Shown here: one piece after another, positions 1-64,000 of the stretch | Layout: each line of letters begins with the position of its first letter | Position numbering within the stretch: position 1 is the first letter of the stretch | From: Candidatus Omnitrophota bacterium | Lineage (GTDB): Bacteria > Omnitrophota > Gorgyraeia > JAHIPI01 | NCBI GenBank assembly: GCA_043800065.1 | Contig: JAZDNG010000029.1 | Location: 2,837-66,836, forward strand | Length of the DNA: 64,000 nucleotides | Direction: 5' to 3' | Program-made: the position numbers and the translations under genes | The notes under the pieces: generated by a model | The model's database searches: none | What the model was told of the DNA's origin: nothing | Seen by the model: only the letters and a program-made list of their open reading frames with translations

Positions 1-233
1 ATCACTTAGTGGATTATTTAGAAAAAAACGGTATTGAAACGAGAGATTTGTTTTCATCCATGCCTACCCAGTGCCCCGGCTTTTCCTTCCTCGGCTATAA
101 ATCAGGGGATTTTCCTAATGCCGAATATATCGGAAATAACGGCTTACATATAGGAGTTCATCAAGACCTGGGAGAGCGGCACATAGATTATTTTATGGAC
201 GTGGTGGCGAAATTTTTGCGGAGATCAGTCTAA
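1..233 (+). CDS. DegT/DnrJ/EryC1/StrS-family aminotransferase, C-terminal fragment (5' end outside window; reading frame starts at position 3)
   Basis: ORF 9..233 translation (…IETRDLF…FPNAEYIGNNGLHIGVHQDLGERHIDYFMDVV…) resembles the C-terminal small domain of sugar aminotransferases. The ORF is open to the window edge. Stop TAA at 231-233. Confidence 0.5.
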   Translation, partial: HLVDYLEKNGIETRDLFSSMPTQCPGFSFLGYKSGDFPNAEYIGNNGLHIGVHQDLGERHIDYFMDVVAKFLRRSV

Positions 234-1530
234 AGCTTTCAAATATCCCTCTTGCGCTTATCACAAGATAAAACGGCACTATCGGCACCCTCATTCGGGA
301 ATAGGCCAAAACCCCTGACAACGCTGTAAAATAGCAAATGGTCATCATAAGAAGCAGGGCAAATATCCGCTTATCCTTCGGCCATACAATAATCAATCCG
401 ATTACAACAAAGAGATACTCCAGTATTTGCTTTGTCAATAGAATCAAGGTGGGAAGTTCATTATAGTAATTCGCGATTATTTTATGCGCAGTAAGCGGGA
501 TATCTTCCGTTATCGAAAACGGCTTTGCTTTAATTGCGAACAGGTCTGATATGCCGGTTCTCGCCGTTCCGAAATACATCATGAGGATGCGTTTTGTGAA
601 ATATTTTGCATATTGAACGGGATTTTCAGAGATATATGAAAAAGCTATCTTCCTGTATATTTTTGCTTCCTCGAATGGATTTGTAATGCCTTCTACCGAA
701 TTGCCCACTAACGCTTCCAAGGCCTCGTCCCGACTAATGTTTTCCGCATTTACTTTCGCAAGTACTGCCCCTCCTCTGCAAAAAAAGCGACCGGATGTTG
801 TCGATACGGCGTAATAACCGTAGGTCCGTAAATTATGAAGTTGCCATGGAGATATTACAGCACAGAAGACCAGAAGTAGCATTACGATATTGCGTAATTT
901 TTGAGAGATGCTGCCGGCGCTAAACATCAAAACGATAAAAAAGACCGCGGGGAAATACTGGCTTATAGGCCTAAAGAGAGTGGCCAAACCGGCGAAGAGC
1001 CCGGCTAATGCAAATCCCGATAACATGTTTTTCGTTAACCCCTTTATAAAGAAGAGGATACTCAAAGCAAAAAGGAATGTAAACGGAACTTCGGTAAGAA
1101 GTCTGATGCTGTAATAGGCAGATAGAAAGTTTACAGAATAAAGAAAAGCTGCTATAAGCGCAATTTTCTCAGATTGGAATACATCCTTTGCTATAAAATA
1201 AACTATTATCGCGATACCGGTATCCATTAAAACTTGCAGGAGAAGTACAAACCACGGTTTTGCTCCAAAGAGAAAATAGATAACCGCAAGAAATACCGGG
1301 TAGCCGGGGACTGCAAAAGCATCAACGTTTGAAAATGACTTGCTGGTAAGCAAGCCCACGGCATACGCCGTATAGCGAGCCGAGTCGCCAACCACGATTT
1401 TATTTCGTACTGCCCCTTCGTTCCATGGTTCGAGGGCAACAAAAAAAGAAAACCGTATCAAAAGAGATAATACGCAGATAAACCCCAATACCAGGGCTGC
1501 GTTTTTGGAATACCTGCCGATACTTGCCAT
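193..1530 (-). CDS. GT-C fold membrane glycosyltransferase (GT39/GT83, ArnT/PMT-like), polytopic
   Basis: 445 aa with about 10 hydrophobic helices. N-terminal loop motif GDSARYTAY resembles the DExRY loop of ArnT/PMT family enzymes. Convergent with the preceding aminotransferase. Confidence 0.45.
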   Translation of the reverse strand: MASIGRYSKNAALVLGFICVLSLLIRFSFFVALEPWNEGAVRNKIVVGDSARYTAYAVGLLTSKSFSNVDAFAVPGYPVFLAVIYFLFGAKPWFVLLLQVLMDTGIAIIVYFIAKDVFQSEKIALIAAFLYSVNFLSAYYSIRLLTEVPFTFLFALSILFFIKGLTKNMLSGFALAGLFAGLATLFRPISQYFPAVFFIVLMFSAGSISQKLRNIVMLLLVFCAVISPWQLHNLRTYGYYAVSTTSGRFFCRGGAVLAKVNAENISRDEALEALVGNSVEGITNPFEEAKIYRKIAFSYISENPVQYAKYFTKRILMMYFGTARTGISDLFAIKAKPFSITEDIPLTAHKIIANYYNELPTLILLTKQILEYLFVVIGLIIVWPKDKRIFALLLMMTICYFTALSGVLAYSRMRVPIVPFYLVISARGIFESFRLISAKISPPRP

Positions 1531-1541
1531 TTTTCTGATCT

Positions 1542-2174
1542 TTATTCGGTTATTTCTCTTATATTGAAGTTGCTTTTGCTTTTGTCAAAATTTTTATCTA
1601 TGGTAGTGAGGGCATCTAGATTCTTCAGGCCGCGCTCTGCGGCATGGTCGTGAGGTTTTATCTCAAGGACTTTTTTGAAGCACTGCCTGGCCCGTTCATA
1701 ATTCCCTAAATTAGAATGTATCTCTCCCAATAATTCATATACAACGGCGCTTTTCTTTGCGGCTTCTGCGGCACTTTCCAGTGTTACGACAGCGGCCTCT
1801 TCCATTTCTTCAAACTTGAGGAGTATCCCCAGTTTAGTCAGGGCTGCTGCGTTTTTAGGATCGTTTTTAAGTATATCTTCGTAGATAGCCATGGCGTCGT
1901 GAAAGTTACCCTTCATCTCATTGAGCATCGCCAGGAACATAGGGATTAAAGAGAAGATTCTTCTTATGAAGATGGCCAGGGTATTAGGCGGGTTTTCTTC
2001 GATATGCCTTATTTCCGCAATTCTTAAAAGTTGCCTCGCCTTTGCAAAATCAGGCTTTATATTGATGGCGTGGGTAAGCAGGTCTATGGCATATTTATAA
2101 TTCCGCCTCTCCAATGCTATCTGCGCCTTCTCGTAGTGGTCCTTAATCTCTTTCGGTATAGCATCTTCCGGCAT
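1542..2174 (-). CDS. Tetratricopeptide-repeat protein
   Basis: Repeated 34-aa A/Y/L-rich helical repeats (…NYERARQCFKKVLEIKP…, …AMAIYEDILKNDPKNAAALTKLG…). Confidence 0.6.
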   Translation of the reverse strand: MPEDAIPKEIKDHYEKAQIALERRNYKYAIDLLTHAINIKPDFAKARQLLRIAEIRHIEENPPNTLAIFIRRIFSLIPMFLAMLNEMKGNFHDAMAIYEDILKNDPKNAAALTKLGILLKFEEMEEAAVVTLESAAEAAKKSAVVYELLGEIHSNLGNYERARQCFKKVLEIKPHDHAAERGLKNLDALTTIDKNFDKSKSNFNIREITE

Positions 2175-2201
2175 ATTTTAGTCCTTCTGTTTTAGTTTAC
2201 G

Positions 2202-2981
2202 TCAGTTTTTTAAATACGCCCCAACCGTTGCGTTAAACTTATCTTTGTCACATTTCGGTACAAAGATCAAGTTGCCCCATGTAGGCTCATAGTCAAGGGG
2301 GTAGGAGACGCACCGGAGCCATTTACGGTAAGGCCGCGGGAAGCCCTCTCTGCTATATTCTATAGGGGGCGCCCAGTCAGAAACAAATGTTGCATACCCT
2401 TGCTTATTCATATAAGCTGCCATATCATGGTGGGTATAGCCAAAATGGGGGCGTGAACGTTCATCCAAAAATTCCGCTATTATAAGCTCGGGATGATATT
2501 TCGTAAAATCAAAACCTTTGAGCGCCAGAAAATCAGCCCCCTCAATGTCAATTTTTAAGAACGTCACGGTTTTGATATTTAATTCTTTAAGCACATCTTT
2601 TAAAGTGACTGTTTCTACTTCATAGGCCAATTTATGAGTCTTATCGAAAGGTTTAAATGAATGGATTCCCCAATGTATGGCACTTACGTAAAAAGATACC
2701 TTGGCGTTTGCGTCCGATACGGCCTTAGAGATGCAGGTTACATTCTTAAATCCGGCTAAATTATGTTTAAGCGTAGCATACATCTTTCGTTCCGGCTCAA
2801 AAGCCAGAATCCCCCAGCCCTTTTCTGCGAATATGCGCGTGACACGGCCATTATGAGCGCCTACATCTACCAAAAAAGGCTCGTTACTATTAAACTTATA
2901 AGTTGCTATGAGCTCGTGTTCCGAAAATTCCATATTTTTCACCATTTGATTTACCGCCAATAGGGCATCCGTTGAGGACAC
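2202..2981 (-). CDS. FkbM-family SAM-dependent methyltransferase
   Basis: VDVGAHNGRVTRIFAEKG…AFEP… and …FLKIDIEGADFLALKG motifs are typical of the FkbM methyltransferase family. Confidence 0.7.
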   Translation of the reverse strand: MSSTDALLAVNQMVKNMEFSEHELIATYKFNSNEPFLVDVGAHNGRVTRIFAEKGWGILAFEPERKMYATLKHNLAGFKNVTCISKAVSDANAKVSFYVSAIHWGIHSFKPFDKTHKLAYEVETVTLKDVLKELNIKTVTFLKIDIEGADFLALKGFDFTKYHPELIIAEFLDERSRPHFGYTHHDMAAYMNKQGYATFVSDWAPPIEYSREGFPRPYRKWLRCVSYPLDYEPTWGNLIFVPKCDKDKFNATVGAYLKN

Positions 2982-3134
2982 TTTATTCTAGCACACATAA
3001 AGTAGAGTATCAACTTTTTATTTTTAAGATATTTTAATTGTTTAGCCAACTGTGCGATAGCGTGGTAATAGCGAGAAGGCACCGTCATCCCGCCTTCTTG
3101 ATTGTACAAAAATTGAACAAAACCGTTTTTATAC

Positions 3135-3163
3135 TTGACATCCGCTCCCTCAGGACATACAAT
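3135..3163 (+). promoter_or_regulatory. Sigma70-type promoter for the regulator and pse operon (-35 TTGACA, 17-nt spacer, -10 TACAAT)
   Basis: TTGACA at 3135-3140. A 17-nt spacer follows, then TACAAT at 3158-3163, about 12 nt upstream of the 3175 start region. The 193-bp intergenic region is divergent from the minus-strand FkbM gene. Confidence 0.45.
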
Positions 3164-3174
3164 ATGTTCAACTA

Positions 3175-3528
3175 ATGAACAGATTGGAGATTATGAATAA
3201 CCACGTTGCTTTAAAAGAAGAACAGACGCTTAATCTTATACGCGAGGTAGAAAAAGACCCCGCACTTAACCAAAGAACGCTTTCCCAGAAACTTAACGTG
3301 TCTTTGGGTAAGACAAACTACCTTCTTAATGAACTTGCCAAAAAAGGCGTTATCAAAATAGCCAGTTTCTCTAAAAATCCCAAAAAGGCCAAGAAGATAC
3401 GCTACATTCTTACACAAAAAGGCCTTCAGCAGAAAATAAAACTTACCTGCCAATTTCTCCAGGTTAAGGAGACGGAGTATAAAAAGCTGAAAGATGAATA
3501 TGATGAATATGTTAACGGGAGGGTATGA
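3175..3528 (+). CDS. MarR-family EPS-associated winged-helix transcriptional regulator
   Basis: 117 aa. The segment …LNQRTLSQKLNVSLGKTNYLLNELAKKGVIKI… is a wHTH resembling the small regulators found at the head of exopolysaccharide and nonulosonate loci. Its stop overlaps the pseB start (ATGA). Confidence 0.5.
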   Translation: MNRLEIMNNHVALKEEQTLNLIREVEKDPALNQRTLSQKLNVSLGKTNYLLNELAKKGVIKIASFSKNPKKAKKIRYILTQKGLQQKIKLTCQFLQVKETEYKKLKDEYDEYVNGRV

Positions 3529-4517
3529 TGTTAAATAATAAAGTGGTTCTTATAACAGGCGGAACGGGCTCTTTCGGACAGAGATTTACGGAAATAATAT
3601 TCCAAAAGTACCGGCCCAAAAAAATTGTCATATTGAGCAGGGATGAATTTAAGCAATCCGAAATGGCCAGGCGCTTTTACGCCTCTAAGTATAACATCCG
3701 GTTTTTCCTGGGGGACATAAGGGACAAAGATAGGTTGGAGCGGGCCTTTGAGGGCATTGATTATGTAGTCCACGCCGCGGCATTAAAACAAGTTCCGGCC
3801 CTTGAATATAATCCTGGCGAGGCCGTAAAGACCAACATAATCGGCGCGGATAATATCGTCGCCGCCGCCATTAATAAAAATGTTAAGAAAGTAATAGCCC
3901 TATCTACGGATAAAGCGGTAAATCCCATAAGTTTATACGGCGCTACTAAATTGGTGGCGGAAAAGGTATTTGTTGATGCCAATGCCTACGGCGGCAACAG
4001 GGTAAAATTTTCAGTCGTCAGGTACGGCAATGTTGTGGCATCCCGCGGCAGCGTAATCCAGCTTTTTATGGAATTAAAGAAGAAGAATATTAAAGAATTG
4101 CCCATAACGGATGCCAGGATGACGCGTTTTTGGATGACGCTAGAACAAAGTGTTAAGCTTGTAATCAAGGCGCTGGAAGATGCAGAGGGAGGAGAGATAT
4201 TTATACCCCGTATCCCGTCTATGAAAATAATAGATTTGGCAAGGGCCATTGAACCGAAATGTCGCTTTAAGGTTATAGGGATAAGGCCCGGCGAAAAGAT
4301 GCACGAATCATTGACCGCAGAAGATGACTGCAGCAGGATCAAAATATACAGGGATATGTATGTTATTCTGCCGCAATTTTTTGAAAGAAAAGAAGTGCAT
4401 AGAAAATACGAAAAATGCAAATCTGTTCCTAATGGATTTAGCTATAGGAGCGATAATAACATTAGTTGGCTTACCGTAACAAAATTGAGGAAAATTTTGG
4501 ATAATATGACAATATGA
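3525..4517 (+). CDS. pseB: UDP-N-acetylglucosamine 4,6-dehydratase (inverting), PseB/FlaA1
   Basis: Near-collinear with Helicobacter/Campylobacter PseB: ITGGTGSFG…SRDE.KQ.EM…GDVRD…HAAALKQVP..EYNP.E..KTNI.G..N…ALSTDKA.NP..LYGATKL…FS.VRYGNV..SRGSV…PITD..MTRFW.T. Confidence 0.85.
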   Translation: MMLNNKVVLITGGTGSFGQRFTEIIFQKYRPKKIVILSRDEFKQSEMARRFYASKYNIRFFLGDIRDKDRLERAFEGIDYVVHAAALKQVPALEYNPGEAVKTNIIGADNIVAAAINKNVKKVIALSTDKAVNPISLYGATKLVAEKVFVDANAYGGNRVKFSVVRYGNVVASRGSVIQLFMELKKKNIKELPITDARMTRFWMTLEQSVKLVIKALEDAEGGEIFIPRIPSMKIIDLARAIEPKCRFKVIGIRPGEKMHESLTAEDDCSRIKIYRDMYVILPQFFERKEVHRKYEKCKSVPNGFSYRSDNNISWLTVTKLRKILDNMTI

Positions 4518-5668
4518 AAAAAATACTATACGCGCACCAATACATAGATTCTGCCGATATAGATTCGGTCCACATGGCGCTTAAGTCGGATTGGCTTACG
4601 CAGGGGCCGAAGATAAAGGAATTTGAAGATGTATTATATAATTATGCCGGCGCTAAATATGCCGTTGCGGTATCGAGCGGAACAGCCGCGCTACATCTTG
4701 CCATGATGGCGCTCGGAATAGGCAAGGGAGACGAAATCATTACCTCTCCCATCACTTTTTCTGCCAGCGCAAATTGCGCCGTATATGTGGGGGCTACCCC
4801 AAGATTTGTGGATATAGATGATGCTACCTACCATTTGGACATAAAAAAATTAAAAGATTTTCTAAAAGTGCCGTCGCACAGAAAGAAAGTAAAAGCGATT
4901 ATTCCCGTCGATTTTATGGGAACTGTTATTGACACGCCGGCAATAATGAAGGTCTGCGATAAATATGGCATATATATAGTAGAAGATGCGGCACATGCCT
5001 TGGGTGCCGAATACAGATACAACAAAGAATGGCTCAAGGTAGGAAGTTGCCGCCATTGCGATATAACAATACTCAGCTTTCACCCTATAAAACATATAAC
5101 CACGGGCGAAGGCGGCGCCATTCTTACTAATAATAAAGATGTTTGTGAGGCAGCATTGCGGTTTCGCCATCACGGTATTTGCCGGGTTAAAAATAAGCCA
5201 AAATGGATGTACGATATTCCGCAACCGGGATTTAATTACCGTATTACCGATTTTCAGTGCGCTTTGGGTATATCCCAGATGAAAAAATTGGATAAAATGG
5301 TAAATGTGCGTAGGCGATTAGTCGGTAGCTATAACGACGCCTTTAGCTTGATCGAAGAAATCCGATTACCGTATGAAGCAAAAGATACTAAAGCATCATA
5401 CCATTTGTATACCATAAGAGTTCCTGCGGCGCGGCGCAACAGGCTATATGATTATCTAAGGGGCAAAGGCATCCTTACCCAAGTAAATTATATCCCAGTA
5501 CATTTGCTTTCTTATTATAAGAAGAATTTCGGATATAAACGCGGAGATTTTCCGGTTGCCGAAAGATATTTCGACGAATGCCTTAGCCTTCCGCTGCATG
5601 TTGGCCTGTCTAGACAAGACCAAAAAAAAGTAATAGACGAAACCATAAGGTTTTTTAGGAATGAGTGA
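4514..5668 (+). CDS. pseC: UDP-4-amino-4,6-dideoxy-N-acetyl-beta-L-altrosamine transaminase-like (DegT family, PseC-like)
   Basis: DegT-family fold with PLP lysine context …ILSFHPIKHITTGEGGAI…. It directly follows pseB with an ATGA start/stop overlap. Confidence 0.7.
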   Translation: MKKILYAHQYIDSADIDSVHMALKSDWLTQGPKIKEFEDVLYNYAGAKYAVAVSSGTAALHLAMMALGIGKGDEIITSPITFSASANCAVYVGATPRFVDIDDATYHLDIKKLKDFLKVPSHRKKVKAIIPVDFMGTVIDTPAIMKVCDKYGIYIVEDAAHALGAEYRYNKEWLKVGSCRHCDITILSFHPIKHITTGEGGAILTNNKDVCEAALRFRHHGICRVKNKPKWMYDIPQPGFNYRITDFQCALGISQMKKLDKMVNVRRRLVGSYNDAFSLIEEIRLPYEAKDTKASYHLYTIRVPAARRNRLYDYLRGKGILTQVNYIPVHLLSYYKKNFGYKRGDFPVAERYFDECLSLPLHVGLSRQDQKKVIDETIRFFRNE

Positions 5669-6539
5669 TATTTCTGCAAAAAAATTATCATTAGGCACGG
5701 CACAATTCGGCATGGACTACGGAATCGCAAACGAGAGAGGGCGGATGCCAAAAGACAGCGTTTTCAAAGTCCTAGAATATGCAAGCGCTGCCGGCATGGA
5801 TACGCTTGATACCGCATACGAATACGGCGACAGCGAAGAGATCATAGGCGAGTATCTAAAAAATTCAAATAACAGATTTAAGATAATCTCTAAAATGCCC
5901 AAAGCAAACGGCAGTATGGATGATCCGGTTTCGTATTTCCCAAAAAGCTTGAAGCGTCTTAAGCAAGATAAAATTCATGGCTACCTAGTTAGGGATTCGG
6001 AAATCGCAGGATATGAAGAATTATATAAGAAACTTCTTGTCCTAAAAAAAGACGGTCTTATCGAGAAGATAGGCCTGTCCCTATATACTACAGATTCGCT
6101 CGATCAGATCTTAAGGCTCGATTTGCCCGTAGATATACTGCAAGCCCCTTATAATATTTTTGACAGGCGGTTTGAACGCTATTTTCCGGCGCTTAGAGCG
6201 CGCGGCGTTGATATACATACGCGGTCGGTATTTTTGCAAGGGTTATTTTTTCTAAACGAAAAAAGGATCGCCAAAGACTTTACCACCGCAAGTCTTGCGA
6301 TATCGCAACTGCGCGGAGTTTCATCCGGATGCGGCGTGCCGATAGCTGCGTTATGCCTTTCTTTCGTGATGCTGAATAGCAATATAGACAAGGTGATAAT
6401 AGGCGTTGATTCATTAGATCAGCTTAAAGAAAACGTGGATTCATTGAAGTATGTCGGCAAAGTGCAGCAGTTAGGCGACAGTTTAAACGCGCTGGAACTA
6501 GAAAAGGAAGAAATAATTCTTCCGTATACATGGAAATGA
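5661..6539 (+). CDS. Aldo/keto reductase family oxidoreductase
   Basis: N-terminal LGTAQFGMDYG… AKR signature. 292 aa, a typical AKR length. Confidence 0.65.
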   Translation: MSDISAKKLSLGTAQFGMDYGIANERGRMPKDSVFKVLEYASAAGMDTLDTAYEYGDSEEIIGEYLKNSNNRFKIISKMPKANGSMDDPVSYFPKSLKRLKQDKIHGYLVRDSEIAGYEELYKKLLVLKKDGLIEKIGLSLYTTDSLDQILRLDLPVDILQAPYNIFDRRFERYFPALRARGVDIHTRSVFLQGLFFLNEKRIAKDFTTASLAISQLRGVSSGCGVPIAALCLSFVMLNSNIDKVIIGVDSLDQLKENVDSLKYVGKVQQLGDSLNALELEKEEIILPYTWK

Positions 6540-7261
6540 AAGCGACTATTATAGTACAGGCGAGAACGGGCTCTACGCGGCTTCCGGGTAAGGTGCTGCT
6601 GAAGGTGCTTAATAAAAGCGTACTTGAACACCTGATTGAGCGGCTTATGCGCGCGAAAGCGGTCGATAGGATAATTGTTGCGACAACTATCGCCCAAGAC
6701 GATAACAAGATCGTGGACCTAGCGGCCAAAATGGGTATTTCAGCATATCAGGGTTCAGAGGAAGATGTCCTTGACAGGTTTTATCAGACGGCGTTACAGT
6801 TCGGCTTAAAAGATATCGTGCGGATCACGGCTGATTGCCCCCTGATGGATCCGTCGGTGATCGACAAGGGGATTGAATGTTATTTTTCATCGGCTACCGA
6901 TTATGCGTCAAATGTCTTAGAACGTACTTATCCTGACGGCGAAGATGTCGAAGTATTCAGCTTCGATGCTCTTCGTCGCGCATGGAAGGAAACGAGGCTC
7001 CGGTCGGAGAGAGAGCACGTTACGTTGTATGTAAGAAAGCATCCGGAAAAATTCAAATTAACTAATTTTAAGAACGAGATAAACATCGCGGATAAACGAT
7101 GGACCCTTGACAGGGAAGAAGATTTTATTTTTGTAAAAAAAGTTTACGAAGGGCTGTATCCTGATAAGCAATATTTCGGCATGGAAGATATCATGAACTT
7201 TCTAAAAAATAATCCCGGCACGGAAGAGATCAATAAAAAATGGGTCAAACAATATGAATAA
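6530..7261 (+). CDS. CMP-sugar cytidylyltransferase (CTP_transf_3 family; PseF/SpsF/NeuA-like)
   Basis: N-terminal IIVQARTGSTRLPGKVL motif of acylneuraminate/pseudaminate cytidylyltransferases. 243 aa. Confidence 0.6.
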   Translation: MEMKATIIVQARTGSTRLPGKVLLKVLNKSVLEHLIERLMRAKAVDRIIVATTIAQDDNKIVDLAAKMGISAYQGSEEDVLDRFYQTALQFGLKDIVRITADCPLMDPSVIDKGIECYFSSATDYASNVLERTYPDGEDVEVFSFDALRRAWKETRLRSEREHVTLYVRKHPEKFKLTNFKNEINIADKRWTLDREEDFIFVKKVYEGLYPDKQYFGMEDIMNFLKNNPGTEEINKKWVKQYE

Positions 7262-8564
7262 AGGCCAAACGTTATACAAAAAAGCAAAAAAGTTGATTCC
7301 CGGAGGGACGCAGCTTTTTTCCAAAAATCCGGAAAATTTCTTACCGGAACTTTGGCCGGCTTATTACGAAAAAGCAAAAGGCTGTAATATCTGGGGGCTA
7401 GACGGAAAAAAGTATCGCGATATGGGCCATATGGGTATCGGCGCCTGTATTTTGGGTTACGCCGATAAAGATGTCGATGGTGCGGTAAAGCGGGCAGTTC
7501 AAAAGGGTTCTATGACTACTCTTAATTGCTACGAAGAAGTCGAGTTAGCGGAATTGCTTTGCGATATTCATCCTTGGGCCAAGAAAGTGCGATACGCCAG
7601 AACCGGCGGCGAGGCAATGACTGTAGCGGTGAGGGTCGCCAGAACAAAGACAAAAAAAGATATAATACTTTTTTGCGGTTATCACGGTTGGCACGATTGG
7701 TATCTGTCCGCGAATTTGGCGGATGACAGGTGCTTGGACGGGCATCTTCTTCCGGGGTTGAAGCCGGCAGGGGTGCCGCGGGGGCTCAAAGGCACGTCGC
7801 TCCCGTTTAGTTATAACGACATAAACGGATTTACGAAATTAATAGAGAGGCACAAGGGTAAGATCGCCGCTGTGGTTATGGAGCCGATAAGGAATTATTC
7901 TCCCGACAGGGGGTTCCTTGAAACAATACGCGAAGCGGCGGATGATTCTGGAGCGATACTTATATTTGACGAAATCACGGCTGGGTGGCGCCTTAATTTC
8001 GGAGGAGCGCATCTTAAATTCGGGGTCGATCCGGATATAGCTGTTTTTGCGAAGGCCATAAGCAACGGTTACCCTATGGCGGCAATCATAGGAAAAAAAG
8101 ACGTAATGGACGCCGCCGAGGAGACTTTTATAAGCAGCACGTATTGGACAGAGCGCATAGGTCCGGTGGCTGCCCTGGCGACCATAAAAAAGTTAAAAAA
8201 GCTCAATATTTCGGCGCATCTTGAACATATGGGTAAAGTTGTCCAGGACGGCTGGAGGAAGACGGCGAAAAAACACAGCATTAACATAACTATAAGCGGG
8301 ACGCCGCCTTTAGGGCATTTCTCATTCTATTATGATAAGCCGCTTGTTTTAAAAACACTATTTACTCAGGAGATGCTCAAAAAAGGCTTTTTAGCGGCCC
8401 CGGCGTTTTACGCTTCGTATGCTCACAAGGAAAAGGACATAAATGAGTATCTGAAAGCCCTTGACAGCGTATTTAGGATTATTGCCTCGGCCGCAAAAAG
8501 CAGTAATCCCAAAAAGTATCTAAATGGACCGGTTTGCCATAGTGGATTCAAAAGGTTGGCATGA
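7254..8564 (+). CDS. Class-III PLP aminotransferase (glutamate-1-semialdehyde aminomutase-like)
   Basis: …GGEAMTVAVRVAR…, …IFDEITAGWR… and the …FAKAISNGYPMAA… lysine motif are characteristic of GSA-AT-like aminotransferases. Confidence 0.7.
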   Translation: MNKGQTLYKKAKKLIPGGTQLFSKNPENFLPELWPAYYEKAKGCNIWGLDGKKYRDMGHMGIGACILGYADKDVDGAVKRAVQKGSMTTLNCYEEVELAELLCDIHPWAKKVRYARTGGEAMTVAVRVARTKTKKDIILFCGYHGWHDWYLSANLADDRCLDGHLLPGLKPAGVPRGLKGTSLPFSYNDINGFTKLIERHKGKIAAVVMEPIRNYSPDRGFLETIREAADDSGAILIFDEITAGWRLNFGGAHLKFGVDPDIAVFAKAISNGYPMAAIIGKKDVMDAAEETFISSTYWTERIGPVAALATIKKLKKLNISAHLEHMGKVVQDGWRKTAKKHSINITISGTPPLGHFSFYYDKPLVLKTLFTQEMLKKGFLAAPAFYASYAHKEKDINEYLKALDSVFRIIASAAKSSNPKKYLNGPVCHSGFKRLA

Positions 8565-10591
8565 CGAAAGCGGTTATAATAACAGAGGGCGGCAAAAAAA
8601 TAGGACTCGGGCATCTTGCGAGGTGTATCTCTCTTTATCGAGCATTTGAAAAGAAGAAAATTAGCCCGGTGCTTATCATAAACGGCGATAAAACCGCTGA
8701 GGATGTTTTGGCGGGCTACGATTGTCGTATTTTTAACTGGCTCAAGCACAAACAACGGCTATTTGATATTGCGAAAGATTCGGATATAGCGGTTATCGAT
8801 TCTTATATTGCGGGAGCCGGTATATACAAAAGAGTATCTAATTTCGCAAAAGCCGCTGTGTATCTTGACGATAATATGCGGATGAAGTACCCGCGAGGTA
8901 TTGTGGTAAACGGATCTATCTCTGCCGAGCTTATGAAATATCAGAAATCCAACGGTGTGGAATATTTATTAGGCAGCCGTTATATTTTGCTGAGAAAAGA
9001 ATTTTGGGCTGTGCCTGCAAAACGAATAAACGGTAAAATCAAAAGCATCATGGTCACCTTCGGCGGCGCGGACGGCAGGAACATGACTCCTAAAGTAATA
9101 GATTTCCTGAATACCCGCTATCCCAGCGCGGAAAAAAATGTAATAGTAGGCGCCGGCTTTAAAAATAGCAGAGAAATAGAACGGCTTAAAGATAAAAAGG
9201 TCAATTTGATATACAGTCCGGATACCAAAAAAATGCGCGCGGCCATGCTTAAGTCCAATATAGCTATTTCAGCAGCCGGACAGACATTGTGTGAATTGGC
9301 GAGAATAGGCGTGCCCACTATCGCGGTCTGTGCGGCAGATAATCAGTTTCGCGGCGTAAAGGGCTGGCAGAAAAGCGGCTTTATAAGATATGCTGGAAAA
9401 CATAGCAACAAAGGTCTTTTTAATAAACTGTCATCAGCAATAACAGAATTAGAGCCTTCTCAAAAGCGGCGCAAAGTAAGCGCGATAGGTCGGAGTTTAG
9501 TGGACGGCAAAGGAGCCCAGAGAGTCACCAAGGCAGCTATTGCTGCCGCAAAAAAAGTAAGAGTGATGCTTACGTGCGTAGGAGGCAAGTTCAGCCGCAA
9601 TACGGTAAAGCTGCTGAAAGAGAGCAAAGATCCCGAGATAACGGTTATAGGGGTCGATTCAGGCAGGAGTATCGGATGCATCGATGGCCTGCAAGCGTTT
9701 CATATCGTTCCCCGCGGCTCTGATAAAGTGTATATACCGAAATTATTGGAATTGTGCGGGAAAGAAAGTGTCGATATTGTCATTCCCTGCGCCGATGAAG
9801 AAGTAGCTAAGATAGCCGCTTTTAAATCTCAGTTTGACGGGGCAGGTATTACATGTGCGGTAGATGGCCGGAAAACAGTTGCGCTGACCAATGATAAATT
9901 TGCATTATTTGAGCACCTGTCCAGAAATGGTATAAATATGCCCAGGTACAAATTAATAAAGAGCGCACAAGAGTTGAAGAAAAGCGCAGCATATTTCGGA
10001 TATCCAAAAGAAAAATTTGTGATTAAGCCGAGATGCGGCAGGGGCACGCGCCATACATTTATCATAGGCAATGACGGCGAGTCCATGCCGTTAGAAGAAG
10101 CGCTGAATATATTCGGCGATTTACCGACGAACTTAATGGCCATGGAATACCTTTCGGGCGAGGCGTATGATGTGGATGTCCTGGCGCGTGAAGGTAATCC
10201 ACTTTGCATAGTGCCAAGGCGCCGGACATGGCTAAATAAACTATCGCCCTTTAGTGAAGGGTGCGAGGTCGAAAACAACGAGGATGTAACGGAGTTTGTA
10301 AAGAGAATAACTTTGGTATTAAAGCTTAACTACGCCTATGATTTTGATTGCGGGATTACTGCTAAAGGGAAACCCGCGTTATACGAAATAAACCCGCGTT
10401 TTAGCGGGGCGATAGCCGCAAGCGCCGGCGCAGGGATTAATATGCCTGTCATGTTGGTCAGGATGATGCGCGGTCTGGATATACCGAAAATGCGTATTAA
10501 ATTCGGGACTAAAATGATACCGAAACCAAACGGCGGCATGGACTTCGTACGCTTAAAAACAAAGAGGTTTTTAAAAGAGAACAAAAAATGA
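8561..10591 (+). CDS. Fusion of a PseG-like UDP-sugar hydrolase (N-terminal ~330 aa) with an ATP-grasp ligase domain (C-terminal ~340 aa)
   Basis: N-terminus …GGKKIGLGHLARCISL… is the PseG GxGHxxR signature. The C-terminal half (…VRVMLTCVGGKFSRN…DIVIPCADEEV…YLSGEAYDVDVLA…YEINPRFSG…) has ATP-grasp/PylC-like organisation. Confidence 0.55.
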   Translation: MTKAVIITEGGKKIGLGHLARCISLYRAFEKKKISPVLIINGDKTAEDVLAGYDCRIFNWLKHKQRLFDIAKDSDIAVIDSYIAGAGIYKRVSNFAKAAVYLDDNMRMKYPRGIVVNGSISAELMKYQKSNGVEYLLGSRYILLRKEFWAVPAKRINGKIKSIMVTFGGADGRNMTPKVIDFLNTRYPSAEKNVIVGAGFKNSREIERLKDKKVNLIYSPDTKKMRAAMLKSNIAISAAGQTLCELARIGVPTIAVCAADNQFRGVKGWQKSGFIRYAGKHSNKGLFNKLSSAITELEPSQKRRKVSAIGRSLVDGKGAQRVTKAAIAAAKKVRVMLTCVGGKFSRNTVKLLKESKDPEITVIGVDSGRSIGCIDGLQAFHIVPRGSDKVYIPKLLELCGKESVDIVIPCADEEVAKIAAFKSQFDGAGITCAVDGRKTVALTNDKFALFEHLSRNGINMPRYKLIKSAQELKKSAAYFGYPKEKFVIKPRCGRGTRHTFIIGNDGESMPLEEALNIFGDLPTNLMAMEYLSGEAYDVDVLAREGNPLCIVPRRRTWLNKLSPFSEGCEVENNEDVTEFVKRITLVLKLNYAYDFDCGITAKGKPALYEINPRFSGAIAASAGAGINMPVMLVRMMRGLDIPKMRIKFGTKMIPKPNGGMDFVRLKTKRFLKENKK

Positions 10592-11976
10592 GGATCGCAC
10601 TTATTCAAACCGTTCAACAGGAAGATACAGGCAGGCCAGAAATAGGCTTAGGGATACCCTATTTGAAATCCTACCTTTTGAAACACGAGCCGGACGTTGA
10701 AGTGGATTTATTCGTAAACGACGATAGGTTTAAAACTTTTGACCCCACTCATTATAACTTGGTAGGGATATCAAGCGTTTCCTTCTGTTTTGACGAAGCG
10801 AAGGAAATAGCGAAAATGGTAAAAGAAAAAAACGATATTCCTGTTCTTTTGGGCGGCTCCCATATATCAAATCTTCCCCAAAGCATCGAATATAAGTATT
10901 TTGATATAGGTGTTATCGGAGAGGGCGAGCAGACCTTTCTTGAATTAGTTCAAGCGCATAAAAAATACAACAGATTCACGCCAAACATACTTGAAAGCAT
11001 AAAAGGCATTTGTTTTGTTAATGACGAAAAATATTGCTTTACAGGTCATAGAGATTACATATTTCCACTTGATAATATACCTAATTTCAACAAGGACTTT
11101 TTAAGAATTACCGGTGCTTTGCCTTATGTGGTGTCAACGAGAGGCTGCCCCTTCAATTGTAAATATTGCAGTAGTCAAACGATGTGGAAAAGGAAATTAA
11201 GATTTCACTCTGCTGATTACGTTTTAAAGGACATATTGGAAATACAAGAGCTATTCCCCGAAGAGCGTAGGATTATTTTTAAAGATGATAATTTCACCGC
11301 CAATAAAAATATGCTTTTAGGACTTATCGAAAATTTAGACAAGATAGAGAAGAGAAGGGCAAAGTTTATCGGCTCTACCCATATAAAGTTTATAAACGAG
11401 GAGATGCTAAGGATATTCAAGATACTAAACGTTATAAAAATCAATTTTGGCATAGAAACAGCCTCAAACCGGCTCTTAAGGATAATCAGAAAAGGCATGA
11501 CAAAAGAAGATGCACAAGCAACTTTGGATTTGTGCTATAAAAACGGGATAACAACGGGATCGTCGTTTTTAATAGGTTTACCCGAAGAAACTGAAGATGA
11601 TTTAAAAGAGACTTACGAGTTTACTTTGGACAATATGAAAAGAAATAAGCTGTTTACCACCGGCACGAACCTGCTCACGCCCTTGCCCGGCTTAAAAAGC
11701 GAATATTGGGATACGGCTGTGAATAAATACGATATAGACATACATACTTTTGAGTGGAAGAGGTTGGATCTTAGAAGTTTTCACGCTTATTATCTGCAGC
11801 GTAACGGCGGAACCATAAAAGACTGGTGGGCGTGGCGAAAGATGAAAAAGGCATTATACATCGGCGGTCTTCCAGAGGACAAGTTTTTGAAAGTCATAGA
11901 ACCTTACGAAATTGAACTTATAAGGTATAACAAGGCAAATAGTAAGAGAGAAGGCGCTTGTGCAAATAAAAGTTAA
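10588..11976 (+). CDS. B12-binding (class B) radical SAM enzyme
   Basis: N-terminal cobalamin-binding-like domain (…VGISSVSFCFDEAKEIAKMVKE…IPVLLGGSHIS…, GEGEQTF). A CPFNCKYC (Cx3Cx2C) cluster sits at about aa 187. Confidence 0.7.
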   Translation: MRIALIQTVQQEDTGRPEIGLGIPYLKSYLLKHEPDVEVDLFVNDDRFKTFDPTHYNLVGISSVSFCFDEAKEIAKMVKEKNDIPVLLGGSHISNLPQSIEYKYFDIGVIGEGEQTFLELVQAHKKYNRFTPNILESIKGICFVNDEKYCFTGHRDYIFPLDNIPNFNKDFLRITGALPYVVSTRGCPFNCKYCSSQTMWKRKLRFHSADYVLKDILEIQELFPEERRIIFKDDNFTANKNMLLGLIENLDKIEKRRAKFIGSTHIKFINEEMLRIFKILNVIKINFGIETASNRLLRIIRKGMTKEDAQATLDLCYKNGITTGSSFLIGLPEETEDDLKETYEFTLDNMKRNKLFTTGTNLLTPLPGLKSEYWDTAVNKYDIDIHTFEWKRLDLRSFHAYYLQRNGGTIKDWWAWRKMKKALYIGGLPEDKFLKVIEPYEIELIRYNKANSKREGACANKS

Positions 11977-12994
11977 AAATAAAAGAATAGGCGATAACGC
12001 GCCTGTTTTCATAATAGCGGAAATCGGGACAAATCATAACGGCGATTCGAAGCTTGCCGCGAAGCTGATCAAGGAAGCGGCGAAGGCAAGGGTAGATGCC
12101 GTTAAATTTCAGATTGTAAACCCCGAAGAAAGTTACCAGAGAGGAAGCCTTTCCTATAAAGTATTTAAGAAGGCCCGCCTTGACTTCTCTGTTTTAAGAA
12201 CGCTTAAAAAAGAAGCAGAAAGACGGGGTTTAATATTTTTCGCGACACCGGGCGATGTGTCAAGTTTAAAAGAATTGATCAAACTGGGCGTGCCTCTTAT
12301 TAAAATATCCTCTGGCTGCATGACGAATATTGTCCTACTCAGAAAGGCGGCAAAGACGCGACTCCCCATAATAATGTCAACGGGGATGGCATATATGGAT
12401 GAAGTAAAAAACGCGGTTTTGGAATTAGAAAGAAACGGAGCGAGAGACATGGTGCTTTTGCACTGCGTGTCAAGTTATCCGGCAAAGTATGCGGACATCA
12501 ATCTTAACTCTTTGAGGACCCTTAATAATAACTTTAAATATCCTGTAGGCTATTCTGATCACACTGACGATAACCTGGCGTCATTGGCAGCTGTTTCGAT
12601 GGGCGCGGCAGCTATAGAAAAGCATTTTACCTTAAGTAGGAAACTTAAAGGCCCGGAGCACTATTTTTCCTTGGAGCCGGCGGAATTCAGGCGATTGGCA
12701 AAAGATATACGGAATGTGGAAAAGATGCTGGGTAGTTCAGAAAAAAAACCTAGCGAAAAAGAATTAAAGGCGCGAAACACTTTTCGGAGATATCTTGTCT
12801 TTATGCGCGACTTGGGCAGAGGCAGCGTTATACGGGACGAAGACATAGGCGTGAAACGGCTTAATAAGAAAATCGGTTTATCTCCTCAAAAATATGACGA
12901 TATTATAGGAAGCAAGACTTTGGCAGACGTCTCAAAAGATGATCCGGTATCACTAAGGCTGCTTAATGGCAAAAAGAGCGGGGGGATACGGTGA
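11960..12994 (+). CDS. pseI: Pseudaminic/N-acetylneuraminic acid synthase family (NeuB/PseI/LegI), GTG start
   Basis: …VFIIAEIGTNHNGD…AVKFQ… NeuB-family N-terminus. The C-terminal SAF-like tail and 344-aa length are typical. Confidence 0.75.
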   Translation: MQIKVKNKRIGDNAPVFIIAEIGTNHNGDSKLAAKLIKEAAKARVDAVKFQIVNPEESYQRGSLSYKVFKKARLDFSVLRTLKKEAERRGLIFFATPGDVSSLKELIKLGVPLIKISSGCMTNIVLLRKAAKTRLPIIMSTGMAYMDEVKNAVLELERNGARDMVLLHCVSSYPAKYADINLNSLRTLNNNFKYPVGYSDHTDDNLASLAAVSMGAAAIEKHFTLSRKLKGPEHYFSLEPAEFRRLAKDIRNVEKMLGSSEKKPSEKELKARNTFRRYLVFMRDLGRGSVIRDEDIGVKRLNKKIGLSPQKYDDIIGSKTLADVSKDDPVSLRLLNGKKSGGIR

Positions 12995-14352
12995 AAAAGG
13001 GAAACATAGTTTTGTTCTTCCCATCATATGTCGGCATGGGCACATATCATTGGTTTCCCTTTCCTTATCTATATATCGGCCCGTTTTTGGAAAAAGCCGG
13101 ATTTAAATCTGTAATTATCGACGCGAGAATCGAGCCGCAATGGAAAGAACTTTTAAGAAAATCTCTGAACGGTTCATTATGCGTGGGAATAACGGCGATG
13201 ACCGGCTCCGATATCAAGGATGCAATTGAAGCGGCTACTATATGTAAGAAGGCCGATCCAATGATGCCGGTTATTTGGGGAGGTCCGCACGCAACCGCCG
13301 ACCCGGAAGGGACCGCGAGACTAGATTACGTGGATGCCGCTGTGTGCGGCCAGGGCGAAGATGCAATGACTAAAATTGCGGAAAGGGTCTATGAGGGCAA
13401 GGATTTTTCTGGCATCCCCGGCGTGGTATACAAGAAAGGCGAATCGATTTTGAAAAATACTAAAAGCGAAGTTCCTTTTGACTACGACATCTATCCCGGA
13501 TTTCATTTGGTAGATGTAGAGAAATACCGTTCTCCGAATAACATCATATCCGTATTTACTTCCAGGGGGTGTCCATTCAGATGTTCATTCTGCACAACAG
13601 GCGATAAGGATTATTCTGAGAGGACGCTTGAACAGGTAAAGAATGAAATCTCGTTCGTGGTAGATAAGCTCAAATTCAAAAATATATTTTTTCAAGACGG
13701 CACATTCTTTGTAAAAAAGAAGAGGGTGATGAAAATAGCCGAATGGCTGGTTTCATCCGATATTAATATTAAATGGAAGGGCAAAGCAAGGACGAATTCT
13801 CTTCTTGACTATTCTGCGGAAGAACTTGCGTTGCTGAAGAAATCCGGCCTTGTATCCGTATTTTTCGGAGTAGAATCCGGCTCTCAGTCAATTTTAGACA
13901 GGATGCAGAAGGGCACGAAACCCGAAGATGCCGAAAAAAGCGCCGCGATATGCCGTGACTATGGCATGGAATTCTACGCCTCATTCATGTTCGCCGTTCC
14001 GCACGAGACTACTAAGGACCTGCAAAATACTATCGCGCACATACGTAAATTAAAAAAAATTAATCCCAAGGCGATAATCCAGAACTGCATATACATCCCG
14101 CTGCCAGATACTCCTATGTATGAAGATGCGCGCAGATGCGGATATAAACCGCCTGAAACGCTGGAGGGATGGATTGAAAGGAATATATCTTCGCGGTTTG
14201 AAGAACGTCACGATATTACCTGGATTCCTCCGAAGACACTGAAAGAGTATATAAAAATATATAACAGGGAATTCGGCGTGTATAAACATCTTTTTGAGCG
14301 CGAGAAAGAAGGGGCATACACGTCTGTTTTTAAAGAAAAGACGGAGGGATGA
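12991..14352 (+). CDS. B12-binding (class B) radical SAM enzyme, paralog 2
   Basis: …TSRGCPFRCSFCT… Cx3Cx2C cluster. N-terminal B12-like domain with GQGEDAM. 453 aa. Confidence 0.7.
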   Translation: MKKGNIVLFFPSYVGMGTYHWFPFPYLYIGPFLEKAGFKSVIIDARIEPQWKELLRKSLNGSLCVGITAMTGSDIKDAIEAATICKKADPMMPVIWGGPHATADPEGTARLDYVDAAVCGQGEDAMTKIAERVYEGKDFSGIPGVVYKKGESILKNTKSEVPFDYDIYPGFHLVDVEKYRSPNNIISVFTSRGCPFRCSFCTTGDKDYSERTLEQVKNEISFVVDKLKFKNIFFQDGTFFVKKKRVMKIAEWLVSSDINIKWKGKARTNSLLDYSAEELALLKKSGLVSVFFGVESGSQSILDRMQKGTKPEDAEKSAAICRDYGMEFYASFMFAVPHETTKDLQNTIAHIRKLKKINPKAIIQNCIYIPLPDTPMYEDARRCGYKPPETLEGWIERNISSRFEERHDITWIPPKTLKEYIKIYNREFGVYKHLFEREKEGAYTSVFKEKTEG

Positions 14353-15029
14353 ACATGAAAAAGATCTTAGTGGTCGCAGCGCATCCTGATGACGAAGTAT
14401 TAGGCTGCGGCGGAACCGTCGCTCGAATGATAGCGGAGGGCAATGAAGCATATACGCTCATACTGGGGGAAGGCATAACTTCGCGATATCCCAAAAGCTC
14501 AAATAGGATGAAGAAAGATCTGAGGGAGCTTAGAAAGGCAATAGGGAAGGCCAACCGTGTCATAGGCGCAAAGAGTGTCTTTCCGTTAAATTTTCCTGAC
14601 AACAGGTTCGATACCGTTTCGACGCTTGATATAGTCAGGAGCATAGAAGCTATAAAGAATAGAGTCAAGCCGCAAGTTATATTTACGCACCACTGGCGCG
14701 ATTTGAACATAGACCATAGGGTGGCTTTTAACGCCGTTCTCACGGCATGCCGGCCCGTAGAAGAGGAGACCGTAAGCGCGATTTATTCTTTTGAGATACC
14801 GTCTTCAACGGAATGGAATTACCCTTACACCTTTGCGCCGAATCTATTTGTGGATATAACGGCGATGTTGAGTAGGAAAATTTCGGCAATGAAATGCTAT
14901 GCGACCGAACTGAGAAAATTTCCTCATCCACGGTCTCCCAGGGCTGTTGAGGCGCAGGCTGCAAAATGGGGAAGCGTTGTTTCCAGAAATTATGCCGAAG
15001 CGTTTGAAATCGTGAGAATGATAAAATGA
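14349..15029 (+). CDS. PIG-L/LmbE-family N-deacetylase
   Basis: ILVVAAHPDDEVLGCGGTVA… is the canonical LmbE AHPDDE metal-binding motif. Confidence 0.75.
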   Translation: MNMKKILVVAAHPDDEVLGCGGTVARMIAEGNEAYTLILGEGITSRYPKSSNRMKKDLRELRKAIGKANRVIGAKSVFPLNFPDNRFDTVSTLDIVRSIEAIKNRVKPQVIFTHHWRDLNIDHRVAFNAVLTACRPVEEETVSAIYSFEIPSSTEWNYPYTFAPNLFVDITAMLSRKISAMKCYATELRKFPHPRSPRAVEAQAAKWGSVVSRNYAEAFEIVRMIK

Positions 15030-16006
15030 AATATATAAGCCTATTACGCGCCACGGAAGATGATGGCATACATATATTAAACTGGAGAAATGATCCTACG
15101 GTGCAGAGCAATTTCTTTGACTCCAGGCGTATTTCATTTGAGGAACATATGAGATGGTATAAAGAAAAGCTGCGCGACCCGGATGCAGCTTTATATATAA
15201 GCCGATACGGCAATGACAGGATAGGCGTAATACGCTTCGAAAAGAAAAAGGCCGCCGTGTCTGTAAGCGTCAACGTTGCTCCTCATCTTATCGGAAAGGG
15301 CTTTGGAAGCGAGATCATACGCCTCGGCACTGAGCGCTATTACGCCGAGACAAAACAGAACGTACCTGTCGTAGCCGAGATAAAAATTGAAAACATTTCC
15401 TCTCAAAAAGCGTTCCGGAAGGCCGGATACAACAAGAAGACAAAGGATAAGGCGAAGATTGTTTTTATTAGGAAGCCCGAAGACACGTGTATACGTGATA
15501 AAGAAATCTGTTTCCTGCCTTTGCAACAAAAGCATATAAATAAAATATACCTCGGATGGCTGAATGACCCTGACGTGACCAAGTACCTTGAGACAAAGAA
15601 GTCGACCGAAGAGGAACTCAAAACCTATTATAAGAATATTTTGGGCAACATCAATGTGATGATTTTTGCCATTGAGGTTCGTAAGAGGCATATCGGCAAT
15701 GCAAAACTTGAAGTAAACTGGAAGCACGGGTATGCGAACTTCGGCATCATGATAGGTGATAAAAAGGAGTGGGGCAAGGGGTACGGAGCAAGAGTGGCGC
15801 GCCTTATTGCAGATTATGCCATAAACAGGTTGAACCTTTATTCAGTAATTCTGGGGGTATACGGTAATCATACTGCCGCAATAAGGTCGTACATAAAAGC
15901 CGGCTTTCATATAAAAGGCCGGATGCGTGGTATGTTAGATTTTGAAGGCAAGCGTGTTGATAAGGTATTTATGGGTATTTCGCGGAAAGAGTTGGAGGTG
16001 CGGTAA
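15026..16006 (+). CDS. Tandem GNAT N-acetyltransferase (two PseH-like domains)
   Basis: Two about 160-aa halves each carry GNAT-like motifs. The N-terminal …ILNWRNDPTVQSNFF…EEHMRWY… resembles PseH. Confidence 0.55.
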   Translation: MKYISLLRATEDDGIHILNWRNDPTVQSNFFDSRRISFEEHMRWYKEKLRDPDAALYISRYGNDRIGVIRFEKKKAAVSVSVNVAPHLIGKGFGSEIIRLGTERYYAETKQNVPVVAEIKIENISSQKAFRKAGYNKKTKDKAKIVFIRKPEDTCIRDKEICFLPLQQKHINKIYLGWLNDPDVTKYLETKKSTEEELKTYYKNILGNINVMIFAIEVRKRHIGNAKLEVNWKHGYANFGIMIGDKKEWGKGYGARVARLIADYAINRLNLYSVILGVYGNHTAAIRSYIKAGFHIKGRMRGMLDFEGKRVDKVFMGISRKELEVR

Positions 16007-17614
16007 ATGGCAGGTACGCAATTTCCGGTTGACATATACGCCGTAAAAGAATACGGCGTCAAAAAATGGCAGGGCGAGTTCTTCTGGCCGGTATCGGATG
16101 ACGAGTTTGTAAAACTTGGTACGGAGATCGACCGTTATCTGAAAGACGAGATCAATAGGCAATCTGGCGAAATGAGTGATCTGCTGTTAATCTATAGTTC
16201 GTTGCGTGCGGAATACCTGTTGTTTTTCCATGCGCTGAAAGTCGCCCAAAGAGTAAAGGCGGCGGGCAAGGAGTTAATGTATTCGGATAAGACTTTATGG
16301 TATAAAGAAATTGCATCCGGCGAGCGCATGGAAATTCCGAAGCTCAGAAGAGGCAAGGCAAAATATACGTTTATTAACAGGATAAAAGTAGAGGCAGCCA
16401 GGATTATTTGGCGTATTCTATATAACGATAGGCTAAGCAAGGTTTTCAACCCGAAGGAGAATAAAGAAATTGTTTACATATTCAACTCTTTGACTCCGCT
16501 TATGAAGCTTTATATGAAAAATTCACCCTATACGTTTAACATGACTTCAGAGCGAGACTGGGCAGAGGATAGTTCTTTTGTCAGCATACCCGACAATCTG
16601 CTCAATTCTATAGAGGATACCTCACGAGCCATCTCGGCCAACTTGGCGTCAACTGCGGATAGGAATGGGATAGAACTTTCGGATAATCATAAGGGCTATC
16701 TCACTAAGCTTACCGAAAGCATGCTCACAGACGCGGCAAGGATAATGTATTCAATAAAACCCAAAATAGAGGACAGACGTAATGCGCGGTTTTTTTTGTC
16801 AACGTTCGTCAGTTATTTTCCGAGGGCGCTTGCCGTTCTTGCCCGGAAGAATGGCGGCCATGTAACTACCTTCAGTCACGGCGGTAGCATAGGCCTTTAC
16901 GATGCATCCACAATGGCTTTTCAGGAATTCGCGGTTTCAGACGAATATGTCACCTATAACAAGAAGAGCACAGAGCTTTTTGAACGTATTAAGAATAATA
17001 ACCCCGCTCTCCGGAATAACGATACGCTCATAACATCGTGCGATGACAATGCATATGAAAATATGTGGCTGATAAACCGCAATAAGCCACTGCCGAAAGA
17101 AATAAAGAAAGTCATGATTATAGGATATCCCCATAACCAAGGGAGGAAGTACCATGCGCCCGGTTCAGTGTCCCTCATCCAGCTCGATCTTGAATTACGC
17201 CTGGCCGATTTTTTAAGAGGGCATGGATATGATGTATTCTATAAGGCGCATCCTGACAGAATTGCCGAAGTAAAGGGAGTCTTTGACGACAGCGCCAAAG
17301 TACTGGAAGGGTATTTTCAGAATTACATCGATAGCGTCGATGCATTTATATTCGGCAGCATAAGGACAACGGCATTTTTAGTAGCGCTGTGCACGAATAA
17401 GCCGGTAATCGGATTTATGATGGAGAACGAAAGATTTAAACCCTTTCCTGAGGCGCTAGAAAGTCTTAAAAAAAGATGTAACATGGTAAAGGCAAAATTT
17501 GACGAGCATAACCGTATCGTTTTCAACGAAAAAAAACTTTCTGATGCTTTAGCCCAAAAACCGACTCAACCAAATACCGAATTTATTGAGAAGTATATAT
17601 TTCCGGAAAAATAA
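16007..17614 (+). CDS. Hypothetical protein, candidate GT-B ulosonic/nonulosonic-acid transferase (HP motif)
   Basis: 535 aa. The C-terminal region (…VMIIGYPHN…VFYKAHPDRI…) contains the K-x-HP motif shared by bacterial sialyltransferases and KpsC/KpsS Kdo transferases. No other recognisable family. Confidence 0.3.
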   Translation: MAGTQFPVDIYAVKEYGVKKWQGEFFWPVSDDEFVKLGTEIDRYLKDEINRQSGEMSDLLLIYSSLRAEYLLFFHALKVAQRVKAAGKELMYSDKTLWYKEIASGERMEIPKLRRGKAKYTFINRIKVEAARIIWRILYNDRLSKVFNPKENKEIVYIFNSLTPLMKLYMKNSPYTFNMTSERDWAEDSSFVSIPDNLLNSIEDTSRAISANLASTADRNGIELSDNHKGYLTKLTESMLTDAARIMYSIKPKIEDRRNARFFLSTFVSYFPRALAVLARKNGGHVTTFSHGGSIGLYDASTMAFQEFAVSDEYVTYNKKSTELFERIKNNNPALRNNDTLITSCDDNAYENMWLINRNKPLPKEIKKVMIIGYPHNQGRKYHAPGSVSLIQLDLELRLADFLRGHGYDVFYKAHPDRIAEVKGVFDDSAKVLEGYFQNYIDSVDAFIFGSIRTTAFLVALCTNKPVIGFMMENERFKPFPEALESLKKRCNMVKAKFDEHNRIVFNEKKLSDALAQKPTQPNTEFIEKYIFPEK

Positions 17615-17644
17615 AAATTTTTTGAGTTAAAGTAGAGGCAGAAT

Positions 17645-18577
17645 ATGAAAATTTTAATAACGACAAGTTCGTTTGGAAAATACGATAGGATTCCGCTCGA
17701 TAAGCTCCGTTCGGCGGGCCTGGAGATTATTATGAACCCCTTCGGCCATACCTTGTCTAAGGAGGAGGCGCTGGAATTATATACCCCGGACATAGAGGGC
17801 GTCATAGCGGGCGTCGAGAATATCACAGAAGAGATGATTTTAAGGGCGAAGAACCTAAAGGTGATTTCCCGTTGTGGAATCGGGTTAGATAATATTGATG
17901 CTAAAGCGGCAAAACTGCGCAATATAAGAGTGCTTAATACGCCAGAACCCGTAATAGATGCTGTAGCAGAACTGACTCTATGCTTCATTTTGTGCTGTCT
18001 GCGGAATGTACCCGCTGCCGATAACAATATGCACCGCAGCGTTTGGGATAAGCCGACGGGTTTATTGCTAAAAGGCAAGATATTAGGAATTGTCGGATTG
18101 GGAAATATCGGCAAAAGGGTAGTAGAATTGACGGGCGCTTTTAAACCGCAATTCTTGGCTTACGACAAGAAAAAAGACACTGCTTTTGCAAAAAAATATA
18201 ATGTGATTTTTAAGAATTTAGAGACATTGCTTTCGGAATCGGATATAGTGAGCCTGCACCTGCCGCTTACGGAAGAGACAAAGCGCTTATTGAATGCGGG
18301 GAATCTAAGCCTTATGAAGCTAAGCGCTTTTTTGATAAATACGTCCAGGGCGCAAATCATAGATGAAAATGCTCTAATCGGCGCCCTAACGCGGAAACAG
18401 ATAGCCGGTGCGGCGTTGGATGTTTTTGAAAAAGAACCCTATGCCGGCCCGTTGACCGGACTTAGCAATGTCATATTGACGCCGCATATCGGTTCTTACA
18501 CAAAAGAGGCGAGAAGTGAGATGGAGCTTCAGGCAGTCGACAATTTAATAAAGGCATTGTTGGGATATGGGAGATAG
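17645..18577 (+). CDS. D-isomer-specific 2-hydroxyacid dehydrogenase (glycerate/phosphoglycerate dehydrogenase-like)
   Basis: NAD-binding GKILGIVGLGNIGKRVV motif. Overall 2-Hacid_dh organisation with a catalytic His/Glu/Arg region (…LTPHIGSYT…). Confidence 0.75.
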   Translation: MKILITTSSFGKYDRIPLDKLRSAGLEIIMNPFGHTLSKEEALELYTPDIEGVIAGVENITEEMILRAKNLKVISRCGIGLDNIDAKAAKLRNIRVLNTPEPVIDAVAELTLCFILCCLRNVPAADNNMHRSVWDKPTGLLLKGKILGIVGLGNIGKRVVELTGAFKPQFLAYDKKKDTAFAKKYNVIFKNLETLLSESDIVSLHLPLTEETKRLLNAGNLSLMKLSAFLINTSRAQIIDENALIGALTRKQIAGAALDVFEKEPYAGPLTGLSNVILTPHIGSYTKEARSEMELQAVDNLIKALLGYGR

Positions 18578-19253
18578 TTCTAAAAAGAATCAAGCGAATA
18601 TAGATAAATACAGCGTTTTTTTCTTCGATTTCGACGGTGTAATCGTTGACAGCCTGGATATCAAATCTCAGGCATATGCCGAGCTTTTTGAGGGCTACGG
18701 AAAAGACGTTGTCAGAAAAGTGATGGATTATCACTTAAGCGAGGGGTGGGCATTGTCGCGCTACGATAAATTTAAATATTATTACAAAAACGTCTTACAC
18801 AAGAAAATAACCCCCGCAATAATAAATGAGCTCGACAAACGGTTTTCTGAGTTGGTGGAGCAAAAAGTAACGAAAGCGCCTTTTATCAAAGGCGTAATAG
18901 AGTTTTTAGAGGCGCTTAAAACGCGCGGGAAAGAATGTTTTATAATTTCCGCAACGCCCGAAAAAGAAGTAAAGCGGATAGCGGAATCAAAAAGGATAGA
19001 CAGCTTTTTTAAGGAAATCATCGGCTCTCCAAGGACAAAAAAAGAGAGCATGAGGTATCTGCTTAGGCGATATAAAATAAATCCTGCCGCAGCAGTTTAT
19101 TTTGGCGACACAAAAAGCGATTATGAAGCTGCCCTTGAAAACGCGATAAATTTTGTAGGCATAGACTATGACGGCAACAAGGAGCTCGAAACATTACATG
19201 GTATATTTAAGGTAAAGGATTTTTCACATTACACGATGAGGAGGGATAAATAA
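18567..19253 (+). CDS. HAD-superfamily hydrolase (phosphatase, subfamily IA)
   Basis: FFDFDGVIVDS motif I (DxDG), and later …FGDTKSDYEAA… motif IV. Confidence 0.7.
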   Translation: MGDSSKKNQANIDKYSVFFFDFDGVIVDSLDIKSQAYAELFEGYGKDVVRKVMDYHLSEGWALSRYDKFKYYYKNVLHKKITPAIINELDKRFSELVEQKVTKAPFIKGVIEFLEALKTRGKECFIISATPEKEVKRIAESKRIDSFFKEIIGSPRTKKESMRYLLRRYKINPAAAVYFGDTKSDYEAALENAINFVGIDYDGNKELETLHGIFKVKDFSHYTMRRDK

Positions 19254-19254
19254 G

Positions 19255-20016
19255 ATGTCGGAATTACTCAAAACAAAACTAAAAAGGCAAGTACTTACAA
19301 TAGGTTCATGGATTACGTTTGGGCATACTTCCATCGCTGAAATTATGGCGAAAGGCGGCTTTGATTGGCTGACAGTGGATATGGAGCATTCTGCAATCAC
19401 GCTCAGCGAGGCGCAAAAGCTAATCCAGATTATTGAACTTGCCGGTATTGCGCCGCTGGTTAGGGTCGGCGAAAACGACGCATGCCTTATAAAACGGGTT
19501 ATGGATGCAGGCGCACACGGAGTAATTGTGCCGATGGTTAATAGTAGAGAGGAAGCGATAAAAGCAGTGGACGCTGTCAAGTATCCGCCGGCAGGCAGAA
19601 GAGGCGTGGGGCTCGCGCGAGCCCAGGGCTACGGCCTGGAATTCGAAAAATATAAGAAACGCATAAATAAAGAAAGTATAGTTGTGACCCAGATCGAAAG
19701 CATAGAGGCTATTGATAATTTGAAAGAGATATTAGAAGTTGAAGGGGTGGATGCAAGCATTATCGGCCCTTACGATCTATCCGCTTCCCTGGGATATCCG
19801 GGCGAATTTGAAAGGAAAGAAGTGAAGGAGGCAATAAAAAGATATATAAGGGTATGCAAAGAGCTTAAGAAGTCTGCGGGACTGCACGTTGTTCCTCCAG
19901 TTGCAAAAAAACTTGATGATGCAATAGAGAAAGGTTTTAAGTTTATAGGATTCGGATTTGATGCGCTTTTTTTAGGCCAGAAAATTAAAGAGGAGTTAGA
20001 AAAAATAAAGAGATGA
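19255..20016 (+). CDS. HpcH/HpaI-family class II (pyruvate-dependent) aldolase
   Basis: …SWITFGHTSIAEIMAKGGFDWLTVDMEHS… and the …PMVNS.EEA… pattern are characteristic of HpcH/HpaI and citrate-lyase-beta-like aldolases. Confidence 0.7.
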   Translation: MSELLKTKLKRQVLTIGSWITFGHTSIAEIMAKGGFDWLTVDMEHSAITLSEAQKLIQIIELAGIAPLVRVGENDACLIKRVMDAGAHGVIVPMVNSREEAIKAVDAVKYPPAGRRGVGLARAQGYGLEFEKYKKRINKESIVVTQIESIEAIDNLKEILEVEGVDASIIGPYDLSASLGYPGEFERKEVKEAIKRYIRVCKELKKSAGLHVVPPVAKKLDDAIEKGFKFIGFGFDALFLGQKIKEELEKIKR

Positions 20017-20777
20017 ATATCATAGGCATAATTCCTGCAAGGATGGCTTCAAATAGATTTCCCGGCAAACCCTTGGCAGAGATAATGGGCAAGGCAATGA
20101 TATATCACGTCTACTGGCGAAGCAGGATGGCAAGGAGTTTGAATGAAGTCTATCTTGCTACGTGCGATAAGGAGATAGAGCGGTATTGCCGGGAAAATAA
20201 AATGAATGTAATAATGACCAAAGATACACACCAGCGCGCTTCGGACAGGGCCGCGGAAGCGCTAAAAAAAATAGAGAAGAAAACGGGCAGGAGAGCCGAT
20301 ATCGTTGTTATGATTCAGGGGGATGAGCCGATGCTTGTTCCTAAAATGATAGATGCCGTACTTCGGCCCATGTTGAAAGATAAAAGCATTTCTGTGGCAA
20401 ATCTTATGTACGAAATTAAAAGCGCGAAAGAAGGCCATAATCCCAATATAGTAAAGGTCGTAAAGGATAAGGATAATTACGCCCTTTATTTTTCCAGGGA
20501 AGCCATACCTTCGGAGAAAAAGGCAAAAAAAGGTATAGTGAAGTACAAACAGATTGCCATTATTCCCTTTAAGCGGGATTTTTTGATAACTTTCAATAAA
20601 CTTCCCCAGATGCCCTTGGAGATCATTGAATCGGTTGATATGTTGAGAGTTTTGGAGCATGGGTATAAGGTAAGGATGGTTATGTCTCCGGTTAATACAT
20701 ATGGAGTAGATACGCCCGGCGATTTTAAAATGGTAAGAAAACTAATGAGCAGGGATCACTTGATTTCGCGCTATTAA
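20013..20777 (+). CDS. KdsB-like CMP-ulosonic acid cytidylyltransferase (CTP_transf_3)
   Basis: IIGIIPARMASNRFPGKPLAEI N-terminus as in CMP-Kdo synthetase. This is a second cytidylyltransferase in the locus. Confidence 0.7.
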   Translation: MNIIGIIPARMASNRFPGKPLAEIMGKAMIYHVYWRSRMARSLNEVYLATCDKEIERYCRENKMNVIMTKDTHQRASDRAAEALKKIEKKTGRRADIVVMIQGDEPMLVPKMIDAVLRPMLKDKSISVANLMYEIKSAKEGHNPNIVKVVKDKDNYALYFSREAIPSEKKAKKGIVKYKQIAIIPFKRDFLITFNKLPQMPLEIIESVDMLRVLEHGYKVRMVMSPVNTYGVDTPGDFKMVRKLMSRDHLISRY

Positions 20778-20806
20778 TGGATAATTTTTAGCAAAAGGAG
20801 CCAAAG

Positions 20807-21850
20807 ATGAAACATGGAAAGAAATTAGCCGTTGGCATCGCTGGTTATGGCGTTGTCGGCAAACGCCGACGCGAAGTTATAGACCAACATCCGAATTTGC
20901 ACACTGTCGCCGTATGCGACCAAAGATTTGATAAATCAGGCGCTATGCCGGACGGCGTCCAATATTTCAGTAGTTACCACCGACTTCTCAAGGAGCCGCT
21001 TGATTTACTATTCGTATCTTTGCCTAATTATTTGGCCGCAGAAGTGACTATGGCCGGCCTTAAAAAAGGCCTCCATGTTTTTTGCGAAAAGCCACCGGGT
21101 CGCGATGTTCAAGATGTTGAACGGGTAATTGAGGTCGAAAAAAAACACCCCGGGCTTATATTAAAGTATGGTTTTAACCACCGTTATCATGACTCTGTCC
21201 GCGAGGCCCTGCGAATTATCAAATCGGGTGAATTGGGAGAGATTATTAATATGCGCGGGGTATACGGTAAAGGCAAGATCGTTTCTTTTTCCAGCGGCTG
21301 GCGTGCTGAACGAAAGCATGCCGGAGGCGGTATTTTACTCGATCAGGGCATCCATATGGTGGACCTGATGCAGCTGTTCTGCGGCGATTTTACAGAGGTT
21401 AAAAGTTTTGTTTCAAATAAGTACTGGAAGCATGATCTGGAGGATAATGCTTACGCAATAATGCGTGACAGCCGTGGCCGCGTGACAATGCTACATTCAA
21501 GCGCTACTCAATGGCAGCATCGATTTACTCTTGATATAGCCCTTACCAATGGTTTTTTAGAGCTGCACGGAATTCTTTCCGGCTCCAAAAGTTATGGCGG
21601 GGAAAAACTTGTGGTTGGAAAAAGAGACGAGTCTGACGTAGGTACGCAATGGCATAAAACAATTAACTACCTTGAGGATAACTCCTGGCGCGACGAGATT
21701 TACGAGTTTGCCAACGCTATTATTAATGGCGATACTATCAAATCAGGCGGCAGCTTAGACGCCTTAGAGACCATGAAACTGGTGTATCGTATTTACTACG
21801 CTGATGCTGAATGGCGCCGGGCTTACAATATCGCCAATCCGGACACCTGA
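20807..21850 (+). CDS. Gfo/Idh/MocA-family NAD(P)-dependent oxidoreductase
   Basis: LAVGIAGYGVVGKRRREVI Rossmann N-terminus. …EKPP… motif. Confidence 0.75.
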   Translation: MKHGKKLAVGIAGYGVVGKRRREVIDQHPNLHTVAVCDQRFDKSGAMPDGVQYFSSYHRLLKEPLDLLFVSLPNYLAAEVTMAGLKKGLHVFCEKPPGRDVQDVERVIEVEKKHPGLILKYGFNHRYHDSVREALRIIKSGELGEIINMRGVYGKGKIVSFSSGWRAERKHAGGGILLDQGIHMVDLMQLFCGDFTEVKSFVSNKYWKHDLEDNAYAIMRDSRGRVTMLHSSATQWQHRFTLDIALTNGFLELHGILSGSKSYGGEKLVVGKRDESDVGTQWHKTINYLEDNSWRDEIYEFANAIINGDTIKSGGSLDALETMKLVYRIYYADAEWRRAYNIANPDT

Positions 21851-21934
21851 AAGCATGCAGAAAGCGAAGAGCTGTTAAAAACATAAAATATTCAGACCTT
21901 TAACAAAAAACATTCAGCAGGATAAAGAAAGAAA

Positions 21935-23515
21935 ATGAGAATCCTCTTTTTATACCCCAATAAAGTAATGGCAACACGTATGCCACTTGGCATCGGTTAT
22001 CTGTATTCGTATCTGAAAAAAAATGGCCATGATGCTGAGGTTTTTGATACGACATTTTTTAAATGCGGCAACATTCAAAATGATGAAGAATTGCGCGCCT
22101 CATCATTGCAGGTACGTAATCCGGATTTTAAAAAATATAACTTAATAGAGAAAAATGTCGATATTGTTGCTGAACTTGAGCGAAAAATCCAGTCATTTAA
22201 ACCGGATATGATCGCTATGAGCGTTACAGACCCTAATTACAACTTTGGTTTGGAATTGTTGAAAAAGATTAAAAACAAATACAGCAATATCATAACGGTA
22301 GTAGGCGGGGCAACTGTTACGTTTTCTCCAGAGGAAGTAATTGCTGAAGATTGTGTGGATATTATATGTATCGGCGAAGGAGAGGAAGCGATGAGTGAGC
22401 TTTGCAACGCAATACAGCAGGGAAAAGATATAAAAAACATAAAGAATATGTGGGTTAAAGAAAATGGGAAGATTTACAAGAATGATGTCAGGCAATTACG
22501 GGACGTTAATGAAATTTTTCATCCGAACTGGGATATTTTTGATGAGAGGCACCTCTTACGGCCCTTAGGCGGCAAAATGTACCGGATGGGTATATTTTAT
22601 ATGACTCGGGGGTGCCCTTTTCGTTGTACATACTGTGGTAATTTTGCCTTGTCAAGAATGTATGAGCATAAGGGCTCACTTTACAGAGTAAAAAAACCCG
22701 ATTTCTTAATTCAAGAATTAGTATTCTATAAGAAAAAATACAATTTGAATTTTATTTTTTTTACCGATGATCTTTTCCCCCTTCACAAGCCTGAAATCAT
22801 AGATGATTTTTGCAGGCTTTATAAGAAACAGGTGGGACTTCCTTTTTCTGTTGCATTGCGTCCGGAACTTATAACTGAAAAGGATTTCGCCAAGATTGTC
22901 GATGCCGGTTGCCGTAATATCTGCGTGGGATTGGAGTCAGGCAACCCCGGAATAAGAAAGGATGTCTTGGGAAGGGGGTATAAAAACGATGATCTAATTC
23001 GCGTTTTTGGCTTCGCCCGAAAATATAAAATACGCAGCTCTGCCTTCAATATGATAGGCATACCCCATGAAACCAGAGAAAACATTTTTGAAAGTATAGA
23101 GCTTAATAGAAAAGCCAAACCAACCTCTACCACGCTTACTTTTCTTCATCCTTATCGTGGAACAGGCTTAAGGAGTTTATGCATCAAAGAGAAATTTTTT
23201 GACCCCAGTCGAGAAAAAGAATACGAAAATGTTTATAGAGTGGAATCATGCCTTAACCTGCCCACAATTTCTAATAAAGAATTGAGAGGTTTGTTTAAGA
23301 CATTTCAATTATATTTTAAACTCCCCAAAATTTTCTATCCATTAATAAGAATAGCGGAAGGGGATTCATTTTTAGCGAAAGTTATTTTTTACATGTTAAA
23401 ACGAATGTTCTACTATATCACCGATAAAGAATCAAAATGGGATTTTACGGCCTCAGGCCAAAAAGAGCAGGAAAAAGAAAGGAAAGATTGTGAAGAACAT
23501 AAAGTCTTTATTTAA
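21935..23515 (+). CDS. B12-binding (class B) radical SAM enzyme, paralog 3
   Basis: …MTRGCPFRCTYCGN… cluster. GEGEEAM B12-domain motif. 526 aa. AT-rich codon usage. Confidence 0.7.
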   Translation: MRILFLYPNKVMATRMPLGIGYLYSYLKKNGHDAEVFDTTFFKCGNIQNDEELRASSLQVRNPDFKKYNLIEKNVDIVAELERKIQSFKPDMIAMSVTDPNYNFGLELLKKIKNKYSNIITVVGGATVTFSPEEVIAEDCVDIICIGEGEEAMSELCNAIQQGKDIKNIKNMWVKENGKIYKNDVRQLRDVNEIFHPNWDIFDERHLLRPLGGKMYRMGIFYMTRGCPFRCTYCGNFALSRMYEHKGSLYRVKKPDFLIQELVFYKKKYNLNFIFFTDDLFPLHKPEIIDDFCRLYKKQVGLPFSVALRPELITEKDFAKIVDAGCRNICVGLESGNPGIRKDVLGRGYKNDDLIRVFGFARKYKIRSSAFNMIGIPHETRENIFESIELNRKAKPTSTTLTFLHPYRGTGLRSLCIKEKFFDPSREKEYENVYRVESCLNLPTISNKELRGLFKTFQLYFKLPKIFYPLIRIAEGDSFLAKVIFYMLKRMFYYITDKESKWDFTASGQKEQEKERKDCEEHKVFI

Positions 23516-24137
23516 CGAAACCGATAACGTTGAGGAATTTTCAAAGGGTTATTTCGACTACCTTCATAGCCTTTTGAAGCAGCTTGATACCGGCGCAATT
23601 GCAGGATTCATCGGGGAGCTCGAAACGGTGCGCCGGAATCAAAATACAATATTTTTCATAGGCAACGGCGGCTCCGCTTCCACCGCTTCGCACATGGCTA
23701 ACGACTTTAGCTTGGGCTCCAACGCCTGCGATGATGGCTTGCCGCTACGCTCATTGGCGTTGACAGATAATTCAGCGGTTATGACAGCCGTATCCAATGA
23801 CCATGGCTACCAGAACATCTTTATTCATCAACTTCAGGTTCATTATAGGCCCGGAGATAAATTGGTGGCTATTTCAGCAAGCGGAAACTCACCTAACGTA
23901 GTTGCGGCTGCAAAATGGGTCAAAAAACAAGGCGGCCTGACTATCGGATTCGTTGGCTTCGACGGCGGCAAATTAAAAGATATTTGCGACATAACCATTC
24001 ATGTCAAGACGCCAAAGGGCGAATACGGCCCTGTCGAAGACATACACATTATCCTCGATCATTTGACGTACACGTGGCTGTGGTACCAAAAACGCAGGAA
24101 AAGAGAAACCGAAATATCGGCAGCCAAAAACGGTTAA
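23490..24137 (+). CDS. SIS-domain sugar-phosphate isomerase (GmhA-like), GTG start
   Basis: …IFFIGNGGSASTASHMANDF… matches the GmhA-type SIS signature. Confidence 0.7.
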   Translation: MKNIKSLFNETDNVEEFSKGYFDYLHSLLKQLDTGAIAGFIGELETVRRNQNTIFFIGNGGSASTASHMANDFSLGSNACDDGLPLRSLALTDNSAVMTAVSNDHGYQNIFIHQLQVHYRPGDKLVAISASGNSPNVVAAAKWVKKQGGLTIGFVGFDGGKLKDICDITIHVKTPKGEYGPVEDIHIILDHLTYTWLWYQKRRKRETEISAAKNG

Positions 24138-24146
24138 AGTGAAAGT

Positions 24147-25331
24147 ATGGCAAAGAACATAATTTTTTTAACAAAGAAAAGAAGTCTTGCTGGAATAGAC
24201 CAAGCATTGCCCATTTTTATGGAAATGAGAAAAATATCACCTCAAAGCAATATAATTATTGTTTTCGGCGATAAAAAAATTTATGACCTTACGAAAAGAA
24301 ATTATATCCTTTTGGAAGATATAGAATATGTAAACGGCAAAATGTATGTTCTCAGAGGAAAAAATAAACTCATTACATTATTTAAAATCTTGAAATTCGT
24401 TTTTCTGCTTGCTTTTAAAGAGAATATTATTTTAAGAGAAACAGACAATCTTCCTTGGCACAATATAACCATGAAGCTAATAAAAATGATTTCAAGGGTT
24501 GTCCAAATAAGGGTTTTTTTGGCAGTGCAAAATCCCATTTATTTAAAAAATCTCAATGAATCATCTCTGCTTTATTGGAAAAGAGAAGGAAAAGCAGTTT
24601 TTAAAAATCCTGTTAAGGGAGAATTTGATTATTTCCTATCGGCATTGAGTCCCGGTCAGGTTGAGGATGTTTTTAATGTTAAAGCCCCCAGAAATAAAAT
24701 AGTTGAAGTCGGCTATACTCACGGATTGTCTATATGGCGAAAATATATGGATGACGCCATTAAGCGAAATAAAGTAATAAACAATGGGAAATACTTTCTA
24801 TATGTACTTGCATACCTAGGCAAGCGACGGACCAACTTTGATGAGCCGGAGATAATCGACTTATTAGAAGAATCGTTAAATATTTTAAAAAAATATAATG
24901 GCAAAATCAAGACAATTTTCAAACCCCATCCTGTTACGGACATGGGGAGAGTCAAAAAACTGCTTGATAAAATTAGTTACTCAAACTATGTAATTGATTA
25001 TACCCACCCCTTTATTTTATCATCCAAGGCGCAATTTGTTTTTGGAAATGTCTACTCTTGCACAATGTTAGACGCATATTATCAGGGTAAACCCATTGTA
25101 GAGTATTGCCAATATGACTCAGAACTTTTTATCAGAATGAATAGGCAGTCATGGGGCGGTAGCAGATTCTGCGATTTTTTTATTTATCGCGACAAGAAAA
25201 AACTGGATGAGGTTTTGGATAGATTGATTAATAATGAAATAAAAGTAGAGCGAGAGCCAAAATTTATGCAGGATAATTTTCCAGATACGCCGCCGCAATT
25301 TTATGAATTTTTACATAAGCTGCTTTCTTAA
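24147..25331 (+). CDS. Hypothetical protein, second candidate HP-motif glycosyltransferase. About 30% GC.
   Basis: 394 aa. …IFKPHPVTD… HP motif as in the 16007 ORF and ulosonate transferases. Markedly AT-rich relative to its neighbours. Confidence 0.3.
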   Translation: MAKNIIFLTKKRSLAGIDQALPIFMEMRKISPQSNIIIVFGDKKIYDLTKRNYILLEDIEYVNGKMYVLRGKNKLITLFKILKFVFLLAFKENIILRETDNLPWHNITMKLIKMISRVVQIRVFLAVQNPIYLKNLNESSLLYWKREGKAVFKNPVKGEFDYFLSALSPGQVEDVFNVKAPRNKIVEVGYTHGLSIWRKYMDDAIKRNKVINNGKYFLYVLAYLGKRRTNFDEPEIIDLLEESLNILKKYNGKIKTIFKPHPVTDMGRVKKLLDKISYSNYVIDYTHPFILSSKAQFVFGNVYSCTMLDAYYQGKPIVEYCQYDSELFIRMNRQSWGGSRFCDFFIYRDKKKLDEVLDRLINNEIKVEREPKFMQDNFPDTPPQFYEFLHKLLS

Positions 25332-25345
25332 CAAAAGGGAAGAGA

Positions 25346-27103
25346 ATGAGATATCTTTTTGAGTATTTTAGGCACTTCAAGGCATTTGTGGGCCGCAAAG
25401 TCTATTATTTATTTTTTCTGATGCTGATAGCGGGTTTTATAGAAGCGGTCAGCATAACACTTTTTTTGCCTATCCTGCAAAATGGTTTCGGAAGCGACAA
25501 ATTATCGAAAGCGTTGAAGGTTATATTAGATTTCTTCCATATCGGGTTTTCCTTCAGTCTTTTTTTGCTGCTCATTCTCGTGTTTTTTATATTCAGGGCG
25601 GCATTTCTGATTTTTTATGAATATTATTCCGGCAAGGTTACTTCTAGTCTGCTGATCGCCTTAAGGCGCAAACTTGTGGAAGATGTTTTTTCTGCTGATT
25701 ACCTTTATATCATCAAAAAGGAGGTAGGCTATATTAACAATGCGGTTGTCCGCGAAATAGCCTGCATTGTCGAAGCGTTTCAGACCTTTTTGCAGGTATT
25801 GAAATACACGATATTGGCCGCGGTGTATATCGCGCTTTCCATGATATTGAGTTTTAAAATAAGTCTTGTCGTCTTGGTAATCTGTCCCGTTATCATTATT
25901 TGTACGATGAAACTTAACCGGTTGACTAACAAACTTTCTTTGGCTTACAGCGTTTCGTACGGCAAATTTAACTCCATTCTTTTTCAGGCGTTAAGTAAAT
26001 TTAAATACTTGAAGGCGACTTTCTCGAGCCAAAGGATTTCAAAGATTATTGATGCGCAGAATAAAAATTTGGGGGATATAAGGTTTAAGCTGGTGCTTTT
26101 GCAGTCTATCTCAACAAACGCATTTGAACCCATGGTCGTTTTCTTTGTTGCGGGGCTTCTCTTTTATTATGTCGTGGGTTTAGGCAGAAGCGTCAATGAA
26201 ATAATATTTTTGATTTTCCTGTTTTTGCAGGCCGCCAGGGGATTTCTGACCCTCCAGTCATCCTATCGGAGATTTCTAGCCTCAAAAGGGAGCATAGATA
26301 TCTATAAAGAGTTCCAGGGGGAATTGGAAAAGAACAGAGAGTCTCTAAACCTGGAGGGATTCAAGCCGGATTTTAGTAAAGAGATCCTCATCGTGGACGC
26401 CACGGTGATATTCCCAAACGGTAAAAAGGCCCTCGACAATGTCAGTATAACCATTAAACCAAAGTCAGTAGTAGCCTTGGTAGGCCATTCCGGTTCCGGT
26501 AAATCTACAATCGCTAATATGATCACAGGGATATTAAAACCGGCAAGCGGAGAGATCTTATTTGGCGACGTTAGCTACGATAAGATTAACCTAAAAATCT
26601 TGCGCGAGAATGTAGGATATGTCACCCAGGAAGATATAATATTCAACGCAAGCATCAAGGATAATGTTTCCCTGTGGGGCGAGAATATCGACGAGAATAG
26701 ATTGTCCAGGGCTATAGCAATGGCTCACATACGGGGCTTTGTGTCCGATCTTGTCGAAAAAGAAGATGCCTTGCTTGGTGACAACGGCCTGGATGTATCG
26801 GGAGGGCAAAGGCAACGCATAACCATAGCCCGCGAATTATACAGGGATACAAGACTTCTGATATTAGACGAAGCGACAAGCTCCCTCGACAGTAAGTCCG
26901 AAAATCAGATCTACGAAAATCTGAAGGGTTTAAAAGGAGAGAAGACCTTGGTCGTCATTGCTCACCGACTTTCGACGATAAGAAACGCGGATTATATATA
27001 CGTCTTAGATAGCGGCAGGGTTATAGAAGAAGGAACCTACGGAGATCTTTATGAAAAGAAAGGCGAGTTCAAAACGATGATAGAGGAGCAGAAACTTGTC
27101 TAA
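25346..27103 (+). CDS. ABC exporter, fused permease plus ATPase (MsbA/type I exporter-like)
   Basis: Six N-terminal TM helices. Walker A GHSGSGKST, signature LSGGQRQR, Walker B LLILDEATSSLD. Confidence 0.8.
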   Translation: MRYLFEYFRHFKAFVGRKVYYLFFLMLIAGFIEAVSITLFLPILQNGFGSDKLSKALKVILDFFHIGFSFSLFLLLILVFFIFRAAFLIFYEYYSGKVTSSLLIALRRKLVEDVFSADYLYIIKKEVGYINNAVVREIACIVEAFQTFLQVLKYTILAAVYIALSMILSFKISLVVLVICPVIIICTMKLNRLTNKLSLAYSVSYGKFNSILFQALSKFKYLKATFSSQRISKIIDAQNKNLGDIRFKLVLLQSISTNAFEPMVVFFVAGLLFYYVVGLGRSVNEIIFLIFLFLQAARGFLTLQSSYRRFLASKGSIDIYKEFQGELEKNRESLNLEGFKPDFSKEILIVDATVIFPNGKKALDNVSITIKPKSVVALVGHSGSGKSTIANMITGILKPASGEILFGDVSYDKINLKILRENVGYVTQEDIIFNASIKDNVSLWGENIDENRLSRAIAMAHIRGFVSDLVEKEDALLGDNGLDVSGGQRQRITIARELYRDTRLLILDEATSSLDSKSENQIYENLKGLKGEKTLVVIAHRLSTIRNADYIYVLDSGRVIEEGTYGDLYEKKGEFKTMIEEQKLV

Positions 27104-27107
27104 AATT

Positions 27108-36914: not shown

Positions 36915-39725
36915 ATGGAAAAAGAATACATATTTGTAAAGGGCGCGAGGGAGCACAATCTTAAGAACATCGACGTTAGAATTCCGCGCAATAAGCTCGT
37001 TGTCGTAACAGGCCTATCCGGTTCCGGAAAGTCGTCGCTCGCATTTGACACCATCTACGCCGAAGGCCAGCGCCGCTACGTTGAAAGCCTCTCCAGCTAT
37101 GCCCGCCAATTCCTGGAACAACTGCAAAAGCCGAATGTCGAATATATAGAAGGCCTCTCGCCTGCCATAAGCATAGAGCAGCGCAGCGCCGGCTCAAACC
37201 CGCGCTCCACCGTCGGAACAGCCACCGAGATATATGACTATCTTCGCCTCCTTTTTGCGCGCGTCGGGAGAACGCACTGCTATAAATGCGGAAAAGAGAT
37301 AACGAGGCAGGATGCCGCGCGGATAGTGGAAAGCATAATGAATTTAAAGGCCGGTAAAAACATAGTGATCCTCGCCCCGAGAATAAAAGGCAAAAAAGGC
37401 GAGCATAAGGATATCTTTGACGAAATACGAAAAGAAGGCTTTGTCCGCGCCCGCGTTGACGGAAAGATGAGAGAGCTCGACGAAGATATCCGCCTTGCAA
37501 AGAATGAAAAGCATTCGGTGGAGGCAGTGGTTGATAGGCTGGCAGTCAAAGCGGAGGCAAAAAAGCGGCTGACAGATTCCGTAGAGACGGCGCTTAAAAT
37601 CGGAAGAGGGTCTTTGATCGTATATGAAAACTCGCCCAAAGACGATGTGCTTTTCAGCGAGTTGTATGCCTGCGCCGACTGCGGCATAAGCTACGAAGAA
37701 CTGGCGCCGCGCATGTTCTCTTTTAATTCGCCGTACGGCGCGTGCGCTTCTTGCAGCGGCCTGGGTAATAAAATGGAGATAGACCCGGAGCTAATCGTAC
37801 CCGATAAATCCAGGCCGCTTTTGGAAGCGGTACTGCCGTGGAAAAAAGGCGGAAGAGGCATTATACTTTATTACCGGCGGCTTCTCCGCTCCGTCGCCGA
37901 CGATTACAACTTTGACGCGTATACGCCTTTTAGAGATTTAAAAAAAGAAACAAAAGACGTAATACTGTACGGCGATCAGGATAAGAGGGGATATTTTGAA
38001 GGGGTGATACCTAATCTTGAACGGCGTTTTGTAGAGACGAAAAGCGAATATATAAAAACAGAGATAAATAAGTTCATGAGCGAGCAGCCATGCCCGAAAT
38101 GCAATGGCGCTCGCCTTAAGAAAGAAAGTCTTTCGGTCGCAATAGGAAATAAAAATATTATGGACATTACTAAGATGTCCGTTGCCGAAGCAACACTGTT
38201 CTTCGGTAATTTGAAGCTGAGCAAAGAAGATATGTTTATAAGCAGGGAGGCGGTCAAGGAAGTAAAGATGCGCCTCCGGTTCATGTCGAATGTCGGGCTC
38301 GATTATCTTACGCTTGACCGTGTAAGCTCGACACTCTCCGGCGGAGAAGCGCAGAGGATCCGCCTCGCGACGCAGATAGGAGCGGGGCTTGTAGGAGTCC
38401 TTTACATACTTGATGAGCCGAGCATAGGGCTGCATCAGAGGGACAATTCAAAATTGCTGGATACTCTCACGGCCCTTTGCAATCTCGGCAATACTCTTAT
38501 TATTGTAGAACATGATGAGGCGACAATAAGAAAGGCCGATTATATCGTAGACCTCGGCCCGGGCGCCGGAGAGGCAGGCGGGGAAGTAGTGGCCGCCGGC
38601 GCGCTAAAAGAAATACTCAAAAATAAAAAATCACTTACCGCGCAGTACTTAAACGGCGAACTTCAGATAGAAATACCGAAGGAGCGAAGGCGTCAAAAAC
38701 CCGATAAGGCTATAACTATAATCGGCGCCTGTGAGCATAACCTTAAGGATATAGATGTAAAGATCCCACTCGGACTTTTTGTTGCGGTTACCGGGGTATC
38801 CGGTTCCGGTAAAAGTACGCTTATAGACGAGATATTATACCGCGCGCTTGCAAAAAAGATATACAGGGCAAAATTAAAACCCGGCAAGCACAAAGCGATC
38901 CTGGGTGTCGAAAATATAGACAAGGTAATCGTCATAGATCAGTCGCCCATAGGGCGGACGCCGCGCTCAAACCCCGCCACATATACAGGCGCTTACAGCC
39001 CCATACGCGATCTATTCAGCCGGCTTCCTGAGTCGAAGATTAGAGGGTATAGGCCAGGCAGGTTCAGTTTTAACGTAAAGGGGGGAAGGTGCGAGGCCTG
39101 CGCGGGCGACGGTATAAAAAAGATCGAGATGCATTTTCTGCCGGACGTTTATGTGACATGCGAGGCCTGTAAAGGCAAGCGCTTTAACGAGCAGACACTG
39201 GAAGTAAAATATAAGGGTTATTCAATTTCGGACATCCTTGAGATGAGCGTGGAGCAGGCGCTGGATGTACTCAAGAACATACCGGCTGTGAAGGCTAAAC
39301 TTGAGACGCTTCACAATGTAGGCCTCGGTTATATACGCCTGGGTCAATCGGCAACGACACTATCCGGCGGCGAGGCGCAAAGGATAAAACTTTCCTCTGA
39401 GCTTTCGCGCAGGGCGACAGGAAAGACGCTCTATATATTGGATGAACCGACAACCGGCCTCCATTTTGCCGATATAGACCGGCTTTTGAAAGTCCTTCAG
39501 GCGCTCGCGGATGCCGGAAATACTGTCGTCGTGATAGAGCACAACCTGGATGTGGTAAAGAGTTCCGATTATATCATAGACCTCGGGCCCGAAGGCGGAG
39601 ACGAGGGAGGCAGGGTCGTTGCTTCGGGTACGCCTGAAGAAGTCGCGAAGAACAGCCGTTCATATACAGGCCAATACCTTCAGAAGATATTCACAGATGA
39701 TCACAGATTAAAAGACGCGGATTAG
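36915..39725 (+). CDS. uvrA: Excinuclease ABC subunit A
   Basis: Duplicated ABC ATPase modules (GLSGSGKSS / GVSGSGKST; LSGGEAQR twice). Zn-finger CxxC pairs. Start moved to ATG 36915 with a GGAG RBS. Confidence 0.9.
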
Positions 39726-39833
39726 CGCAGACATAATGCTTTTTCTGCAATAATCTGTGTTAATCTGTAAGTACATAATTTTAGCATATCTCTGCGATCA
39801 TCTGTGCCAAATTATCCAATTCTCAAAAATAGC

Positions 39834-39862
39834 TTGAATTGGCAATATAACCCTGCTATAAT
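39834..39862 (+). promoter_or_regulatory. Sigma70-type promoter (-35 TTGAAT, 17-nt spacer, extended -10 TGcTATAAT) for the TPR gene
   Basis: TTGAAT at 39834-39839. TATAAT at 39857-39862, preceded by TGC. About 35 nt upstream of the 39898 ATG. Confidence 0.45.
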
Positions 39863-39897
39863 ACCCAATCACCAACCAATTACACCATAGCAACATA

Positions 39898-42366
39898 ATG
39901 AAAATACATAAGGCATATTATACTATAATTATACTATTTATGTGCTCATGCGCATTTTTATCACCCCTCGGTCAGGGTATGGCTTTTTCCAGCGAAGAGA
40001 AGGACTTTCTTTTCGCGAGGCAGGCATTTGAAGATGAGTTTTACGATATCGCAAAAGATAGACTGATTATTTTTATTGGCAATTATCCCGCCTCAAAAGA
40101 GGTTATACCTGCCCATCTTTATCTCGGAAGGTCGTATTTTAAGCTTAATAAGCTGGAGAGAGCCAGATACGAATTTGAATATATACTAGAAAGGCCGGAC
40201 AGCGCTGCTTTTTCGGACGAAGCCGTATATTGGCTTGCCGAGACGCATTTCGCTATTGGCGACTACGCAAGAGCGCTTGAATATTATCAAAAACTTATCG
40301 ATGTATATCCCGCCTCTTCATATATAGTGTATGCTTACTATTCAAGGGGGTGGTGCTATCATAAAATGGGGGAGAACGAGCACGCCATAAGCGCTTTTAA
40401 GGAGATGGCGTCAAAATTCCCGCATAATACGCTTAGTCCGAAGGCCCGCTATATGATCTGCGATATATTCTTCCAGAATAATCAGATAGAAGAGGCCGAG
40501 AAAGAGATAGGCCTCTTTATCGACCATTTTCCGCTTTCTTCGGAAATAGGTAAGGTCCATTACATGAGAGGCGAAATCTATTATAAAAAAGGGGATTTCG
40601 CGAGCGCGGTATCCGATTTTAAAAAGGCAATCGATTGTGCCGGCGCTGCCGATTGGCTGCAATATGCGGAATGTAAATTGGCCCTCGCTTATCTGAAGAG
40701 CGGCAATGCCGGCGAAGCGCTAGTTTATTTTAATAAATGCCTGAACGATTCTAAAGATAACGACTTGCGCGCTACCGCACTTTTCGGCAGGGCAAGGGCA
40801 TTCGATACCCTGGATAGGAATGAGGAAGCGCTTACTGATTATAACGTGCTGATCGATGAATACCCGTCATCCGAATGGTATGATGACGCCCGGCTCTGGA
40901 AGGCCGAGATGTTTGTCAAGTTGGGAAAGCCCGAAGAAGTCGAGAGGCTATATAAGGAAGCAATAGAAGCCGTGACGGATGCCTCTCTCAGCGATGAAAT
41001 CCGCTATAATCTCGGTTTGATTTATATAAAAGATAATAGATATGACGCGGCAGTCGAGATATTTAGGGAATTGTCCAGAAGATCCGGCAATCCCGGATTA
41101 AGGGTAAATTCACTTTTGAGGCTGGGGGATATCTATTTAGCTCAGAAGAAATATAGCGAGGCAAGCAGCGCTTACGATACTATTTTGGAGAAATATCCGG
41201 ATAATCCGTATGCCTCCTACGCCCAATATAAAATAGGCGATATCTTTTATACAGAGGCAAAATATGATTCCGCGATACTTTCCTTCCAGTCGCTCTTTAT
41301 AAATTACCCGCACAGCGAAATTTACGAAAGGGCGAAGTTTCAACTCGCGATGGCATTTTTTGCAAAAGGCGACTATTTCGCCTCAGCCAAAAATTTCGTA
41401 GATTTTGCCAATGAATTTCCGGAAAGCGACAAGAAAGAATGGGCCCTTTTTTACATAGGAAGTTCGTTGTATAATTCTGCCAATTATAAAGAGGGGCTTA
41501 ACTATTTCCGGCAGCTTCTTAAACAGGCGAAAGACCCGGAACTTGTAAAGATAGCGATGTATCAGATAGGGTGGTGCTATTATCAGGAGGGGAACGTAAA
41601 AGAGGCGACATCCGAATTCACGCGGTTTCTTAAGATCTATCCCAATACGGAACTCAGCGCCCAGATACTCTTCTGGTTCGGCGAGCGTTTCTATAATTCC
41701 GGCGATTATCCCAAGGCCTACGCGTATTTCAGTAAAGTGCACGCAGGATTCCCATACAGCAAGATAGCCGGTGACGCCGCCTACTGGAAGGCAAGCGCAC
41801 TTTATAAAAGAGGCGACAGGGTGTCGGCGCTTCAGGAACTTGCCGTCATACCGGTAAAATATCCCGAAAGCGACCTCGCCCCGAAATCGATTCTCAAAAT
41901 GGGCGAGATATTGGTAGAGGCGGGAGATATAAACAACGGCCTTCGTAAATTTGAACAGCTCGCCTATAGTTACCCAAAAAGTGCCTTTGCGAGGGTCGCG
42001 CACAAAGAGACGGGTGAGGCGCTTGAAAGCGTGCGTTCCTACAAGGTGGCCATAGCCCATTACAGAAAAGCGCTTACCGAAGAAGATAGCGAAATGAACG
42101 CCGAAATCCATTACCGCATAGCGGAGTGTCTTGACGGGGACGGTGAATCCAAAGAGGCAATAGAAGAATACCTGAAGGTTTCATATCTTTATCCGTCCGC
42201 GAAATTCTGGGGGATAAAGTCAGAGTTCCGCTGCGCCGAGATATTTGAAAAAAATAACGAAATAGAAAAAGCGAAGAGAATATACGAGCGCCTTGCCAGG
42301 GAACCTACCGAGGAGGGGGTGTATGCCAAGGAGAGACTTTCGTGGTTTGGGGGCAAAACGCAATAA
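39898..42366 (+). CDS. Large tetratricopeptide-repeat (lipo)protein (YbgF/BamD-like repeats) with signal peptide
   Basis: N-terminus …IIILFMCSCAFLSPLG… (lipobox-like). About 20 TPR/YbgF-like repeats (…YYKKGDFASAVSDFKKAID…, etc.). Confidence 0.65.
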   Translation: MKIHKAYYTIIILFMCSCAFLSPLGQGMAFSSEEKDFLFARQAFEDEFYDIAKDRLIIFIGNYPASKEVIPAHLYLGRSYFKLNKLERARYEFEYILERPDSAAFSDEAVYWLAETHFAIGDYARALEYYQKLIDVYPASSYIVYAYYSRGWCYHKMGENEHAISAFKEMASKFPHNTLSPKARYMICDIFFQNNQIEEAEKEIGLFIDHFPLSSEIGKVHYMRGEIYYKKGDFASAVSDFKKAIDCAGAADWLQYAECKLALAYLKSGNAGEALVYFNKCLNDSKDNDLRATALFGRARAFDTLDRNEEALTDYNVLIDEYPSSEWYDDARLWKAEMFVKLGKPEEVERLYKEAIEAVTDASLSDEIRYNLGLIYIKDNRYDAAVEIFRELSRRSGNPGLRVNSLLRLGDIYLAQKKYSEASSAYDTILEKYPDNPYASYAQYKIGDIFYTEAKYDSAILSFQSLFINYPHSEIYERAKFQLAMAFFAKGDYFASAKNFVDFANEFPESDKKEWALFYIGSSLYNSANYKEGLNYFRQLLKQAKDPELVKIAMYQIGWCYYQEGNVKEATSEFTRFLKIYPNTELSAQILFWFGERFYNSGDYPKAYAYFSKVHAGFPYSKIAGDAAYWKASALYKRGDRVSALQELAVIPVKYPESDLAPKSILKMGEILVEAGDINNGLRKFEQLAYSYPKSAFARVAHKETGEALESVRSYKVAIAHYRKALTEEDSEMNAEIHYRIAECLDGDGESKEAIEEYLKVSYLYPSAKFWGIKSEFRCAEIFEKNNEIEKAKRIYERLAREPTEEGVYAKERLSWFGGKTQ

Positions 42367-42395
42367 TTCGTATAAACGAAAAGGGGGATAAATAA

Positions 42396-43028
42396 ATGTT
42401 GGACATGATCCAAAAAGGTGGCCCGGTGATGTGGCCTATAATACTTTGCTCCATATTCGCGTTCGCGATACTTTTGGAGAGGGTGTGGCATCTGCACAGG
42501 GCAAAAATAGACACCGTAGATTTTATGAACAAAATCGCAAGCACTTTAAAGCGCAATAAGATTATGGAAGCGATAGAGATGTGCAATAATACTCCGGGCC
42601 CTATTGCCCAGATAATGAAAGCGGGCATTTTGAAGCACGACAGGCCTCGCAACGAAATAAGAGAGGCGATAGAAGATGCTGGTATTCACGAGGTGCCGAG
42701 GCTCGAAAAGAATCTGAGCGCGCTTGCTACCATAGCGCATATCTCGCCGCTTTTGGGGCTTTTGGGTACGGTTACCGGCATGGTCAAGTGTTTCCAGGTA
42801 ATACAGGAGAAGTCCACATCGCTAAATCCCATAAACCCGGGAGATTTAGCCGGCGGAATATGGGAAGCGCTTATTACTACCGTGGCCGGACTCGTAGTGG
42901 CCATCCCGACATATGTTGCGTACAACTATCTGGTAAGCCGGGTGGACAATTTTGTGCTTGAAATGGAAAAGGCCGCAACCGAACTTATGAACATACTTAC
43001 GACAAGAGGTGACAGGTATGAGGTTTAA
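42396..43028 (+). CDS. MotA/TolQ/ExbB-family proton channel
   Basis: Three TM helices. …GLLGTVTGMV… and …ALITTVAGLVVAIP… are TolQ/ExbB signatures. Confidence 0.75.
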   Translation: MLDMIQKGGPVMWPIILCSIFAFAILLERVWHLHRAKIDTVDFMNKIASTLKRNKIMEAIEMCNNTPGPIAQIMKAGILKHDRPRNEIREAIEDAGIHEVPRLEKNLSALATIAHISPLLGLLGTVTGMVKCFQVIQEKSTSLNPINPGDLAGGIWEALITTVAGLVVAIPTYVAYNYLVSRVDNFVLEMEKAATELMNILTTRGDRYEV

Positions 43029-43419
43029 ACGCAGGACAGAGATCGTAAAGGGCCAGATAGATATCGCGCCGCTTATCGACGTAGTCTTCCAGCTCCTTAT
43101 CTTCTTTATGCTGACGTCCAGTTTCATAGTGCAGCCGGGCATAAAGGTAAACCTGCCAAAGGCCGTTACGAGCGAGGTGCTTCATGAAAAGAGCCTTATA
43201 ATACTCATAACCGGTTCCGATATGGTCTACCTTAACGAGCGCGCCATCACGACTAAAGAACTCGACTCAAGGCTCAGGATTGCCGCAAAAGAAAAGAAAC
43301 CACTTTTAATCAAAGCCGACAGGCGCGCTTCTATGGGGAAGATAGTGGAGATATGGGACATGTGCCGGGATGCGGGCATTACGCAGATTAACATCGCAAC
43401 CTCGCAGGAGATCAAATAG
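43009..43419 (+). CDS. ExbD/TolR-family protein
   Basis: …IAPLIDVVFQLLIFFM… N-terminal TM helix typical of ExbD/TolR. 136 aa. Confidence 0.75.
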   Translation: MTGMRFKRRTEIVKGQIDIAPLIDVVFQLLIFFMLTSSFIVQPGIKVNLPKAVTSEVLHEKSLIILITGSDMVYLNERAITTKELDSRLRIAAKEKKPLLIKADRRASMGKIVEIWDMCRDAGITQINIATSQEIK

Positions 43420-43422
43420 CGC

Positions 43423-44163
43423 GTGAATAGATTGATTTTTGTGAATAGGGCTTTCGGCATAGCGCTTGCTATATCAGTTTTGTGGCACATCGTAGCTATT
43501 AGCGCTGTGAATATAGTAGCGTTGCCCGGCGGGTACAAGATGAGAGAACTTACTGCCGTTTCGTTCTTGGGCCCTATATTAGAAAAGACAGCGCTTGATA
43601 TAATGATGGCCAACAAACCGGTTGCGGTGAGGACCGATTACGAGGTTAATAATAAGATGGCGCTCGAGGTCCGCACATGGATGAAAGAAGTCCCTGTTCA
43701 AGATAAAGCCGCGATGGATATGGCGAAAAAAAGTGAGGAGAAGATAGGCGAATCACTTGGCATATCTTTTCGCGAAACTAAAGAGGTGCCGGCATTCACG
43801 AGGCGCCCCAGGAAGTCAAGGCGTGCGGCTCGGCAAAAAGAAGGTGAGATCTCGGGGGACGTAGCTCAAAGAGAGGTCTTTTATAAGCCTGAGAAACCGC
43901 GTGTGCCCGAGCCTATTTCAGGTGCCGCGCCTTTTAATATGGAATTGAAATTTTCTGTATCGCCTCAGGGGGATGTGCGGGAGGTGATACCGCTAGTCTC
44001 TTCGGGTAATGCCGACGCGGATCTTCTGGGAATAAGGTACCTGAAAAACTGGAAATTCACCCCGTTAGAGAAAGCTACTTCTCTAACGGGGTTCACGCCG
44101 TTAGGAACGAGTGCCCAAAATGAGCAATGGGGCGTGGCCAGGATAGTTTTGTCGAGGGAATAG
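43423..44163 (+). CDS. TonB/TolA-like energy-transducer protein, GTG start
   Basis: N-terminal TM helix, charged linker, and a C-terminal TonB-C-like domain (…FNMELKFSVSPQGDVREVIPLVSSGN…LKNWKFTP…). Confidence 0.5.
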   Translation: MNRLIFVNRAFGIALAISVLWHIVAISAVNIVALPGGYKMRELTAVSFLGPILEKTALDIMMANKPVAVRTDYEVNNKMALEVRTWMKEVPVQDKAAMDMAKKSEEKIGESLGISFRETKEVPAFTRRPRKSRRAARQKEGEISGDVAQREVFYKPEKPRVPEPISGAAPFNMELKFSVSPQGDVREVIPLVSSGNADADLLGIRYLKNWKFTPLEKATSLTGFTPLGTSAQNEQWGVARIVLSRE

Positions 44164-44169
44164 CGCGTC

Positions 44170-44493
44170 ATGATAAAGCTGGATATATCGCAAGCGGTGT
44201 TTTTGTACCTTCTTTTTTCCGTAATAGGCGTCTTTCTTTTATGGATATTTTTCGAGGAGAAGACAAAGCTTCCAAGTTTCGGCGAGGAAAAATTTTATGT
44301 ATGGCAGTGCAGCATATGCACTCATACATATGTAGATAGTATAAACAGCAATATATCCAAATGTCCGTTGTGCCAAAGTCTCAACGAACGCAAAAAAGAG
44401 GGAGGGCAAGATGACGGATCCAAACGTAATAAAGGACGAGCTCATACCGATAGCTTCCCCGCTAAAGGTGCTGCAGTCGGTGACAGTAAATAA
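44170..44493 (+). CDS. Hypothetical membrane-anchored Zn-ribbon protein
   Basis: TM helix (FLYLLFSVIGVFLLWIFF), then CSICTH…CPLCQS. Its C-terminal tail overlaps the next ORF by 83 nt. Confidence 0.3.
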   Translation: MIKLDISQAVFLYLLFSVIGVFLLWIFFEEKTKLPSFGEEKFYVWQCSICTHTYVDSINSNISKCPLCQSLNERKKEGGQDDGSKRNKGRAHTDSFPAKGAAVGDSK

Positions 44494-44680
44494 AAAATTC
44501 GGCTGGTGGTCGGCTGTTGTGTTAGTGGAGTCATGGGGGAGAAAGCAATTGTGTTTTTATCTCTGGCAGAAAAAACCAGACGGCGGCTGGCGCAGGAAGC
44601 AGAAATTCGCCGTTCACAGCCAAGAGCACTGGGGGCTGATGACGAATGCCGTTGATAAGATGATAGGCGAGCTGAATTAA
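44411..44680 (+). CDS. Hypothetical protein (89 aa)
   Basis: Strong GAGGGAGGG RBS directly upstream of the ATG. No recognisable domain. Confidence 0.3.
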   Translation: MTDPNVIKDELIPIASPLKVLQSVTVNKKFGWWSAVVLVESWGRKQLCFYLWQKKPDGGWRRKQKFAVHSQEHWGLMTNAVDKMIGELN

Positions 44681-44700
44681 GATACGGTAAGATATACAAA

Positions 44701-45024
44701 ATGAAAAAATCCGGATGCATCGCAATCTTTACCGCCTGCCCTACAGAAAAAGAGGCCGAGCGCATAGCGGGCGAATTGATAAAGAAAAAACTTATCGCGT
44801 GCGCAAATATGATACGGGGCGCGAGGTCTATATTCCGCTGGAAGGGGCATGTTGAAAGAACGGGCGAAACGCTCCTCATAATGAAAAGCTTAAAAAAGAA
44901 TTTCAGCCGGATTGATAGAGCGATAAGAGATCTGCATAGTTACGAAGTGCCGGAAATAGTATCTTTTTCTATTGACGAAGTGAGTAACGATTATTTAAAA
45001 TGGATAAGAGAGTCGGTGAGGTAA
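44701..45024 (+). CDS. cutA: Divalent-cation tolerance protein CutA
   Basis: …CPTEKEAERIAGELIKKKLIACANMIRGARSIFRWKGHVE…LLIMKS…YEVPEIV… is the CutA1 fold signature. Confidence 0.75.
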   Translation: MKKSGCIAIFTACPTEKEAERIAGELIKKKLIACANMIRGARSIFRWKGHVERTGETLLIMKSLKKNFSRIDRAIRDLHSYEVPEIVSFSIDEVSNDYLKWIRESVR

Positions 45025-45025
45025 A

Positions 45026-45111
45026 GGTAGTCCCTCGACGCGCTCGCTTAAACATAGCTGCGAGCTCGCTTGCTCGGGACGAATTTTTGCAAGCAAAAAT
45101 TCGGAGGCAAT
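45026..45111 (+). promoter_or_regulatory. Conserved about 90-nt leader element, copy 1 (also at 50615..50701)
   Basis: 23-nt identical block GGTAGTCCCTCGACGCGCTCGCT, and a conserved 3' block GCTCGCTyGCTCGGGACrAATTTTTGCAmGCAAAAATTyGGAGrCA that contains a palindrome AATTTTTGC-N2-GCAAAAATT directly ahead of the RBS. Confidence 0.4.
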
Positions 45112-45537
45112 ATGAGAAAATTATTAACAATTATTATTTTGGCAGTGGTAGTGGTTATGGCGCCTATTTTTGCAAACGCAATGCGCTCAAGCACTCAGAC
45201 TCCGGACGTGAAGTATATTTCGCCGCGAAACGACCACCAAGTGGACCTCACAGGAAAAGAGGGCCTGACTTTTGAGTGGCATTCAATCCCGAAACCCGGC
45301 GGCGGTCGCGAGGCGTACCGTTTTGAATTATTTAAGGGATCGGAAGATAATTACAACAGAATATATAGCGTAGAATTGAAGCGGGACGTCTGCACTATAG
45401 ATATTCCGGCCGACATGTTTGAAGACGGGGCGATGTATAGCTGGCTCGTTAAACAGCGCGACGCAAGGACATCAGCCTGGTCAAGGGCCGGAGACAGATG
45501 GCGCTTCACCGTAATTAAAAAGGGCGGGGTGAAATGA
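45112..45537 (+). CDS. Secreted hypothetical protein, paralog A
   Basis: Signal peptide MRKLLTIIILAVVVVMAPIFANA. Shares …DH.VDLTG.E.LTF.W…YRFELF……WS..G.RWRFTVIKK with the downstream paralog. Start moved to 45112 (GGAGG RBS). Confidence 0.5.
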   Translation: MRKLLTIIILAVVVVMAPIFANAMRSSTQTPDVKYISPRNDHQVDLTGKEGLTFEWHSIPKPGGGREAYRFELFKGSEDNYNRIYSVELKRDVCTIDIPADMFEDGAMYSWLVKQRDARTSAWSRAGDRWRFTVIKKGGVK

Positions 45538-45950
45538 AGAAGACACTTCTTTTTTTAGCAATATTCCTTTTTGCCGGCGCTTCGCTTTTATACGCTTTTG
45601 GCCGCGGTGCTGCCGATTTTACGCCGTGCGTGGAATATTCAGAGCCAGCCGATGACCACGAAGTGGACCTGACAGGAAGGGAGATCCTGACATTTAAATG
45701 GCGCCCTGTTCCGATCCCGAGCGGTATGCGCGACTCCTACCGCTTTGAACTTTTTGAAGAAAGCCGAGGATATACGGACAAAAGGATCTTCAATAAGGAT
45801 CTCGCGCCCGACGTGTATTCCATAGATGTTCCCGCGGAGCTCTTTAAGAACGGGGAGGATTACACCTGGTCTGTCAGGCAGCGCGACCAGATGACTTACA
45901 ACTGGTCAAGATCCGGCAACAGGTGGCGTTTTACGGTTATTAAGAAATAA
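45534..45950 (+). CDS. Secreted hypothetical protein, paralog B (tandem duplicate)
   Basis: Signal peptide MKKTLLFLAIFLFAGASLLYA. About 40% identity to paralog A over about 110 aa. ATGA overlap with paralog A. Confidence 0.5.
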   Translation: MKKTLLFLAIFLFAGASLLYAFGRGAADFTPCVEYSEPADDHEVDLTGREILTFKWRPVPIPSGMRDSYRFELFEESRGYTDKRIFNKDLAPDVYSIDVPAELFKNGEDYTWSVRQRDQMTYNWSRSGNRWRFTVIKK

Positions 45951-45958
45951 TTTCAATT

Positions 45959-46032
45959 GGGGCCGTAGTAAAGCGGGATTACGCAGCGTTCGCAACGCTG
46001 AGTCACGGGTTCGATTCCCGTCGGCTCCACCA
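45959..46032 (+). tRNA. tRNA-Ala (anticodon CGC), CCA-encoded
   Basis: Manual cloverleaf: acceptor GGGGCCG/CGGCTCC with a G3:U70 pair (the Ala identity element). D arm GTAA-AGCGGGA-TTAC. Anticodon arm CAGCG-TTCGCAA-CGCTG. T arm ACGGG-TTCGATT-CCCGT. Discriminator A plus CCA. Confidence 0.85.
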
Positions 46033-46202
46033 CTTAACGATTTGGTCTTCGCCCCCAAAAAGTAAGGAATGTGCTTTTTGGGGCTCCGACCTCGCCTTTG
46101 GCGGGGGCTCGCGCCCAAATCGTTTTAAGGGGACTCCGCCTTAGGCGGATTCCCCTTAATGTACCTCTTTCAAAAATACAAGTTTCCACCATTTTGCAAA
46201 AT

Positions 46203-47678
46203 ATGAGAAAAATAGTTTTACTTCTAATACTTACAGCCTTTATATCTATCGCCCGGGCGGCGGAGGTAAAAGATGCTGATCTTGCCGACTCGTGGTATCC
46301 GGCATCCCCAGGTGTCCTCTCATCTACCTTAGACAGTTACTTAAAAGAGGCGAAGGCAAATCCGGTCAAAGGCGATATCGTCGCTATTATTGCTCCGCAC
46401 GCAGGGCTTGTATATTCGGGCCCGGTTGCCGCATATGCATATAAGGCGGTTCAGGGCCGCGATTATAAAACAGTGGTACTTCTGGGATTTTGCCACAGGG
46501 CGCCCTTCGGAGGCATATCCATTTACAAAGACGGCTATTTCAATACGCCTTTAGGGGCCATAGAGGTGGATTCCGATTTTGCGTCAAAACTTATGGCGCG
46601 TGTCAAAGAGGCGTCATTTTATCCTCAAGCTTTTACAGGCGAAAATTCCGTTGAGATGCAGCTATTGTTTATAAAGAAGGTTCTGCCCGGAGCGAAAATC
46701 ATTCCCATAGCTTTCGGAGGCAGCTCCTTCGCAAATTGCGAAACACTCGCAAGCGCTTTGGCGGATATGGCGAAAGGCCGGAATGATGTTTTGATTGTAG
46801 CTTCAACTGACATGAGCCATTACCATACTGAGCAAGATGCGCGAAAAATTGACCTGGCGAGCGTGGAACTTCTGAGGAATTTTGCCGCAAAGGAGATTTA
46901 TGATAAGTCGGTTAAGCGCGAACAGATATTCTGCGGCTATATGCCTGTTGCTACAGTACTTCTTGCCGCAGGGGATATAGGCGCCGATAATATAGATATA
47001 CTCCAATACGCAAATTCGGGCAATATCACCGGCGACATGAAGAGCGTCGTCGGTTATGTCAGCGCCGTTATTTATAAAGATTTCGCCGCACCCGGCGATA
47101 AACCCGGGGCTCGAGCCAAGGGAGGAACAATGCTTAACGATTTACAGCGTAAAACGTTACTTAAGATCGCAAGGGATACCATAGAATCTTATCTCAAAAC
47201 AGGGAATGTGCTTCAGGTAAATGAAGACGACCCTGTCCTTAGTAAGGAGATGGGCGGCTTTGTTACTCTGCACAAGAAAGGCCAGCTAAGAGGTTGCATA
47301 GGGAATATAATAGGGAAAGGGCCGCTTTACCTTACAGTGCGCGATATGGCTATAGAGTCAGCTACCGGCGACCCGCGTTTTCCGAAAGTAAAGTTGGATG
47401 AGATGAAAGACATAGATATAGAGATTTCAGTCCTTTCGGAACTTGAAAAGGTAAAGGACGCAAACGAAATCCAAATGGGTGTTCACGGTGTCCTTGTACG
47501 CAGAGGGTTTAATAGCGGCGTATTCCTGCCGCAAGTCGCCACAGAAACCGGCTGGACTAAAGACGAGTTCATGGCGAACCTTTGCGCGCATAAAGCAGGC
47601 CTCCTGCCGGACGCCTGGAAGCACGGCGACGTCGACATTTATATTTTTACCGCGGAGGTCTTTGGGGAGAAGGAGTAA
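46203..47678 (+). CDS. MEMO1-like (AmmeMemoRadiSam protein B) fused to an AMMECR1 domain, with a predicted signal peptide
   Basis: N-terminal half …IIAPHAGLVYSGPVAAYAYKA…DMSHYH… (Memo dioxygenase-like). C-terminal half …LRGCIGNI… (AMMECR1 motif). Start moved to MRKIVLLLILTAFISIARA. Confidence 0.65.
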   Translation: MRKIVLLLILTAFISIARAAEVKDADLADSWYPASPGVLSSTLDSYLKEAKANPVKGDIVAIIAPHAGLVYSGPVAAYAYKAVQGRDYKTVVLLGFCHRAPFGGISIYKDGYFNTPLGAIEVDSDFASKLMARVKEASFYPQAFTGENSVEMQLLFIKKVLPGAKIIPIAFGGSSFANCETLASALADMAKGRNDVLIVASTDMSHYHTEQDARKIDLASVELLRNFAAKEIYDKSVKREQIFCGYMPVATVLLAAGDIGADNIDILQYANSGNITGDMKSVVGYVSAVIYKDFAAPGDKPGARAKGGTMLNDLQRKTLLKIARDTIESYLKTGNVLQVNEDDPVLSKEMGGFVTLHKKGQLRGCIGNIIGKGPLYLTVRDMAIESATGDPRFPKVKLDEMKDIDIEISVLSELEKVKDANEIQMGVHGVLVRRGFNSGVFLPQVATETGWTKDEFMANLCAHKAGLLPDAWKHGDVDIYIFTAEVFGEKE

Positions 47679-47836
47679 GGGGACGTTTCCCTTTGTCCTA
47701 ACATATTGTGCGGCAGGAAATTACAACACCTAGATTTCCAATTTCCCTATAGGCAAAAAAGGAAAAACCGGAAAATGGCACTCTGTAATTGCTTATCAGA
47801 TAAGAAGTTACAACAAAGAGAAACGTCCCCTTTTTT

Positions 47837-48568
47837 ATGAGTAGATTTTACGTGCCGCCGGAGGCGGTAAAAAATGGTAAGATATACGCCGGGAAAGACG
47901 AGAGCCGGCATATCTCAAGTGTCATGCGGCTTAAGGAAGGCGATGAGGTAACAGTCTTTGACGGTTCCGGCAAGGAATATACCGGCAGAATAGAGTCAGT
48001 AAGAAATAAAAATGTGATCATAAATATAGAAAAGACCGTTGCCTCTCCCATAGAGCCTTCCGTCCGCGTAACTCTCGCGCAAGTCTTGATAAAAAAAGAT
48101 AAAATGGATTATATCGTCGAGAAGGCCACAGAGCTTGGGGCTCTCGAGATCATCCCCCTTGAAACGGGACGAACGGTTGTCCGTCCCGACAAAGCCGCAG
48201 GCGGCCACAAATTTGAGAGATGGCAAAGAATAGCGATTGAAGCCGCGAAGCAATGCGGCAGAAGAGATCTGCCAAAGATTAAAAAAATAAATACATTCGA
48301 TGAGATGCTGGATATATTTCCGCAGTACGATATGGTTCTTATGCCATGCCTGTCCGAAGAGACTATTCCGCTAAACAAGGCGATAACCTCCGCAAAAGAT
48401 CCTAAAAATATACTTCTTCTGATAGGTCCTGAAGGCGATTTTACTCCCGACGAGATAGAGCGCGCGCGCCAAAAAGGGGCTATTCTAGTTTCGCTAGGCA
48501 ATCTTGTGCTAAAAAGTGATACCGCCGCAGTCGCAGCCCTCGCGATGATTAATTACGCATTCTTATGA
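47837..48568 (+). CDS. rsmE: 16S rRNA (uracil1498-N3)-methyltransferase RsmE
   Basis: MSRFYVP…HISSVMRLKEGDEVTVFDG…  PUA-like N-terminus. C-terminal SPOUT domain (…LLIGPEGDFTPDEIE…). Confidence 0.8.
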   Translation: MSRFYVPPEAVKNGKIYAGKDESRHISSVMRLKEGDEVTVFDGSGKEYTGRIESVRNKNVIINIEKTVASPIEPSVRVTLAQVLIKKDKMDYIVEKATELGALEIIPLETGRTVVRPDKAAGGHKFERWQRIAIEAAKQCGRRDLPKIKKINTFDEMLDIFPQYDMVLMPCLSEETIPLNKAITSAKDPKNILLLIGPEGDFTPDEIERARQKGAILVSLGNLVLKSDTAAVAALAMINYAFL

Positions 48569-49863
48569 AGACGTGCGCTTTTTATACATTAGGCTGCAAG
48601 GTCAATCAATACGAGACTCAAGCGATCCGCGAGAATTTTATAAAAGCCGGCTACAAAGAAAGAGATTTTAGCCGGTCATGCCATGTCTACGTAATAAACA
48701 CCTGCACAGTCACAGAAAAGACCGATAAAGAATCCCGCCGCCTCATGAGGAAGGCGCATCGGCAGAATCCCAGAGCAAAAATTGTCGTTACCGGCTGCTA
48801 TGCGGAGCTTGACCGCGCCGAAATAAACGCTATAGACGGAGTTTCCTTCATAATAAAGAACAAGGACAAAGATAAAATAGCGGATATTGTAGATTCGAAA
48901 AAAACTGCGCGACGCCTGCGGCCGACAGCAAAATATCCGGAGCCGGGCATCTCCGATTTTAAAGACAGATCAAAGGCATTTCTCAAGATTCAGGACGGCT
49001 GCAATAATCTTTGTTCATATTGCAAGGTACCGATTGTGAGGGGATATTCAAGGAGCCGGAATGAGGAGGCGGTAATAGCCGAAGCAAAGCGCCTTTTAAA
49101 AAAGGGATTTAAGGAAATAGTGCTCACCGGTATCTGCCTTGGCTCGTGGGGCGAGGAATATGTTCCGGAAAAATCTATAGAGGACCTGCTCAGGAAGCTT
49201 ACCGCCATAAAAGGTGATTTCAGAATACGCCTAAGTTCGATAGAACCTAAATATGCGAACAATGGGTTGCTTGGCGCAATAAAAAGATCGCCGAAGATAT
49301 GCAAGCATCTTCATATGCCGCTTCAAAGCGGTGATGATAAGATCCTTAAGATGATGAACCGCCCCTACACATTTCGCGAATACGCGAAGATAGCTCAAAA
49401 TGCCCGGCGCAAAGTACCAAGCATAGCCATAACTACCGATATATTGATAGGTTTTCCGTCCGAAGGCAGCAAGAATTTCCGGAACACCTGTAAGCTTATG
49501 GCGAGGATCAGGCCCTCGCGCATCCATATCTTTCCTTATAGCAGAAGAGAAGGAACCGCTGCCTCAAAATTGCAGGGAGAACTCCCCAAAAATGTTGTGG
49601 CTGGCAGGATAAAAGTTATGAAAGCCCTGGCCGAACAGTATTCTTACGAATTTCGAAAAAAATTTAAGGACAAGATAGTAAAGGTGCTGGTTGAGGCCGA
49701 AAGAGACAAGAAGACCGGATTTTTGAAGGGTTATGATGACCACTATATAAATGTCTTGATAAGCGGCACACTTGGCAAAAAGAACGAAAGATATATATCC
49801 AAAGTCATTCCGGTTAGGATACAAAAGGTAGATAAAGAGCTGACTCTTGCATCCCTCATATAA
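48565..49863 (+). CDS. mtaB: MiaB-like tRNA methylthiotransferase (MtaB-type)
   Basis: …CAFYTLGCKVNQYETQ… MTTase N-terminus. Radical SAM CNNLCSYC. TRAM C-terminus. ATGA overlap with rsmE. Confidence 0.65.
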   Translation: MKTCAFYTLGCKVNQYETQAIRENFIKAGYKERDFSRSCHVYVINTCTVTEKTDKESRRLMRKAHRQNPRAKIVVTGCYAELDRAEINAIDGVSFIIKNKDKDKIADIVDSKKTARRLRPTAKYPEPGISDFKDRSKAFLKIQDGCNNLCSYCKVPIVRGYSRSRNEEAVIAEAKRLLKKGFKEIVLTGICLGSWGEEYVPEKSIEDLLRKLTAIKGDFRIRLSSIEPKYANNGLLGAIKRSPKICKHLHMPLQSGDDKILKMMNRPYTFREYAKIAQNARRKVPSIAITTDILIGFPSEGSKNFRNTCKLMARIRPSRIHIFPYSRREGTAASKLQGELPKNVVAGRIKVMKALAEQYSYEFRKKFKDKIVKVLVEAERDKKTGFLKGYDDHYINVLISGTLGKKNERYISKVIPVRIQKVDKELTLASLI

Positions 49864-49932
49864 TTTACCCCCATATCTTGACAGTGATATAATCCTGTGG
49901 TATACTTACTTACCTTAAAGTTTTTCACTTAT

Positions 49933-49962
49933 CCGTAGGGGGCGTTTAAACGTCCCCTACGG
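49933..49962. terminator. Palindromic hairpin CCGTAGGGGGCGTTTAAACGTCCCCTACGG (member of the GGACGTTTAAACGTCC family)
   Basis: 13-bp stem with one G/T wobble position and a TTTAAA loop. Located 70 nt after the mtaB stop. No clear U-tract. Confidence 0.35.
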
Positions 49963-49987
49963 CTGCATAAAAAGGGGGGTATAATTT

Positions 49988-50605
49988 TTGGAGTGGGTAA
50001 GTAAAGTAAATTGGGTAGACGTTTTATTCCTAATTATAATATTAAGAAGTATTTACGTTGGCTCGCAAAGAGGTTTTTTTGCTGAGCTTTTTAATATATT
50101 AGGGATGGGAATAGCTATAGTTTTAAGTATACATTTTTATTCCCGGATAGCCGCCTTCATAACGAAATACCTTTATATCCCTCCCAACATATCAAATATC
50201 ATATCGTTTTTGGCCGTGGCATTTCTGGCCCATCTGTTATTTCAGTTTGCAACCGGACTTATCAAAAAGGTTGTAAAGGTAGAAATATTTCCCAATTTTA
50301 ACAAATGGATCAATGTCTTCGGCGGTCCTATTATAGGATTTTGCAAGGGAATGACGGTGTCTCTTTTTATATTTCTAGTGCTGCTTCTTATTCCCGTTAG
50401 TTATGTCGTAAATTCAGCCAAGGATGGTTCGTTGTCGGGGCAGTTCTTTGCGCGTTCAGCCAGGACCCTGTACGAAAAGACAATCGGCATAATTCCTTCC
50501 ACTCAACCGGTGGATATTACTCCGCTTCTAGCAGGCGCAGAACCTCTGAAATTTAAGATGTTCCAGCCGAAGACAAGCGATAAACTTGACGAAGTTATAA
50601 ATTAA
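49988..50605 (+). CDS. cvpA: CvpA-family membrane protein (colicin V production protein-like), TTG start
   Basis: …VDVLFLIIILRSIYVGSQRGFFAELFNILGMGIAIVLS… is typical of the CvpA N-terminus. Four TM helices. Confidence 0.65.
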   Translation: MEWVSKVNWVDVLFLIIILRSIYVGSQRGFFAELFNILGMGIAIVLSIHFYSRIAAFITKYLYIPPNISNIISFLAVAFLAHLLFQFATGLIKKVVKVEIFPNFNKWINVFGGPIIGFCKGMTVSLFIFLVLLLIPVSYVVNSAKDGSLSGQFFARSARTLYEKTIGIIPSTQPVDITPLLAGAEPLKFKMFQPKTSDKLDEVIN

Positions 50606-50614
50606 GTGTAAAAC

Positions 50615-50701
50615 GGTAGTCCCTCGACGCGCTCGCTCGTGCGAAACGCGGGCTCGCTCGCTCGGGACAAATTTTTGCACGCAAAAATTTGGAGACATTT
50701 T
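50615..50701 (+). promoter_or_regulatory. Conserved about 90-nt leader element, copy 2
   Basis: Same conserved blocks as 45026..45111, including the AATTTTTGCACGCAAAAATT palindrome. Sits directly upstream of the Nif3-like gene. Confidence 0.4.
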
Positions 50702-51664
50702 ATGAAATTTAAAGATATTTACGAATTTGTTGTTAAAAGAGGCATCGCGAAAGACCCGCGCCAAAAAGCGGATATTAAAAAGACGCTCGCGGACGCGAGG
50801 AAGGAATATAATAAATTATCAGCCGCAAGAAAATCGGCATTTGACAAAGAGAGGGTGAGGCATCCCTACGATGACACGAGGATGCTCTATGGCGATCCTG
50901 CCGCCGAGATAGAGACGATAATGGTCGGTATAGATATGGAAGTGGGCGAGCTATTGGTAGCAGACAGGCTGAGAGAAAAAGGTATCGGCATAGACCTTGT
51001 TATGGCCCATCATCCGGAAGGAAAGGCCCTTGCCGGGTTTTATCATGTCATGAGCATGCAGGCCGATATATTGAAAAAACTCGGGATTACATATTCCATA
51101 GGCAAGGAATTGCTGGATGAGCGTATGGCGGAGGTAGCCAGAAGCATATCCGCGGTAAATCACACAAGGAGCGTAGACGTGGCGCAGCTCTTGGACATTA
51201 ATTACATGTGCGTTCATACGCCTGCCGATAATCATGTTACGGATTATTTGCAGAGGTTATTTGATAGTAGAAAACCCAAGACTTTGAAAGACGTTATAAG
51301 CATACTGGATACCGTGCCCGAATATCGCGATGCGTCAAAAAATAACGCGGGCGCTTTTATAATGATAGGCAAGGAAAAAGACAAGGCCGGCAAGATCGTC
51401 GTCGATATGACAGGCGGTACCGAGGGCTCGAAGAGAATCTTTCCCAGGCTTTCCCAGGCGGGCGTCGGTACGCTGATAGGCATGCATTTCAGCGAGGGGC
51501 ATTTCAAAGCGGCGAAGAGCGAGCATATAAATATAGTAGTCGCCGGCCACATATCGAGCGACACTCTCGGGTTGAATCTTCTCTTGGATTCGCTCTCGGA
51601 AAAAGACGATTTTAAAATTATACCTTGTTCGGGTTTTGTACGGGTTGACAGGCGAAAGAAATAA
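50702..51664 (+). CDS. Nif3-family dinuclear-metal-centre protein
   Basis: …DLVMAHHPEG…, …VHTPADNH…, …VAGHISSDTLG… correspond to the conserved His clusters of Nif3/YbgI/YqfO. Start moved to MKFKDIYEF. Confidence 0.55.
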   Translation: MKFKDIYEFVVKRGIAKDPRQKADIKKTLADARKEYNKLSAARKSAFDKERVRHPYDDTRMLYGDPAAEIETIMVGIDMEVGELLVADRLREKGIGIDLVMAHHPEGKALAGFYHVMSMQADILKKLGITYSIGKELLDERMAEVARSISAVNHTRSVDVAQLLDINYMCVHTPADNHVTDYLQRLFDSRKPKTLKDVISILDTVPEYRDASKNNAGAFIMIGKEKDKAGKIVVDMTGGTEGSKRIFPRLSQAGVGTLIGMHFSEGHFKAAKSEHINIVVAGHISSDTLGLNLLLDSLSEKDDFKIIPCSGFVRVDRRKK

Positions 51665-51739
51665 CCCTTCGACGCGTTCCGCCTTCGGCGGGACTTGCTC
51701 AGGGTGTATGCTGAGCGAAGTCGAAGCATAAACTAAAAG

Positions 51740-53536
51740 ATGGCTCATATACCGGATAACATATTAGACCAGATACTCGACAGGTGCAATATAGCCGAAG
51801 TTATATCCGGCTATATTCCTTTAAAGCGGGCGGGAAGGAATTTTAGGGCACTCTGTCCGTTCCATCACGAAAAGACCCCATCCTTCATGGTCAATCCCGA
51901 CAAGGGCATATATCACTGCTTCGGGTGCGGTGCCGGCGGAAACGCATTCAGTTTCGTTATGAAATATGAACGCCTTGAATTCCCGGAAGCGGCCAGGATG
52001 CTGGCGAAAAAGGCCGGCGTACCTATTCCGGAGTATACAAAAGACGACTCGGGAAAAGACACCTCTCTGATAAACGGTATCTATAAAGCGCACGAGTTAG
52101 CGGCGGAATATTTCCGAGGCGTACTTACATCCCTCGAGGCAAAGGGAGTGAAGGAATATCTTGTAAAGAGGGGGATCAAGAGCGAGATGGTCAATAAGTT
52201 CCGTATAGGGTTTGCGCCTGATTCGTGGGATGGCCTTCTGGGATATTTGACCAAGCGCGACATGGCCAAGGAGATAATAGAAAAATCCGGACTGATTATC
52301 TCGAAACAGGACGGCGGCGGTTATTATGACCGCTTTAGAAAACGGCTGATGTTTCCAATATTCGACCAGAAGGACAAGGTTATTGCTTTTGGAGGCAGAG
52401 TGCTTGACGATACGCTGCCAAAATACATGAATTCGCCGGAGACGCTGATATATAATAAAAGCAAGACGCTCTTCGGGCTTAATTTTACCAAACGGCATAT
52501 AGGCGAAAAAGACGCAGCCGTCATCGTAGAAGGGTACACGGACCTCATAATCCCTTACCAAAATGGTGTCAACAATCTCATAGCATCCTGCGGCACATCG
52601 CTTACAGTAGACCATATACGCCTTATACGCCGCCATAGCCGCAACATAATAATGGTTTATGATTCGGACAAGGCCGGCGAAACAGCGACTTTAAGGAACC
52701 TTGATACGCTCCTTTCAGAGGATATGGACGTCAAGATCGCGGAGATGCCCAAGGGGTGCGACCCGGATAGTTTTACGAGAAAAAATGGCGCTGCCGCGTT
52801 TGAGAAAATACTCGCAAATCCTACGGGCCTTTTTGAATATAAACTGAATCGCCTGCTTTTGCGACACAAGCCGGATACAATAGAAGTAAAGGTGAAGGTT
52901 GCAGGTGAGATGCTAGTGACGATTTCAAAGGTGAACAATGCGGTCCTCCGTTCTGCCTATATCAAAAGATTGGCAGAGCTGCTTGGTCTTGACGAAAATA
53001 GCCTAAGATCCGAACTTGCGAAACCCAAGAAGGATTACGCCGCATCCTATTCCAGGGAGGCGTATATATCGGCCGCAAAGGCCGATATCAGTACCTTAAG
53101 CCCGGCCGATAAGACGCTCATAGGCCTTATGGTGGAGGATAATACCATTATACCGGCGGTAAAAGAGAAGCTTTGCGTTGCCGAATTCGGATGCGGAGCC
53201 GCTCAAAAAATCGCGGAAAATATATTTAAGATACACGATGAGAAAAAATCCGTAAGCTATGCCTGCCTGATAAGCCACCTGGAAATAGACGGCGCGGGCG
53301 AGCTTTTGTCGGATATCGCATCCATGCAGGAAAGCCTTAGCGACAAGAAAAAGAACCTGGATGACTGTATAAAGTGGCTTAAGAAAAACAACGCAAAGAG
53401 GGATCTCGAGGATATGCAGCGAAAGATAAAGGCAGCTCAAGATACGGGCGAACACGGAAAGGTCGCGGACCTGGTTGCGAGGTATAGCAAGCTTATGAAG
53501 GAATCAATGCGTTATCATGATAAAGGGGTAAGATGA
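51740..53536 (+). CDS. dnaG: DNA primase
   Basis: Zn-binding …[30 protein letters not shown]…. TOPRIM …EGYTDLI…YDSDKAG…. Confidence 0.85.
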
Positions 53537-55227
53537 AAAAAAAGATAAAGAGAAAACGCGCGGTGCGCCGCATTAAAAAGAAGATGCAGCCGAAAAAAAA
53601 GGCCGCAAAGAAAAAAGAAGCCCCTGTCCCTCGCGCCAAAACAAAGGGCGAGACGAAGCGCCCGCGCGGCCGGACAAAAGATTTCGATAAGGAGATGCAG
53701 AGGCTTATTGATGCGGGAAAAGAAAAGGGCTACCTTACATATGACGAAATAAACGCGATACTCCCCGAAGACGTATTTTCTCCGGAGCAGATAGACAACA
53801 TGTTTGTAAAACTGCATGATGAGAACATAAAGGTCGTGGATAGCGAAGAAGATGTGTCCGAAGAAGAAAGCCGAGACGAAGAGAAGGCCACCGAAGAAAA
53901 GGCCGAATCGGAGGCCGTAGCCGAAGAAGAGAGGATGTCCCATATGGGGGATCCTGTCAGGATGTACCTGAGGCAGATGGGCCAGATACCTCTTCTTACA
54001 AGAGAAGAGGAAATAAAACTTGCAAAAGAGATAGAAGTAACCGAAGAGAGCTTCAGAAAAAGCGTTCTTGATACAAAAATAGCAAAAGAGGCGGCGCTGG
54101 AACTCATAAAAGAAGTAAAGGCGGAAAAGATCAATTTTGAAGACGTGATGAACATAGATATAAAATCACGCAAGGGAAACCTCTTGAAGCGTCTTGCGGC
54201 GGTGGAGAGACGGCTTAAGAATACAGAGAGAAGCCGGTCTATCCTTGGAGCGATACTTGAGTTGAAGCTTGTTGGTTCTGTTGTTGAGGAGATATCAAAA
54301 AAAGTAAAAGAGGCTTTTAATGAGTTCGAGAAGATAGTAAAAGGTATAAGCAGGGTAAAGAACGGGCGAAAGCGCAAAGAATCGGATCGGCTTAAGAGAA
54401 AACGCCGGACGCTGGAATCAAGGCTGGGGCTTAAGTTCGACCAGCTTAAAGAGAAGATAAAGACAATAAAGCTGGAAGAGGCAAAATTCAACAAGGCAAA
54501 GAAATCGTTAGTAGCGGCCAACCTCCGCCTTGTGGTAAGTATAGCCAAAAAATACACTAATCGCGGCCTGTCATTCCTTGACCTTATCCAGGAAGGCAAT
54601 ATAGGGCTGATGAAGGCGGTGGACAAATTTGAATATAAAAGAGGATACAAATTCAGCACCTATGCCACATGGTGGATACGCCAGGCGATAACGCGTTCTA
54701 TAGCGGATCAATCCAGGACCATAAGAATACCTGTTCATATGACAGAGACAATAAATAAACTGATAAGGACTTCCCGGCTTTTGGTGCAAGAGAACGGCAA
54801 AGAGCCCACACCCGAAGAGATAGGGCACGAGATGAGGATGTCGGTAGAGAAGGTGCGCGGTATTTTAAAGATAGCGCAGGAACCGATTTCTTTGCAGACG
54901 CCCATAGGCGACGAAGGCGATACTAAATTCGGCGATTTCATAGAGGATAAGCAGGCAGTCTCTCCGGCGAGCGCGACCGCTTACTCAATGCTTAAAGAAC
55001 AGATGGGCGACGTCCTCGCCACATTGACCGAGCGCGAAAAGAAGGTGCTGCGGCTCAGATTTGGAATAGGCGACGGATATCCGAGGACGCTTGAAGAGGT
55101 GGGCAATATATTTAAAGTAACACGCGAAAGAGTGAGACAGATAGAAGCAAAGGCGCTGAGAAAATTGAGGCATCCTACCAGGAGCAGGCGCCTTAGAAAC
55201 TTTTTGGCATTAGGCATGGGCGAATAA
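53533..55227 (+). CDS. rpoD: RNA polymerase sigma factor RpoD (sigma70) with a basic N-terminal extension
   Basis: Regions 1.2-4.2 are recognisable (…[11 protein letters not shown]…, …[38 protein letters not shown]…, …[27 protein letters not shown]…). The first about 50 aa are K/R-rich. Confidence 0.9.
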
Positions 55228-55246
55228 TTACTTAAAAGGAGTTATC

Positions 55247-57460
55247 ATGAACAAGTCTTTACAGTGGAAAATAATCGGAATAGTGGCTATTGTACTCTTT
55301 TCCTTATGGCTTATATGGCCGCCGCTTGCACTTAAGGATAAAGACGGCAATATACTTGAAAAAGGCAAGATAAATCTAGGCCTTGACCTCCAGGGAGGCA
55401 TGCATGTCGTCCTCAGAGTGGACGCGTCCAAGCTTTCGGCCGAAGCAAAGAAAGATGCGCTGGACAGGGCCATAGAAGTAATACGCAATAGAATTGACCA
55501 ATTCGGCGTAGGCGAGATGAGTATCCAGAAACAGGGCAAGGACCGCATAATAGTGCAGCTTCCGGGTATTACCGATAGAGACAGGGCCCTTGAGCTTATC
55601 GGCAAAACCGCCCACTTGGAATTCAAGCTCGTTTCGGACAATCAGGAAGATATAAAAAGGGCAGTTAATAACGAAGAAGTCCCCGGCTATGAATTGAAGT
55701 ATCTTGATAAAGGCCAGGGCGGCCGCGAGCCGCTTCTTATAGCGAAAAATGCCTCGTTTACGGGTGATTTACTGGTGGACGCGAGAACTGAATTCAGTTC
55801 AAAAGGTTTCGGTGAGCCTTACGTATCGATCCGTTTAAATAACAAAGGCGCCGATATATTCGCCGGCGTTACAGCGGCTAATATCGGGAAAAGGCTTGCG
55901 ATAGTGCTGGATGGAGAAATCCGCTCAGCGCCCATGATACGCGAGACGATTCCTTCAGGGCAGGCGCAGATAACGGGTAGTTTTTCCGCCGATGAGGCAA
56001 ACGATCTGGCAGTCGTGCTTCGGGCCGGCGCGCTGCCGGCGCCGGTTATAGTGGAGGAGGAAAGGACAGTCGGCCCGCTTCTCGGCGCGGATTCCATAAA
56101 AAGCGGTGTAAGAGCGACGCTTATAGGCGCTTTACTTGTATTTTTATTTATGATCTTCTACTACCGCCTGGCAGGCGTAGTGGCGGACATAGCGCTCGGC
56201 ATGAACCTTCTTTTTATATTGGCGTGCCTTTCGCTTTTTCACGGTACGCTTACTTTGCCGGGCATAGCGGGTTTGATACTGACCATCGGCATGTCGGTAG
56301 ACGCCAATATTCTAATATACGAAAGGATAAGAGAGGAATTGAATGCCGGCAAAGGCATCAAGTCGGCCATTGCTACCGGTTATAACCGGGCATTTTCCGC
56401 AATACTCGATTCAAACCTTACAACGATAGTCGCGGCGGCGCTCATATTTAAATTCGGCACGGGGCCTGTACGCGGCTTTGCCGTTACATTGACCATCGGT
56501 CTTCTGGCGAACCTCTTTACGGCCATAACTTGCACAAGGGCAATCTTTGAATTGCTTTATGAACAGTTTGGCCTTGTAAAGCTTACCATGATGCAATTTT
56601 TCCATAAAACCAATATAGATTTTATAAGTAAGCGCAGGATCTGCTACACGATCTCGGCCGTAATAATAATAGCGGGGCTCGTTACCTTCTTTGCGCGCGG
56701 AGAAAAGAACTTCGGCGTAGATTTCACGGGCGGCACGCTTGAACAGCTCATGTTCCAAAAACCGGTCAAGGTAGACGAGATCAGAAGCGCGCTCAAGGAA
56801 ATAGGATCCGGCAGTGCGTCTATCCAGCAATACGGCAATCCAAAAGAGGTTATAATAAGGACACCCAATGACATCTCCAAGAATATCTCCGATGTATTTA
56901 AGCAGAGATTCAGCGACAATCCGTATCAGGTCATGAAAATAGAAACCGTAGGGCCGGCAGTCGGCAAGAACCTGAGGCAAAATGCGACTATGAGTTTAAT
57001 TTTGGGGATTATGGGCATCCTCGTTTACATAATGTTCAGGTTCAGCCTTAAGTACGGCATCGCAGGCGTGGTGGCGCTTTTTCATGACGTTCTCATAGCG
57101 GTAGGCGCTCTTGCCCTGACCCGCAGGGAGTTTGACCTTACGATAGTGGCGGCGCTCTTAACGATAGCCGGTTATTCTATAAACGACACCATAGTCATCT
57201 TTGACAGAATCAGGGAAAACATGCGGCTTGTCAGAAAGGCCAATTTCACAGAAATAGTCAATATGAGCATCAATCAGACGCTTTCAAGGACCATACTTAC
57301 TACGGCAGTGACGATGCTTGTTGTTATTGCTTTGCTGTTCTGGGGAGGGGAAGTGCTGAACGGTTTTGCGTTCTGCCTTTTTGTCGGGATGATATCGGGT
57401 GTTTACTCGACTATTTTTATCGCGAGCCCTCTAATAATATCGTGGCGCAAGTCCCGGTAG
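55247..57460 (+). CDS. secDF: Protein-export membrane protein SecDF (fused)
   Basis: SecD periplasmic domain and TM bundle, followed by a SecF-like second bundle (…FGVDFTGGT…; …LHDVLIAVGALAL…). Confidence 0.85.
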   Translation: MNKSLQWKIIGIVAIVLFSLWLIWPPLALKDKDGNILEKGKINLGLDLQGGMHVVLRVDASKLSAEAKKDALDRAIEVIRNRIDQFGVGEMSIQKQGKDRIIVQLPGITDRDRALELIGKTAHLEFKLVSDNQEDIKRAVNNEEVPGYELKYLDKGQGGREPLLIAKNASFTGDLLVDARTEFSSKGFGEPYVSIRLNNKGADIFAGVTAANIGKRLAIVLDGEIRSAPMIRETIPSGQAQITGSFSADEANDLAVVLRAGALPAPVIVEEERTVGPLLGADSIKSGVRATLIGALLVFLFMIFYYRLAGVVADIALGMNLLFILACLSLFHGTLTLPGIAGLILTIGMSVDANILIYERIREELNAGKGIKSAIATGYNRAFSAILDSNLTTIVAAALIFKFGTGPVRGFAVTLTIGLLANLFTAITCTRAIFELLYEQFGLVKLTMMQFFHKTNIDFISKRRICYTISAVIIIAGLVTFFARGEKNFGVDFTGGTLEQLMFQKPVKVDEIRSALKEIGSGSASIQQYGNPKEVIIRTPNDISKNISDVFKQRFSDNPYQVMKIETVGPAVGKNLRQNATMSLILGIMGILVYIMFRFSLKYGIAGVVALFHDVLIAVGALALTRREFDLTIVAALLTIAGYSINDTIVIFDRIRENMRLVRKANFTEIVNMSINQTLSRTILTTAVTMLVVIALLFWGGEVLNGFAFCLFVGMISGVYSTIFIASPLIISWRKSR

Positions 57461-57510
57461 ACTGAAAGTCTAAGCGGGATAAACACGGATCTACAAAATA
57501 AGGCGAATAA

Positions 57511-58404
57511 ATGTCTCACCAGATAGGGTACGAAAAAGGCGAGAAGGGGTCTTTTGTAAGCGCCCTGACTAACGGCATTCTTTTTATATTCAAGATGTTT
57601 GCCGGCATAGTCGGGAATTCCAATGCTATGATAGCGGATGCCTTGGATACGCTGGGCGACGTAATGACTTCGACCGGCATGATAGTCGGCTTTAAAATCG
57701 CAAAACAACCGCCCGACGCCCATCATCCGTACGGCCATGGCCGCGCCGAATCCATAATAGCGAAACTCCTCGCGATATTTCTGATTTTACTCGGGATTAA
57801 AGTGGCTTGCAACTCGCTTTCTGCTATATATGAGGCCATTGAGCACGGCAGGACATACGTGCCTCAACAAATCGCGATGATCGCGGCCATCGTTTCTATC
57901 GTCGTGAAGCTGGGGCTCTTCCAGTATCTGACTATCCTGAACAGGACATTATCCAGCACGAGCATTGCCGTCTATTCGTGGAATATCGCCTCCGACGTCT
58001 TTTCATCCATCGTAGCGCTTATCGGCATAGCCGGAGCGCGGCTCGGTATGCCGCTTTTAGACCCGATCGCGGCGCTCATACTATCTGCTTTAATAATAAG
58101 GATAGGGGTGGAGGCATTTCACAGGGCATATGATGAGCTTATGGATGCCGCGCCCTCCAAAGAAATTATGAATGCCATAAGGAGGACAACCCTTCTTAAT
58201 AAAAACGTAAGAGCGATCAAGGATGTAAAAGTCCGGAAGATGGGCCTTGAGCTTATCATAGACATGACTATAGATCTAGACAAGAGTATTTCTATCGAAA
58301 AAGGCCACGCAATAACCGACCAGGTCACTAAAGATATCCTAAATAAGATCCCCGCGGCAAAGGAAGTTTTTATCCACGTAGAACCTTTCAAGGGAAAGAG
58401 ATAA
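57511..58404 (+). CDS. Cation diffusion facilitator family transporter
   Basis: Six TM helices with …ADALDTLGD… and …HGHGRAES… motifs. C-terminal cytoplasmic domain. Confidence 0.75.
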   Translation: MSHQIGYEKGEKGSFVSALTNGILFIFKMFAGIVGNSNAMIADALDTLGDVMTSTGMIVGFKIAKQPPDAHHPYGHGRAESIIAKLLAIFLILLGIKVACNSLSAIYEAIEHGRTYVPQQIAMIAAIVSIVVKLGLFQYLTILNRTLSSTSIAVYSWNIASDVFSSIVALIGIAGARLGMPLLDPIAALILSALIIRIGVEAFHRAYDELMDAAPSKEIMNAIRRTTLLNKNVRAIKDVKVRKMGLELIIDMTIDLDKSISIEKGHAITDQVTKDILNKIPAAKEVFIHVEPFKGKR

Positions 58405-58491
58405 GATTCCGGCTGTTAATTGCTGCGTAAGACCCACAAAAATATCTTGGGGTTTCTTACTTTTCAAGATGTAATTGGTAAAAGGGCATAA

Positions 58492-60336
58492 ATGGAAAGA
58501 GAATTAAAAAAAGAGTTAGGCCTCTTAGATATCTTCTCGGTAGCGACCGGCGCTATGATAAGTTCCGGCTTATTCATACTTCCGGGATTAGCCTTCGCCA
58601 TGGCCGGGCCGGCCGTCGTCATGTCTTATCTTATAGCGGCAATACTTTGTATTCCAACTCTTCTCAGTAAAGCGGAATTGACTACGGCTATGCCGAAGGC
58701 GGGCGGCGATTATTTTTATATAATGCGTGGATTCGGACCTCTCTTTGGGACTATAGCCGGTTTTAGCGCCTGGTTTTCCCTCAGCATGAAAGGGGCATTT
58801 GCGCTTATAGGCATGGGCGCGTATTTGAGCATATTTACCCACCTTTCGTTATCTACAGTTGCGCTTATTTGCTGCTTATCCTTTATCCTTATTAATTTAA
58901 TCAGTGTAAAAGAAGCGGGAAAGTTTCAGGTCTTTTTGGTAATAGGCCTTTTGGCCATACTCATCGCTTATGTGATTTTCGGCCTGAGAATATCCAATGC
59001 TTCCAATTTCTCGCCGTTTTTTTCCAAAGGACTCGGATCCGTATTTGCGACAGCAAGTTTTGTCTTTATATCTTACGGCGGGCTTACCAAAATCGCGGCG
59101 CTTGCCGAAGAGACAAAAGATCCCGGCCGAAACTTGCCTTTGGGCATAATCCTTTCACTTAGCGTGACGGCTGTTTTGTATGCGTTGGTAATCTTTGTTA
59201 CTATAGGAGTGCTCGATCCCGCAAATCTGAAAGAAACCCTTACGCCAATTTCTGACGGCGCAAAAGTGATAGGCGGGGATATTTTTACTCTCGTAATAAG
59301 CATAGGCGCATTTTTGGCGTTTATTTCTACCGCCAATGCGGCTATTATGACGGCTTCAAGATATCCTTTGGGCATGAGCCGGGACAATCTTCTCCCGTCC
59401 ATATTTCAAAAGGTCCTCCCTAAATTCAAAACACCGTATATCTCCATTCTTGTCACCGGGCTTTTTATGATAGCGGCTATATTATTCCTGAAACTGGAGC
59501 TTTTAGTGAAGATCGCATCTAGTATATTGATATTACTTTTTATTTTCGCCAATCTAACGCTTATTCTTTTTAGGGAGAGTAAGATCTCGAGCTACAGGCC
59601 TAAATTTTATTCACCGTTTTATCCTTACATGCAAATCGCGGGCATACTGGGCGGGATCTTTCTTTTGATGGAAATGGGGACATTTATTGTGTTTCTGACG
59701 ATGCTATTTGTTTTTTTGGGATTTGTTTGGTACAAGGTGTACGCGCAGAAAAATACCTCTCAGGATTCGGCGCTCATATATGTCCTGGAGCGCCTGGTAG
59801 CAAGCGATAGAGAGCTCGCGTCGGAAAACCTTCTTACCGAACTGAAGGATATAGTTATCCAGAGAGACGATATTATAAAAGATAGATTTCATAAGCTTGT
59901 GGAGGGCGCCAAGGTCATCGACATAGGCGAGGTCACCACCGCGGAAGATTTTTTCCGGGATATATCGGTTGTTTTGGGCAAAGACCTTGGTCTGGATCCT
60001 CAGATATTATGCAAAAGGTTCATCGCAAGAGAAGAAGAAGTGAGCACCGTAATAAAGAAGGGCCTCGCCATTCCGCACATAGTCGTTGAAGGCAAAAATA
60101 TCGCGAGGATTATTCTCGTAAGGTCGAAGAAAGGTATAGTCTTCTCTCATGATGAAATCGTGCATATTGTATTTGTTATCGCGGGTTCCGCTGATTGCCG
60201 GATGCTTCACCTCAAAATTTTGGCCGCAATCGCGGAGATTGCCCAGGGTGCTGAGTTTGGCAAAAGATGGATGGATGCGCCGAACGAAGACGGATTGAGG
60301 AGCATAGTCCTTTTGGCAAAAAGAAGAAGGGGGTAA
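58492..60336 (+). CDS. APC-family amino-acid permease fused to a C-terminal PTS EIIA-2 (EIIA-Ntr-like) domain
   Basis: 12-TM APC core (…SGLFILPG…). The C-terminal 150 aa contain …KKGLAIPHIVVEG…, which matches the EIIA-2 phospho-His site context. Confidence 0.65.
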   Translation: MERELKKELGLLDIFSVATGAMISSGLFILPGLAFAMAGPAVVMSYLIAAILCIPTLLSKAELTTAMPKAGGDYFYIMRGFGPLFGTIAGFSAWFSLSMKGAFALIGMGAYLSIFTHLSLSTVALICCLSFILINLISVKEAGKFQVFLVIGLLAILIAYVIFGLRISNASNFSPFFSKGLGSVFATASFVFISYGGLTKIAALAEETKDPGRNLPLGIILSLSVTAVLYALVIFVTIGVLDPANLKETLTPISDGAKVIGGDIFTLVISIGAFLAFISTANAAIMTASRYPLGMSRDNLLPSIFQKVLPKFKTPYISILVTGLFMIAAILFLKLELLVKIASSILILLFIFANLTLILFRESKISSYRPKFYSPFYPYMQIAGILGGIFLLMEMGTFIVFLTMLFVFLGFVWYKVYAQKNTSQDSALIYVLERLVASDRELASENLLTELKDIVIQRDDIIKDRFHKLVEGAKVIDIGEVTTAEDFFRDISVVLGKDLGLDPQILCKRFIAREEEVSTVIKKGLAIPHIVVEGKNIARIILVRSKKGIVFSHDEIVHIVFVIAGSADCRMLHLKILAAIAEIAQGAEFGKRWMDAPNEDGLRSIVLLAKRRRG

Positions 60337-60342
60337 TTAATC

Positions 60343-60741
60343 ATGATTAGCGCTAAGATATTGGTGGTGGATGATGAACCCGTTATTCTGGAGATGCTGA
60401 CGCTTAGATTGAAGAAAAATGGTTATGAGGTAATAACCGCTATAGATAGGGAGTAATGCCTCAGAAGAGCCGAAAAAGAGTCACCTGACCTAATCATACT
60501 GGATGCTCTCATGCCGGGTTTGAGCGGATTTGAGGTATGCAAACGTTTAAAAGCAAGCGACAATACCAGGGGCATTCCAGTTATAATGCTTACGGCCTTA
60601 GGGGGCGATAAAGAATTATCCGAAGGACTCGAGGACGGCGCAGAGTGTTTTATCACCAAGCCATTCAACCCCGTAGATCTGTTGAGCGAGATCAAGATCG
60701 CGCTGGATAAGAAGGAAAAGCGGAAGACCAATATAACTTGA
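60343..60741 (+). pseudogene. CheY-like response-regulator receiver gene interrupted by an in-frame TAA (codon 38; 60454-60456)
   Basis: Upstream segment MISAKILVVDDEPVILEMLTLRLKKNGYEVITAIDRE, then a TAA stop. The same frame continues CLRRAEKESPDLIILDALMPGLSGFEV…ITKPF… through to the TGA at 60739. The TAA sits where the conserved Gly-Glu-Ala-Leu normally lies. Confidence 0.5.
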
Positions 60742-60760
60742 GATAGAAGTTATCCAAAAA

Positions 60761-60786
60761 GTAGCGGACGTTTAAACGTCCGCTAC
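60761..60786. terminator. Perfect 26-nt palindrome GTAGCGGACGTTTAAACGTCCGCTAC (same family as 49933..49962)
   Basis: Perfect palindrome. Located 20 nt after the response-regulator stop. Confidence 0.35.
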
Positions 60787-61095
60787 AGCTACCACTAAGA
60801 ATTTCCTTTACACCCTGCCGCAAATTAAGTATAATAATGAGACAATTTTGCGATGTGATATACTTCTGGGTCCGCCTTCGCCATATTGCTTTCGTGTGCG
60901 GCTACGGCGGGACGCCGCCAGATAGGAAATAGCTGGGCTCGTAGCTTCCCGCCTACACACTAGCGTGTTCGGCGGGACCCCGCAGAGGAGCGAAGCGACG
61001 CATGCGGGGCAATTGGTTAGTTCATCAGTATCTTCGAACTAATCTAAAGCATGAAAAATGGCATCTGCTGCTACGGCAAACAAATTATTATAGCT

Positions 61096-61172
61096 GGGCT
61101 CGTAGCTCAATTGGTTAGAGCATTTGACTCATAATCAAAGGGTTCCTGGTTCAAGTCCAGGCGGGCCCACCA
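61096..61172 (+). tRNA. tRNA-Met (anticodon CAT; elongator-type, could alternatively be a lysidine tRNA-Ile2), CCA-encoded
   Basis: Manual cloverleaf: acceptor GGGCTCG/CGGGCCC. D arm GCTC-AATTGGTTA-GAGC. Anticodon arm TTTGA-CTCATAA-TCAAA. T arm CCTGG-TTCAAGT-CCAGG. Discriminator A plus CCA. There is no C1:A72 mismatch and no run of three G-C pairs in the anticodon stem, so it is not an initiator. Confidence 0.85.
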
Positions 61173-61177
61173 ACTTT

Positions 61178-62233
61178 ATGCTATTTAATCCAAAATACAC
61201 AATTACCGACGAAATCTTAAATAACCTCACGGCTATTGCAACTGCGCGCGAAGTTATTGAGCAGGCATATTTAGTTCCTAAGTGGGAAGCGAAGCTAAGG
61301 CGCCAGACATTACTGCGCAATACCCATTCATCAACTGCCATTGAAGGCAATAAATTAAGCCTTGAGCAGGTCGAAGCATTAGCGGATGGCAAAGATATTA
61401 TCGCTACAAACAAAGATAAGCAGGAAGTTTTAAATTATATAGAAGCGTTAGAAAAAGTTCCTACCCTTACCGAAAAAGGGAAGATAAAGGCAGCAGATTT
61501 GTTAAATATCCATCGGATAATAACCAAAAACGTTATGCAGAATTCTACTGATTCGGGGGTATTTAGAAACAGACAAGTTTTCGTCGGCAAGAGGGTTTTT
61601 GATGGCACCGGCTTCAAAGAGGAAGTAGAATATATGCCGCCTAAAACAGAAGAAGTGCCGCAACTAGTCGAAGAATTCATAGACTGGCTGAACTTTGATA
61701 AGACATGGGGGATCAATCCTGTTTTATTAGCCGGCATAGTACATTATGAAATAGCAAGAATCCATCCTTTTGTTGATGGAAATGGCCGCACCGCAAGATT
61801 ATTTGCCACGCTTATTTTATACTTAAGCGGTTTTGACCACAGAAGGATATTTGCTCTCGATGATTATTATGACAGGGATAGGTATACATATTACGCGGCA
61901 TTGAAAACCGCTCAGCAGAATAACGGCGATATTACTCAGTGGCTCGAATATTTTACGACCGGAGTAGCGTATTCTGTCAACGAAGCAAAGGAAGCCGTCT
62001 TAAAAGTAGGCACTAAAAAGAAGGCCGGACAAAAAGCGCAACTTGCTCTTACGTCAAAGCAAATGAAAATTGTTGAATATATCAATATTAATGGCAAAGC
62101 AACTAATAAGGATTTGCAGGGATTATTTAAGATCTCTGCCCAAGCAGTTCACAAAGATTTGACTAAACTTGTAGAGCTTAAAGTGATAAAACCCGTAGGA
62201 AAAGGCAGAGCGCTGCATTACGTTTTGACATAA
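61178..62233 (+). CDS. Fic/Doc-family protein (Fido domain) with a C-terminal winged-helix
   Basis: Canonical HPFVDGNGRTARL Fic motif. Start moved to MLFNPKYT at 61178, because the six-frame ORF start lies inside the tRNA. Confidence 0.8.
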   Translation: MLFNPKYTITDEILNNLTAIATAREVIEQAYLVPKWEAKLRRQTLLRNTHSSTAIEGNKLSLEQVEALADGKDIIATNKDKQEVLNYIEALEKVPTLTEKGKIKAADLLNIHRIITKNVMQNSTDSGVFRNRQVFVGKRVFDGTGFKEEVEYMPPKTEEVPQLVEEFIDWLNFDKTWGINPVLLAGIVHYEIARIHPFVDGNGRTARLFATLILYLSGFDHRRIFALDDYYDRDRYTYYAALKTAQQNNGDITQWLEYFTTGVAYSVNEAKEAVLKVGTKKKAGQKAQLALTSKQMKIVEYININGKATNKDLQGLFKISAQAVHKDLTKLVELKVIKPVGKGRALHYVLT

Positions 62234-62236
62234 ATT

Positions 62237-62272
62237 TTGGTTGATGATTTGGTTGATGATTTGGTTGATGAT
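62237..62272. repeat. Three tandem copies of the 12-mer TTGGTTGATGAT
   Basis: Three exact copies with no spacing, ending 8 nt upstream of tRNA-Val. Confidence 0.6.
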
Positions 62273-62280
62273 TCCAATAT

Positions 62281-62357
62281 GGGCGGTTGGCGCAGTTGGT
62301 CAGCGCGTGTGCCTCACATGCACAAGGTCGGTGGTTCGAGCCCACTACCGCCCACCA
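62281..62357 (+). tRNA. tRNA-Val (anticodon CAC), CCA-encoded
   Basis: Acceptor GGGCGGT/ACCGCCC. D arm GCGC-AGTTGGTCA-GCGC. Anticodon arm TGTGC-CTCACAT-GCACA. T arm GGTGG-TTCGAGC-CCACT. Discriminator A plus CCA. Confidence 0.85.
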
Positions 62358-62539
62358 ACTTTTCCGAAGGAAAAGTTGGTCCCGTGACCGCAGGGAATCC
62401 CGTAGGGGCGACCGAAGGGAGTCCCGTTAGGGAGGGAATGCCGAGGCCATCCGGCCGAGGCGAGCAGCGTTAAGTCCGCCGAAGGCGGATAGCTGCAGAG
62501 GGACCACCGAGGCGTTCAGCATCCAAACCATAAGGAAAC

Positions 62540-63250
62540 ATGGCAATAGCGGAACTTTTGAATAATCTAATAGAACTACAGGCGATTGACAAAGAGATTT
62601 ATGACTGCAAAAGACAGCTTCAAGAGGTTCCGACGACCATAAAGGGGCTCGAACTGGAGATGGAAACTGCCTCAGCCCAGGCAAAGAAAAAAGACGGAGA
62701 ACTTAAGGCATGCCAGCTCAAGCGTAAAGAAAAAGAGATAGATCTGGAGACGAAAGAGAATGGCATTAAGAAACTTCAGGGGCAGCTTTATCAGGTGAAG
62801 ACAAACAACGAATATAACGCGCTGGAAAAAGAGATAGGCGGCTTAAAAGCCGATAAGTCATTGCTGGAAGAGGAGATCCTTGGCATATTCGACAAGGTAG
62901 AGACGGCGGAGAACGAAGTCGCCGAAGCCAAAAAGGCGCTTTTTGAGGAAAAAAATAGGATAGACAGCGAGAAGGTCAAGCTGGAAAGTGCGCGTAAAGA
63001 GACAGAAGTGAAGCTGGCGGAATTTGAGGAGAAGCGTAAGCGCGTACTTCCGATGATAGACAAAGAGACGCTCAGGCGCTACGAACGTATATTGCACGGA
63101 AAAGACGGCATGGCGCTAGTCGTGGTAAAAGGCGAAAATTGCGGCGGCTGCTTTGTGCATCTGCCTCCACAGGTAATAAACGAAATAAGGTTAAAAGAAA
63201 AGATAATCTACTGCGAACGCTGCGCAAGGATGCTTTTTACTGAAGATTAA
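62540..63250 (+). CDS. Coiled-coil plus C4 zinc-ribbon protein (COG1579-like)
   Basis: Long heptad-rich coiled coil. C-terminal …CGGCFVHLPPQVINEIRLKEKIIYCERC… zinc ribbon. Confidence 0.55.
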   Translation: MAIAELLNNLIELQAIDKEIYDCKRQLQEVPTTIKGLELEMETASAQAKKKDGELKACQLKRKEKEIDLETKENGIKKLQGQLYQVKTNNEYNALEKEIGGLKADKSLLEEEILGIFDKVETAENEVAEAKKALFEEKNRIDSEKVKLESARKETEVKLAEFEEKRKRVLPMIDKETLRRYERILHGKDGMALVVVKGENCGGCFVHLPPQVINEIRLKEKIIYCERCARMLFTED

Positions 63251-63251
63251 A

Positions 63252-63692
63252 ATGAAAAAAAAGAGTTTAGAGATATCCATATATATAGACGGCGCGGCCA
63301 GAGGGAATCCCGGCCCCGCGGGCGCGGGTATTATCCTTAAAGACGCTAAAAAGACGGTAAGAGAGATCCATAAATATCTCGGAGAAGCGACCAATAATGT
63401 GGCCGAATATAGCGCCGCTATTTTAGGTCTAGAGGAAGCAATCGCGCTCGGATATAAGAATGCCGTGCTTCATATGGACAGCGAGCTGGTGTCTCAGCAG
63501 TTAAAGGGTGAGTACAGGGTAAGGGACGAAAACATGAAGGTGCTTTTCGAAAAGGCCATTCGGCTCATAAACAGTTTTGACAGCGTGAAAATAGTAAAGA
63601 TAGATAGAGAGAATAATAAGGAAGCAGATAAACTTGCCAACAAGGCCATAAATCTTTCAGGCCTTGGCGCGGCAAGTAAAATAATCATATAG
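63252..63692 (+). CDS. rnhA: Ribonuclease HI-family protein
   Basis: …ISIYIDGAARGNPGPAGAGIIL…, …EATNNVAEYSAAILGLE…, …MDSELV…, …NKEADKLAN… correspond to the RNase H D-E-D-D catalytic motifs. Confidence 0.75.
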   Translation: MKKKSLEISIYIDGAARGNPGPAGAGIILKDAKKTVREIHKYLGEATNNVAEYSAAILGLEEAIALGYKNAVLHMDSELVSQQLKGEYRVRDENMKVLFEKAIRLINSFDSVKIVKIDRENNKEADKLANKAINLSGLGAASKIII

Positions 63693-63694
63693 TT

Positions 63695-64000
63695 AAGGGC
63701 CCTGGTAAGTAAATCGGGCAACCGCCTCCCCGCCATAGGCGGGGGAGAGGAAAGTCCGGGCTCCAAAGAGCAGCGTAGCGGGTAACACCCGTCGGCCGTA
63801 AGGTTAGGATATCCCGCCCTTTTGAGGTAAGTCGGTATGTGCTGATTTTCTCAAAAGGGCGGGACCCCGCAGAGTCGTAAGACGCATGCGGGGAGAGCAA
63901 CAGAGACGAGTCTCCGCCACTGAAAAGTCGGCGGAGGGTGAAACGGGCAATCTCTACGCGGAGCAAGACCAAATAGGTCCTGATTTAGTAGCTGCTCGCT
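63695..64000 (+). ncRNA. rnpB: RNase P RNA (bacterial type A), 5' about 300 nt; 3' end beyond the window
   Basis: GGAAAGTCCGGGCTCCAAAGAGCA (P4/CR-I). ACAGAGACGAG…GGAGCAAGACCAAATAGG (CR-II/III) matches E. coli M1 RNA blocks GGAAAGUCCGGGCUCCAUAGGGCA and GGAGCAAGGCCAAAUAGG. Confidence 0.8.

Follow-up and report, generated by a model that had tools for sequence, protein, structure and literature searches.

The locus described here raises two related questions, namely whether a polypeptide joining a PseG-type UDP-sugar hydrolase to an ATP-grasp ligase is genuine, and what such a protein would contribute to the biosynthesis of nonulosonic acids. In the window, by which we mean the whole stretch of 64,000 nucleotides from a Candidatus Omnitrophota bacterium that was analysed, one continuous open reading frame at 8561..10591 (+) starts with ATG, contains no internal stop codon and encodes 676 residues, in agreement with the single chain proposed in the preliminary description of this DNA. 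At its 5' end it overlaps the stop codon of the class-III aminotransferase gene (ATGA), and at its 3' end its own stop codon shares bases with the start of the B12-radical-SAM gene that follows. NCBI lists an identical protein (P0001) under the name 'ATP-grasp domain-containing protein [Candidatus Omnitrophota bacterium]'. Domain boundary mapping with HMMs and an AF2 model of the C-terminal half, as had been suggested earlier, places the PseG-type hydrolase at residues 1-322 (8561..9526, +), an Ala/Lys-rich linker, TKAAIAAAKKV, at residues 323-333 (9527..9559, +) and the ATP-grasp carboxylate-amine ligase at residues 334-676 (9560..10588, +).

A single-base mistake of assembly or sequencing, located in the linker's A7 run, could in principle have merged two separate genes; GCAAAAAAAGTA is present in the linker DNA, and L003 provides an example of an A7 run causing a frameshift in such assemblies. 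However, a search for the same fusion elsewhere identified it in three other metagenome assemblies (L001, L002 and L003), which come from other samples, differ in their linker DNA (A5 in L001) and read through in the same frame, with ATP-grasp halves that are 52-80% identical. The linker peptides of all four fused proteins (AAIAAAKK, AAIADAKR, EAVAAAKK and KVIAEARK) are homologous for about 10 residues on either side of the A-run. The frameshift named beforehand as a reason to doubt the fusion is thus not seen, and the artefact reading is effectively refuted, retaining only a negligible probability.

Including that of the window, only four fused proteins were found. The two genes are ordinarily adjacent, overlapping and unfused (L009, L010, L011, L022, L025, L033 and L055), the overlap being 4-25 nt in L009, L010 and L011, and in five metagenome loci, one of which is the L009 contig again, PseG lies immediately upstream of an unfused ATP-grasp gene. 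The PseG domain of the fusion ends at the same point as stand-alone PseG genes, and the linker stands in place of the stop/start overlap of the separate genes. The fusion is therefore a real but rare, lineage-specific joining of two normally adjacent genes, and represents a small evolutionary step, since the partners are overlapping neighbours in most relatives. The architecture had been called unusual for PseG, and it is indeed rare; the novelty, however, resides mostly in the module of ATP-grasp ligase, deacetylase and divergent synthase, rather than in the fusion.

As judged from its sequence, the N-terminal half is a PseG-type UDP-sugar hydrolase with an intact catalytic motif. Residues 4-262 match the NCBIfam PseG model TIGR03590 (E = 2e-40) with a marginal score of 139 bits, below the equivalog cut-off of 153.55; for comparison, 152.8 bits are reached by the PseG-GNAT protein of L006 and 192.4 bits by the stand-alone PseG of L015. 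Pfam Glyco_tran_28_C is recognised at residues 175-258. The GxGHxxR N-terminus noticed earlier is present as G15-L-G17-H18-L-A-R21 (GLGHLAR), and G15, G17, H18, R21, D80, Y82, N261 and Q262 are invariant across 33 relatives. A single-sequence search of this half against PDB sequences detected nothing, and a family profile was needed to match Campylobacter jejuni PseG (3hbm, E = 8e-26), where H18 aligns to His17, the catalytic histidine of that enzyme. The profile match covers 273 positions and the GxGH motif with this histidine, DxY and NQ are conserved with the C. jejuni enzyme (3hbm/3hbn), whereas the window protein has no direct pairwise match to it and carries about 50 extra C-terminal residues in addition to a second enzyme. 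The operon context of a PseG is also present, as PseB (3525..4517, +; TIGR03589, 473 bits, cut-off 407.75) and PseC (4514..5668, +; TIGR03588, 458 bits, cut-off 423.5) score above their cut-offs and a NeuB-family synthase is encoded two genes downstream.

The C-terminal half is predicted, from its sequence and model, to be an intact ligase of the ATP-grasp fold. Three Pfam ATP-grasp models score above cut-off, PylC-like_N (337-432), ATP-grasp_3 (444-616) and ATPgrasp_Ter (524-640), at E-values of 1e-10 to 2e-22. The AF2 model (pLDDT 88.8, pTM 0.89) covers the ATP-grasp domain alone, because MAFFT wrongly placed the GNAT domains of the PseG-GNAT relatives in ATP-grasp columns. A Foldseek search with this model gave 655 PDB matches at E <= 1e-3; all 50 of those listed are ATP-grasp enzymes, with 2pn1 at the top (5e-23), followed by RizA, BL00235, PurK and PylC among the matches listed. 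The fold of a carboxylate-amine ligase put forward in the preliminary description is thus well founded. No GNAT domain was matched in the 676-residue protein by Pfam or NCBIfam, and it is accordingly not of the bifunctional PseG/PseH type.

Across 24-27 family members, residues K489, E529, E609, N611 and R613 show little or no variation, and D594, D596 and a family-specific P-R553-R554-R555 are also conserved; by analogy, K489 and the Glu-x-Asn-x-Arg residues (E609-x-N611-x-R613) are putative ATP/Mg2+ ligands. The window ligase resembles 2pn1 (Exiguobacterium, function unknown), the L-amino-acid ligases RizA (4wd3) and BL00235 (3vot), and PylC (4ffl) in its three-lobed ATP-grasp fold (TM 0.64-0.72) and in the Lys and Glu-x-Asn-x-Arg motifs for nucleotide and Mg, however at only 13-22% identity, and the window family differs in its sugar-pathway context. 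Its invariant LTCxGG, ADEE, PRRR and DxD are not common to 2pn1 in the alignment. PylC-like_N scores 40.3 bits (cut-off 27), with a TM of about 0.65 and 13-17% identity to PylC and L-amino-acid ligases. L012, from a Methanoregulaceae MAG, is uninformative, with only a truncated fragment where its contig ends.

PurK and biotin carboxylase are likewise among the best fold matches, and the nearest NCBIfam models (PRK12767) are named 'carbamoyl phosphate synthase-like protein', which raises the alternative that bicarbonate is activated, as in PurK, biotin carboxylase and carbamoyl-phosphate synthetase, and that a sugar amine is N-carboxylated or carbamoylated. We consider this very improbable, as the NCBIfam scores are all below cut-off (the best being NF009402, 123.6 bits against 218) and the fold matches to L-amino-acid ligases are equal or better.

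Between PseC and the fusion, Pfam and NCBIfam searches recognise an aldo-keto reductase (5661..6539, +), a CTP_transf_3 cytidylyltransferase (6530..7261, +) and the class-III aminotransferase (7254..8564, +). The fusion is followed by the first of two radical-SAM genes, a B12-binding enzyme (10588..11976, +; PF04055 and PF02310), the nonulosonate synthase (11960..12994, +) and the second radical-SAM gene of the operon core (12991..14352), so that the LmbE-type deacetylase, previously placed two genes downstream of the fusion, is actually the fourth. This PIG-L/LmbE-family de-N-acetylase (14349..15029, +; PF02585, 86.8 bits) has BshB1 as its best match, and precedes a tandem GNAT acetyltransferase (15026..16006, +; Acetyltransf_3 in two stretches) with a PseH-like C-terminal half and a conserved 535-residue protein (16007..17614, +). 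A D-2-hydroxyacid dehydrogenase at 17645 may be a member of a neighbouring Kdo-like module. The B12 radical SAM enzyme, also found in PseG-GNAT loci, is regarded as accessory. In L010, L014, L015 and L018 a single fused protein comprises both the cytidylyltransferase and the aminotransferase. The cassette formed by these two enzymes and the aldo-keto reductase was considered as a specific supplier of the acyl donor for the ligase and rejected, since it also occurs with PseG-GNAT proteins in loci without an ATP-grasp gene (L006; Legionella pneumophila Sg6/12).

The ATP-grasp family numbers roughly 1700 members at E < 1e-10. A scan of a genome collection with one peptide pattern gave just seven loci and a metagenome scan was therefore added. 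The neighbourhood counts cover 22 ATP-grasp loci flanked by 3 kb or more on both sides, a set in which some contigs are near-duplicates (L009 = L021, L039 = L046, with L018, L027 and L030 all close to L015); NeuB and PIG-L are each found in 18 of the 22, PseG and a GNAT2-like gene each in 14, and NeuB is nearly always within 120 nt of the ATP-grasp gene. PIG-L is absent in the other four well-flanked loci, and L002 has none within its 3 kb downstream. The association spans Omnitrophota, Chloroflexota/SAR202, Acidimicrobiia and Verrucomicrobia. The proposed link between ligase and LmbE-type deacetylase gains comparative support here, as none of three distinct PseG-GNAT loci contains PIG-L, against 18/22 for the ATP-grasp loci.

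The PseG half is most closely related (40-53% identity) to bifunctional PseG/PseH proteins of about 490 residues, which, like the fusion, carry an amide-forming partner domain at the C-terminus; the two differ in that this domain is an ATP-dependent ATP-grasp ligase in the window and an acetyl-CoA-dependent GNAT in PseG/PseH. In L006 the gene order of the window is conserved as far as the synthase, and the GNAT domain of its PseG/PseH protein, between class-III aminotransferase and synthase, holds the exact position of the ATP-grasp domain. The aldo-keto reductase/cytidylyltransferase/aminotransferase cassette is shared, however L006 encodes a true PseI and lacks the PIG-L, tandem GNAT and 535-residue protein which, together with a non-PseI synthase, set the window apart.

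This shared position could mean that the ligase has replaced PseH, attaching a non-acetyl acid to the 4-amine of UDP-4-amino-4,6-dideoxy-L-AltNAc immediately before UDP is released by the PseG domain, while PIG-L and the GNATs separately edit the 2-N (later N5); consecutive steps are usual for fused enzymes, and the position counts against the pathway that we propose below. We nevertheless regard such a replacement as unlikely. A PseH-like GNAT is retained in every ATP-grasp locus examined for one (that of the window reaching 88.9 bits against the TIGR03585 PseH cut-off of 93.1), and the ligase therefore looks like an addition. Moreover, NeuB and not PseG is the tightest ATP-grasp neighbour in distant loci, and PseG does not co-vary with the ligase although its substrate would have changed.

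The co-varying partner is instead the synthase. That of the window belongs to a divergent subfamily, its scores of 323 bits for NeuB_NnaB and 265.8 bits for PseI both lying under the respective cut-offs of 399.65 and 340.25, and the synthases of L009, L010 and L015 likewise fall below both, whereas those of PseG-GNAT loci are true PseI (470-517 bits). The window synthase is 58% identical to that of L011, which has the ATP-grasp gene, and 36% to that of L006; for PseG the corresponding values are 40% and 51%. This pattern is consistent with modification of the hexose between the PseG step and condensation. NeuB is directly adjacent to the ATP-grasp gene in most loci, and a fusion of CTP_transf_3 cytidylyltransferase to ATP-grasp occurs with PIG-L nearby (P0136/L019), which could also indicate that the ligase works late, with the nine-carbon acid or the CMP derivative of that acid as its substrate, either re-acylating N5/N7 after deacetylation or amidating the C1 carboxylate with an amine. 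With the P0136/L019 fusion there is a hint that, for some members of the family, the step catalysed lies at the level of the nonulosonate or CMP-sugar. For the window we hold late action to be slightly less likely still than replacement of PseH, because the fusion to a hexose-stage enzyme is kept over 52-80% sequence divergence and the synthase is divergent in all the ATP-grasp loci scored (window, L009, L010 and L015), suggesting that its substrate is already modified.

The reading that we prefer, to which we give about an even chance, is that the fusion is a bifunctional enzyme of a variant of the bacterial route to pseudaminic acid, a sialic-acid-like sugar, in which de-N-acetylation and ATP-dependent re-acylation beside the PseG step would yield a non-canonical Pse-type sugar. 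The exchange of N-acyl groups, the sequence in which the enzymes act and the identity of the acyl donor are inferred, along the following lines. The pathway would open with PseB and PseC producing UDP-4-amino-4,6-dideoxy-L-AltNAc, the 4-amine of which would be acetylated by the PseH-like GNAT; UDP would be removed by the PseG domain through hydrolysis, and one amine would then be exposed by the PIG-L deacetylase. The ATP-grasp domain would convert a small carboxylic acid, probably an amino acid or a D-2-hydroxy acid, into an acyl phosphate and ligate it to the freed amine. The re-acylated hexose would be condensed with PEP by the divergent NeuB-type synthase, and its product, once activated with CMP, would be transferred by the GT-B-like protein encoded downstream. 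In this scheme the fusion would couple two adjacent steps, encoded in most relatives by overlapping neighbour genes. In favour of this pathway, the best characterised fold matches of the ligase half are L-amino-acid ligases and PylC; against it, the nearest structure, 2pn1, is of unknown function and there is no characterised close homologue.

The logic of deacetylation followed by ligation has precedents. In the routes to mycothiol (MshB, then MshC) and to bacillithiol (BshB, then BshC), a PIG-L/LmbE deacetylase frees the 2-amine of an N-acetyl-hexosamine, to which an amino acid is then ligated; however, MshC and BshC are not ATP-grasp enzymes and the sugars concerned are GlcNAc-inositol and GlcNAc-malate rather than Pse intermediates. 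VanH and VanA pair a D-2-hydroxyacid dehydrogenase with an ATP-grasp ligase, VanA making the depsipeptide of peptidoglycan, and this pairing is echoed, though not universally, by a D-2-hydroxyacid dehydrogenase gene directly after the ATP-grasp gene in L016, L023 and L039/L046. In the type B flagellin glycan locus of Clostridium difficile, CDR20291_0245 is an ATP-grasp 'carbamoyl-phosphate synthetase-like' protein described as a carboxylate-amine ligase (PMC5207246), and resembles the window ligase in this description and in its glycan-locus setting, although its glycan is not a nonulosonate and it has no PseG fusion. Literature searches combining ATP-grasp with PseG, pseudaminic or nonulosonic acids, or LmbE with pseudaminic acid, found nothing relevant, and no paper was found tying ATP-grasp enzymes to nonulosonate biosynthesis.

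Pseudaminic and legionaminic acids bear many N-acyl groups, glyceroyl, hydroxybutyryl, amino-acyl and acetimidoyl among them, and it is these groups that shape the antigenicity of flagella, capsules and S-layers. To our knowledge, the enzymes installing most of the non-acetyl groups are unknown. For the N-glyceroyl group, a study of Tannerella describes the genetic basis as 'a major challenge' (PMC5378307). The locus offers a compact, testable candidate, with a deacetylase, an ATP-grasp ligase fused to PseG in an Omnitrophota lineage and a co-evolving synthase. More broadly, and somewhat short of even odds, the ATP-grasp ligase, PIG-L and divergent synthase might constitute an 'N-acyl editing' branch in the biosynthesis of nonulosonic acids, not described before and widespread among uncultured bacteria, that installs amino-acyl or hydroxy-acyl groups at the hexose stage in an ATP-dependent, CoA-independent manner, with the PseG:ATP-grasp fusion as Rosetta-stone evidence. 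If true, a CoA-independent acylation route would be added to the pathway, the gap in the enzymology of nonulosonates with non-acetyl N-acyl groups, the N-glyceroyl forms for example, would be filled, and tools for the chemo-enzymatic synthesis of modified nonulosonates would follow; if not, the fusion would be a minor domain-fusion curiosity of an uncultured Omnitrophota genome.

The 535-residue protein gave zero sequence matches in Pfam, NCBIfam and PDB. Its AF2 model (pLDDT 90.5) finds only weak GT-B matches with Foldseek (TM 0.26-0.36), KpsC among them, and on this modelled GT-B-like fold it is a candidate transferase for the modified sugar. Asn-synthase/PseA-like genes are similarly placed in L015 and L017, however the protein shows no similarity to them and a role of that type was rejected. 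K413-x-H415-P416 is invariant, and the gene comes after the GNAT gene in L001, L002, L009, L010, L011 and L022.

The fusion gene (window 8561..10591, + strand) is one 676-codon ORF that starts with ATG and has no internal stops, bearing out the preliminary description of a hydrolase and a ligase joined in a single polypeptide. The surrounding operon is long and co-directional, running from 3175 to beyond 21850, and the gene overlaps its neighbours at both ends: its ATG shares bases with the TGA of the class-III aminotransferase gene before it, and its TGA with the ATG of the B12-radical-SAM gene after it. An identical NCBI protein (P0001, from a 77.5-kb contig) is titled 'MAG: ATP-grasp domain-containing protein [Candidatus Omnitrophota bacterium]'. 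Residues 4-262 of the PseG half match the NCBIfam model PseG TIGR03590 (E 2e-40; 139 bits, slightly under the cut-off of 153.55) and residues 175-258 match Pfam Glyco_tran_28_C. The GxGHxxR motif proposed earlier for the N-terminus is indeed found, as GLGHLAR (residues 15-21), and G15, G17, H18, R21, D80, Y82, N261 and Q262 do not vary among 33 relatives. A profile of these relatives matches the solved C. jejuni PseG (3hbm, E 8e-26), whose His17 aligns with H18 of the fusion protein.

In the C-terminal half, three ATP-grasp models of Pfam (PylC-like_N, ATP-grasp_3, ATPgrasp_Ter) between them span residues 337-640. An AlphaFold2 model covering residues 326-676 was based on an alignment of 24 homologues (pLDDT 88.8, pTM 0.89). 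The PDB folds that match it best all belong to ATP-grasp enzymes, led by 2pn1 (E 5e-23), a protein from structural genomics whose function is unknown; behind it rank the L-amino-acid ligases RizA and BL00235, and after these PurK, biotin carboxylase and PylC. The domain keeps the usual nucleotide/Mg signature (K489, E529, E609-x-N611-x-R613), as well as the family-specific motifs LTCxGG, ADEE, P-R553-R554-R555 and D594-x-D596. From these Pfam and fold matches and the conserved signature, the C-terminal half is therefore assigned the ATP-grasp fold, as had been anticipated. The one protein unites a hydrolase domain of PseG type with an ATP-grasp ligase domain, and the catalytic motifs of both are intact.

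The architecture had been expected to be unusual, and a whole-protein search of 5.8 billion protein clusters found only four proteins spanning both halves, namely the window protein itself (P0001), P0002 (74% identical), P0003 (58% identical) and P0004. On scanning the ATP-grasp half with HMMER against 1.84 billion representatives, P0002 and P0004 were the only PseG fusions among the best 150 matches, and the fusion was absent from all metagenome loci scanned (0/43). In the fourth fused gene, that of P0004, a frameshift in an A7 homopolymer (L003:~3216-3306) splits the PseG part, which is probably a sequencing error. The four proteins come from different samples, and their linkers are homologous in 4/4 cases: TKAAIAAAKKVRVMLTC in the window protein, ARAAIADAKRVRVLLTC in P0002, AREAVAAAKKIRVLLTC in P0003 and AEKVIAEARKVRVLLTC in P0004. 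The linker DNA varies by assembly, with A7 in the window and A5 in locus L001, and an indel artefact at a homopolymer is therefore excluded; together with the homologous linkers, this rules out the frameshift that the preliminary description had considered.

In the closest non-fused relatives, PseG (~325-330 aa) and ATP-grasp (~345 aa) are products of neighbouring genes, with an overlap of 4-25 nt between the two at L009, L010 and L011; PseG is separate but directly upstream of ATP-grasp also in L022, L025, L033 and L055. The stand-alone PseG ends in '...DGKGAQRIVEKILWKA*' and the stand-alone ligase begins with 'MESVKILLTC...', which places the domain boundary of the window protein ('...DGKGAQRVTKAAIAAAKKVRVMLTC...' across the junction) at residues 322/334. 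Since the separate genes already overlap, the fusion is a modest event, a stop lost in an overlapping pair and the product kept across 52-80% identity of the ATP-grasp half. On a neighbour-joining tree the separate P0090 adjoins the pair formed by the window protein and P0002, which points either to a later fission or to poor resolution of the tree. By itself the fusion is a minor, lineage-restricted event; the module to which it points is, plausibly, an apparently undescribed variant of the pseudaminic-acid pathway.

Homologues of the window ATP-grasp (22-80% identity) were gathered at 51 loci, the hosts named in genome records being Chloroflexota/SAR202, Acidimicrobiia and Verrucomicrobia, besides Omnitrophota. 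The window, L001, L009/L021, L010, L011 and L022 share the order PseG, ATP-grasp, synthase (sometimes with a radical-SAM gene), PIG-L deacetylase, GNAT:GNAT and a 535-aa protein. Among 22 ATP-grasp loci with at least 3 kb on either side, counts that are not independent because some contigs are near-duplicates, a NeuB-family synthase (almost always within 120 nt) and PIG-L each occur near ATP-grasp in 18/22, a class-III aminotransferase and a cytidylyltransferase each in 15/22, and PseG and a GNAT2-like gene each in 14/22. The PseG half has its closest relatives in bifunctional PseG-GNAT (PseG/PseH) proteins of ~490 aa. One of their loci, L006, follows the window's gene order as far as the synthase (wHTH, PseB, PseC, aldo-keto reductase, cytidylyltransferase, class-III aminotransferase, PseG:GNAT, synthase); however, it lacks the PIG-L deacetylase, tandem GNAT and 535-aa protein, all present in the window. 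PIG-L was absent from the PseG-GNAT loci (0/3 distinct loci). The comparison shows that genes for a PIG-L deacetylase, for PseH-like GNATs and for a divergent synthase are conserved companions of the PseG and ATP-grasp domains.

As ATP-grasp occupies the position of the GNAT domain in these relatives, the ligase might act in place of PseH on the UDP-4-amino sugar; this seems unlikely, however, as a PseH-like GNAT is present in all ATP-grasp loci examined for one.

Synthases of the PseG-GNAT loci are unambiguous PseI (470-517 bits against a cut-off of 340.25). Those of the ATP-grasp loci tested (window 11960..12994, + strand; L009:11022-12032; L010:3809-4864; L015:4946-5980) fall under both the PseI cut-off of 340.25 (241-274 bits) and the NeuB cut-off of 399.65 (302-334 bits). 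The window synthase is 58% identical to that of L011 and 36% to that of L006, the corresponding values for PseG being 40% and 51%. By these scores and identities, the synthase subfamily co-varies with the ATP-grasp ligase, but PseG does not. We read this as a conventional substrate for PseG and an unconventional one for the synthase, in which case the modification would fall between the two steps. Action of the ligase at a late stage, on the nonulosonate or its CMP derivative, could draw on a separate cytidylyltransferase:ATP-grasp fusion (P0136, locus L019, where PIG-L again lies 3 kb off) and on the adjacency of ATP-grasp and NeuB, but the fusion to PseG and the divergence of the synthase make it quite improbable. 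Bicarbonate chemistry of the ligase is a weakly supported reading.

PseB and PseC of the window are both over their equivalog cut-offs, and the PseH-like GNAT half scores 88.9 bits against a cut-off of 93.1. In the pathway that we propose, with the modification between PseG and the synthase, PseB and PseC would yield the UDP-4-amino sugar, the PseH-like half would acetylate it and the PseG domain would free the hexose; PIG-L would then take off one N-acetyl group, ATP-grasp would re-acylate the exposed amine via an acyl-phosphate intermediate, and the re-acylated sugar would be condensed with PEP by the divergent synthase. If the group added is an amino-acyl group, its amine could be capped by the second GNAT domain, and the existence of an ATP-grasp:GNAT fusion (P0118) would fit enzymes that act one after the other. 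Mycothiol and bacillithiol synthesis offer a precedent for this logic: there, too, an amino acid is ligated to an amine that a deacetylation has exposed. The preliminary description is partly supported: it was right on architecture and fold, and its proposed chemistry of deacetylation and re-acylation gains support from the gene comparisons; the deacetylase is actually four genes away, not two.

As to the acyl donor, the best characterised fold neighbours of the modelled ATP-grasp half are L-amino-acid ligases, which may serve as a clue. A D-2-hydroxyacid dehydrogenase gene lies directly 3' of distant ATP-grasp homologues (L016:5381-6085, L023:4864-5565, L039/L046:9064-9978), a pairing that recalls VanH/VanA and, by analogy, hints at a hydroxy-acid donor; this would fit lactoyl, glyceroyl or glycolyl groups. 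The window has such a dehydrogenase too, at 17645 beside a HAD phosphatase, but both may instead be members of a neighbouring Kdo-like module. In an Acidimicrobiia MAG, an HMGL-like (homocitrate/isopropylmalate synthase-type) gene between ATP-grasp and PIG-L (L017:6882-8624) could be the source of a 2-hydroxy-dicarboxylic acid donor.

In the literature searched, no paper connects the biosynthesis of Pse, Leg or nonulosonates with an ATP-grasp enzyme or with a deacetylase of LmbE type. A Tannerella study regards the unknown genetic basis of N-glyceroyl and N-acetimidoyl groups as 'a major challenge' (PMC5378307), and in C. difficile the locus for the type B flagellin glycan has been noted to contain an uncharacterised ATP-grasp gene (PMC5207246).

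Between PseC and PseG lies a cassette of aldo-keto reductase, CTP_transf_3 cytidylyltransferase and GSA-aminomutase-like class-III aminotransferase (window 5661..8564, +; also L010:3-1844, L014:2344-4416 and L015:2355-4409), which may equip the sugar with a further amino group; it is also found in Legionella pneumophila Sg6/12 O-antigen loci (PMC3694923). In SAR202/Dehalococcoidia loci the cytidylyltransferase and aminotransferase are fused in one 684-690-aa protein. Three B12-binding radical-SAM (methyltransferase-like) genes in the one glycan cluster (window 10588..11976, 12991..14352 and 21935..23515, all +) suggest C-methylation of the sugar or acyl group; homologues adjoin the synthase in L003, L006, L008 and L011.

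The conserved 535-aa protein (window 16007..17614, +) has no Pfam, NCBIfam or PDB sequence match. Its AF2 model (pLDDT 90.5) gives only weak GT-B matches (UGTs, UDP-GlcNAc 2-epimerase/NeuC, LpxB, KpsC), and its invariant K413-x-H415-P416 is reminiscent of the HP motif known from sialyl/Kdo transferases, so that this protein may transfer the modified nonulosonate. Its ~40 homologues are all from uncultured bacteria.

A second sugar-acid module (window 17645..24137, +) comprises a PGDH-like 2-hydroxyacid dehydrogenase, HAD phosphatase, HpcH/HpaI-type aldolase, a genuine KdsB (295 bits, cut-off 255), GFO/IDH oxidoreductase, the third of the B12-radical-SAM enzymes and a GmhA-like SIS isomerase, and looks like a non-canonical Kdo-type pathway with a class-II aldolase substituting for KdsA. 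An ABC exporter gene (25346..27103) lies upstream of that for a 700-aa protein with class-I SAM methyltransferase and APH-type phosphotransferase domains (27096..29198, +). A 5'-truncated ATP-grasp fragment (71% identical) stands at a contig end of a Methanoregulaceae archaeon MAG (L012:6001-6657), with unrelated sequence upstream; horizontal transfer, gene disruption or mis-binning are possible. Upstream of the cluster, divergently transcribed genes encode a PMT_2/ArnT-like glycosyltransferase, a TPR protein and an FkbM methyltransferase (window 193..2981, -), and a TPR + wHTH arrangement precedes the L009 cluster as it does that of the window.

Follow-up and report, generated by a model that had tools for sequence, protein, structure and literature searches.

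Three class-B-type radical SAM enzymes with a likely glycan-tailoring role in a two-module sugar gene array of an Omnitrophota bacterium

A co-directional glycan gene array of about 26 kb (positions 3175-29198, + strand) from an uncultured Candidatus Omnitrophota bacterium encodes three radical SAM enzymes, rSAM1, rSAM2 and rSAM3, which we interpret as independently acquired, optional tailoring enzymes whose chemistry is most likely C-methylation; to this reading as a whole we assign a probability of roughly 0.45. A role in glycan tailoring of some kind is, for all three, likely. The presence of three class-B enzymes in the array suggests that sialic-acid-like sugars undergo radical tailoring of a kind not yet characterised, and the literature searched contained no paper that links nonulosonic acids with radical SAM enzymes of class B.

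Within the window (the entire 64,000-nucleotide stretch of DNA that was analysed), the array has a GC content of 42.4%, against 46.9% for the remainder. It is best read as a cell-surface sugar operon, or surface-glycan array, comprising two biosynthetic modules. Module A (3525-17614) would, on the best reading, yield a CMP-activated nonulosonate of the pseudaminic acid (Pse) type, an assignment supported by PseB and PseC, both of which pass their NCBIfam equivalog cutoffs. Module B (17645-24137) is best read as the source of another sugar acid, whose activating enzyme is of the KdsB type and likewise passes the NCBIfam KdsB cutoffs. The genes of the array, all on the + strand, are as follows.

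3175..3528, +, small winged-helix (HTH_24/MarR-like) protein, first gene of the array (Pfam HTH_24, 1.5e-9)
3525..4517, +, PseB, inverting UDP-GlcNAc 4,6-dehydratase (NCBIfam TIGR03589, 473 bits; cutoff 407.75)
4514..5668, +, PseC aminotransferase (NCBIfam TIGR03588, 458 bits; cutoff 423.5)
5661..6539, +, aldo-keto reductase (AKR), paired with the cytidylyltransferase (Pfam Aldo_ket_red, 3.8e-35)
6530..7261, +, cytidylyltransferase 1 (CTP_transf_3), presumed CMP-nonulosonate synthetase (Pfam, 2.6e-30; weak NCBIfam matches to PseF/KdsB models)
7254..8564, +, class-III (HemL/GSA-aminomutase-like) aminotransferase (Pfam Aminotran_3, 2.7e-42; NCBIfam PRK06209, 260 bits, below cutoff)
8561..10591, +, 676-aa fusion of a PseG-like UDP-sugar hydrolase (N-terminal half) and a PylC-like ATP-grasp ligase (C-terminal half)
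10588..11976, +, rSAM1, class-B-type radical SAM enzyme of a rare family, 462 aa (G111-E-G-E114; C187/C191/C194)
11960..12994, +, NeuB-family nonulosonate synthase with NeuB and SAF domains (Pfam NeuB, 3e-76)
12991..14352, +, rSAM2, class-B-type radical SAM enzyme of a widespread environmental family, 453 aa, GTG start (G120-Q-G-E123; C194/C198/C201)
14349..15029, +, PIG-L family N-deacetylase, overlapping the rSAM2 stop codon (Pfam PIG-L, 2.3e-24)
15026..16006, +, tandem GNAT N-acyltransferase with a PseH-like C-terminal domain (NCBIfam PseH, 88.9 bits, cutoff 93.1; Pfam Acetyltransf_3)
16007..17614, +, conserved 535-aa protein accompanying the Pse module, function unassigned, with no match in Pfam, NCBIfam or PDB (homologues in loci L002, 46%, L003, 43%, and L091, 50%)
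17645..18577, +, PGDH-like D-2-hydroxyacid dehydrogenase, module B (Pfam 2-Hacid_dh_C, 5e-53; NCBIfam PGDH, 247 bits, below cutoff)
18567..19253, +, HAD phosphatase, module B (Pfam HAD_2, 1.2e-22)
19255..20016, +, HpcH/HpaI class-II pyruvate aldolase, module B (Pfam, 6.4e-39; NCBIfam HpaI, 197 bits, below cutoff)
20013..20777, +, KdsB-type CMP-ulosonate cytidylyltransferase, module B (NCBIfam PRK13368, 295 bits, cutoff 255; TIGR00466, 162.7, cutoff 155.2)
20807..21850, +, GFO/IDH/MocA oxidoreductase, conserved upstream neighbour of rSAM3, module B (Pfam)
21935..23515, +, rSAM3, class-B-type radical SAM enzyme, 526 aa (G147-E-G-E150; C227/C231/C234)
23490..24137, +, GmhA-like SIS sugar-phosphate isomerase, module B (Pfam SIS_2, 1.3e-16; NCBIfam gmhA, 98 bits, below cutoff)
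24147..25331, +, conserved 394-aa protein, function unassigned, with no family or PDB match (homologue in L002, 45%)
25346..27103, +, ABC exporter, transmembrane domain plus ATPase (Pfam ABC_membrane and ABC_tran), probably exporting or flipping the glycoconjugate
27096..29198, +, fusion of a class-I methyltransferase and an APH-type kinase-like domain, last gene of the array (Pfam Methyltransf_11, 5.6e-18; APH, 1.8e-6)

The three radical SAM open reading frames singled out in an initial annotation of this DNA encode products identical to the NCBI proteins MFH0840007.1, P0121 and P0241, each titled 'radical SAM protein [Candidatus Omnitrophota bacterium]'. As that annotation proposed, all three possess an N-terminal B12-binding-like domain (PF02310; 38.6, 53.6 and 65.4 bits for rSAM1, rSAM2 and rSAM3, gathering score 32.1) with a GEGE/GQGE motif; all three also match Radical_SAM (PF04055) at 77-82 bits. 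The Cx3Cx2C cluster that it placed near residues 180-200 is found there in rSAM1 and rSAM2, but lies at 227-234 in rSAM3. In the alignments of the three families, GxGE and CxxxCxxC are invariant and an S/T loop after strand 3 of the B12 domain is strongly conserved, with DPNY invariant in rSAM3 and M70/G72 in rSAM2; the conservation within the B12 domain speaks for a ligand-binding role of that domain.

Profile searches group all three with the class-B enzymes QCMT/MgmA, TokK, CysS, OxsB, TsrM, HpnJ, PhpK and BchE. A SPASM or anaerobic sulfatase maturase (anSME) identity was rejected, since these searches place none of the three there and Pfam finds no SPASM domain in any of them. Nor is the cobalamin fold absent: the AF2 models of two of the three, rSAM1 (pLDDT 91.6) and rSAM2 (91.2), have a cobalamin-type Rossmann fold as their N-terminal domain. 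Foldseek matches both models over their full length to MgmA/QCMT, TsrM, OxsB, CysS and TokK (E 1e-17 to 1e-24, TM 0.62-0.72; for example rSAM1 to MgmA 9ccb, E 9.8e-22, and rSAM2 to TsrM, E 6e-24), and PDB-sequence profile searches return the same structural set for all three families. Membership in the class-B fold is therefore nearly certain. AprD4 shares this fold but binds no cobalamin, and its match to the two models (TM 0.61-0.70) is as good as that of genuine B12 enzymes, so that the fold is no proof of cobalamin binding.

None of the characterised families was reached (best NCBIfam scores 129-146 bits, against cutoffs of 360-750), and function transfer is consequently not possible. Among the highest-scoring named families are some that do not methylate. 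HpnJ heads the NCBIfam models for both rSAM2 (145.7 bits) and rSAM3 (113 bits), and all three enzymes have BchE and the ladderane enzyme among their best models; in PDB profile searches the best match is OxsB for rSAM2 (7.6e-23) and AprD4 for the rSAM3 core (9e-19, with TokK at 1.4e-11 and OxsB at 2.4e-9). It is accordingly quite possible that one or more of the enzymes use the 5'-deoxyadenosyl radical for sugar chemistry other than methylation, the Rossmann domain holding cobalamin as an electron sink, or nothing. Such chemistry could be an AprD4-like 1,2-diol dehydration or deoxygenation, in which the adjacent GFO oxidoreductase, conserved as a pair with rSAM3, would stand in for the reductase AprD3; deamination, or migration of the amino group, following deacetylation by PIG-L; an HpnJ- or OxsB-like ring contraction or rearrangement; or epimerisation. 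In the HpnJ pathway a deacetylase acts first and HpnJ follows; in parallel to this, 8 of the 9 loci have PIG-L next to or near an rSAM1 or rSAM2 gene. SAR11 is widely regarded as a lineage that does not use B12. Single-cell genomes of SAR11, a lineage without MetH (PMC12478193), carry rSAM2 orthologues; not all Omnitrophota synthesise cobalamin (PMC10066038), and a search of the window found neither a cobalamin gene nor a cobalamin riboswitch. A 2026 review concludes that non-methylating class-B members cannot be told from methylases (PMC12931638). Against this reading, the scores to HpnJ, AprD4, BchE and OxsB (43-146 bits) are far below the family cutoffs of 481-578, the B12-domain motifs show strong conservation throughout the three families, and the majority of characterised class-B enzymes are methyltransferases, members acting on aminosugars included (PMC12931638). 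Methylation specifically is thus our tentative preference.

Although the initial annotation called the three enzymes paralogous, this applies only at the superfamily level; with pairwise identities of 24-26%, they are three old, separate families, independently gained and lost. The closest relative cluster, L002, shares the core described here, with rSAM1 only and without module B, whereas L003 has rSAM2 only, and the proposal that three paralogs act iteratively finds no support.

Their interleaving with Pse genes is real for rSAM1 and rSAM2. An ATGA overlap joins the PseG-fusion gene to rSAM1, a 17-nt overlap joins rSAM1 to the NeuB-family gene, a GTGA overlap joins the latter to rSAM2, and a further ATGA overlap joins rSAM2 to PIG-L; the two enzymes thus flank the synthase and, on the best reading, are translationally coupled to it. 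The gene first named pseG is PseG-like in one half (residues 4-262; NCBIfam PseG 139 bits, cutoff 153.55), but its product is a fusion whose residues 337-640 match ATPgrasp_Ter and PylC-like_N. Similarly, the supposed pseI does encode a NeuB-family synthase, but the NeuB model (323 bits) outscores the PseI model (266 bits), each below its cutoff. PIG-L, the ATP-grasp ligase, the HemL-like aminotransferase and the AKR may together form a re-acylation and tailoring set.

The same associations recur elsewhere. In seven distinct rSAM2 loci of at least 6 kb each, from Omnitrophota, Pelagibacteraceae and Rhodospirillaceae, PseC is present in 7/7, PseG, NeuB and PIG-L in 6/7 each, PseB and a cytidylyltransferase in 5/7 each and ATP-grasp in 4/7, so that Pse clusters with rSAM2 orthologues occur in Omnitrophota, SAR11 and Rhodospirillaceae. 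Orthologues of rSAM1 were found in L001, L002, L091 and L092, the first three accompanied by PIG-L. L001 is a flagellin glycosylation island (PIG-L, rSAM1, CTP_transf_3, SDR, Maf, flagellin, FlaG, FliD, FliS), and in L091 and L092 the orthologue is accompanied by ATP-grasp, PIG-L and GNAT genes as well as additional B12 radical SAM genes. CTP_transf_3 is fused to Aminotran_3 in L005 and to GFO in L093, which ties tailoring to the CMP-activation step. Of the role in tailoring the nonulosonate or its N-acyl group that was first proposed for all three enzymes, conserved synteny gives good support in the case of rSAM1 and rSAM2.

Alternatively, rSAM1, rSAM2 or both could have the acyl donor as their target instead of the sugar. 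An amino or hydroxy acid, either free or bound to a carrier, would be altered, for example by C-methylation, and the PylC-like ligase would join it to the amine freed by PIG-L, leaving a canonical nonulosonate skeleton, in a logic resembling PylB followed by PylC. The position of the PylC-like ATP-grasp domain, immediately upstream of rSAM1 as a fusion to PseG, and of the ATP-grasp genes adjoining rSAM1 orthologues in L091 and L092, is consistent with this, as is the observation that the named enzymes closest to rSAM1 are methylases of amino-acyl carbons (ApyD, 128.6 bits; QCMT/MgmA, 100 bits, PDB profile E 1.4e-28); the HemL-like aminotransferase and AKR could build such an acid. We nevertheless consider it unlikely, given that the ApyD and QCMT similarities are far below cutoff, that ATP-grasp accompanies just 4 of the 7 rSAM2 loci, that L004/L016 have an rSAM2 orthologue with PseB, PseC, PseG and GNAT genes but neither ATP-grasp nor PIG-L within 10 kb, and that annotation of the array yielded no carrier protein or amino-acid-activating gene.

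For rSAM3, neither interleaving with Pse genes nor coupling to them holds up. Its gene is 8 kb further downstream, separated by 85 nt from the preceding GFO/IDH/MocA gene and situated in the other module, and the KdsB/HpcH/GFO/SIS module is found unaccompanied by Pse genes in no fewer than 6 other contigs, which rules against the three enzymes acting as one set on Pse. Among 13 loci with rSAM3 orthologues of at least 57% identity, GFO is found in 7, KdsB-like genes in 6, 2-hydroxyacid dehydrogenase in 5, HpcH and SIS in 4 each and NeuB in 2. We consider it probable that rSAM3 acts in module B and not on Pse; it would be that module's own class-B enzyme, paired with the GFO-type oxidoreductase. 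More divergent homologues (34-39% identity) lie beside NeuB genes (L066-L075), and module B may therefore still be connected with nonulosonates.

Could the three genes merely share a variable surface-polysaccharide island while serving unrelated lipid, cofactor or RiPP-maturation pathways? The lowered GC content of the array is reminiscent of mosaic islands, and rSAM3 homologues at 45-57% identity occur in contexts without any module B gene. Yet start/stop overlaps bind rSAM1 and rSAM2 to sugar genes, divergent rSAM3 homologues also adjoin sugar-nucleotide genes (an HAD-NTP_transferase fusion, an epimerase, GT10, methyltransferases), and the array was searched for precursor peptide, lipid and cofactor genes with none present. 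Synteny with the same sugar genes recurs across phyla in genomes of 24-55% GC, which is more than chance would give, and we regard coincidence as very improbable.

What is established directly here comprises the domain architecture and fold of the enzymes, their motifs, the separateness of the three families and their conserved occurrence with two modules. On this basis the preferred reading, glycan tailoring by C-methylation, can be put in mechanistic terms. SAM would be reductively cleaved at the CxxxCxxC [4Fe-4S] cluster of each enzyme, and the resulting 5'-deoxyadenosyl radical would remove hydrogen at an unactivated carbon, either in the sugar or in its N-acyl substituent. Methylcobalamin, presumably held in the N-terminal Rossmann domain, would most likely then donate a methyl group; synteny points to the module sugars as substrates.

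Parallels exist in known systems. The radical SAM, AKR and aminotransferase genes of the present array resemble the GenK-GenQ-GenB1 triad. That triad consists of a B12 radical SAM enzyme, an oxidoreductase and a HemL-like aminotransferase, and the substrate of Fom3 is reportedly cytidylylated. The AKR and cytidylyltransferase pair resembles the AKR-cytidylyltransferase fusions known from Vibrionaceae Pse clusters (PMC7371886). Methyltransferases make up most of the class-B enzymes characterised so far, and GenK, GenD1, Fms7 and Fom3, which act on sugars and phosphonates, belong to them (PMC12931638).

The glycan array of the window consists of 23 ORFs, as called, which run head-to-tail on the + strand from 3175 to 29198, neighbors overlapping or separated by no more than 85 nt, and its GC content is 42.4%, versus 46.9% for the remainder of the window. 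Two modules lie within it, one holding genes of the pseudaminic acid (Pse) type of nonulosonic acid (NulO) biosynthesis and the other a second set of sugar-acid genes. A scan for promoters and terminators that might separate the two gave no excess over shuffled sequences and zero intergenic + strand terminators. The features needed here are the following.

3525-17614, + strand: module A, Pse-type nonulosonate genes
10588-11976, + strand: rSAM1, radical SAM enzyme, 462 aa
12991-14352, + strand: rSAM2, radical SAM enzyme, 453 aa
16007-17614, + strand: conserved protein, 535 aa
17645-24137, + strand: module B, second sugar-acid genes
21935-23515, + strand: rSAM3, radical SAM enzyme, 526 aa
24147-25331, + strand: conserved protein, 394 aa
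27096-29198, + strand: fusion of a class-I methyltransferase and an APH-type kinase-like domain, 700 aa, last gene of the array and directly behind the ABC exporter

The initial annotation had proposed three paralogous cobalamin-type radical SAM enzymes coupled to Pse genes, and all three of these ORFs are real. Each protein has the class I layout, an N-terminal B12-binding Rossmann domain and then a radical SAM barrel (for rSAM3, as judged by profile). The B12-binding domain PF02310 scores 38.6, 53.6 and 65.4 bits in rSAM1, rSAM2 and rSAM3, respectively (gathering score 32.1), and is followed in all three by PF04055 at 77-82 bits (gathering score 29.5). The CxxxCxxC cysteines (C187/191/194 in rSAM1, C194/198/201 in rSAM2, C227/231/234 in rSAM3) are invariant in the three family alignments, as are the motifs GEGE (rSAM1), GQGE (rSAM2) and GEGE (rSAM3) within their own families; the position of the cysteine cluster near residues 180-200 was correctly described for rSAM1 and rSAM2, but in rSAM3 it lies at residues 227-234. 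AlphaFold2 models of rSAM1 and rSAM2 (pLDDT 91.6 and 91.2) contain an N-terminal domain of five alternating strand-helix units, and at full length they align in Foldseek with MgmA, TsrM, OxsB, CysS, TokK and AprD4 (E 1e-17 to 1e-24, TM 0.61-0.74). The B12 domain of rSAM3 was aligned by profile to residues 65-215 of TokK and 151-332 of OxsB. Compared with solved structures, the profiles of all three families match QCMT/MgmA (9CCB, an identity taken from PMC12931638), TokK, CysS, OxsB and TsrM, plus AprD4.

Assignment to class B, the radical SAM enzymes with a cobalamin-binding domain, is thus borne out by profiles for all three proteins and by the fold of the rSAM1 and rSAM2 models, a fold that by itself is no proof of cobalamin binding, since AprD4, an enzyme that lacks B12, shares it and gives matches just as good. 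Profile matches and fold alignments together argue against the two outcomes that the initial annotation had named as fatal to its claim: no SPASM domain (PF13186) was found at E <= 0.01 and no anSME or BtrN among the PDB profile matches, and the N-terminal domains of the rSAM1 and rSAM2 models are of the Rossmann type. A SPASM, anSME or methylthiotransferase identity is ruled out, there being no SPASM match and only weaker matches, confined to the core, to MiaB and RimO. The term 'paralogous' applies at superfamily level only, as the three proteins share just 24-26% identity. Recent triplication, or a set of iterative paralogs, is rejected on the same figure and because the closest relative clusters hold one enzyme without the others.

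Function could not be transferred from any named class-B family. Among the NCBIfam class-B models searched (HpnJ, PhpK, BchE, ladderane rSAM, QCMT, ApyD, HpnR, KedN5, TsrM, BzaD, AprD4 and ArsL), the best scores were all far under cutoff: ApyD for rSAM1 (128.6 against 750) and HpnJ for rSAM2 (145.7) and rSAM3 (113.1, both against 577.6). The NCBI name of all three genes is simply 'radical SAM protein'.

Cobalamin, if bound in the class-B manner, would be base-off and about 11 Å from the cluster. The residue beneath the cobalt (W76 in TokK, R69 in TsrM, N186 in OxsB) was mapped through HMM alignments to F66 in rSAM1, a position variable within the family, to a conserved T68-x-M70-x-G72 loop in rSAM2 and to an invariant D99-P100-N101-Y102 loop in rSAM3; neither loop is analogous to the reference residues. 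Their conservation suggests, from sequence, a functional ligand pocket whose chemistry the loops do not reveal. A census limited to the window found no cob or btu gene and no cobalamin riboswitch. SAR11 is generally regarded as a lineage that does not use B12. Orthologues of rSAM2 (47-50% identity) occur inside the Pse clusters of four Pelagibacteraceae SAGs of 24-29% GC (L011, L013, L014 and L015, among the relative loci that we fetched), so that SAR11 either scavenges cobalamin for glycan tailoring or has a B12-independent form of the enzyme. SAR11 is without MetH (PMC12478193), and cobalamin biosynthesis in Omnitrophota has been described as 'present but not universal' (PMC10066038).

Module A combines secure and divergent members of the Pse pathway. 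PseB and PseC pass their equivalog models (TIGR03589, 473 against 407.75; TIGR03588, 458.2 against 423.5). The remaining steps are represented by homologous domains below cutoff: a PseH-like GNAT (88.9 against 93.1), a PseG-like domain (139 against 153.55) and a cytidylyltransferase domain (PseF model, 28.9 against 205.7). The gene called pseG in the initial annotation has a PseG-like part but is actually a 676-aa fusion with ATP-grasp, and its pseI is a NeuB-family synthase that falls under both cutoffs and scores higher with the NeuB model (323 against 399.65) than with PseI (265.8 against 340.25). Translational coupling to Pse genes was correctly seen for rSAM1 and rSAM2, which flank the NeuB-type synthase with ATGA/GTGA overlaps, but not for rSAM3, which is 8 kb downstream and preceded by an 85-nt gap.

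The association of rSAM2 with Pse genes is conserved. Its family comprises about 95 protein clusters at >=43% identity, and a genome scan located orthologues in Omnitrophota MAGs, in Pelagibacteraceae (SAR11) SAGs of 24-29% GC and in Rhodospirillaceae MAGs of 53-55% GC; as the scan returned MAGs and SAGs only, it yielded no cultured organism with both an orthologue and a known glycan structure. Every one of the rSAM2 loci counted also encodes PseC, as tabulated here together with the rSAM3 loci.

Genes accompanying rSAM2 and rSAM3 orthologues. Counts are from tblastn of 23 window proteins against all fetched loci; rSAM2, seven distinct loci of >=6 kb; rSAM3, 13 loci of >=6 kb with an orthologue of >=57% identity.
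rSAM2 loci, PseC: 7/7
rSAM2 loci, PseG: 6/7
rSAM2 loci, NeuB: 6/7
rSAM2 loci, PIG-L: 6/7
rSAM2 loci, PseB: 5/7
rSAM2 loci, cytidylyltransferase: 5/7
rSAM2 loci, ATP-grasp: 4/7
rSAM2 loci, HemL-like aminotransferase: 3/7
rSAM2 loci, AKR: 3/7
rSAM3 loci, GFO/IDH/MocA: 7/13
rSAM3 loci, KdsB-like cytidylyltransferase: 6/13
rSAM3 loci, PGDH-like dehydrogenase: 5/13
rSAM3 loci, HpcH aldolase: 4/13
rSAM3 loci, GmhA-like SIS: 4/13
rSAM3 loci, NeuB: 2/13

The rSAM1 family is rare, with about 13 clusters at >=50% identity, all of them metagenomic. One relative locus (L002) carries the same core cluster, its proteins 60-82% identical, with rSAM1 only and without rSAM2 and module B. A second (L001) is a flagellin glycosylation island encoding PIG-L, rSAM1, a cytidylyltransferase, SDR, Maf, TPR, flagellin, FlaG, FliD and FliS. 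Two others encode, respectively, GNAT, ATP-grasp, two B12 radical SAM proteins, PIG-L, GNAT, rSAM1 and a homologue of the 535-aa protein (L091), and rSAM1, ATP-grasp, a B12 radical SAM protein and a PseB-like protein (L092). The next relatives of rSAM1 (relative proteins P0020-P0031, P0041, P0061, P0071 and P0075; 31-38% identity at full coverage, about 720-770 aa) carry a class-I SAM methyltransferase domain joined to their B12 radical SAM unit. A LarA-like gene (Lar_N, nickel-pincer racemase family; L003 6319-7536) sits between the NeuB and rSAM2 orthologues of a further Pse cluster from Omnitrophota.

Module B consists of seven genes, encoding a PGDH-like dehydrogenase, a HAD phosphatase, an HpcH/HpaI pyruvate aldolase, a KdsB-type cytidylyltransferase, a GFO/IDH/MocA protein, the B12 radical SAM enzyme rSAM3 and a GmhA-like SIS protein. 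The cytidylyltransferase passes three models (NF009905, 295 against 255; NF003952, 274.7 against 193; TIGR00466, 162.7 against 155.2). The module is separable, recurring without Pse genes in six relative loci (L006, L007, L018, L021, L023 and L037), and its product may be a CMP-activated ulosonic acid made by way of an aldolase, independently of PEP. More distant rSAM3 homologues are found among sugar-nucleotide genes (45-57% identity; a HAD-NTP-transferase fusion, an epimerase, GT10 and methyltransferases) or beside NeuB, DegT, GFO and 2-hydroxyacid dehydrogenase genes (34-39% identity). A module-B-type cluster that also holds two B12 radical SAM genes includes a PFL-like glycyl-radical enzyme with its activase (L007 1878-4687). 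A 50% identical rSAM3 homologue (L008 9001-10857) lies on an 87-kb ENA contig of phage-like appearance, with many small unannotated ORFs, Cpn10, NADAR and a BNR sialidase-like gene in addition to sugar-nucleotide genes.

Possession of two or three class-B radical SAM genes recurs among environmental nonulosonate clusters. The extra radical SAM genes of four loci (L010, L091, L092 and L093) are just 23-29% identical to any of rSAM1-3, from which it follows that more than one class-B family has been recruited into such clusters. According to these comparisons, nonulosonate clusters of Omnitrophota, SAR11 and Rhodospirillaceae, and also one flagellin glycosylation island, stably include cobalamin-type radical SAM enzymes of at least three families; counting the extra paralogs of the four loci, the number of families is probably at least six. 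The regions concerned are L091 1741-7496, L010 6158-18226, L092 621-4843 and L093 2949-4103, 10001-11407 and 20770-21407, and L093 additionally has a radical SAM gene of the SPASM type. Neither the enzyme class nor the core Pse pathway is new, but a stable place for class-B enzymes within nonulosonate clusters appears to be previously undescribed: the literature searched contained nothing linking radical SAM or Fe-S oxidoreductase genes to Pse, Leg, NulO or flagellin glycosylation, the sole related item being a listing, with no functional analysis, of SPASM-type radical SAM genes that are phase-variable in Campylobacter fetus.

In the proposed scheme, PseB, PseC, the PseH-like GNAT, the PseG-like hydrolase, the NeuB-family synthase and the cytidylyltransferase of module A would lead to a CMP-activated Pse-type nonulosonate. 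An N-acetyl group would be taken off by PIG-L, and the amine re-acylated by the PylC-like ATP-grasp protein or the tandem GNAT; introducing or converting a keto or amino group would be the part of the AKR and the HemL-like aminotransferase. One radical step each, on the sugar or its N-acyl group, would fall to rSAM1 and rSAM2. For module B, the most plausible reading is that the SIS isomerase and the phosphatase would provide an aldose whose condensation with pyruvate would give a 3-deoxy-2-ulosonic acid, which the KdsB-like enzyme would then activate and which the GFO protein and rSAM3 would tailor. Relative loci contain fusions of CTP_transf_3 with Aminotran_3 (L005 5356-7401) and with GFO_IDH_MocA (L093 12482-14209), and these suggest a link between the CMP-sugar stage and tailoring by the aminotransferase and the oxidoreductase. 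A precedent for class-B action on a cytidylylated substrate is Fom3.

By analogy, C-methylation would be the single most likely chemistry of the radical SAM enzymes, with a probability of roughly 45%. It is favored because a radical SAM enzyme grouped with an oxidoreductase and a HemL-like aminotransferase mirrors GenK-GenQ-GenB1. It is favored also because the characterized class-B enzymes listed in a 2026 review (PMC12931638) are mostly methyltransferases, including the sugar enzymes GenK, GenD1 and Fms7; according to the same review, no structural or sequence feature separates class-B methylases from non-methylases. The main rival, that the enzymes carry out radical chemistry other than methylation, we regard as possible if somewhat improbable. 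It draws on the affinities to HpnJ, OxsB and AprD4 in profile searches, on the pairing of PIG-L with radical SAM genes and of GFO with rSAM3, and on the presence of rSAM2 orthologues in SAR11, which lacks MetH (PMC12478193). Of the initial annotation's interpretation, the class-B identity and a sugar-tailoring role are supported. Iterative methylation of Pse by three enzymes is not: two of the three are part of the Pse module, and the third is part of the module for another sugar acid.

Flagella, S-layers, capsules and LPS are decorated with nonulosonic acids (sialic, pseudaminic and legionaminic), and these sugars influence how phages, grazers and hosts recognize their bearers. The known diversity of nonulosonic acids is one of N-acyl and O-substituents and of stereochemistry, not of radical carbon chemistry. 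The broadest interpretation of our data would be that class-B radical SAM enzymes make carbon-modified, chemically undescribed sialic-acid-like sugars as a recurrent multi-family feature, including the hypervariable surface-glycan regions of SAR11 as well as Omnitrophota, and that module B is a PEP-independent pyruvate-aldolase route to a CMP-ulosonic acid with its own radical modification; taken as a whole, we consider this unlikely. Examples would be C-methyl-branched or chain-extended (>=10 carbons) pseudaminic acids and radical-rearranged derivatives. The lead to new sugar chemistry seems solid, its basis being synteny and predicted fold. It gives those who study radical SAM enzymes a new class of substrates for their assays and predicts new sugar structures on very abundant uncultured bacteria, and the SAR11 orthologues pose the testable question of whether B12 is scavenged for surface-glycan tailoring or the enzymes are cobalamin-independent.

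A PMT_2-type (GT-C) glycosyltransferase and an FkbM methyltransferase are encoded upstream of the array on the other strand, an ABC exporter and then the methyltransferase-kinase-like fusion mark its end, and pnp, ftsK, a rodZ-like gene, rimO, uvrA, dnaG, rpoD and secDF lie downstream; the window as a whole is a piece of a bacterial chromosome. No Maf, flagellin or other flagellar gene occurs within the window, and the glycan may be destined for a protein or for a lipid-linked acceptor. The conserved 535-aa protein accompanies the Pse module in L002, L003 and L091 and is a candidate transferase. Searches of Pfam, NCBIfam and PDB gave no match for it or for the 394-aa protein, and comparison with Maf and LIC12162-family proteins was not significant. 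Elsewhere in the window are a 535-aa fusion of Memo-like and AMMECR1 domains (46071-47678), three tRNA genes (45959-46029, 61096-61169 and 62281-62354) and a bacterial class A RNase P RNA truncated by the window edge (63706-64000). The radical SAM partner usual for the Memo/AMMECR1 system was not identified near the fusion; the ORF at 48565-49863 is a MiaB-like methylthiotransferase.

Among known systems, GenK and GenD1 of gentamicin biosynthesis and Fms7 share the class-B architecture and act on an amino-deoxy sugar. We take GenQ to be the counterpart of the AKR, and GenB1, a HemL-like class-III aminotransferase, that of the Aminotran_3 protein. These enzymes, Csp3-methyltransferases according to PMC12931638, work on aminoglycoside pseudo-oligosaccharides in actinomycete secondary metabolism, whereas the substrates here are presumed to be nucleotide-activated NulO or ulosonate precursors of a surface glycan. 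Cytidylyl chemistry is common to fosfomycin biosynthesis and to both modules, whose cytidylyltransferases are fused to tailoring enzymes in related loci. Fom3 methylates an sp3 carbon of its cytidylylated substrate; it belongs to a phosphonate pathway, while PEP mutase and other phosphonate genes are absent from the array searched.

The closest solved relative of rSAM1 in both structure and sequence is QCMT/MgmA (PDB 9CCB; profile E 1.4e-28, Foldseek E 9.8e-22, TM 0.63-0.70), which has the same class I succession of B12 Rossmann domain and radical SAM barrel. Identity is nevertheless 15%, TIGR04014 scores 100 against a cutoff of 360, and QCMT modifies a protein side chain, the methyl-coenzyme M reductase glutamine, in methanogens. 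The rSAM2 family finds its best PDB profile match (7.6e-23, residues 30-357) in OxsB (PDB 5UL4), which catalyzes a cobalamin-dependent ring contraction on a nucleotide's sugar moiety; unlike rSAM2, OxsB has 744 aa with extra N-terminal and helix-bundle domains, and identity is 16%. For the core of rSAM3 the best PDB profile match is AprD4 (6FD2; 9e-19), the apramycin 1,2-diol dehydratase, which also matches the rSAM1 and rSAM2 models. AprD4 has a sugar substrate and a partner reductase, and rSAM3 might pair likewise with the GFO enzyme. HpnJ, associated with hopanoids, is the top NCBIfam model for rSAM2 and rSAM3. Its target, a moiety derived from glucosamine, is N-deacetylated beforehand, a parallel to the pairing of PIG-L and radical SAM enzymes here; HpnJ itself is a non-methylating enzyme, hopanoid genes are absent here and the scores are 145.7 and 113 against 577.6. 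Set against class B, AprD4 binds no cobalamin and is placed among 'unrelated enzymes' in PMC12931638, and NF033070 gives 43-50 against a cutoff of 500.

Flagellin and O-antigen Pse islands resemble the array through the rSAM1 orthologue of the Maf and flagellin island L001, while the window has no Maf or flagellar gene. With the canonical CMP-Pse pathway (PseB, C, H, G, I and F) the array shares true PseB and PseC equivalogs and PseH-, PseG-, NeuB- and cytidylyltransferase-like genes, and an AKR and cytidylyltransferase pair after PseC is found in Vibrionaceae Pse clusters as well (PMC7371886). Unlike the canonical pathway, the later steps here fall under the equivalog cutoffs, and a deacetylase, an ATP-grasp ligase, an aminotransferase and two class-B radical SAM genes have been added.

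Follow-up and report, generated by a model that had tools for sequence, protein, structure and literature searches.

In an uncultivated Omnitrophota bacterium, a gene island for surface glycans carries, at positions 17645–25331 of the 64,000-nucleotide stretch of DNA that we analyzed (the window), what is likely to be a self-contained cassette, shuffled horizontally, for making a second acidic sugar in nucleotide-activated form without a PEP-dependent synthase. Judging from the sequence of its cytidylyltransferase, the product is probably a Kdo-like acid rather than Kdo. Catalytic residues of the two central enzymes are conserved, and the cassette itself is conserved across phyla.

Organization of the locus

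All genes described here lie on the + strand. The first branch (3525–16006) comprises pseudaminic-acid-type nonulosonic acid genes, assigned through Pfam and NCBIfam matches, that encode PseB, PseC, an aldo-keto reductase, a PseF-like CTP_transf_3 protein, a class-III aminotransferase, a PseG-like/ATP-grasp fusion, NeuB/PseI, a B12-binding radical SAM enzyme on either side of NeuB/PseI, a PIG-L protein and a PseH-like GNAT. It is syntenic with locus L092 at 55–82% protein identity, and both radical SAM genes are absent from L092. The gene for a 535-aa Pfam-less protein with a GT-B-like fold (16007–17614; AF2 and Foldseek) follows.

The second branch starts with a D-isomer 2-hydroxyacid dehydrogenase (17645–18577; Pfam 2-Hacid_dh_C, 5e-53) and continues with a HAD_2 hydrolase/phosphatase (18567–19253; Pfam, 1e-22), an HpcH/HpaI-family class II (metal-dependent) 2-oxoacid aldolase (19255–20016; Pfam HpcH_HpaI, 6e-39), a KdsB-family cytidylyltransferase (20013–20777; Pfam CTP_transf_3), a Gfo/Idh/MocA oxidoreductase (20807–21850; Pfam), a 526-aa B12-binding radical SAM enzyme (21935–23515; Pfam B12-binding and Radical_SAM) and a GmhA-like SIS_2 sugar-phosphate isomerase (23490–24137; Pfam SIS_2, 1e-16). 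Because these genes, from the dehydrogenase through the SIS gene, are spaced by only −26 to +84 nt, with three overlaps, they make up a single + strand operon. The aldolase stop and the cytidylyltransferase start overlap by 4 nt, and the two genes are translationally coupled. Downstream lie the genes for a 394-aa Pfam-less protein with a predicted GT-B fold and a 'KPHP' motif (24147–25331; AF2 and Foldseek), an ABC exporter with a fused membrane domain of the MsbA/PglK type (25346–27103; Pfam ABC_membrane and ABC_tran) and a methyltransferase/APH-type kinase fusion (27096–29198; Pfam Methyltransf_11 and APH), which closes the glycan island and is followed by rpsO-pnp.

Every activity named in the original prediction is thus encoded, on the + strand and at its predicted position according to Pfam and NCBIfam, but the radical SAM gene inside the same interval had been overlooked. 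The two cytidylyltransferases and two HP-motif proteins that it ascribed to the locus are likewise both present in the window, the former at 6530–7261 and 20013–20777, the latter at 16007–17614 ('YKAHPDR') and 24147–25331 ('FKPHPVTD').

Conservation in other genomes

We recovered 59 loci, all of them through aldolase orthologues and some possibly from closely related organisms. In 24 of these, the neighborhood is complete, with five or more ORFs to either side of the aldolase; neighborhood counts are based on crude custom ORF calling and clustering. A cytidylyltransferase (CTP_transf_3) lies within seven ORFs of the aldolase in 52 of the 59 loci and in all 24 complete neighborhoods, a grouping that is not due to chance. 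The orthologues of the aldolase (55–81% identity) are spread over many uncultivated phyla, with representatives among Omnitrophota, Thermodesulfovibrionia, Ca. Wunengus, Margulisiibacteriota, Nealsonbacteria and Saccharibacteria, and the pairing with the cytidylyltransferase is also found in CPR bacteria. Locus L095 repeats the gene order of the window; in L092 and L094, which are syntenic on both flanks, a Leg-type branch and a 394-aa homologue replace the cassette. A more distant, stand-alone version resides on plasmid NZ_CP094833.1 of the cultured Acuticoccus, where the genes downstream of a 43%-identical aldolase encode a cytidylyltransferase, a 2-hydroxyacid dehydrogenase, a HAD protein and an oxidoreductase; nonulosonic acid genes are absent from the vicinity. 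NeuB is encoded within seven ORFs of the aldolase in 6 of the 24 complete neighborhoods. The cassette is independent of LPS and of NeuB, and the comparison agrees with the earlier proposal that it constitutes a second, separate CMP-activated acidic-sugar branch. We found no publication describing it.

Could the aldolase instead replace or supplement NeuB in a pyruvate-dependent way, joining pyruvate to a hexose intermediate of the nonulosonic branch and yielding a second nine-carbon acid or an epimer? Loci such as L041, where it directly adjoins genes for PseB, PseC and a NeuA-like cytidylyltransferase and NeuB is not seen, are consistent with this, as is the Leg-type branch that fills the cassette slot in a syntenic relative. 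However, NeuB is also encoded in the window and in many other loci, including L046, the usual partner of the aldolase is KdsB-like and not NeuA-like (20 of 24 neighborhoods), and no amino-sugar genes accompany the Acuticoccus cassette. We therefore regard a role in the nonulosonic branch as quite improbable and favor a branch of its own.

A separate clade of HpcH/HpaI aldolases

The HpcH/HpaI class II aldolases (HpaI, YfaU/RhmA, GarL and hydroxyketoacid aldolases) have in common a fold family and a catalytic His/Arg/Glu/Asp set, and their reactions form or break down 4-hydroxy-2-oxoacids, 2-keto-3-deoxy sugar acids among them. Class II pyruvate aldolases work in both directions, and the characterized ones are catabolic. 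The HpaI catalytic set (H45, R70, E148 and D174) is invariant among 32 orthologues of the cassette aldolase, whose closest PDB match is YfaU (161 bits) and whose 120 best database matches are 63–100% identical. It nevertheless differs from the known enzymes as a separate, highly conserved clade that falls short of all three NCBIfam equivalog cut-offs, for HpaI, RhmA and GarL, with about half the required scores (197 versus 369, 177 versus 441 and 167 versus 393), and its context is biosynthetic, not catabolic, and coupled to nucleotide activation.

These scores also bear on whether a catabolic HpaI/RhmA/GarL enzyme of aromatic or sugar-acid degradation merely resides in the locus by chance, a reading close to refuted. 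The nearest characterized relatives of the cassette aldolase are indeed YfaU/RhmA, HpaI and GarL. However, the loci with precomputed Pfam annotation contain no hydratase-annotated gene and no apparent dehydratase or transporter partner, no unassigned partner family recurs among the 59 loci, and the aldolase is embedded in a coupled operon and constantly linked to a cytidylyltransferase inside glycan islands. An aromatic-catabolic aldolase with hydratase partners, which would have spoken against the original prediction, was not encountered in these loci. The central proposal of that prediction, an HpcH-type aldolase in the place expected for a PEP-dependent synthase, is supported. No kdsA-like gene was detected among the window ORFs scanned against Pfam, a set that leaves out six ORFs at 42–60 kb.

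A divergent KdsB-family cytidylyltransferase

The cytidylyltransferase passes the NCBIfam KdsB cut-offs (NF009905, 295 versus 255; TIGR00466, 162.7 versus 155.2). It is 37–39% identical to E. coli KdsB and KpsU, the latter being its closest PDB match, and shows a median identity of 57% to its cassette orthologues. Catalytic residues R10, R15, K19, Q98, D100, R157 and D235 are kept, and the clade-wide switches H181Q, Y185I, Y187F, E210D and Q211M are found at other positions. The three canonical KdsB proteins compared agree at H181, E210 and Q211, all of which are replaced throughout the cassette clade, as is Y185, which in KdsB contacts Kdo (PMC12199768). By these sequence features the enzyme is a distinct clade within the KdsB family, and because conserved KdsB positions, including the Kdo contact, are replaced, Kdo appears unlikely as the product. 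Still, passing the NCBI KdsB thresholds as it does, the enzyme may activate true Kdo. CPR bacteria have neither LPS nor a Kdo pathway. Since orthologues are present in Saccharibacteria and Nealsonbacteria, the cytidylyltransferase is not simply an LPS-serving kdsB, the other outcome that had been thought to count against the proposal.

Core and accessory enzymes

The 2-hydroxyacid dehydrogenase, formerly taken for an optional tailoring enzyme, is a core member of the cassette: it is the second most constant partner of the aldolase (19 of 24 complete neighborhoods), though a simple scheme gives it no necessary role. Its closest PDB match is 1WWK; in place of the PGDH 'VRSxTK' loop it has 'IAGVEN', resembling glyoxylate/hydroxypyruvate reductases, and its orthologues in L001, L003, L005 and L007 are 41–49% identical.

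A 2,4-dihydroxy acid is the natural outcome expected of an aldolase acting ahead of a 2-oxoacid reductase. Aldolase, dehydrogenase and phosphatase might together produce a small substituent, a glyceroyl- or dihydroxybutyryl-like hydroxy acid, for the pseudaminic acid or the glycan, with the cytidylyltransferase acting as a capsule-type (KpsU-like) CMP-Kdo synthetase fed by a housekeeping KdsA. The KdsB scores and KpsU match of this enzyme, the ATP-grasp ligase in the first branch and the frequent proximity of the cassette to nonulosonic acid genes would all fit. Against it stand the clade-wide replacement of Y185, H181, E210 and Q211, the translational coupling of aldolase and cytidylyltransferase, the lack of an acyl-activating enzyme accompanying the cassette in the loci compared, the absence of nonulosonic acid genes around the Acuticoccus cassette and from 18 of the 24 complete neighborhoods, and the occurrence of the cassette in CPR bacteria. 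We consider this division of labor unlikely and retain a single pathway to a CMP-activated acid.

The HAD protein has an intact motif I (FDFDGV) and a DxD motif at residues 21–25; its NCBIfam matches are weak, with none to KdsC, and it is of the HAD_2 rather than the KdsC/HAD-IIIA type. A HAD or IMPase gene is present in only 9 of the 24 complete neighborhoods (about 40%). Because non-orthologous phosphatases fill the slot, with Inositol_P phosphatase replacing HAD in L003, the comparison points to a real dephosphorylation step. The 215-aa SIS protein has no CBS domains, scores 97.8 against a cut-off of 209 for TIGR00441 gmhA, and has only phosphoheptose isomerases as best PDB matches. Its gene, found in only 8 of the 59 loci and usually adjoining Gfo, is accessory and outside the core. 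With such a SIS protein and phosphatase, a dehydrogenase in the core and a cytidylyltransferase altered at conserved KdsB positions, the one-to-one correspondence to KdsD, KdsA, KdsC and KdsB drawn originally does not hold.

The Gfo protein, 74% identical to its L003 orthologue and encoded in 17 of the 59 loci, has inositol 2-dehydrogenase, DgpA and glucuronide 3-dehydrogenase as nearest PDB matches and probably tailors the product by dehydrogenating a secondary alcohol of the sugar. The radical SAM enzyme of the cassette (68% identical to the L003 orthologue; every NCBIfam match far under cut-off) probably acts in tailoring, as a C-methyltransferase or through other radical chemistry. In other variants of the cassette, an aminotransferase and a GNAT gene adjoin Gfo, a combination typical of sugar tailoring.

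Candidate transferases and exporter

Both Pfam-less HP-motif proteins are predicted to adopt GT-B folds. The 535-aa protein, which has no Pfam match even at E ≤ 5, belongs to a family of 42 members in which the HP motif is invariant (K413, H415 and P416). Its AF2 model (pLDDT 90.5) matches GT-B enzymes in Foldseek and, locally, the beta-Kdo transferase KpsC. In L092, which has no aldolase cassette, it sits between the GNAT and the ABC exporter, and it is probably the transferase of the Pse branch. The model of the 394-aa protein (pLDDT 92.6; no Pfam match) resembles GT-B glycosyltransferases and UDP-GlcNAc 2-epimerases (Foldseek E ~1e-10), and in a profile comparison its sequence is weakly similar to the C-terminal domain of the 535-aa proteins. 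With homologues downstream of the cassette in L095 and of the Leg-type branch in L094, it is a candidate transferase for the second CMP-sugar. The exporter is 57% identical to that of L092, which directly follows the 535-aa protein.

The HP motif is common to beta-Kdo transferases and CMP-sialic-acid transferases (PMC10148158). Like beta-Kdo transferases (KpsC/KpsS of GT107, WbbB of GT99) and GT-B sialyltransferases, the pair described here combines a fold of the GT-B type with an HP motif that lies in the C-terminal domain, belongs to no recognizable sequence family and adjoins CMP-sugar genes; however, fold and motif alone match, with Foldseek TM-scores of 0.3–0.55 and generic GT-B proteins as best matches.

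Proposed pathway

We infer the following chemical steps, their order, and the identity of donor and acceptor. A 4-hydroxy-2-oxo (2-ulosonic) acid would arise when the aldolase joins a 2-oxoacid donor (pyruvate, possibly hydroxypyruvate, which some HpcH/HpaI aldolases take) to an aldose or its phosphate. The HAD phosphatase would strip the phosphate where the intermediate is phosphorylated, and the KdsB-family enzyme would attach CMP at the anomeric C2-OH. The Gfo, radical SAM and SIS proteins would tailor the sugar or a precursor of it, the GT-B HP-motif protein (24147–25331) would transfer the sugar, and the ABC transporter would export the glycoconjugate.

This logic, from 2-keto acid sugar through dephosphorylation to CMP, is that of the CMP-Kdo pathway (KdsD, KdsA, KdsC, KdsB), which likewise ends in a KdsB-family cytidylyltransferase with all catalytic residues and whose phosphatase and SIS isomerase have counterparts in the window. 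The cassette differs in its class II pyruvate aldolase in place of PEP-dependent KdsA, its GmhA-like SIS protein and non-KdsC HAD, its core dehydrogenase, the replaced KdsB positions and its occurrence in LPS-less bacteria. With the nonulosonic acid pathways (Pse/Leg/Neu; NeuB-type synthase plus NeuA/PseF/LegF) it has in common its setting in variable surface-glycan islands, where a syntenic relative shows it to be exchangeable for a Leg-type branch, a tailoring style (methyltransferases, aminotransferase/GNAT, SDR) and, in some loci, a NeuA-like partner. In contrast to them, it lacks NeuB and hexosamine-modifying genes, and its condensing enzyme is of another superfamily and would use a free 2-oxoacid instead of PEP. 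The Kdn pathway (Kdn-9-P synthase, HAD Kdn-9-P phosphatase, CMP-Kdn synthetase) also leads from a sugar phosphate to a deaminated keto-acid sugar by HAD dephosphorylation and CMP activation, but its synthase is NeuB-like and PEP-dependent, and it has no dehydrogenase.

To our knowledge, all known pathways of such CMP-activated keto-acid sugars use a PEP-dependent synthase, and we know of no precedent for nucleotide-sugar synthesis by a class II pyruvate aldolase. The cassette occurs in many bacterial phyla and is apparently unstudied; it most likely makes a new CMP-activated keto-acid sugar, with a pyruvate aldolase replacing the PEP-dependent synthase.

Organization of the locus

A surface-glycan island in which every gene lies on the + strand occupies about 3.5–29.2 kb of the window. 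It is bordered upstream by minus-strand genes for a PMT_2 GT-C protein, a TPR protein and an FkbM methyltransferase, and downstream by rpsO, pnp, ftsK, rodZ, miaB and uvrA. Its first part is a pseudaminic-acid-type (Pse) branch (3525–16006, +) encoding PseB, PseC, an aldo-keto reductase, a PseF-like CTP_transf_3 protein, a class-III aminotransferase, a PseG-like/ATP-grasp fusion, NeuB/PseI between two B12 radical SAM genes, PIG-L and a PseH-like GNAT. There follows a cassette of seven + strand genes, flanked by two proteins without Pfam domains, one of 535 aa (16007–17614, +) and one of 394 aa (24147–25331, +). The cassette comprises a 2-hydroxyacid dehydrogenase (17645–18577), a HAD_2 hydrolase (18567–19253), an HpcH/HpaI aldolase (19255–20016), a CTP_transf_3/KdsB-family cytidylyltransferase (20013–20777), a Gfo/Idh/MocA oxidoreductase (20807–21850), a 526-aa B12-binding radical SAM protein (21935–23515) and a 215-aa SIS_2 protein (23490–24137). 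All genes that the original prediction had named in this interval were present at their positions, as were the HP motifs in both flanking proteins; the radical SAM gene is an addition to that inventory. Gene spacing within the cassette lies between −26 and +84 nt and three gene pairs overlap, so the genes form one operon. The G+C content falls to 0.395 and then 0.355 over 22001–26000 (radical SAM, SIS, 394-aa protein and the start of the ABC exporter gene) from 0.42–0.48 in the flanks, in keeping with this stretch of the cassette having been gained recently.

The island ends with an MsbA/PglK-type ABC exporter and, as its final gene, one whose 700-aa product joins a class I methyltransferase to an APH-type (protein-kinase-fold) phosphotransferase (27096–29198). 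Kdo kinase shares the fold family of the latter, so the fusion protein may phosphorylate and methylate the glycan. A Memo-AMMECR1 fusion (46071–47678) and a Fic-domain protein (61124–62233) in the downstream housekeeping region are unrelated to the cassette.

Cytidylyltransferase and aldolase

The cytidylyltransferase passes the cut-offs of three KdsB-family NCBIfam models (NF009905, 295 vs 255; NF003952, 274.7 vs 193; TIGR00466, 162.7 vs 155.2), and its closest solved relative is E. coli KpsU. It is 37–39% identical to E. coli KdsB, KpsU and PDB entry 3OAM, and its median identity to 35 cassette orthologues from other phyla is 57%. Throughout this clade of 36 sequences, the CTP- and Mg-binding residues R10, R15, K19, D100 and D235 (E. 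coli numbering) are kept, and Q98 and R157 are likewise invariant. Other KdsB positions are substituted, namely H181Q (36/36), Y185I (26/36), E210D (34/36) and Q211M (35/36), and Y187F, S74R, D50C and T125N are further changes fixed in the clade at positions where three canonical KdsB sequences agree. We take H181, E210 and Q211 to line the sugar site in the KdsB and KpsU structures. In E. coli KdsB, the C5 hydroxyl of Kdo is held by Y185 and Q98 (PMC12199768). Because the catalytic residues are kept but conserved KdsB positions are replaced, the sequence indicates that the enzyme almost certainly cytidylylates a 2-keto acid sugar, which is probably not Kdo. Ordinary CMP-Kdo synthesis accompanied by a hydroxy-acid decoration would agree with the KdsB-family scores; given the exchanged positions, we judge it unlikely. 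Orthologues of the enzyme are also present in CPR bacteria, which are LPS-less.

The aldolase scores 133.9 bits against PF03328 (Pfam gathering cut-off 25), and H45, R70, E148 and D174 are invariant across 32 orthologues; in HpaI numbering, His45 and Arg70 are catalytic, and Glu149 and Asp175 are metal ligands. It remains below all NCBIfam equivalog cut-offs for HpaI, RhmA and GarL, with scores about half of those required (TIGR02311, 196.7 vs 368.8; NF007521, 177.1 vs 441; NF007849, 167.5 vs 393; TIGR03239, 166 vs 406.75). No hydratase or dehydratase partner was found among the Pfam-scanned genes of the window or in the related loci with precomputed Pfam annotation. The original prediction would have been refuted by an aldolase grouping with aromatic-catabolic HpaI/HpcH enzymes that have hydratase partners, which is not what the scores and the annotated loci show. 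Although the fold and the catalytic residues belong to this family, we regard a catabolic aldolase as extremely improbable. The original prediction, in which the aldolase takes the place of KdsA, implied that kdsA should be missing from the locus; indeed, none was present among the Pfam-scanned ORFs of the window (six ORFs between 42 and 60 kb lay outside the scan).

Conservation of the cassette

The aldolase clade is tight: the best 120 matches in a collection of 5.8 billion proteins are 63–100% identical, and the named ones among them come from Omnitrophota, Thermodesulfovibrionia, Ca. Wunengus, Margulisiibacteriota and Nealsonbacteria. An orthologue also occurs in one Saccharibacteria genome. 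Looking up the exact aldolase sequence gave no entry. Two clade-specific peptide patterns matched at least 562 metagenome stretches, and a contig scan with the very specific aldolase-only patterns yielded 3 loci. In four related loci, from Thermodesulfovibrionia (L001), Nealsonbacteria (L005), Saccharibacteria (L007) and a further source (L003), an aldolase of 64–68% identity adjoins orthologues of the KdsB-like enzyme (58–64%), the dehydrogenase (41–49%) and the HAD protein (34–35%). In L003, an Inositol_P-family phosphatase replaces the HAD protein, and a Gfo oxidoreductase (74%) and a B12-binding radical SAM protein (68%) are present in addition.

To count partners, the ORFs of 63 loci, each 3 kb or longer, were called and clustered; 4 of these loci were set aside as duplicate or non-orthologous, leaving 59 with an aldolase orthologue. 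Partners within 7 ORFs of the aldolase were counted, and the 24 neighborhoods that extended 5 or more ORFs to either side were considered complete. A KdsB-like or NeuA-like CTP_transf_3 gene accompanies the aldolase in 52 of the 59 loci and in all 24 complete neighborhoods (KdsB-like in 20). The counts rest on crude ORF calling and on loci that were all picked via the aldolase, and despite this the linkage between aldolase and cytidylyltransferase is unambiguous. An epimerase-type SDR or Gfo oxidoreductase is found in 40/59 loci (22/24 complete), and the 2-hydroxyacid dehydrogenase in 38/59 (19/24). The dehydrogenase is thus a core member of the cassette, contradicting its earlier assignment to optional tailoring of the product. 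A HAD or IMPase phosphatase (19/59; 9/24) and SIS (8/59; 5/24) are less frequent, and no unassigned partner family recurred among the 59 loci, where the annotation covered ORFs found more than once. NeuB is nearby in 12/59 loci (6/24 complete). With KdsB-like partners in 20 of the complete neighborhoods, we consider it very unlikely that the aldolase is a pyruvate-dependent nonulosonic acid synthase.

Around the core pair of aldolase and cytidylyltransferase, the tailoring genes vary. One variant has an SDR, a PF04199 'cyclase' and a HAD protein as its tailoring set. Another, HAD-less variant (loci L032, L044, L075 and L084) combines the aldolase with the dehydrogenase, SIS, Gfo, a classical SDR and a sugar-phosphate cyclase resembling 3-dehydroquinate synthase. 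Since cyclases of this type eliminate phosphate, the product may be carbocyclic or rearranged in some other way. A third variant (L050, L066 and L070) lacks the 2-hydroxyacid dehydrogenase and has its aldolase and KdsB-like genes separated by Gfo, a methyltransferase, a SPASM radical SAM protein, an aminotransferase of class I/II and a double GNAT; this would fit the same sugar in an N-acetylated amino form. Exchanged tailoring sets around a core pair are the pattern of a diversifying sugar family. In five loci (L010, L011, L014, L025 and L091), sulfation genes (a pyruvate-kinase/PUA/ATP-sulfurylase fusion, APS kinase and a sulfotransferase) lie beside the cassette or a 535-aa-family protein, which suggests sulfated glycans in these organisms.

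Comparison with the Kdo pathway

The dehydrogenase is overall closest to an archaeal phosphoglycerate dehydrogenase (PGDH; 1WWK, 216 bits) and scores 247 against the SerA equivalog TIGR01327 (cut-off 454). In place of VRSxTK, the cationic loop that binds phosphate in PGDHs, it carries IAGVEN (family consensus AGTE), which is closer to the loop of glyoxylate/hydroxypyruvate reductases. Because this replacement removes the phosphate loop, a true D-3-phosphoglycerate dehydrogenase was ruled out, and 3-phosphoglycerate is an unlikely substrate. Two ideas for its role seem viable to us: supply of hydroxypyruvate as an aldol donor, or redox chemistry at a distal 2-hydroxyacid end. A pathway in which glyoxylate formed from glycolate condenses with pyruvate to 4-hydroxy-2-oxoglutarate was rejected by reasoning, as this product cannot form the cyclic hemiketal needed by a KdsB-type enzyme.

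The original prediction had likened the cassette to the Kdo pathway. KdsD, an arabinose-5-P isomerase, consists of a SIS domain and two CBS domains, and KdsC is a HAD-IIIA (YrbI) phosphatase. In contrast, the window SIS protein has a SIS_2 domain only, and all its PDB matches are phosphoheptose isomerases; it falls short of the GmhA equivalogs (TIGR00441, 97.8 vs 209.45; a second model, 92 vs 276). The phosphatase, a capped HAD_2 protein whose DxD motif is intact, scores 26.9 against HAD-SF-IIIA (cut-off 44.6), matches no KdsC model of NCBIfam and has no PDB relative at 1e-8. What survives of the prediction is an aldolase-based branch toward a second CMP-activated acidic sugar; its mapping onto KdsD and KdsC does not hold, as the SIS protein is GmhA-like without CBS domains and the phosphatase is HAD_2.

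Two further pathways were rejected. A GDP- or ADP-heptose pathway, suggested by the GmhA-like SIS and HAD proteins, would need a heptose kinase and a heptose nucleotidyltransferase, which the locus does not contain, and SIS is only an occasional accessory in cassettes, mostly beside Gfo. A phosphonate pathway, suggested by the cytidylyltransferase, the B12-binding radical SAM protein and the PEP-mutase-related fold, is contradicted by the absence of PEP mutase and by the HpaI catalytic residues kept in the aldolase.

Exchange of sugar branches and putative transferases

A tblastn search of plasmids revealed a related cassette in a cultured organism. On plasmid NZ_CP094833.1 (40686–45138) of Acuticoccus sp. 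I52.16.1, an aldolase of 43% identity is followed by genes annotated as 'acylneuraminate cytidylyltransferase family protein', 'phosphoglycerate dehydrogenase' (42% identical to the window dehydrogenase), HAD hydrolase and NAD(P) oxidoreductase. No nonulosonic acid genes lie near this cassette, which is therefore self-contained.

Synteny with the window extends over both flanks of a metagenomic relative, the locus L092 with its continuation L094. This locus carries the Pse branch (55–82% identical), the 535-aa protein, the ABC exporter and rpsO-pnp-ftsK-rodZ; the place of the aldolase cassette is taken by a legionaminic-type branch together with a 394-aa protein homologue. The gene arrangement of the window is repeated in another locus, L095. 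Taken together, these loci show the cassette acting as a sugar branch that can be swapped, on a par with a CMP-nonulosonic acid branch. The 394-aa protein is a candidate for the transferase accompanying the variable branch. The 535-aa protein, a putative transferase, probably accompanies the Pse branch; we rejected it as the cassette's own transferase because in L092 it occurs with the Pse branch while the cassette is absent.

The Pse branch itself has unusual additions (5661–10591), namely the aldo-keto reductase, the class-III aminotransferase and the fusion of a PseG-like GT28 protein with an ATP-grasp ligase, which is two separate genes in L092; they suggest that the sugar is substituted with an amino acid or an amine. 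The two B12-binding radical SAM genes flanking NeuB/PseI (10588–11976 and 12991–14352), missing from the otherwise syntenic L092, might serve to C-methylate the nonulosonic acid or extend its chain. CMP-activated C10 ulosonic acids of unknown origin have been reported in Magnetospirillum (2026 preprint, 10.64898/2026.04.20.719630).

At E ≤ 5, Pfam gave no match for the 535-aa and 394-aa proteins or for the large uncharacterized proteins of related loci. The AF2 models of the 535-aa and 394-aa proteins (pLDDT 90.5 and 92.6, respectively) both display GT-B folds, with Foldseek matches to GT-B enzymes at a probability of 1.00 and E values of ~1e-4 (535 aa) and ~1e-10 (394 aa). The 535-aa model has an additional local match to the β-Kdo transferase KpsC. 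Every member of the 535-aa family keeps the HP motif. P260 is likewise kept by every member of the 394-aa family, most of which also retain the His of the motif. Profile comparison detects a weak similarity of the two families around a K-x-H-P segment. β-Kdo transferases have an HP motif in common with CMP-sialic-acid transferases and were also unrecognizable from sequence (PMC10148158); use of CMP-sugar donors by the 535- and 394-aa proteins is a prediction.

Discussion

The best explanation for these observations, and in our view a fairly probable one, is that a second acidic sugar is built by an aldolase, independently of PEP, and activated with CMP. This is the central claim of the original prediction, without its detailed Kdo mapping. 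To our knowledge, all characterized routes to CMP-activated keto acid sugars (Kdo, Kdn, sialic, pseudaminic and legionaminic acid) use a PEP-dependent synthase of the KdsA/NeuB type, and we found no publication on a cassette of aldolase and cytidylyltransferase.

A more far-reaching proposal, possible though rather doubtful, is that the cassette defines an entirely new class of sugar acids, activated with CMP, distinct from both Kdo and the nonulosonic acids, and widespread in uncultivated bacteria including CPR. The class II aldolase would build the skeleton, using as its donor hydroxypyruvate from the glyoxylate/hydroxypyruvate-reductase-like dehydrogenase, and the product would be a 3-hydroxylated (non-deoxy) 2-ulosonic or ulosaric acid, tailored by the Gfo and B12-binding radical SAM proteins.

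The hypothesis is directly testable because a related cassette resides on the plasmid of the cultured Acuticoccus strain, and the enzymes might find biocatalytic use in turning cheap 2-oxoacids into nucleotide-activated ulosonic acids. Present annotation pipelines hide the pathway by labeling its enzymes 'KdsB' and 'HpaI-like aldolase'. If true, the aldolase-based route would be a second, independent solution to chain building, and a further monosaccharide would be present on the surfaces of many uncultivated lineages, among them Omnitrophota, CPR, Nitrospirota and relatives of anammox bacteria.

Follow-up and report, generated by a model that had tools for sequence, protein, structure and literature searches.

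Small palindromic repeats between genes of Omnitrophota genomes, probably an undescribed family of non-autonomous mobile elements

The DNA analysed, referred to here as the window, is a stretch of 64 kb from a Candidatus Omnitrophota contig in which two gene junctions carry copies of one element, filling the few bases that separate a stop codon from the next Shine-Dalgarno (SD) sequence. Copy 1 (45026..45102, + strand) lies one base 3' of the TAA stop codon of a CutA1 gene (44701..45024, + strand; Pfam CutA1, 1.6e-33) and is followed by the SD GGAGG (45103-45107) and the ATG (45112) of a small secreted protein (SD to start codon 45103..45114, + strand), the first of two small paralogs with no Pfam match. 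Copy 2 (50615..50690, + strand) sits within an operon-like string of genes, 9 nt beyond the stop codon of a CvpA (Colicin_V) gene identified with Pfam (49988..50605, + strand) and ahead of the SD GGAG (50691-50694, + strand) and ATG (50702) of a NIF3/DUF34-like gene (50702..51664, + strand; Pfam), which has copy 2 on its 5' side and a third, more distant element on its 3' side. The genes between the two copies are syntenic housekeeping genes. The NIF3/DUF34-like protein is 100% identical to a database protein from a Candidatus Omnitrophota MAG.

An earlier note on this DNA had described the two copies as a conserved leader duplicated upstream of unrelated genes, and the observation itself holds: the copies are where it had placed them, and the downstream genes are two Pfam-less small paralogs in one case and a DUF34/NIF3 protein in the other. 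Between 45026-45111 and 50615-50701, 71 of 85 nucleotides are identical, including a block of 23 nt without differences, while the differences cluster in an inner loop of 11-12 nt. The sequence GGTAGTCCCTCGACGCGCTCGCT occurs exactly twice in the window, at 45026 and 50615, and was not recovered in 100 shuffles of the window even with 3 mismatches allowed; GCTCGCTYGCTCGGGAC and the palindrome AATTTTTGC-NN-GCAAAAATT are confined to the same two sites. The element had also been taken to be non-coding, which agrees with the finding that no conserved open reading frame spans it and that loop length differs between the copies.

Each copy folds into a G+C stem-loop (GUCCC...GGGAC enclosing an inner hairpin) followed by a perfect 10-bp A/T hairpin. 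Copy 1 comprises a GGTAG head (45026-45030), an outer stem (GTCCC 45030-45034 / GGGAC 45076-45080), an inner stem (GCTCGC 45042-45047 / GCGAGC 45060-45065) with a variable loop of 12 nt, and the A/T hairpin (GAATTTTTGC 45081-45090 / GCAAAAATTC 45093-45102). Copy 2 has the same GGTAG head, an outer stem at 50619-50623 / 50664-50668, an inner hairpin whose loop is unlike that of copy 1, and its A/T hairpin at 50669-50678 (AAATTTTTGC) / 50681-50690 (GCAAAAATTT). The outer and inner stems form extragenic imperfect palindromes, all of them intergenic. The A/T palindrome had been reported next to the ribosome-binding site with 9-bp arms; its position is confirmed (its 3' end is 0-1 nt from GGAGG or GGAG), but its arms are 10 bp long once the closing pair, G-C in copy 1 and A-T in copy 2, is counted. 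The fold energies of copies 1 and 2 are unremarkable (z = -1.3 and -1.4, respectively), and the SD and start codon are single-stranded in both the minimum free energy (MFE) and the centroid folds of both copies.

A covariance model was built from the copies and used to scan the window, which returned two close matches (copy 1, 92 bits; copy 2, 93.9 bits) and two distant ones. One of the latter is the relative that had been suspected ahead of dnaG, a 67-nt element (51665..51731, + strand; 21.5 bits) lying after the NIF3 stop codon and before the dnaG SD; it is real and more distant, with CCYTCGACGCG, TTGCTCRGG and the logic of the stems in common with copies 1 and 2. It is predicted to fold with z = -3.3 through the pairings CCCT...AGGG, CTTCGAC...GTCGAAG and TTGCTCAG...CTGAGCGA together with an inner UUCG hairpin. 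Its termini form the CTTCGAC...GTCGAAG inverted repeat, whereas in copies 1 and 2 the sole counterpart is the internal 5-bp GTCCC/GGGAC, and it is flanked by ATAA on the left and on the right. The other distant match is a weak relative in inverse orientation (62347..62429, - strand; 24.3 bits, E about 2e-4), which abuts the 3' CCA end of a tRNA-Val and has an A/T-rich hairpin (CCAACTTTTCC-TTCG-GGAAAAGTTGG) beside a TCCC...GGGA stem.

Further copies of the module were found on other Omnitrophota contigs. Two-hairpin modules were found 5' of a GAPDH gene (L077:87-163), 5' of a type II secretion pseudopilin gene (L107:7684-7805, where the loop holds a nested 58-nt hairpin), and ending exactly at the +1 position of tRNAs (L093:77-123 and L099:4536-4588), with one tRNA-preceding copy inside an rRNA operon spacer. 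All six modules immediately 5' of an SD or a tRNA have the same orientation and end 0-1 nt away from it. Across genomes the stems stay the same while the loops vary freely, and the A/T hairpin occurs in four sequence variants, each perfectly self-complementary and one with a G-C to A-T double change. Longer relatives exist in seven forms with an ACCATGG end, four of which (L022, L047, L093 and L096) abut the CCA end of a tRNA that ARAGORN predicts on the opposite strand relative to the window orientation. These longer relatives carry ATGGTG, which is complementary to the CACCA(T) end of the tRNA genes they abut. Some relatives are oriented opposite to transcription. The GGTAG head is present in copy 1, copy 2, L077 and L104, and missing in L107, L085, L022, L045, L047, L093 and others.

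Elements are gained or lost between near-identical genomes. L104, an Omnitrophota MAG about 95% identical to the window and syntenic with it (89-98% identity per block, 98% in the NIF3 gene), retains copy 2 (86/87 nt) and has neither copy 1, in place of which its spacer reads GGTAAAATTCGGAGG, nor the dnaG-proximal element, for which a scar-free empty site is seen (GAAATAA|ACTAAAAG). The comparison at copy 1 is not that of a clean insertion, as the adjacent secreted gene is more diverged there (93% nt identity) and is duplicated in the window. Copy 2 is in turn missing from L052-L055 and L103, whose NIF3 genes are 79-81% identical at the nucleotide level, and no element was found upstream of NIF3 in L052-55, L103, L056, L098, L099 or L102, nor upstream of the secreted gene in L104. 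Orthologous spacers in genomes that are 79-98% identical at the NIF3 gene lack the element, and the orthologs without it begin at the same ATG. The dnaG-proximal element occupies exactly the same nucleotide position in L052-54 as in the window (63/67 nt), with the flanking gene at only 79% identity there (and 55% at third codon positions); it is absent in L055 and L103, and the nearest relatives of the window (L104) and of L052-54 (L055) both lack it. Most other length differences between the window and L104 in the region aligned (35.5-56.1 kb of the window) are likewise short palindromes inserted where genes meet (36573-36902, 47679-47836 and 49935-49964 in the window; L104:19430-19510).

The target sequence is rare. 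AAATTYGGAG occurs twice in 64 kb, both times at the copies, and is already there at both unoccupied orthologous sites, as is AAAATTCGGAGG at the unoccupied copy-1 site of L104. The right arm of the A/T hairpin pre-exists at unoccupied sites, which means that the element carries the complement of its target; on the bottom strand of copy 1, the GTCCC...GGGAC hairpin is immediately preceded on its 5' side by AAAATTC, whose pairing partner is the flank sequence GAATTTT. At the third element ATAA is found on both sides, against a single ATAA in L104, L055 and L103, a pattern that also fits insertion at a fixed target without duplication. Copy 2 has AAAAA on both sides in L104 against one in L052, an A-run that again also fits insertion without duplication, and at copy 1 the duplication is off by one A, the A-run making a target-site duplication ambiguous.

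Taken as a whole, copies 1 and 2 and, more distantly, the dnaG-proximal element probably belong to an undescribed Omnitrophota family of small non-coding palindromic repeats, a non-autonomous mobile DNA of REP/MITE type. Because one strain has the element at a site where near-identical strains lack it, an ordinary mobile repeat is favoured over a switch tuned to a particular gene. Insertion would be site-specific, into A-rich sequence (ATAA / AAAA) directly 5' of AAAATTY-GGAG, after which the GAATTTTT arm of the element would pair with the pre-existing AAAAATTC flank to create the A/T hairpin. Transcribed along with its operon, the element would then form two stable stem-loops without covering the SD, and any influence on expression, for example by shielding the 3' end of the preceding cistron or by slightly disturbing termination of the preceding open reading frame, would be a by-product rather than a regulated switch. 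The likeliest mobiliser, put forward tentatively, is a Y1 (HUH) transposase acting on single-strand DNA in trans, of the RAYT or IS200-IS605 kind. No transposase, of the Y1 type or any other, was found in the 64-kb window; a protein that reaches the NCBIfam cut-off for REP-associated tyrosine transposase does occur on contigs with a family member. A RAYT-like Y1 transposase gene lies beside a family member in L085/L106, the only such case, and the repeats flanking it differ: RAYT-like genes in L085/L106/L107-110 are flanked by another inverted repeat, GGGACRGGTTCATTTAAT. It is conceivable, if rather doubtful, that the 3' arm (GAATTTTT...), complementary to a rare target of 7-10 nt (AAAAATTC and then GGAG or the 5' end of a tRNA), selects the insertion site by base pairing, with mobilisation by an uncharacterised Y1/HUH enzyme or with hairpins made by template switching.

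The regulatory readings were weighed against the same observations. A host-selected RNA module, in which the stem-loops are kept for a role in the transcript, either in processing or stabilisation between cistrons or as a tRNA or mRNA leader, is unlikely, and would be compatible with a mobile origin. The shared orientation and spacing of the six SD- or tRNA-preceding modules could reflect a selected function, and the perfect self-complementarity of all four A/T variants, the constancy of stems amid variable loops and the copy in an rRNA operon spacer point the same way. Against it, near-identical genomes do without the element at the same site, relatives also run opposite to transcription, fold energies are ordinary, and covariation is no higher than in shuffles: the check that had been suggested gave one pair with a double change, and 459 of 500 shuffles do likewise. 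Moreover, a genome this compact tolerates insertion only in the gap between stop codon and SD, and that alone accounts for the fixed position. The earlier note had offered two more specific possibilities, and neither fared well. A shared promoter-operator module, in which the 10-bp-arm A/T palindrome binds a putative dimeric protein that co-regulates the downstream genes, is very improbable: the perfect palindrome does adjoin the starts of three or four unrelated genes, and 25 nt upstream of copy 1 there is a promoter-like TTGACG-18-TAAAAT, but no sigma-70 -35/-10 hexamers were found inside either copy (the nearest, 44972-45001, being upstream of copy 1 only) or beside copy 2, the same hairpin precedes tRNAs, once in an rRNA spacer, half of the palindrome is ordinary flank, and the site is missing from orthologous spacers. 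A cis-regulatory RNA that hides the translation start, in the manner of a thermometer or a riboswitch-like leader, is already largely refuted and hardly tenable, for all that a structured RNA lies immediately 5' of the SD: the SD and start codon are unpaired, no Rfam family matched at the gathering score or at E <= 10, no intrinsic terminator was detected by a scan within the element, the element is not conserved with the genes, and the inner loop, the sole candidate for a ligand pocket, is unrelated between the copies.

Spread of the repeats might also have taken place independently of a transposase, by microhomology-mediated recombination or gene conversion, with TAAA... and ...AAAATTCGGAGG as the sequences common to the spacers, or with the arms produced by template switching on the flank. 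The 12-nt right flank of other copies is already present at both unoccupied sites, the left junctions have TAA(A) in common, and the closing pair of the hairpin changes in step with the base in the flank. This route is improbable nonetheless, as it would leave unexplained both the tRNA-adjacent copies and the dnaG-proximal element, which recurs at the same site amid different flanks, with an ATAA duplication and no shared flank.

As mobile repeats, the elements resemble several known systems in part. MITEs found in operons (Neisseria Correia, enterobacterial ERIC/IRU and pneumococcal RUP/BOX elements) are small, non-coding, AT-targeting, insertion-polymorphic and co-transcribed, and can alter mRNA processing or stability as a side effect; their terminal inverted repeats are clear and match a known IS family, and they come with a TA or short duplication. 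The Omnitrophota element is likewise small, non-coding, AT-targeting and polymorphic between strains, but terminal repeats of 7-8 bp are seen only in the dnaG-proximal element and no known parent IS goes with it. In common with the REP/BIME/REPIN sequences of Proteobacteria and their RAYTs, it is a short extragenic palindrome of imperfect pairing (about 20-50 nt, as expected of a REP) with bulged stems and co-transcription between genes, it has longer mosaic forms assembled from inverted modules, and it combines conserved arms with variable spacers. The window subfamily also has GTAG directly 5' of the stem, a REP hallmark (PMC8266576, PMC3116915), which most other family members lack; further differences are that no RAYT flanked by these repeats was found, the RAYT-like genes being flanked by GGGACRGGTTCATTTAAT, and that the element consists of two hairpins, about 75 nt in all, half of one hairpin being target flank. 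REPs run to tens to hundreds of copies per genome; the two close and two distant matches in the 64 kb are few and, like the lack of a transposase in the window and the different repeats beside the RAYT-like gene, weigh against a mobile family. Members of the IS200/IS605 group excise precisely (PMC5027513) and follow a guide rule whereby a short stretch directly 5' of the foot of the hairpin matches the neighbouring target by complementarity (PMC3201880, PMC5934647). Like these and palindrome-associated transposable elements, the family has hairpin ends, scar-free empty sites, recurrence at one exact nucleotide and a short sequence by the hairpin foot complementary to the adjacent target (AAAATTC/GAATTTT in copy 1). 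It differs in pairing through a Watson-Crick hairpin of 7-10 bp rather than a 4-nt guide with non-canonical pairs, in a geometry unlike that of IS608, in having no evident left-end/right-end pair or linked TnpA, and in junctions whose A-run and ATAA repeats could equally be true target duplications. Cis-regulatory 5' leaders (riboswitches, thermometers, attenuators) are similarly structured, non-coding and immediately upstream of an SD, but the element is not conserved with its genes, leaves the SD free, has a hypervariable loop and lacks covariation and an Rfam family. Integron attC sites were also considered and rejected, with no R''/R' cores (RYYYAAC ... GTTRRRY) in the copies, syntenic housekeeping genes between them and no integrase in the window.

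Structured, duplicated "leaders" in the compact genomes of uncultured phyla can be taken for riboswitches or operators, and in this case comparison with near-identical MAGs tells mobile palindromes from regulatory RNA. Insertions after stop codons and before SDs may modulate operon expression; Liang, Rudd and Deutscher reportedly found in 2015 that REPs of E. coli, when situated no more than about 15 nt from a stop codon, reduce expression of the gene upstream. Such elements are also a likely cause of assembly breaks, and, as the source of most length differences between two Omnitrophota genomes of about 95% identity in this region, they make useful strain markers. Should element-target complementarity prove mechanistic, the family would be a compact natural example of insertion directed by a guide to the edges of tRNAs and ribosome-binding sites, and, were the site indeed chosen by base pairing, the repeats would constitute a programmable, guide-directed family of mini-transposons homing to the boundaries of functional RNAs (SD, tRNA +1 and tRNA CCA).

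The duplication described in the earlier note was confirmed: exact matches to GGTAGTCCCTCGACGCGCTCGCT were found in the window only at 45026 and 50615, with none expected in shuffled sequences even at three mismatches, and the second shared block (GCTCGCTYGCTCGGGAC) with its A/T palindrome was confined to the same two places, so the two copies lie far beyond chance. Copy 1 (45026-45102, + strand) and copy 2 (50615-50690, + strand) were 71/85 identical, with mismatches clustered in one 11-12-nt loop. Each is predicted to fold into an outer 5-bp GUCCC/GGGAC stem around an inner hairpin of conserved stem and variable loop, followed by a perfect 10-bp A/T hairpin (closed by G-C in copy 1 and A-T in copy 2) ending 0-1 nt before GGAGG/GGAG. 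The predicted fold leaves the Shine-Dalgarno sequence (SD) and AUG single-stranded in both copies, and its energy was ordinary for the composition (z = -1.3 and -1.4). The genes of the region, all on the + strand, run CutA, copy 1, two Pfam-less small paralogs, tRNA-Ala(CGC), Memo-AMMECR1, RsmE, a MiaB-like enzyme, CvpA, copy 2, a NIF3-like protein (100% identical to a Candidatus Omnitrophota MAG protein), a third element, DnaG and RpoD.

The third element (51665-51731, + strand) has CCYTCGACGCG, TTGCTCRGG and its stem logic in common with the copies; its outer stem is ACCCT/AGGGT as against GTCCC/GGGAC, giving three compensated positions between the subfamilies. A covariance model built from the copies recovered, across the whole window, only copies 1 and 2 (92 and 94 bits) and two weaker relatives, namely the third element (21.5 bits) and an inverse relative adjoining tRNA-Val (24.3 bits).

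Orthologous loci were taken at graded distances from the window, in three tiers of NIF3 nucleotide identity: 98% for L104 (GCA_018896195.1, fully syntenic, about 95% identical to the window and 89-98% per alignment block), grouped with L105 (GCA_018894435.1); 79-81% for L052-54, L055 and L103; and 70-74% for L056, L098, L099 and L102. L104 had no copy 1, and only 15 nt (GGTAAAATTCGGAGGGTTATATG) separate CutA from the following gene there; the comparison is imperfectly clean in that the adjacent secreted gene is 93% identical, single in L104 and duplicated in the window. Copy 2 was kept in L104 (86/87 nt), absent from L052-55 and L103 (cvpA-NIF3 spacer of 23-28 nt in L052-54 and L103, where both genes are on the contig) and found in none of the more distant relatives compared. 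The third element was missing from L104, where the empty site is scar-free (GAAAGAAATAA running directly into ACTAAAAGATG), as well as from L055 and L103. It was present in L052-54 at exactly the same nucleotide (63/67 identity), next to a gene only 79% identical to that of the window (55% at third positions) and with lineage-specific immediate flanks. Such a distribution can arise only if the element inserted independently at one specific site or was precisely excised more than once.

Most of the remaining length differences between the window and L104 were small palindromic insertions at gene junctions. A 330-nt block at 36573-36902 separates uvrA from a MiaB/TRAM-like gene; it has an extremely stable predicted fold (MFE -141 kcal/mol) and ends in inverted repeats (AATATTGGTACTCCCCTCGCTC...GAGCGAGGAAAGTATCAATATT) containing a minimal family-like CCCTCG-CTCAGG core; L104 is without the block and has the two genes 1 nt apart. 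A MITE-like insertion of 158 nt (47679-47836), bounded by GGGGACGTTTC...GAAACGTCCCC and then a T-run, interrupts an ATGA stop/start overlap that is intact in L104. The GTAG-headed perfect palindromes at 49935-49964 (GTAGGGGGCGTTTAAACGTCCCCTAC, missing from L104) and 60761-60790 (GTAGCGGACGTTTAAACGTCCGCTAC) differ by compensatory changes and look like classical REPs. Conversely, L104 carries its own module of about 80 nt before secD (L104:19430-19510), with a TCCC...CTCGGGA stem, the hairpin CCTTACAACTTACG...CGTAAGTTGTGG and GAGGAG, in place of the 19-nt spacer of the window, SD included; a similar hairpin precedes a split tRNA-Met in L099. Among larger differences, the window lacks at 44680-44701 a histone-deacetylase-family gene of about 900 nt, between small ORFs and cutA, which is present in L104 (8748-9648), L098 and L099.

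When genome and metagenome collections were scanned for the pattern, most matches fell by chance in high-G+C genomes, and 17 lay in low-G+C, Omnitrophota-like contigs; in the genome collection alone 48 of 51 matches were of the chance kind, leaving L007, L022 and L045 as relevant, and a scan of viral contigs for the tRNA-leader form gave 0 matches. These scans and the covariance model placed further copies on other Omnitrophota-like contigs. In L077 the window subtype, with GGTAG and the GAATTTTTGCACGCAAAAATTC hairpin, lies immediately 5' of the SD of a GAPDH gene and is 76/83 identical to copy 1, all differences falling in the inner loop. The covariance model also found a member between type II secretion genes F and G in L107, with a 58-nt hairpin nested in the A/T loop, and scored shorter versions whose end coincides with the first tRNA base: that of tRNA-Ile within an rRNA spacer in L093, and that of tRNA-Ala(CGC) in L099, the counterpart of the window tRNA at 45959. 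All six two-hairpin modules immediately 5' of an SD or tRNA 5' end share one orientation. Longer relatives read GTCCC-TCGACGCG-variable-CTTGCTC-GGGAC-ATGGT, continuing as GAGCAAG-variable hairpin-CGCGTCGA-ACCATGG; seven have the ACCATGG end, and four of these seven elements abut the CCA end of a tRNA called by ARAGORN. Compared with the window orientation, they are on the opposite strand with respect to the tRNA and to the next gene where one can be seen.

Several other features were noted, many of them around tRNA genes. A conserved, structured trailer of about 100 nt (CTTAACGATTTGGTCTTCG...GCGCCCAAAT) lies directly 3' of tRNA-Ala(CGC) at 46033-46130, where the GTG start listed for Memo-AMMECR1 (46071) is probably too early; it is found again after the tRNA-Ile gene of an Omnitrophota rRNA spacer (L093:201-305), and L104 has a different trailer at the tRNA-Ala(CGC) position. 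A long G+C-rich multi-hairpin trailer after tRNA-Val in the window (62358-62530, GGTCCCGTGACCGCAGGGAATCCCGTAGGGG...GTTAAGTCCGCCGAAGGCGGATAG) resembles the one that follows tRNA-Ala in L104 (10500-10605); just upstream of the window trailer, TTTGGTTGATGA is repeated three times in tandem (62234-62275). At 60934-61030, G+C hairpins and then CAATTGGTTAG come after the opening 12 nt of a tRNA-Met (GGGCTCGTAGCT). This resembles the 5' portion of a tRNA-Met with an interruption in the D-loop, and an intact tRNA-Met lies roughly 100 nt downstream, at 61096; the arrangement is kept in three genomes (the window, L007:~505-590 and L099:~15000-15060). The 23S rRNA gene of the Omnitrophota contig L093 (702-7025) is in at least 5 pieces, with one group I intron passing the Rfam gathering cut-off and another three intron matches falling short of it. 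Elsewhere, a long same-strand cluster for nonulosonic-acid/glycan biosynthesis (3175-25331) comprises Polysacc_synt_2, DegT, NeuB, two cytidylyltransferases, three B12-binding radical SAM enzymes, PIG-L, GNAT and two ORFs lacking a Pfam match, one at 16007-17614 and one at 24147-25331, where G+C dips to 35.5%.

The earlier note had read the element as a probably non-coding leader that could be a shared promoter-operator module or an RNA masking translation initiation; its non-coding and repeated character held and its role as a leader did not. Candidate spanning ORFs (45000-45275 +, a GTG extension from 50639 and 50528-50764 -) were rejected because the copies differ in length and element-free orthologs start at the same ATG, so no conserved ORF spans the element. 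No Rfam match was found at the elements (whole window at the gathering score; 44900-51900 and five related loci at E <= 10), nor any promoter- or terminator-like consensus within them. A promoter-like TTGACG-18-TAAAAT (44972-45001) was seen upstream of copy 1 only, roughly 25 nt away and within the 3' end of cutA, and the regional count of such sites was not above shuffles. The proposed covariation analysis, run on a 7-sequence alignment, gave one base pair with a double change, which shuffles equalled or bettered. With no such signal from Rfam, consensus sites, covariation or ORFs, a gene-specific leader, an RBS-masking RNA and a promoter are not supported; the element is moreover absent from orthologous spacers, and masking sits badly with the unpaired SD and AUG. 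An operator, with a putative regulator site at the A/T palindrome, fits poorly, since copies also precede tRNAs and one lies within an rRNA spacer. An HDV-like or other ribozyme was discarded on topology, the helix order of the tRNA-trailing forms differing by hand comparison from a nested double pseudoknot, as was an integron attC, there being neither core sites nor a cassette array.

The elements are instead probably non-autonomous, hairpin-forming, insertion-polymorphic mobile repeats of REP/MITE-like kind. Left junctions (marked here by a slash) were A-rich and often contained a stop codon: TAAA/GGTAG, TAAAA(A/C)/GGTAG and AATAA/CCCTT. AAAATTCGGAGG is found even where the element is missing, in L104 at the copy 1 site and in L052 at the copy 2 site, which implies that the inserted DNA brings only the left arm (GAATTTTTGC and loop), complementary to the pre-existing flank. 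AAATTYGGAG is rare (2 in 64 kb, both at the copies), and distant relatives that never had the element show TCGGAGG, called ancestral, as NIF3 SD context. The hairpin closing pair changes in step with the flank base between copies, and the tRNA-trailing forms follow the same principle, their internal ATGGTG being complementary to the CACCA(T) junction. This element-target complementarity is reminiscent of how IS200/IS605 and REP/RAYT systems are guided: a short stretch 5' of the hairpin foot base-pairs with the site to be cleaved or targeted, and the element is excised precisely (PMC3201880, PMC5934647, PMC5027513, PMC8266576). A further likeness to REPs is GTAG, a REP hallmark, directly 5' of the stem in the window subfamily.

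Mobilisation by a Y1 single-strand transposase is proposed only tentatively. Unlike in REP/RAYT systems, no Y1 or other transposase was found in the window (Pfam on 50 ORFs). A tblastn search with YafM and IS200 sequences identified one beside a family member in L085; RAYT-like genes matching Pfam Y1_Tnp lie at L085:297-1013(-), L106:672-1370 and L107:217-921 and 4001-4705, the L085 protein scoring 61.6 bits against Y1_Tnp and 81.5 bits against NCBIfam REP_Tyr_transpos (cut-off 80). These genes, including those of L085 and L106, are flanked by a different inverted repeat, GGGACRGGTTCATTTAAT, and not by the family repeat. In L106 the RAYT-like unit is not bracketed by a family element but embedded in one, 31 nt of which are duplicated; in L107 two identical RAYT-like copies bracket a 970-aa ORF, and the family element, about 3 kb from a RAYT-like homolog, is not flanking. 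The differing end repeats and these arrangements leave the link to RAYT not established. No family element was seen in the short L109 and L110; the right end of the 47679-47836 insertion is similar to GAACCCGTCCCCTTTTT, which flanks the RAYT-like genes of L107 and L109 on the right.

No paper linking Omnitrophota with palindromic repeats was found, and the family has not been described previously, as far as could be found. As a small palindromic mobile repeat the element is of an ordinary kind; the phylum it comes from has no described examples. The elements land between a stop codon and the following SD, a gap of a few bases that is the only place where so compact a genome can tolerate them. 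Once co-transcribed, it would set two stable stem-loops right after the upstream stop codon while leaving the downstream SD accessible. By analogy with E. coli REPs, it may keep 3' exonucleases away from the upstream cistron, or hinder termination of the ORF before it. REPs of E. coli stabilise malE-malF, and Liang et al. in 2015 reportedly observed that E. coli REPs near a stop codon lower expression of the upstream gene. Given the uniform orientation of the six modules and the identity of stem sequences across genomes, it is a possibility that some copies have been co-opted.
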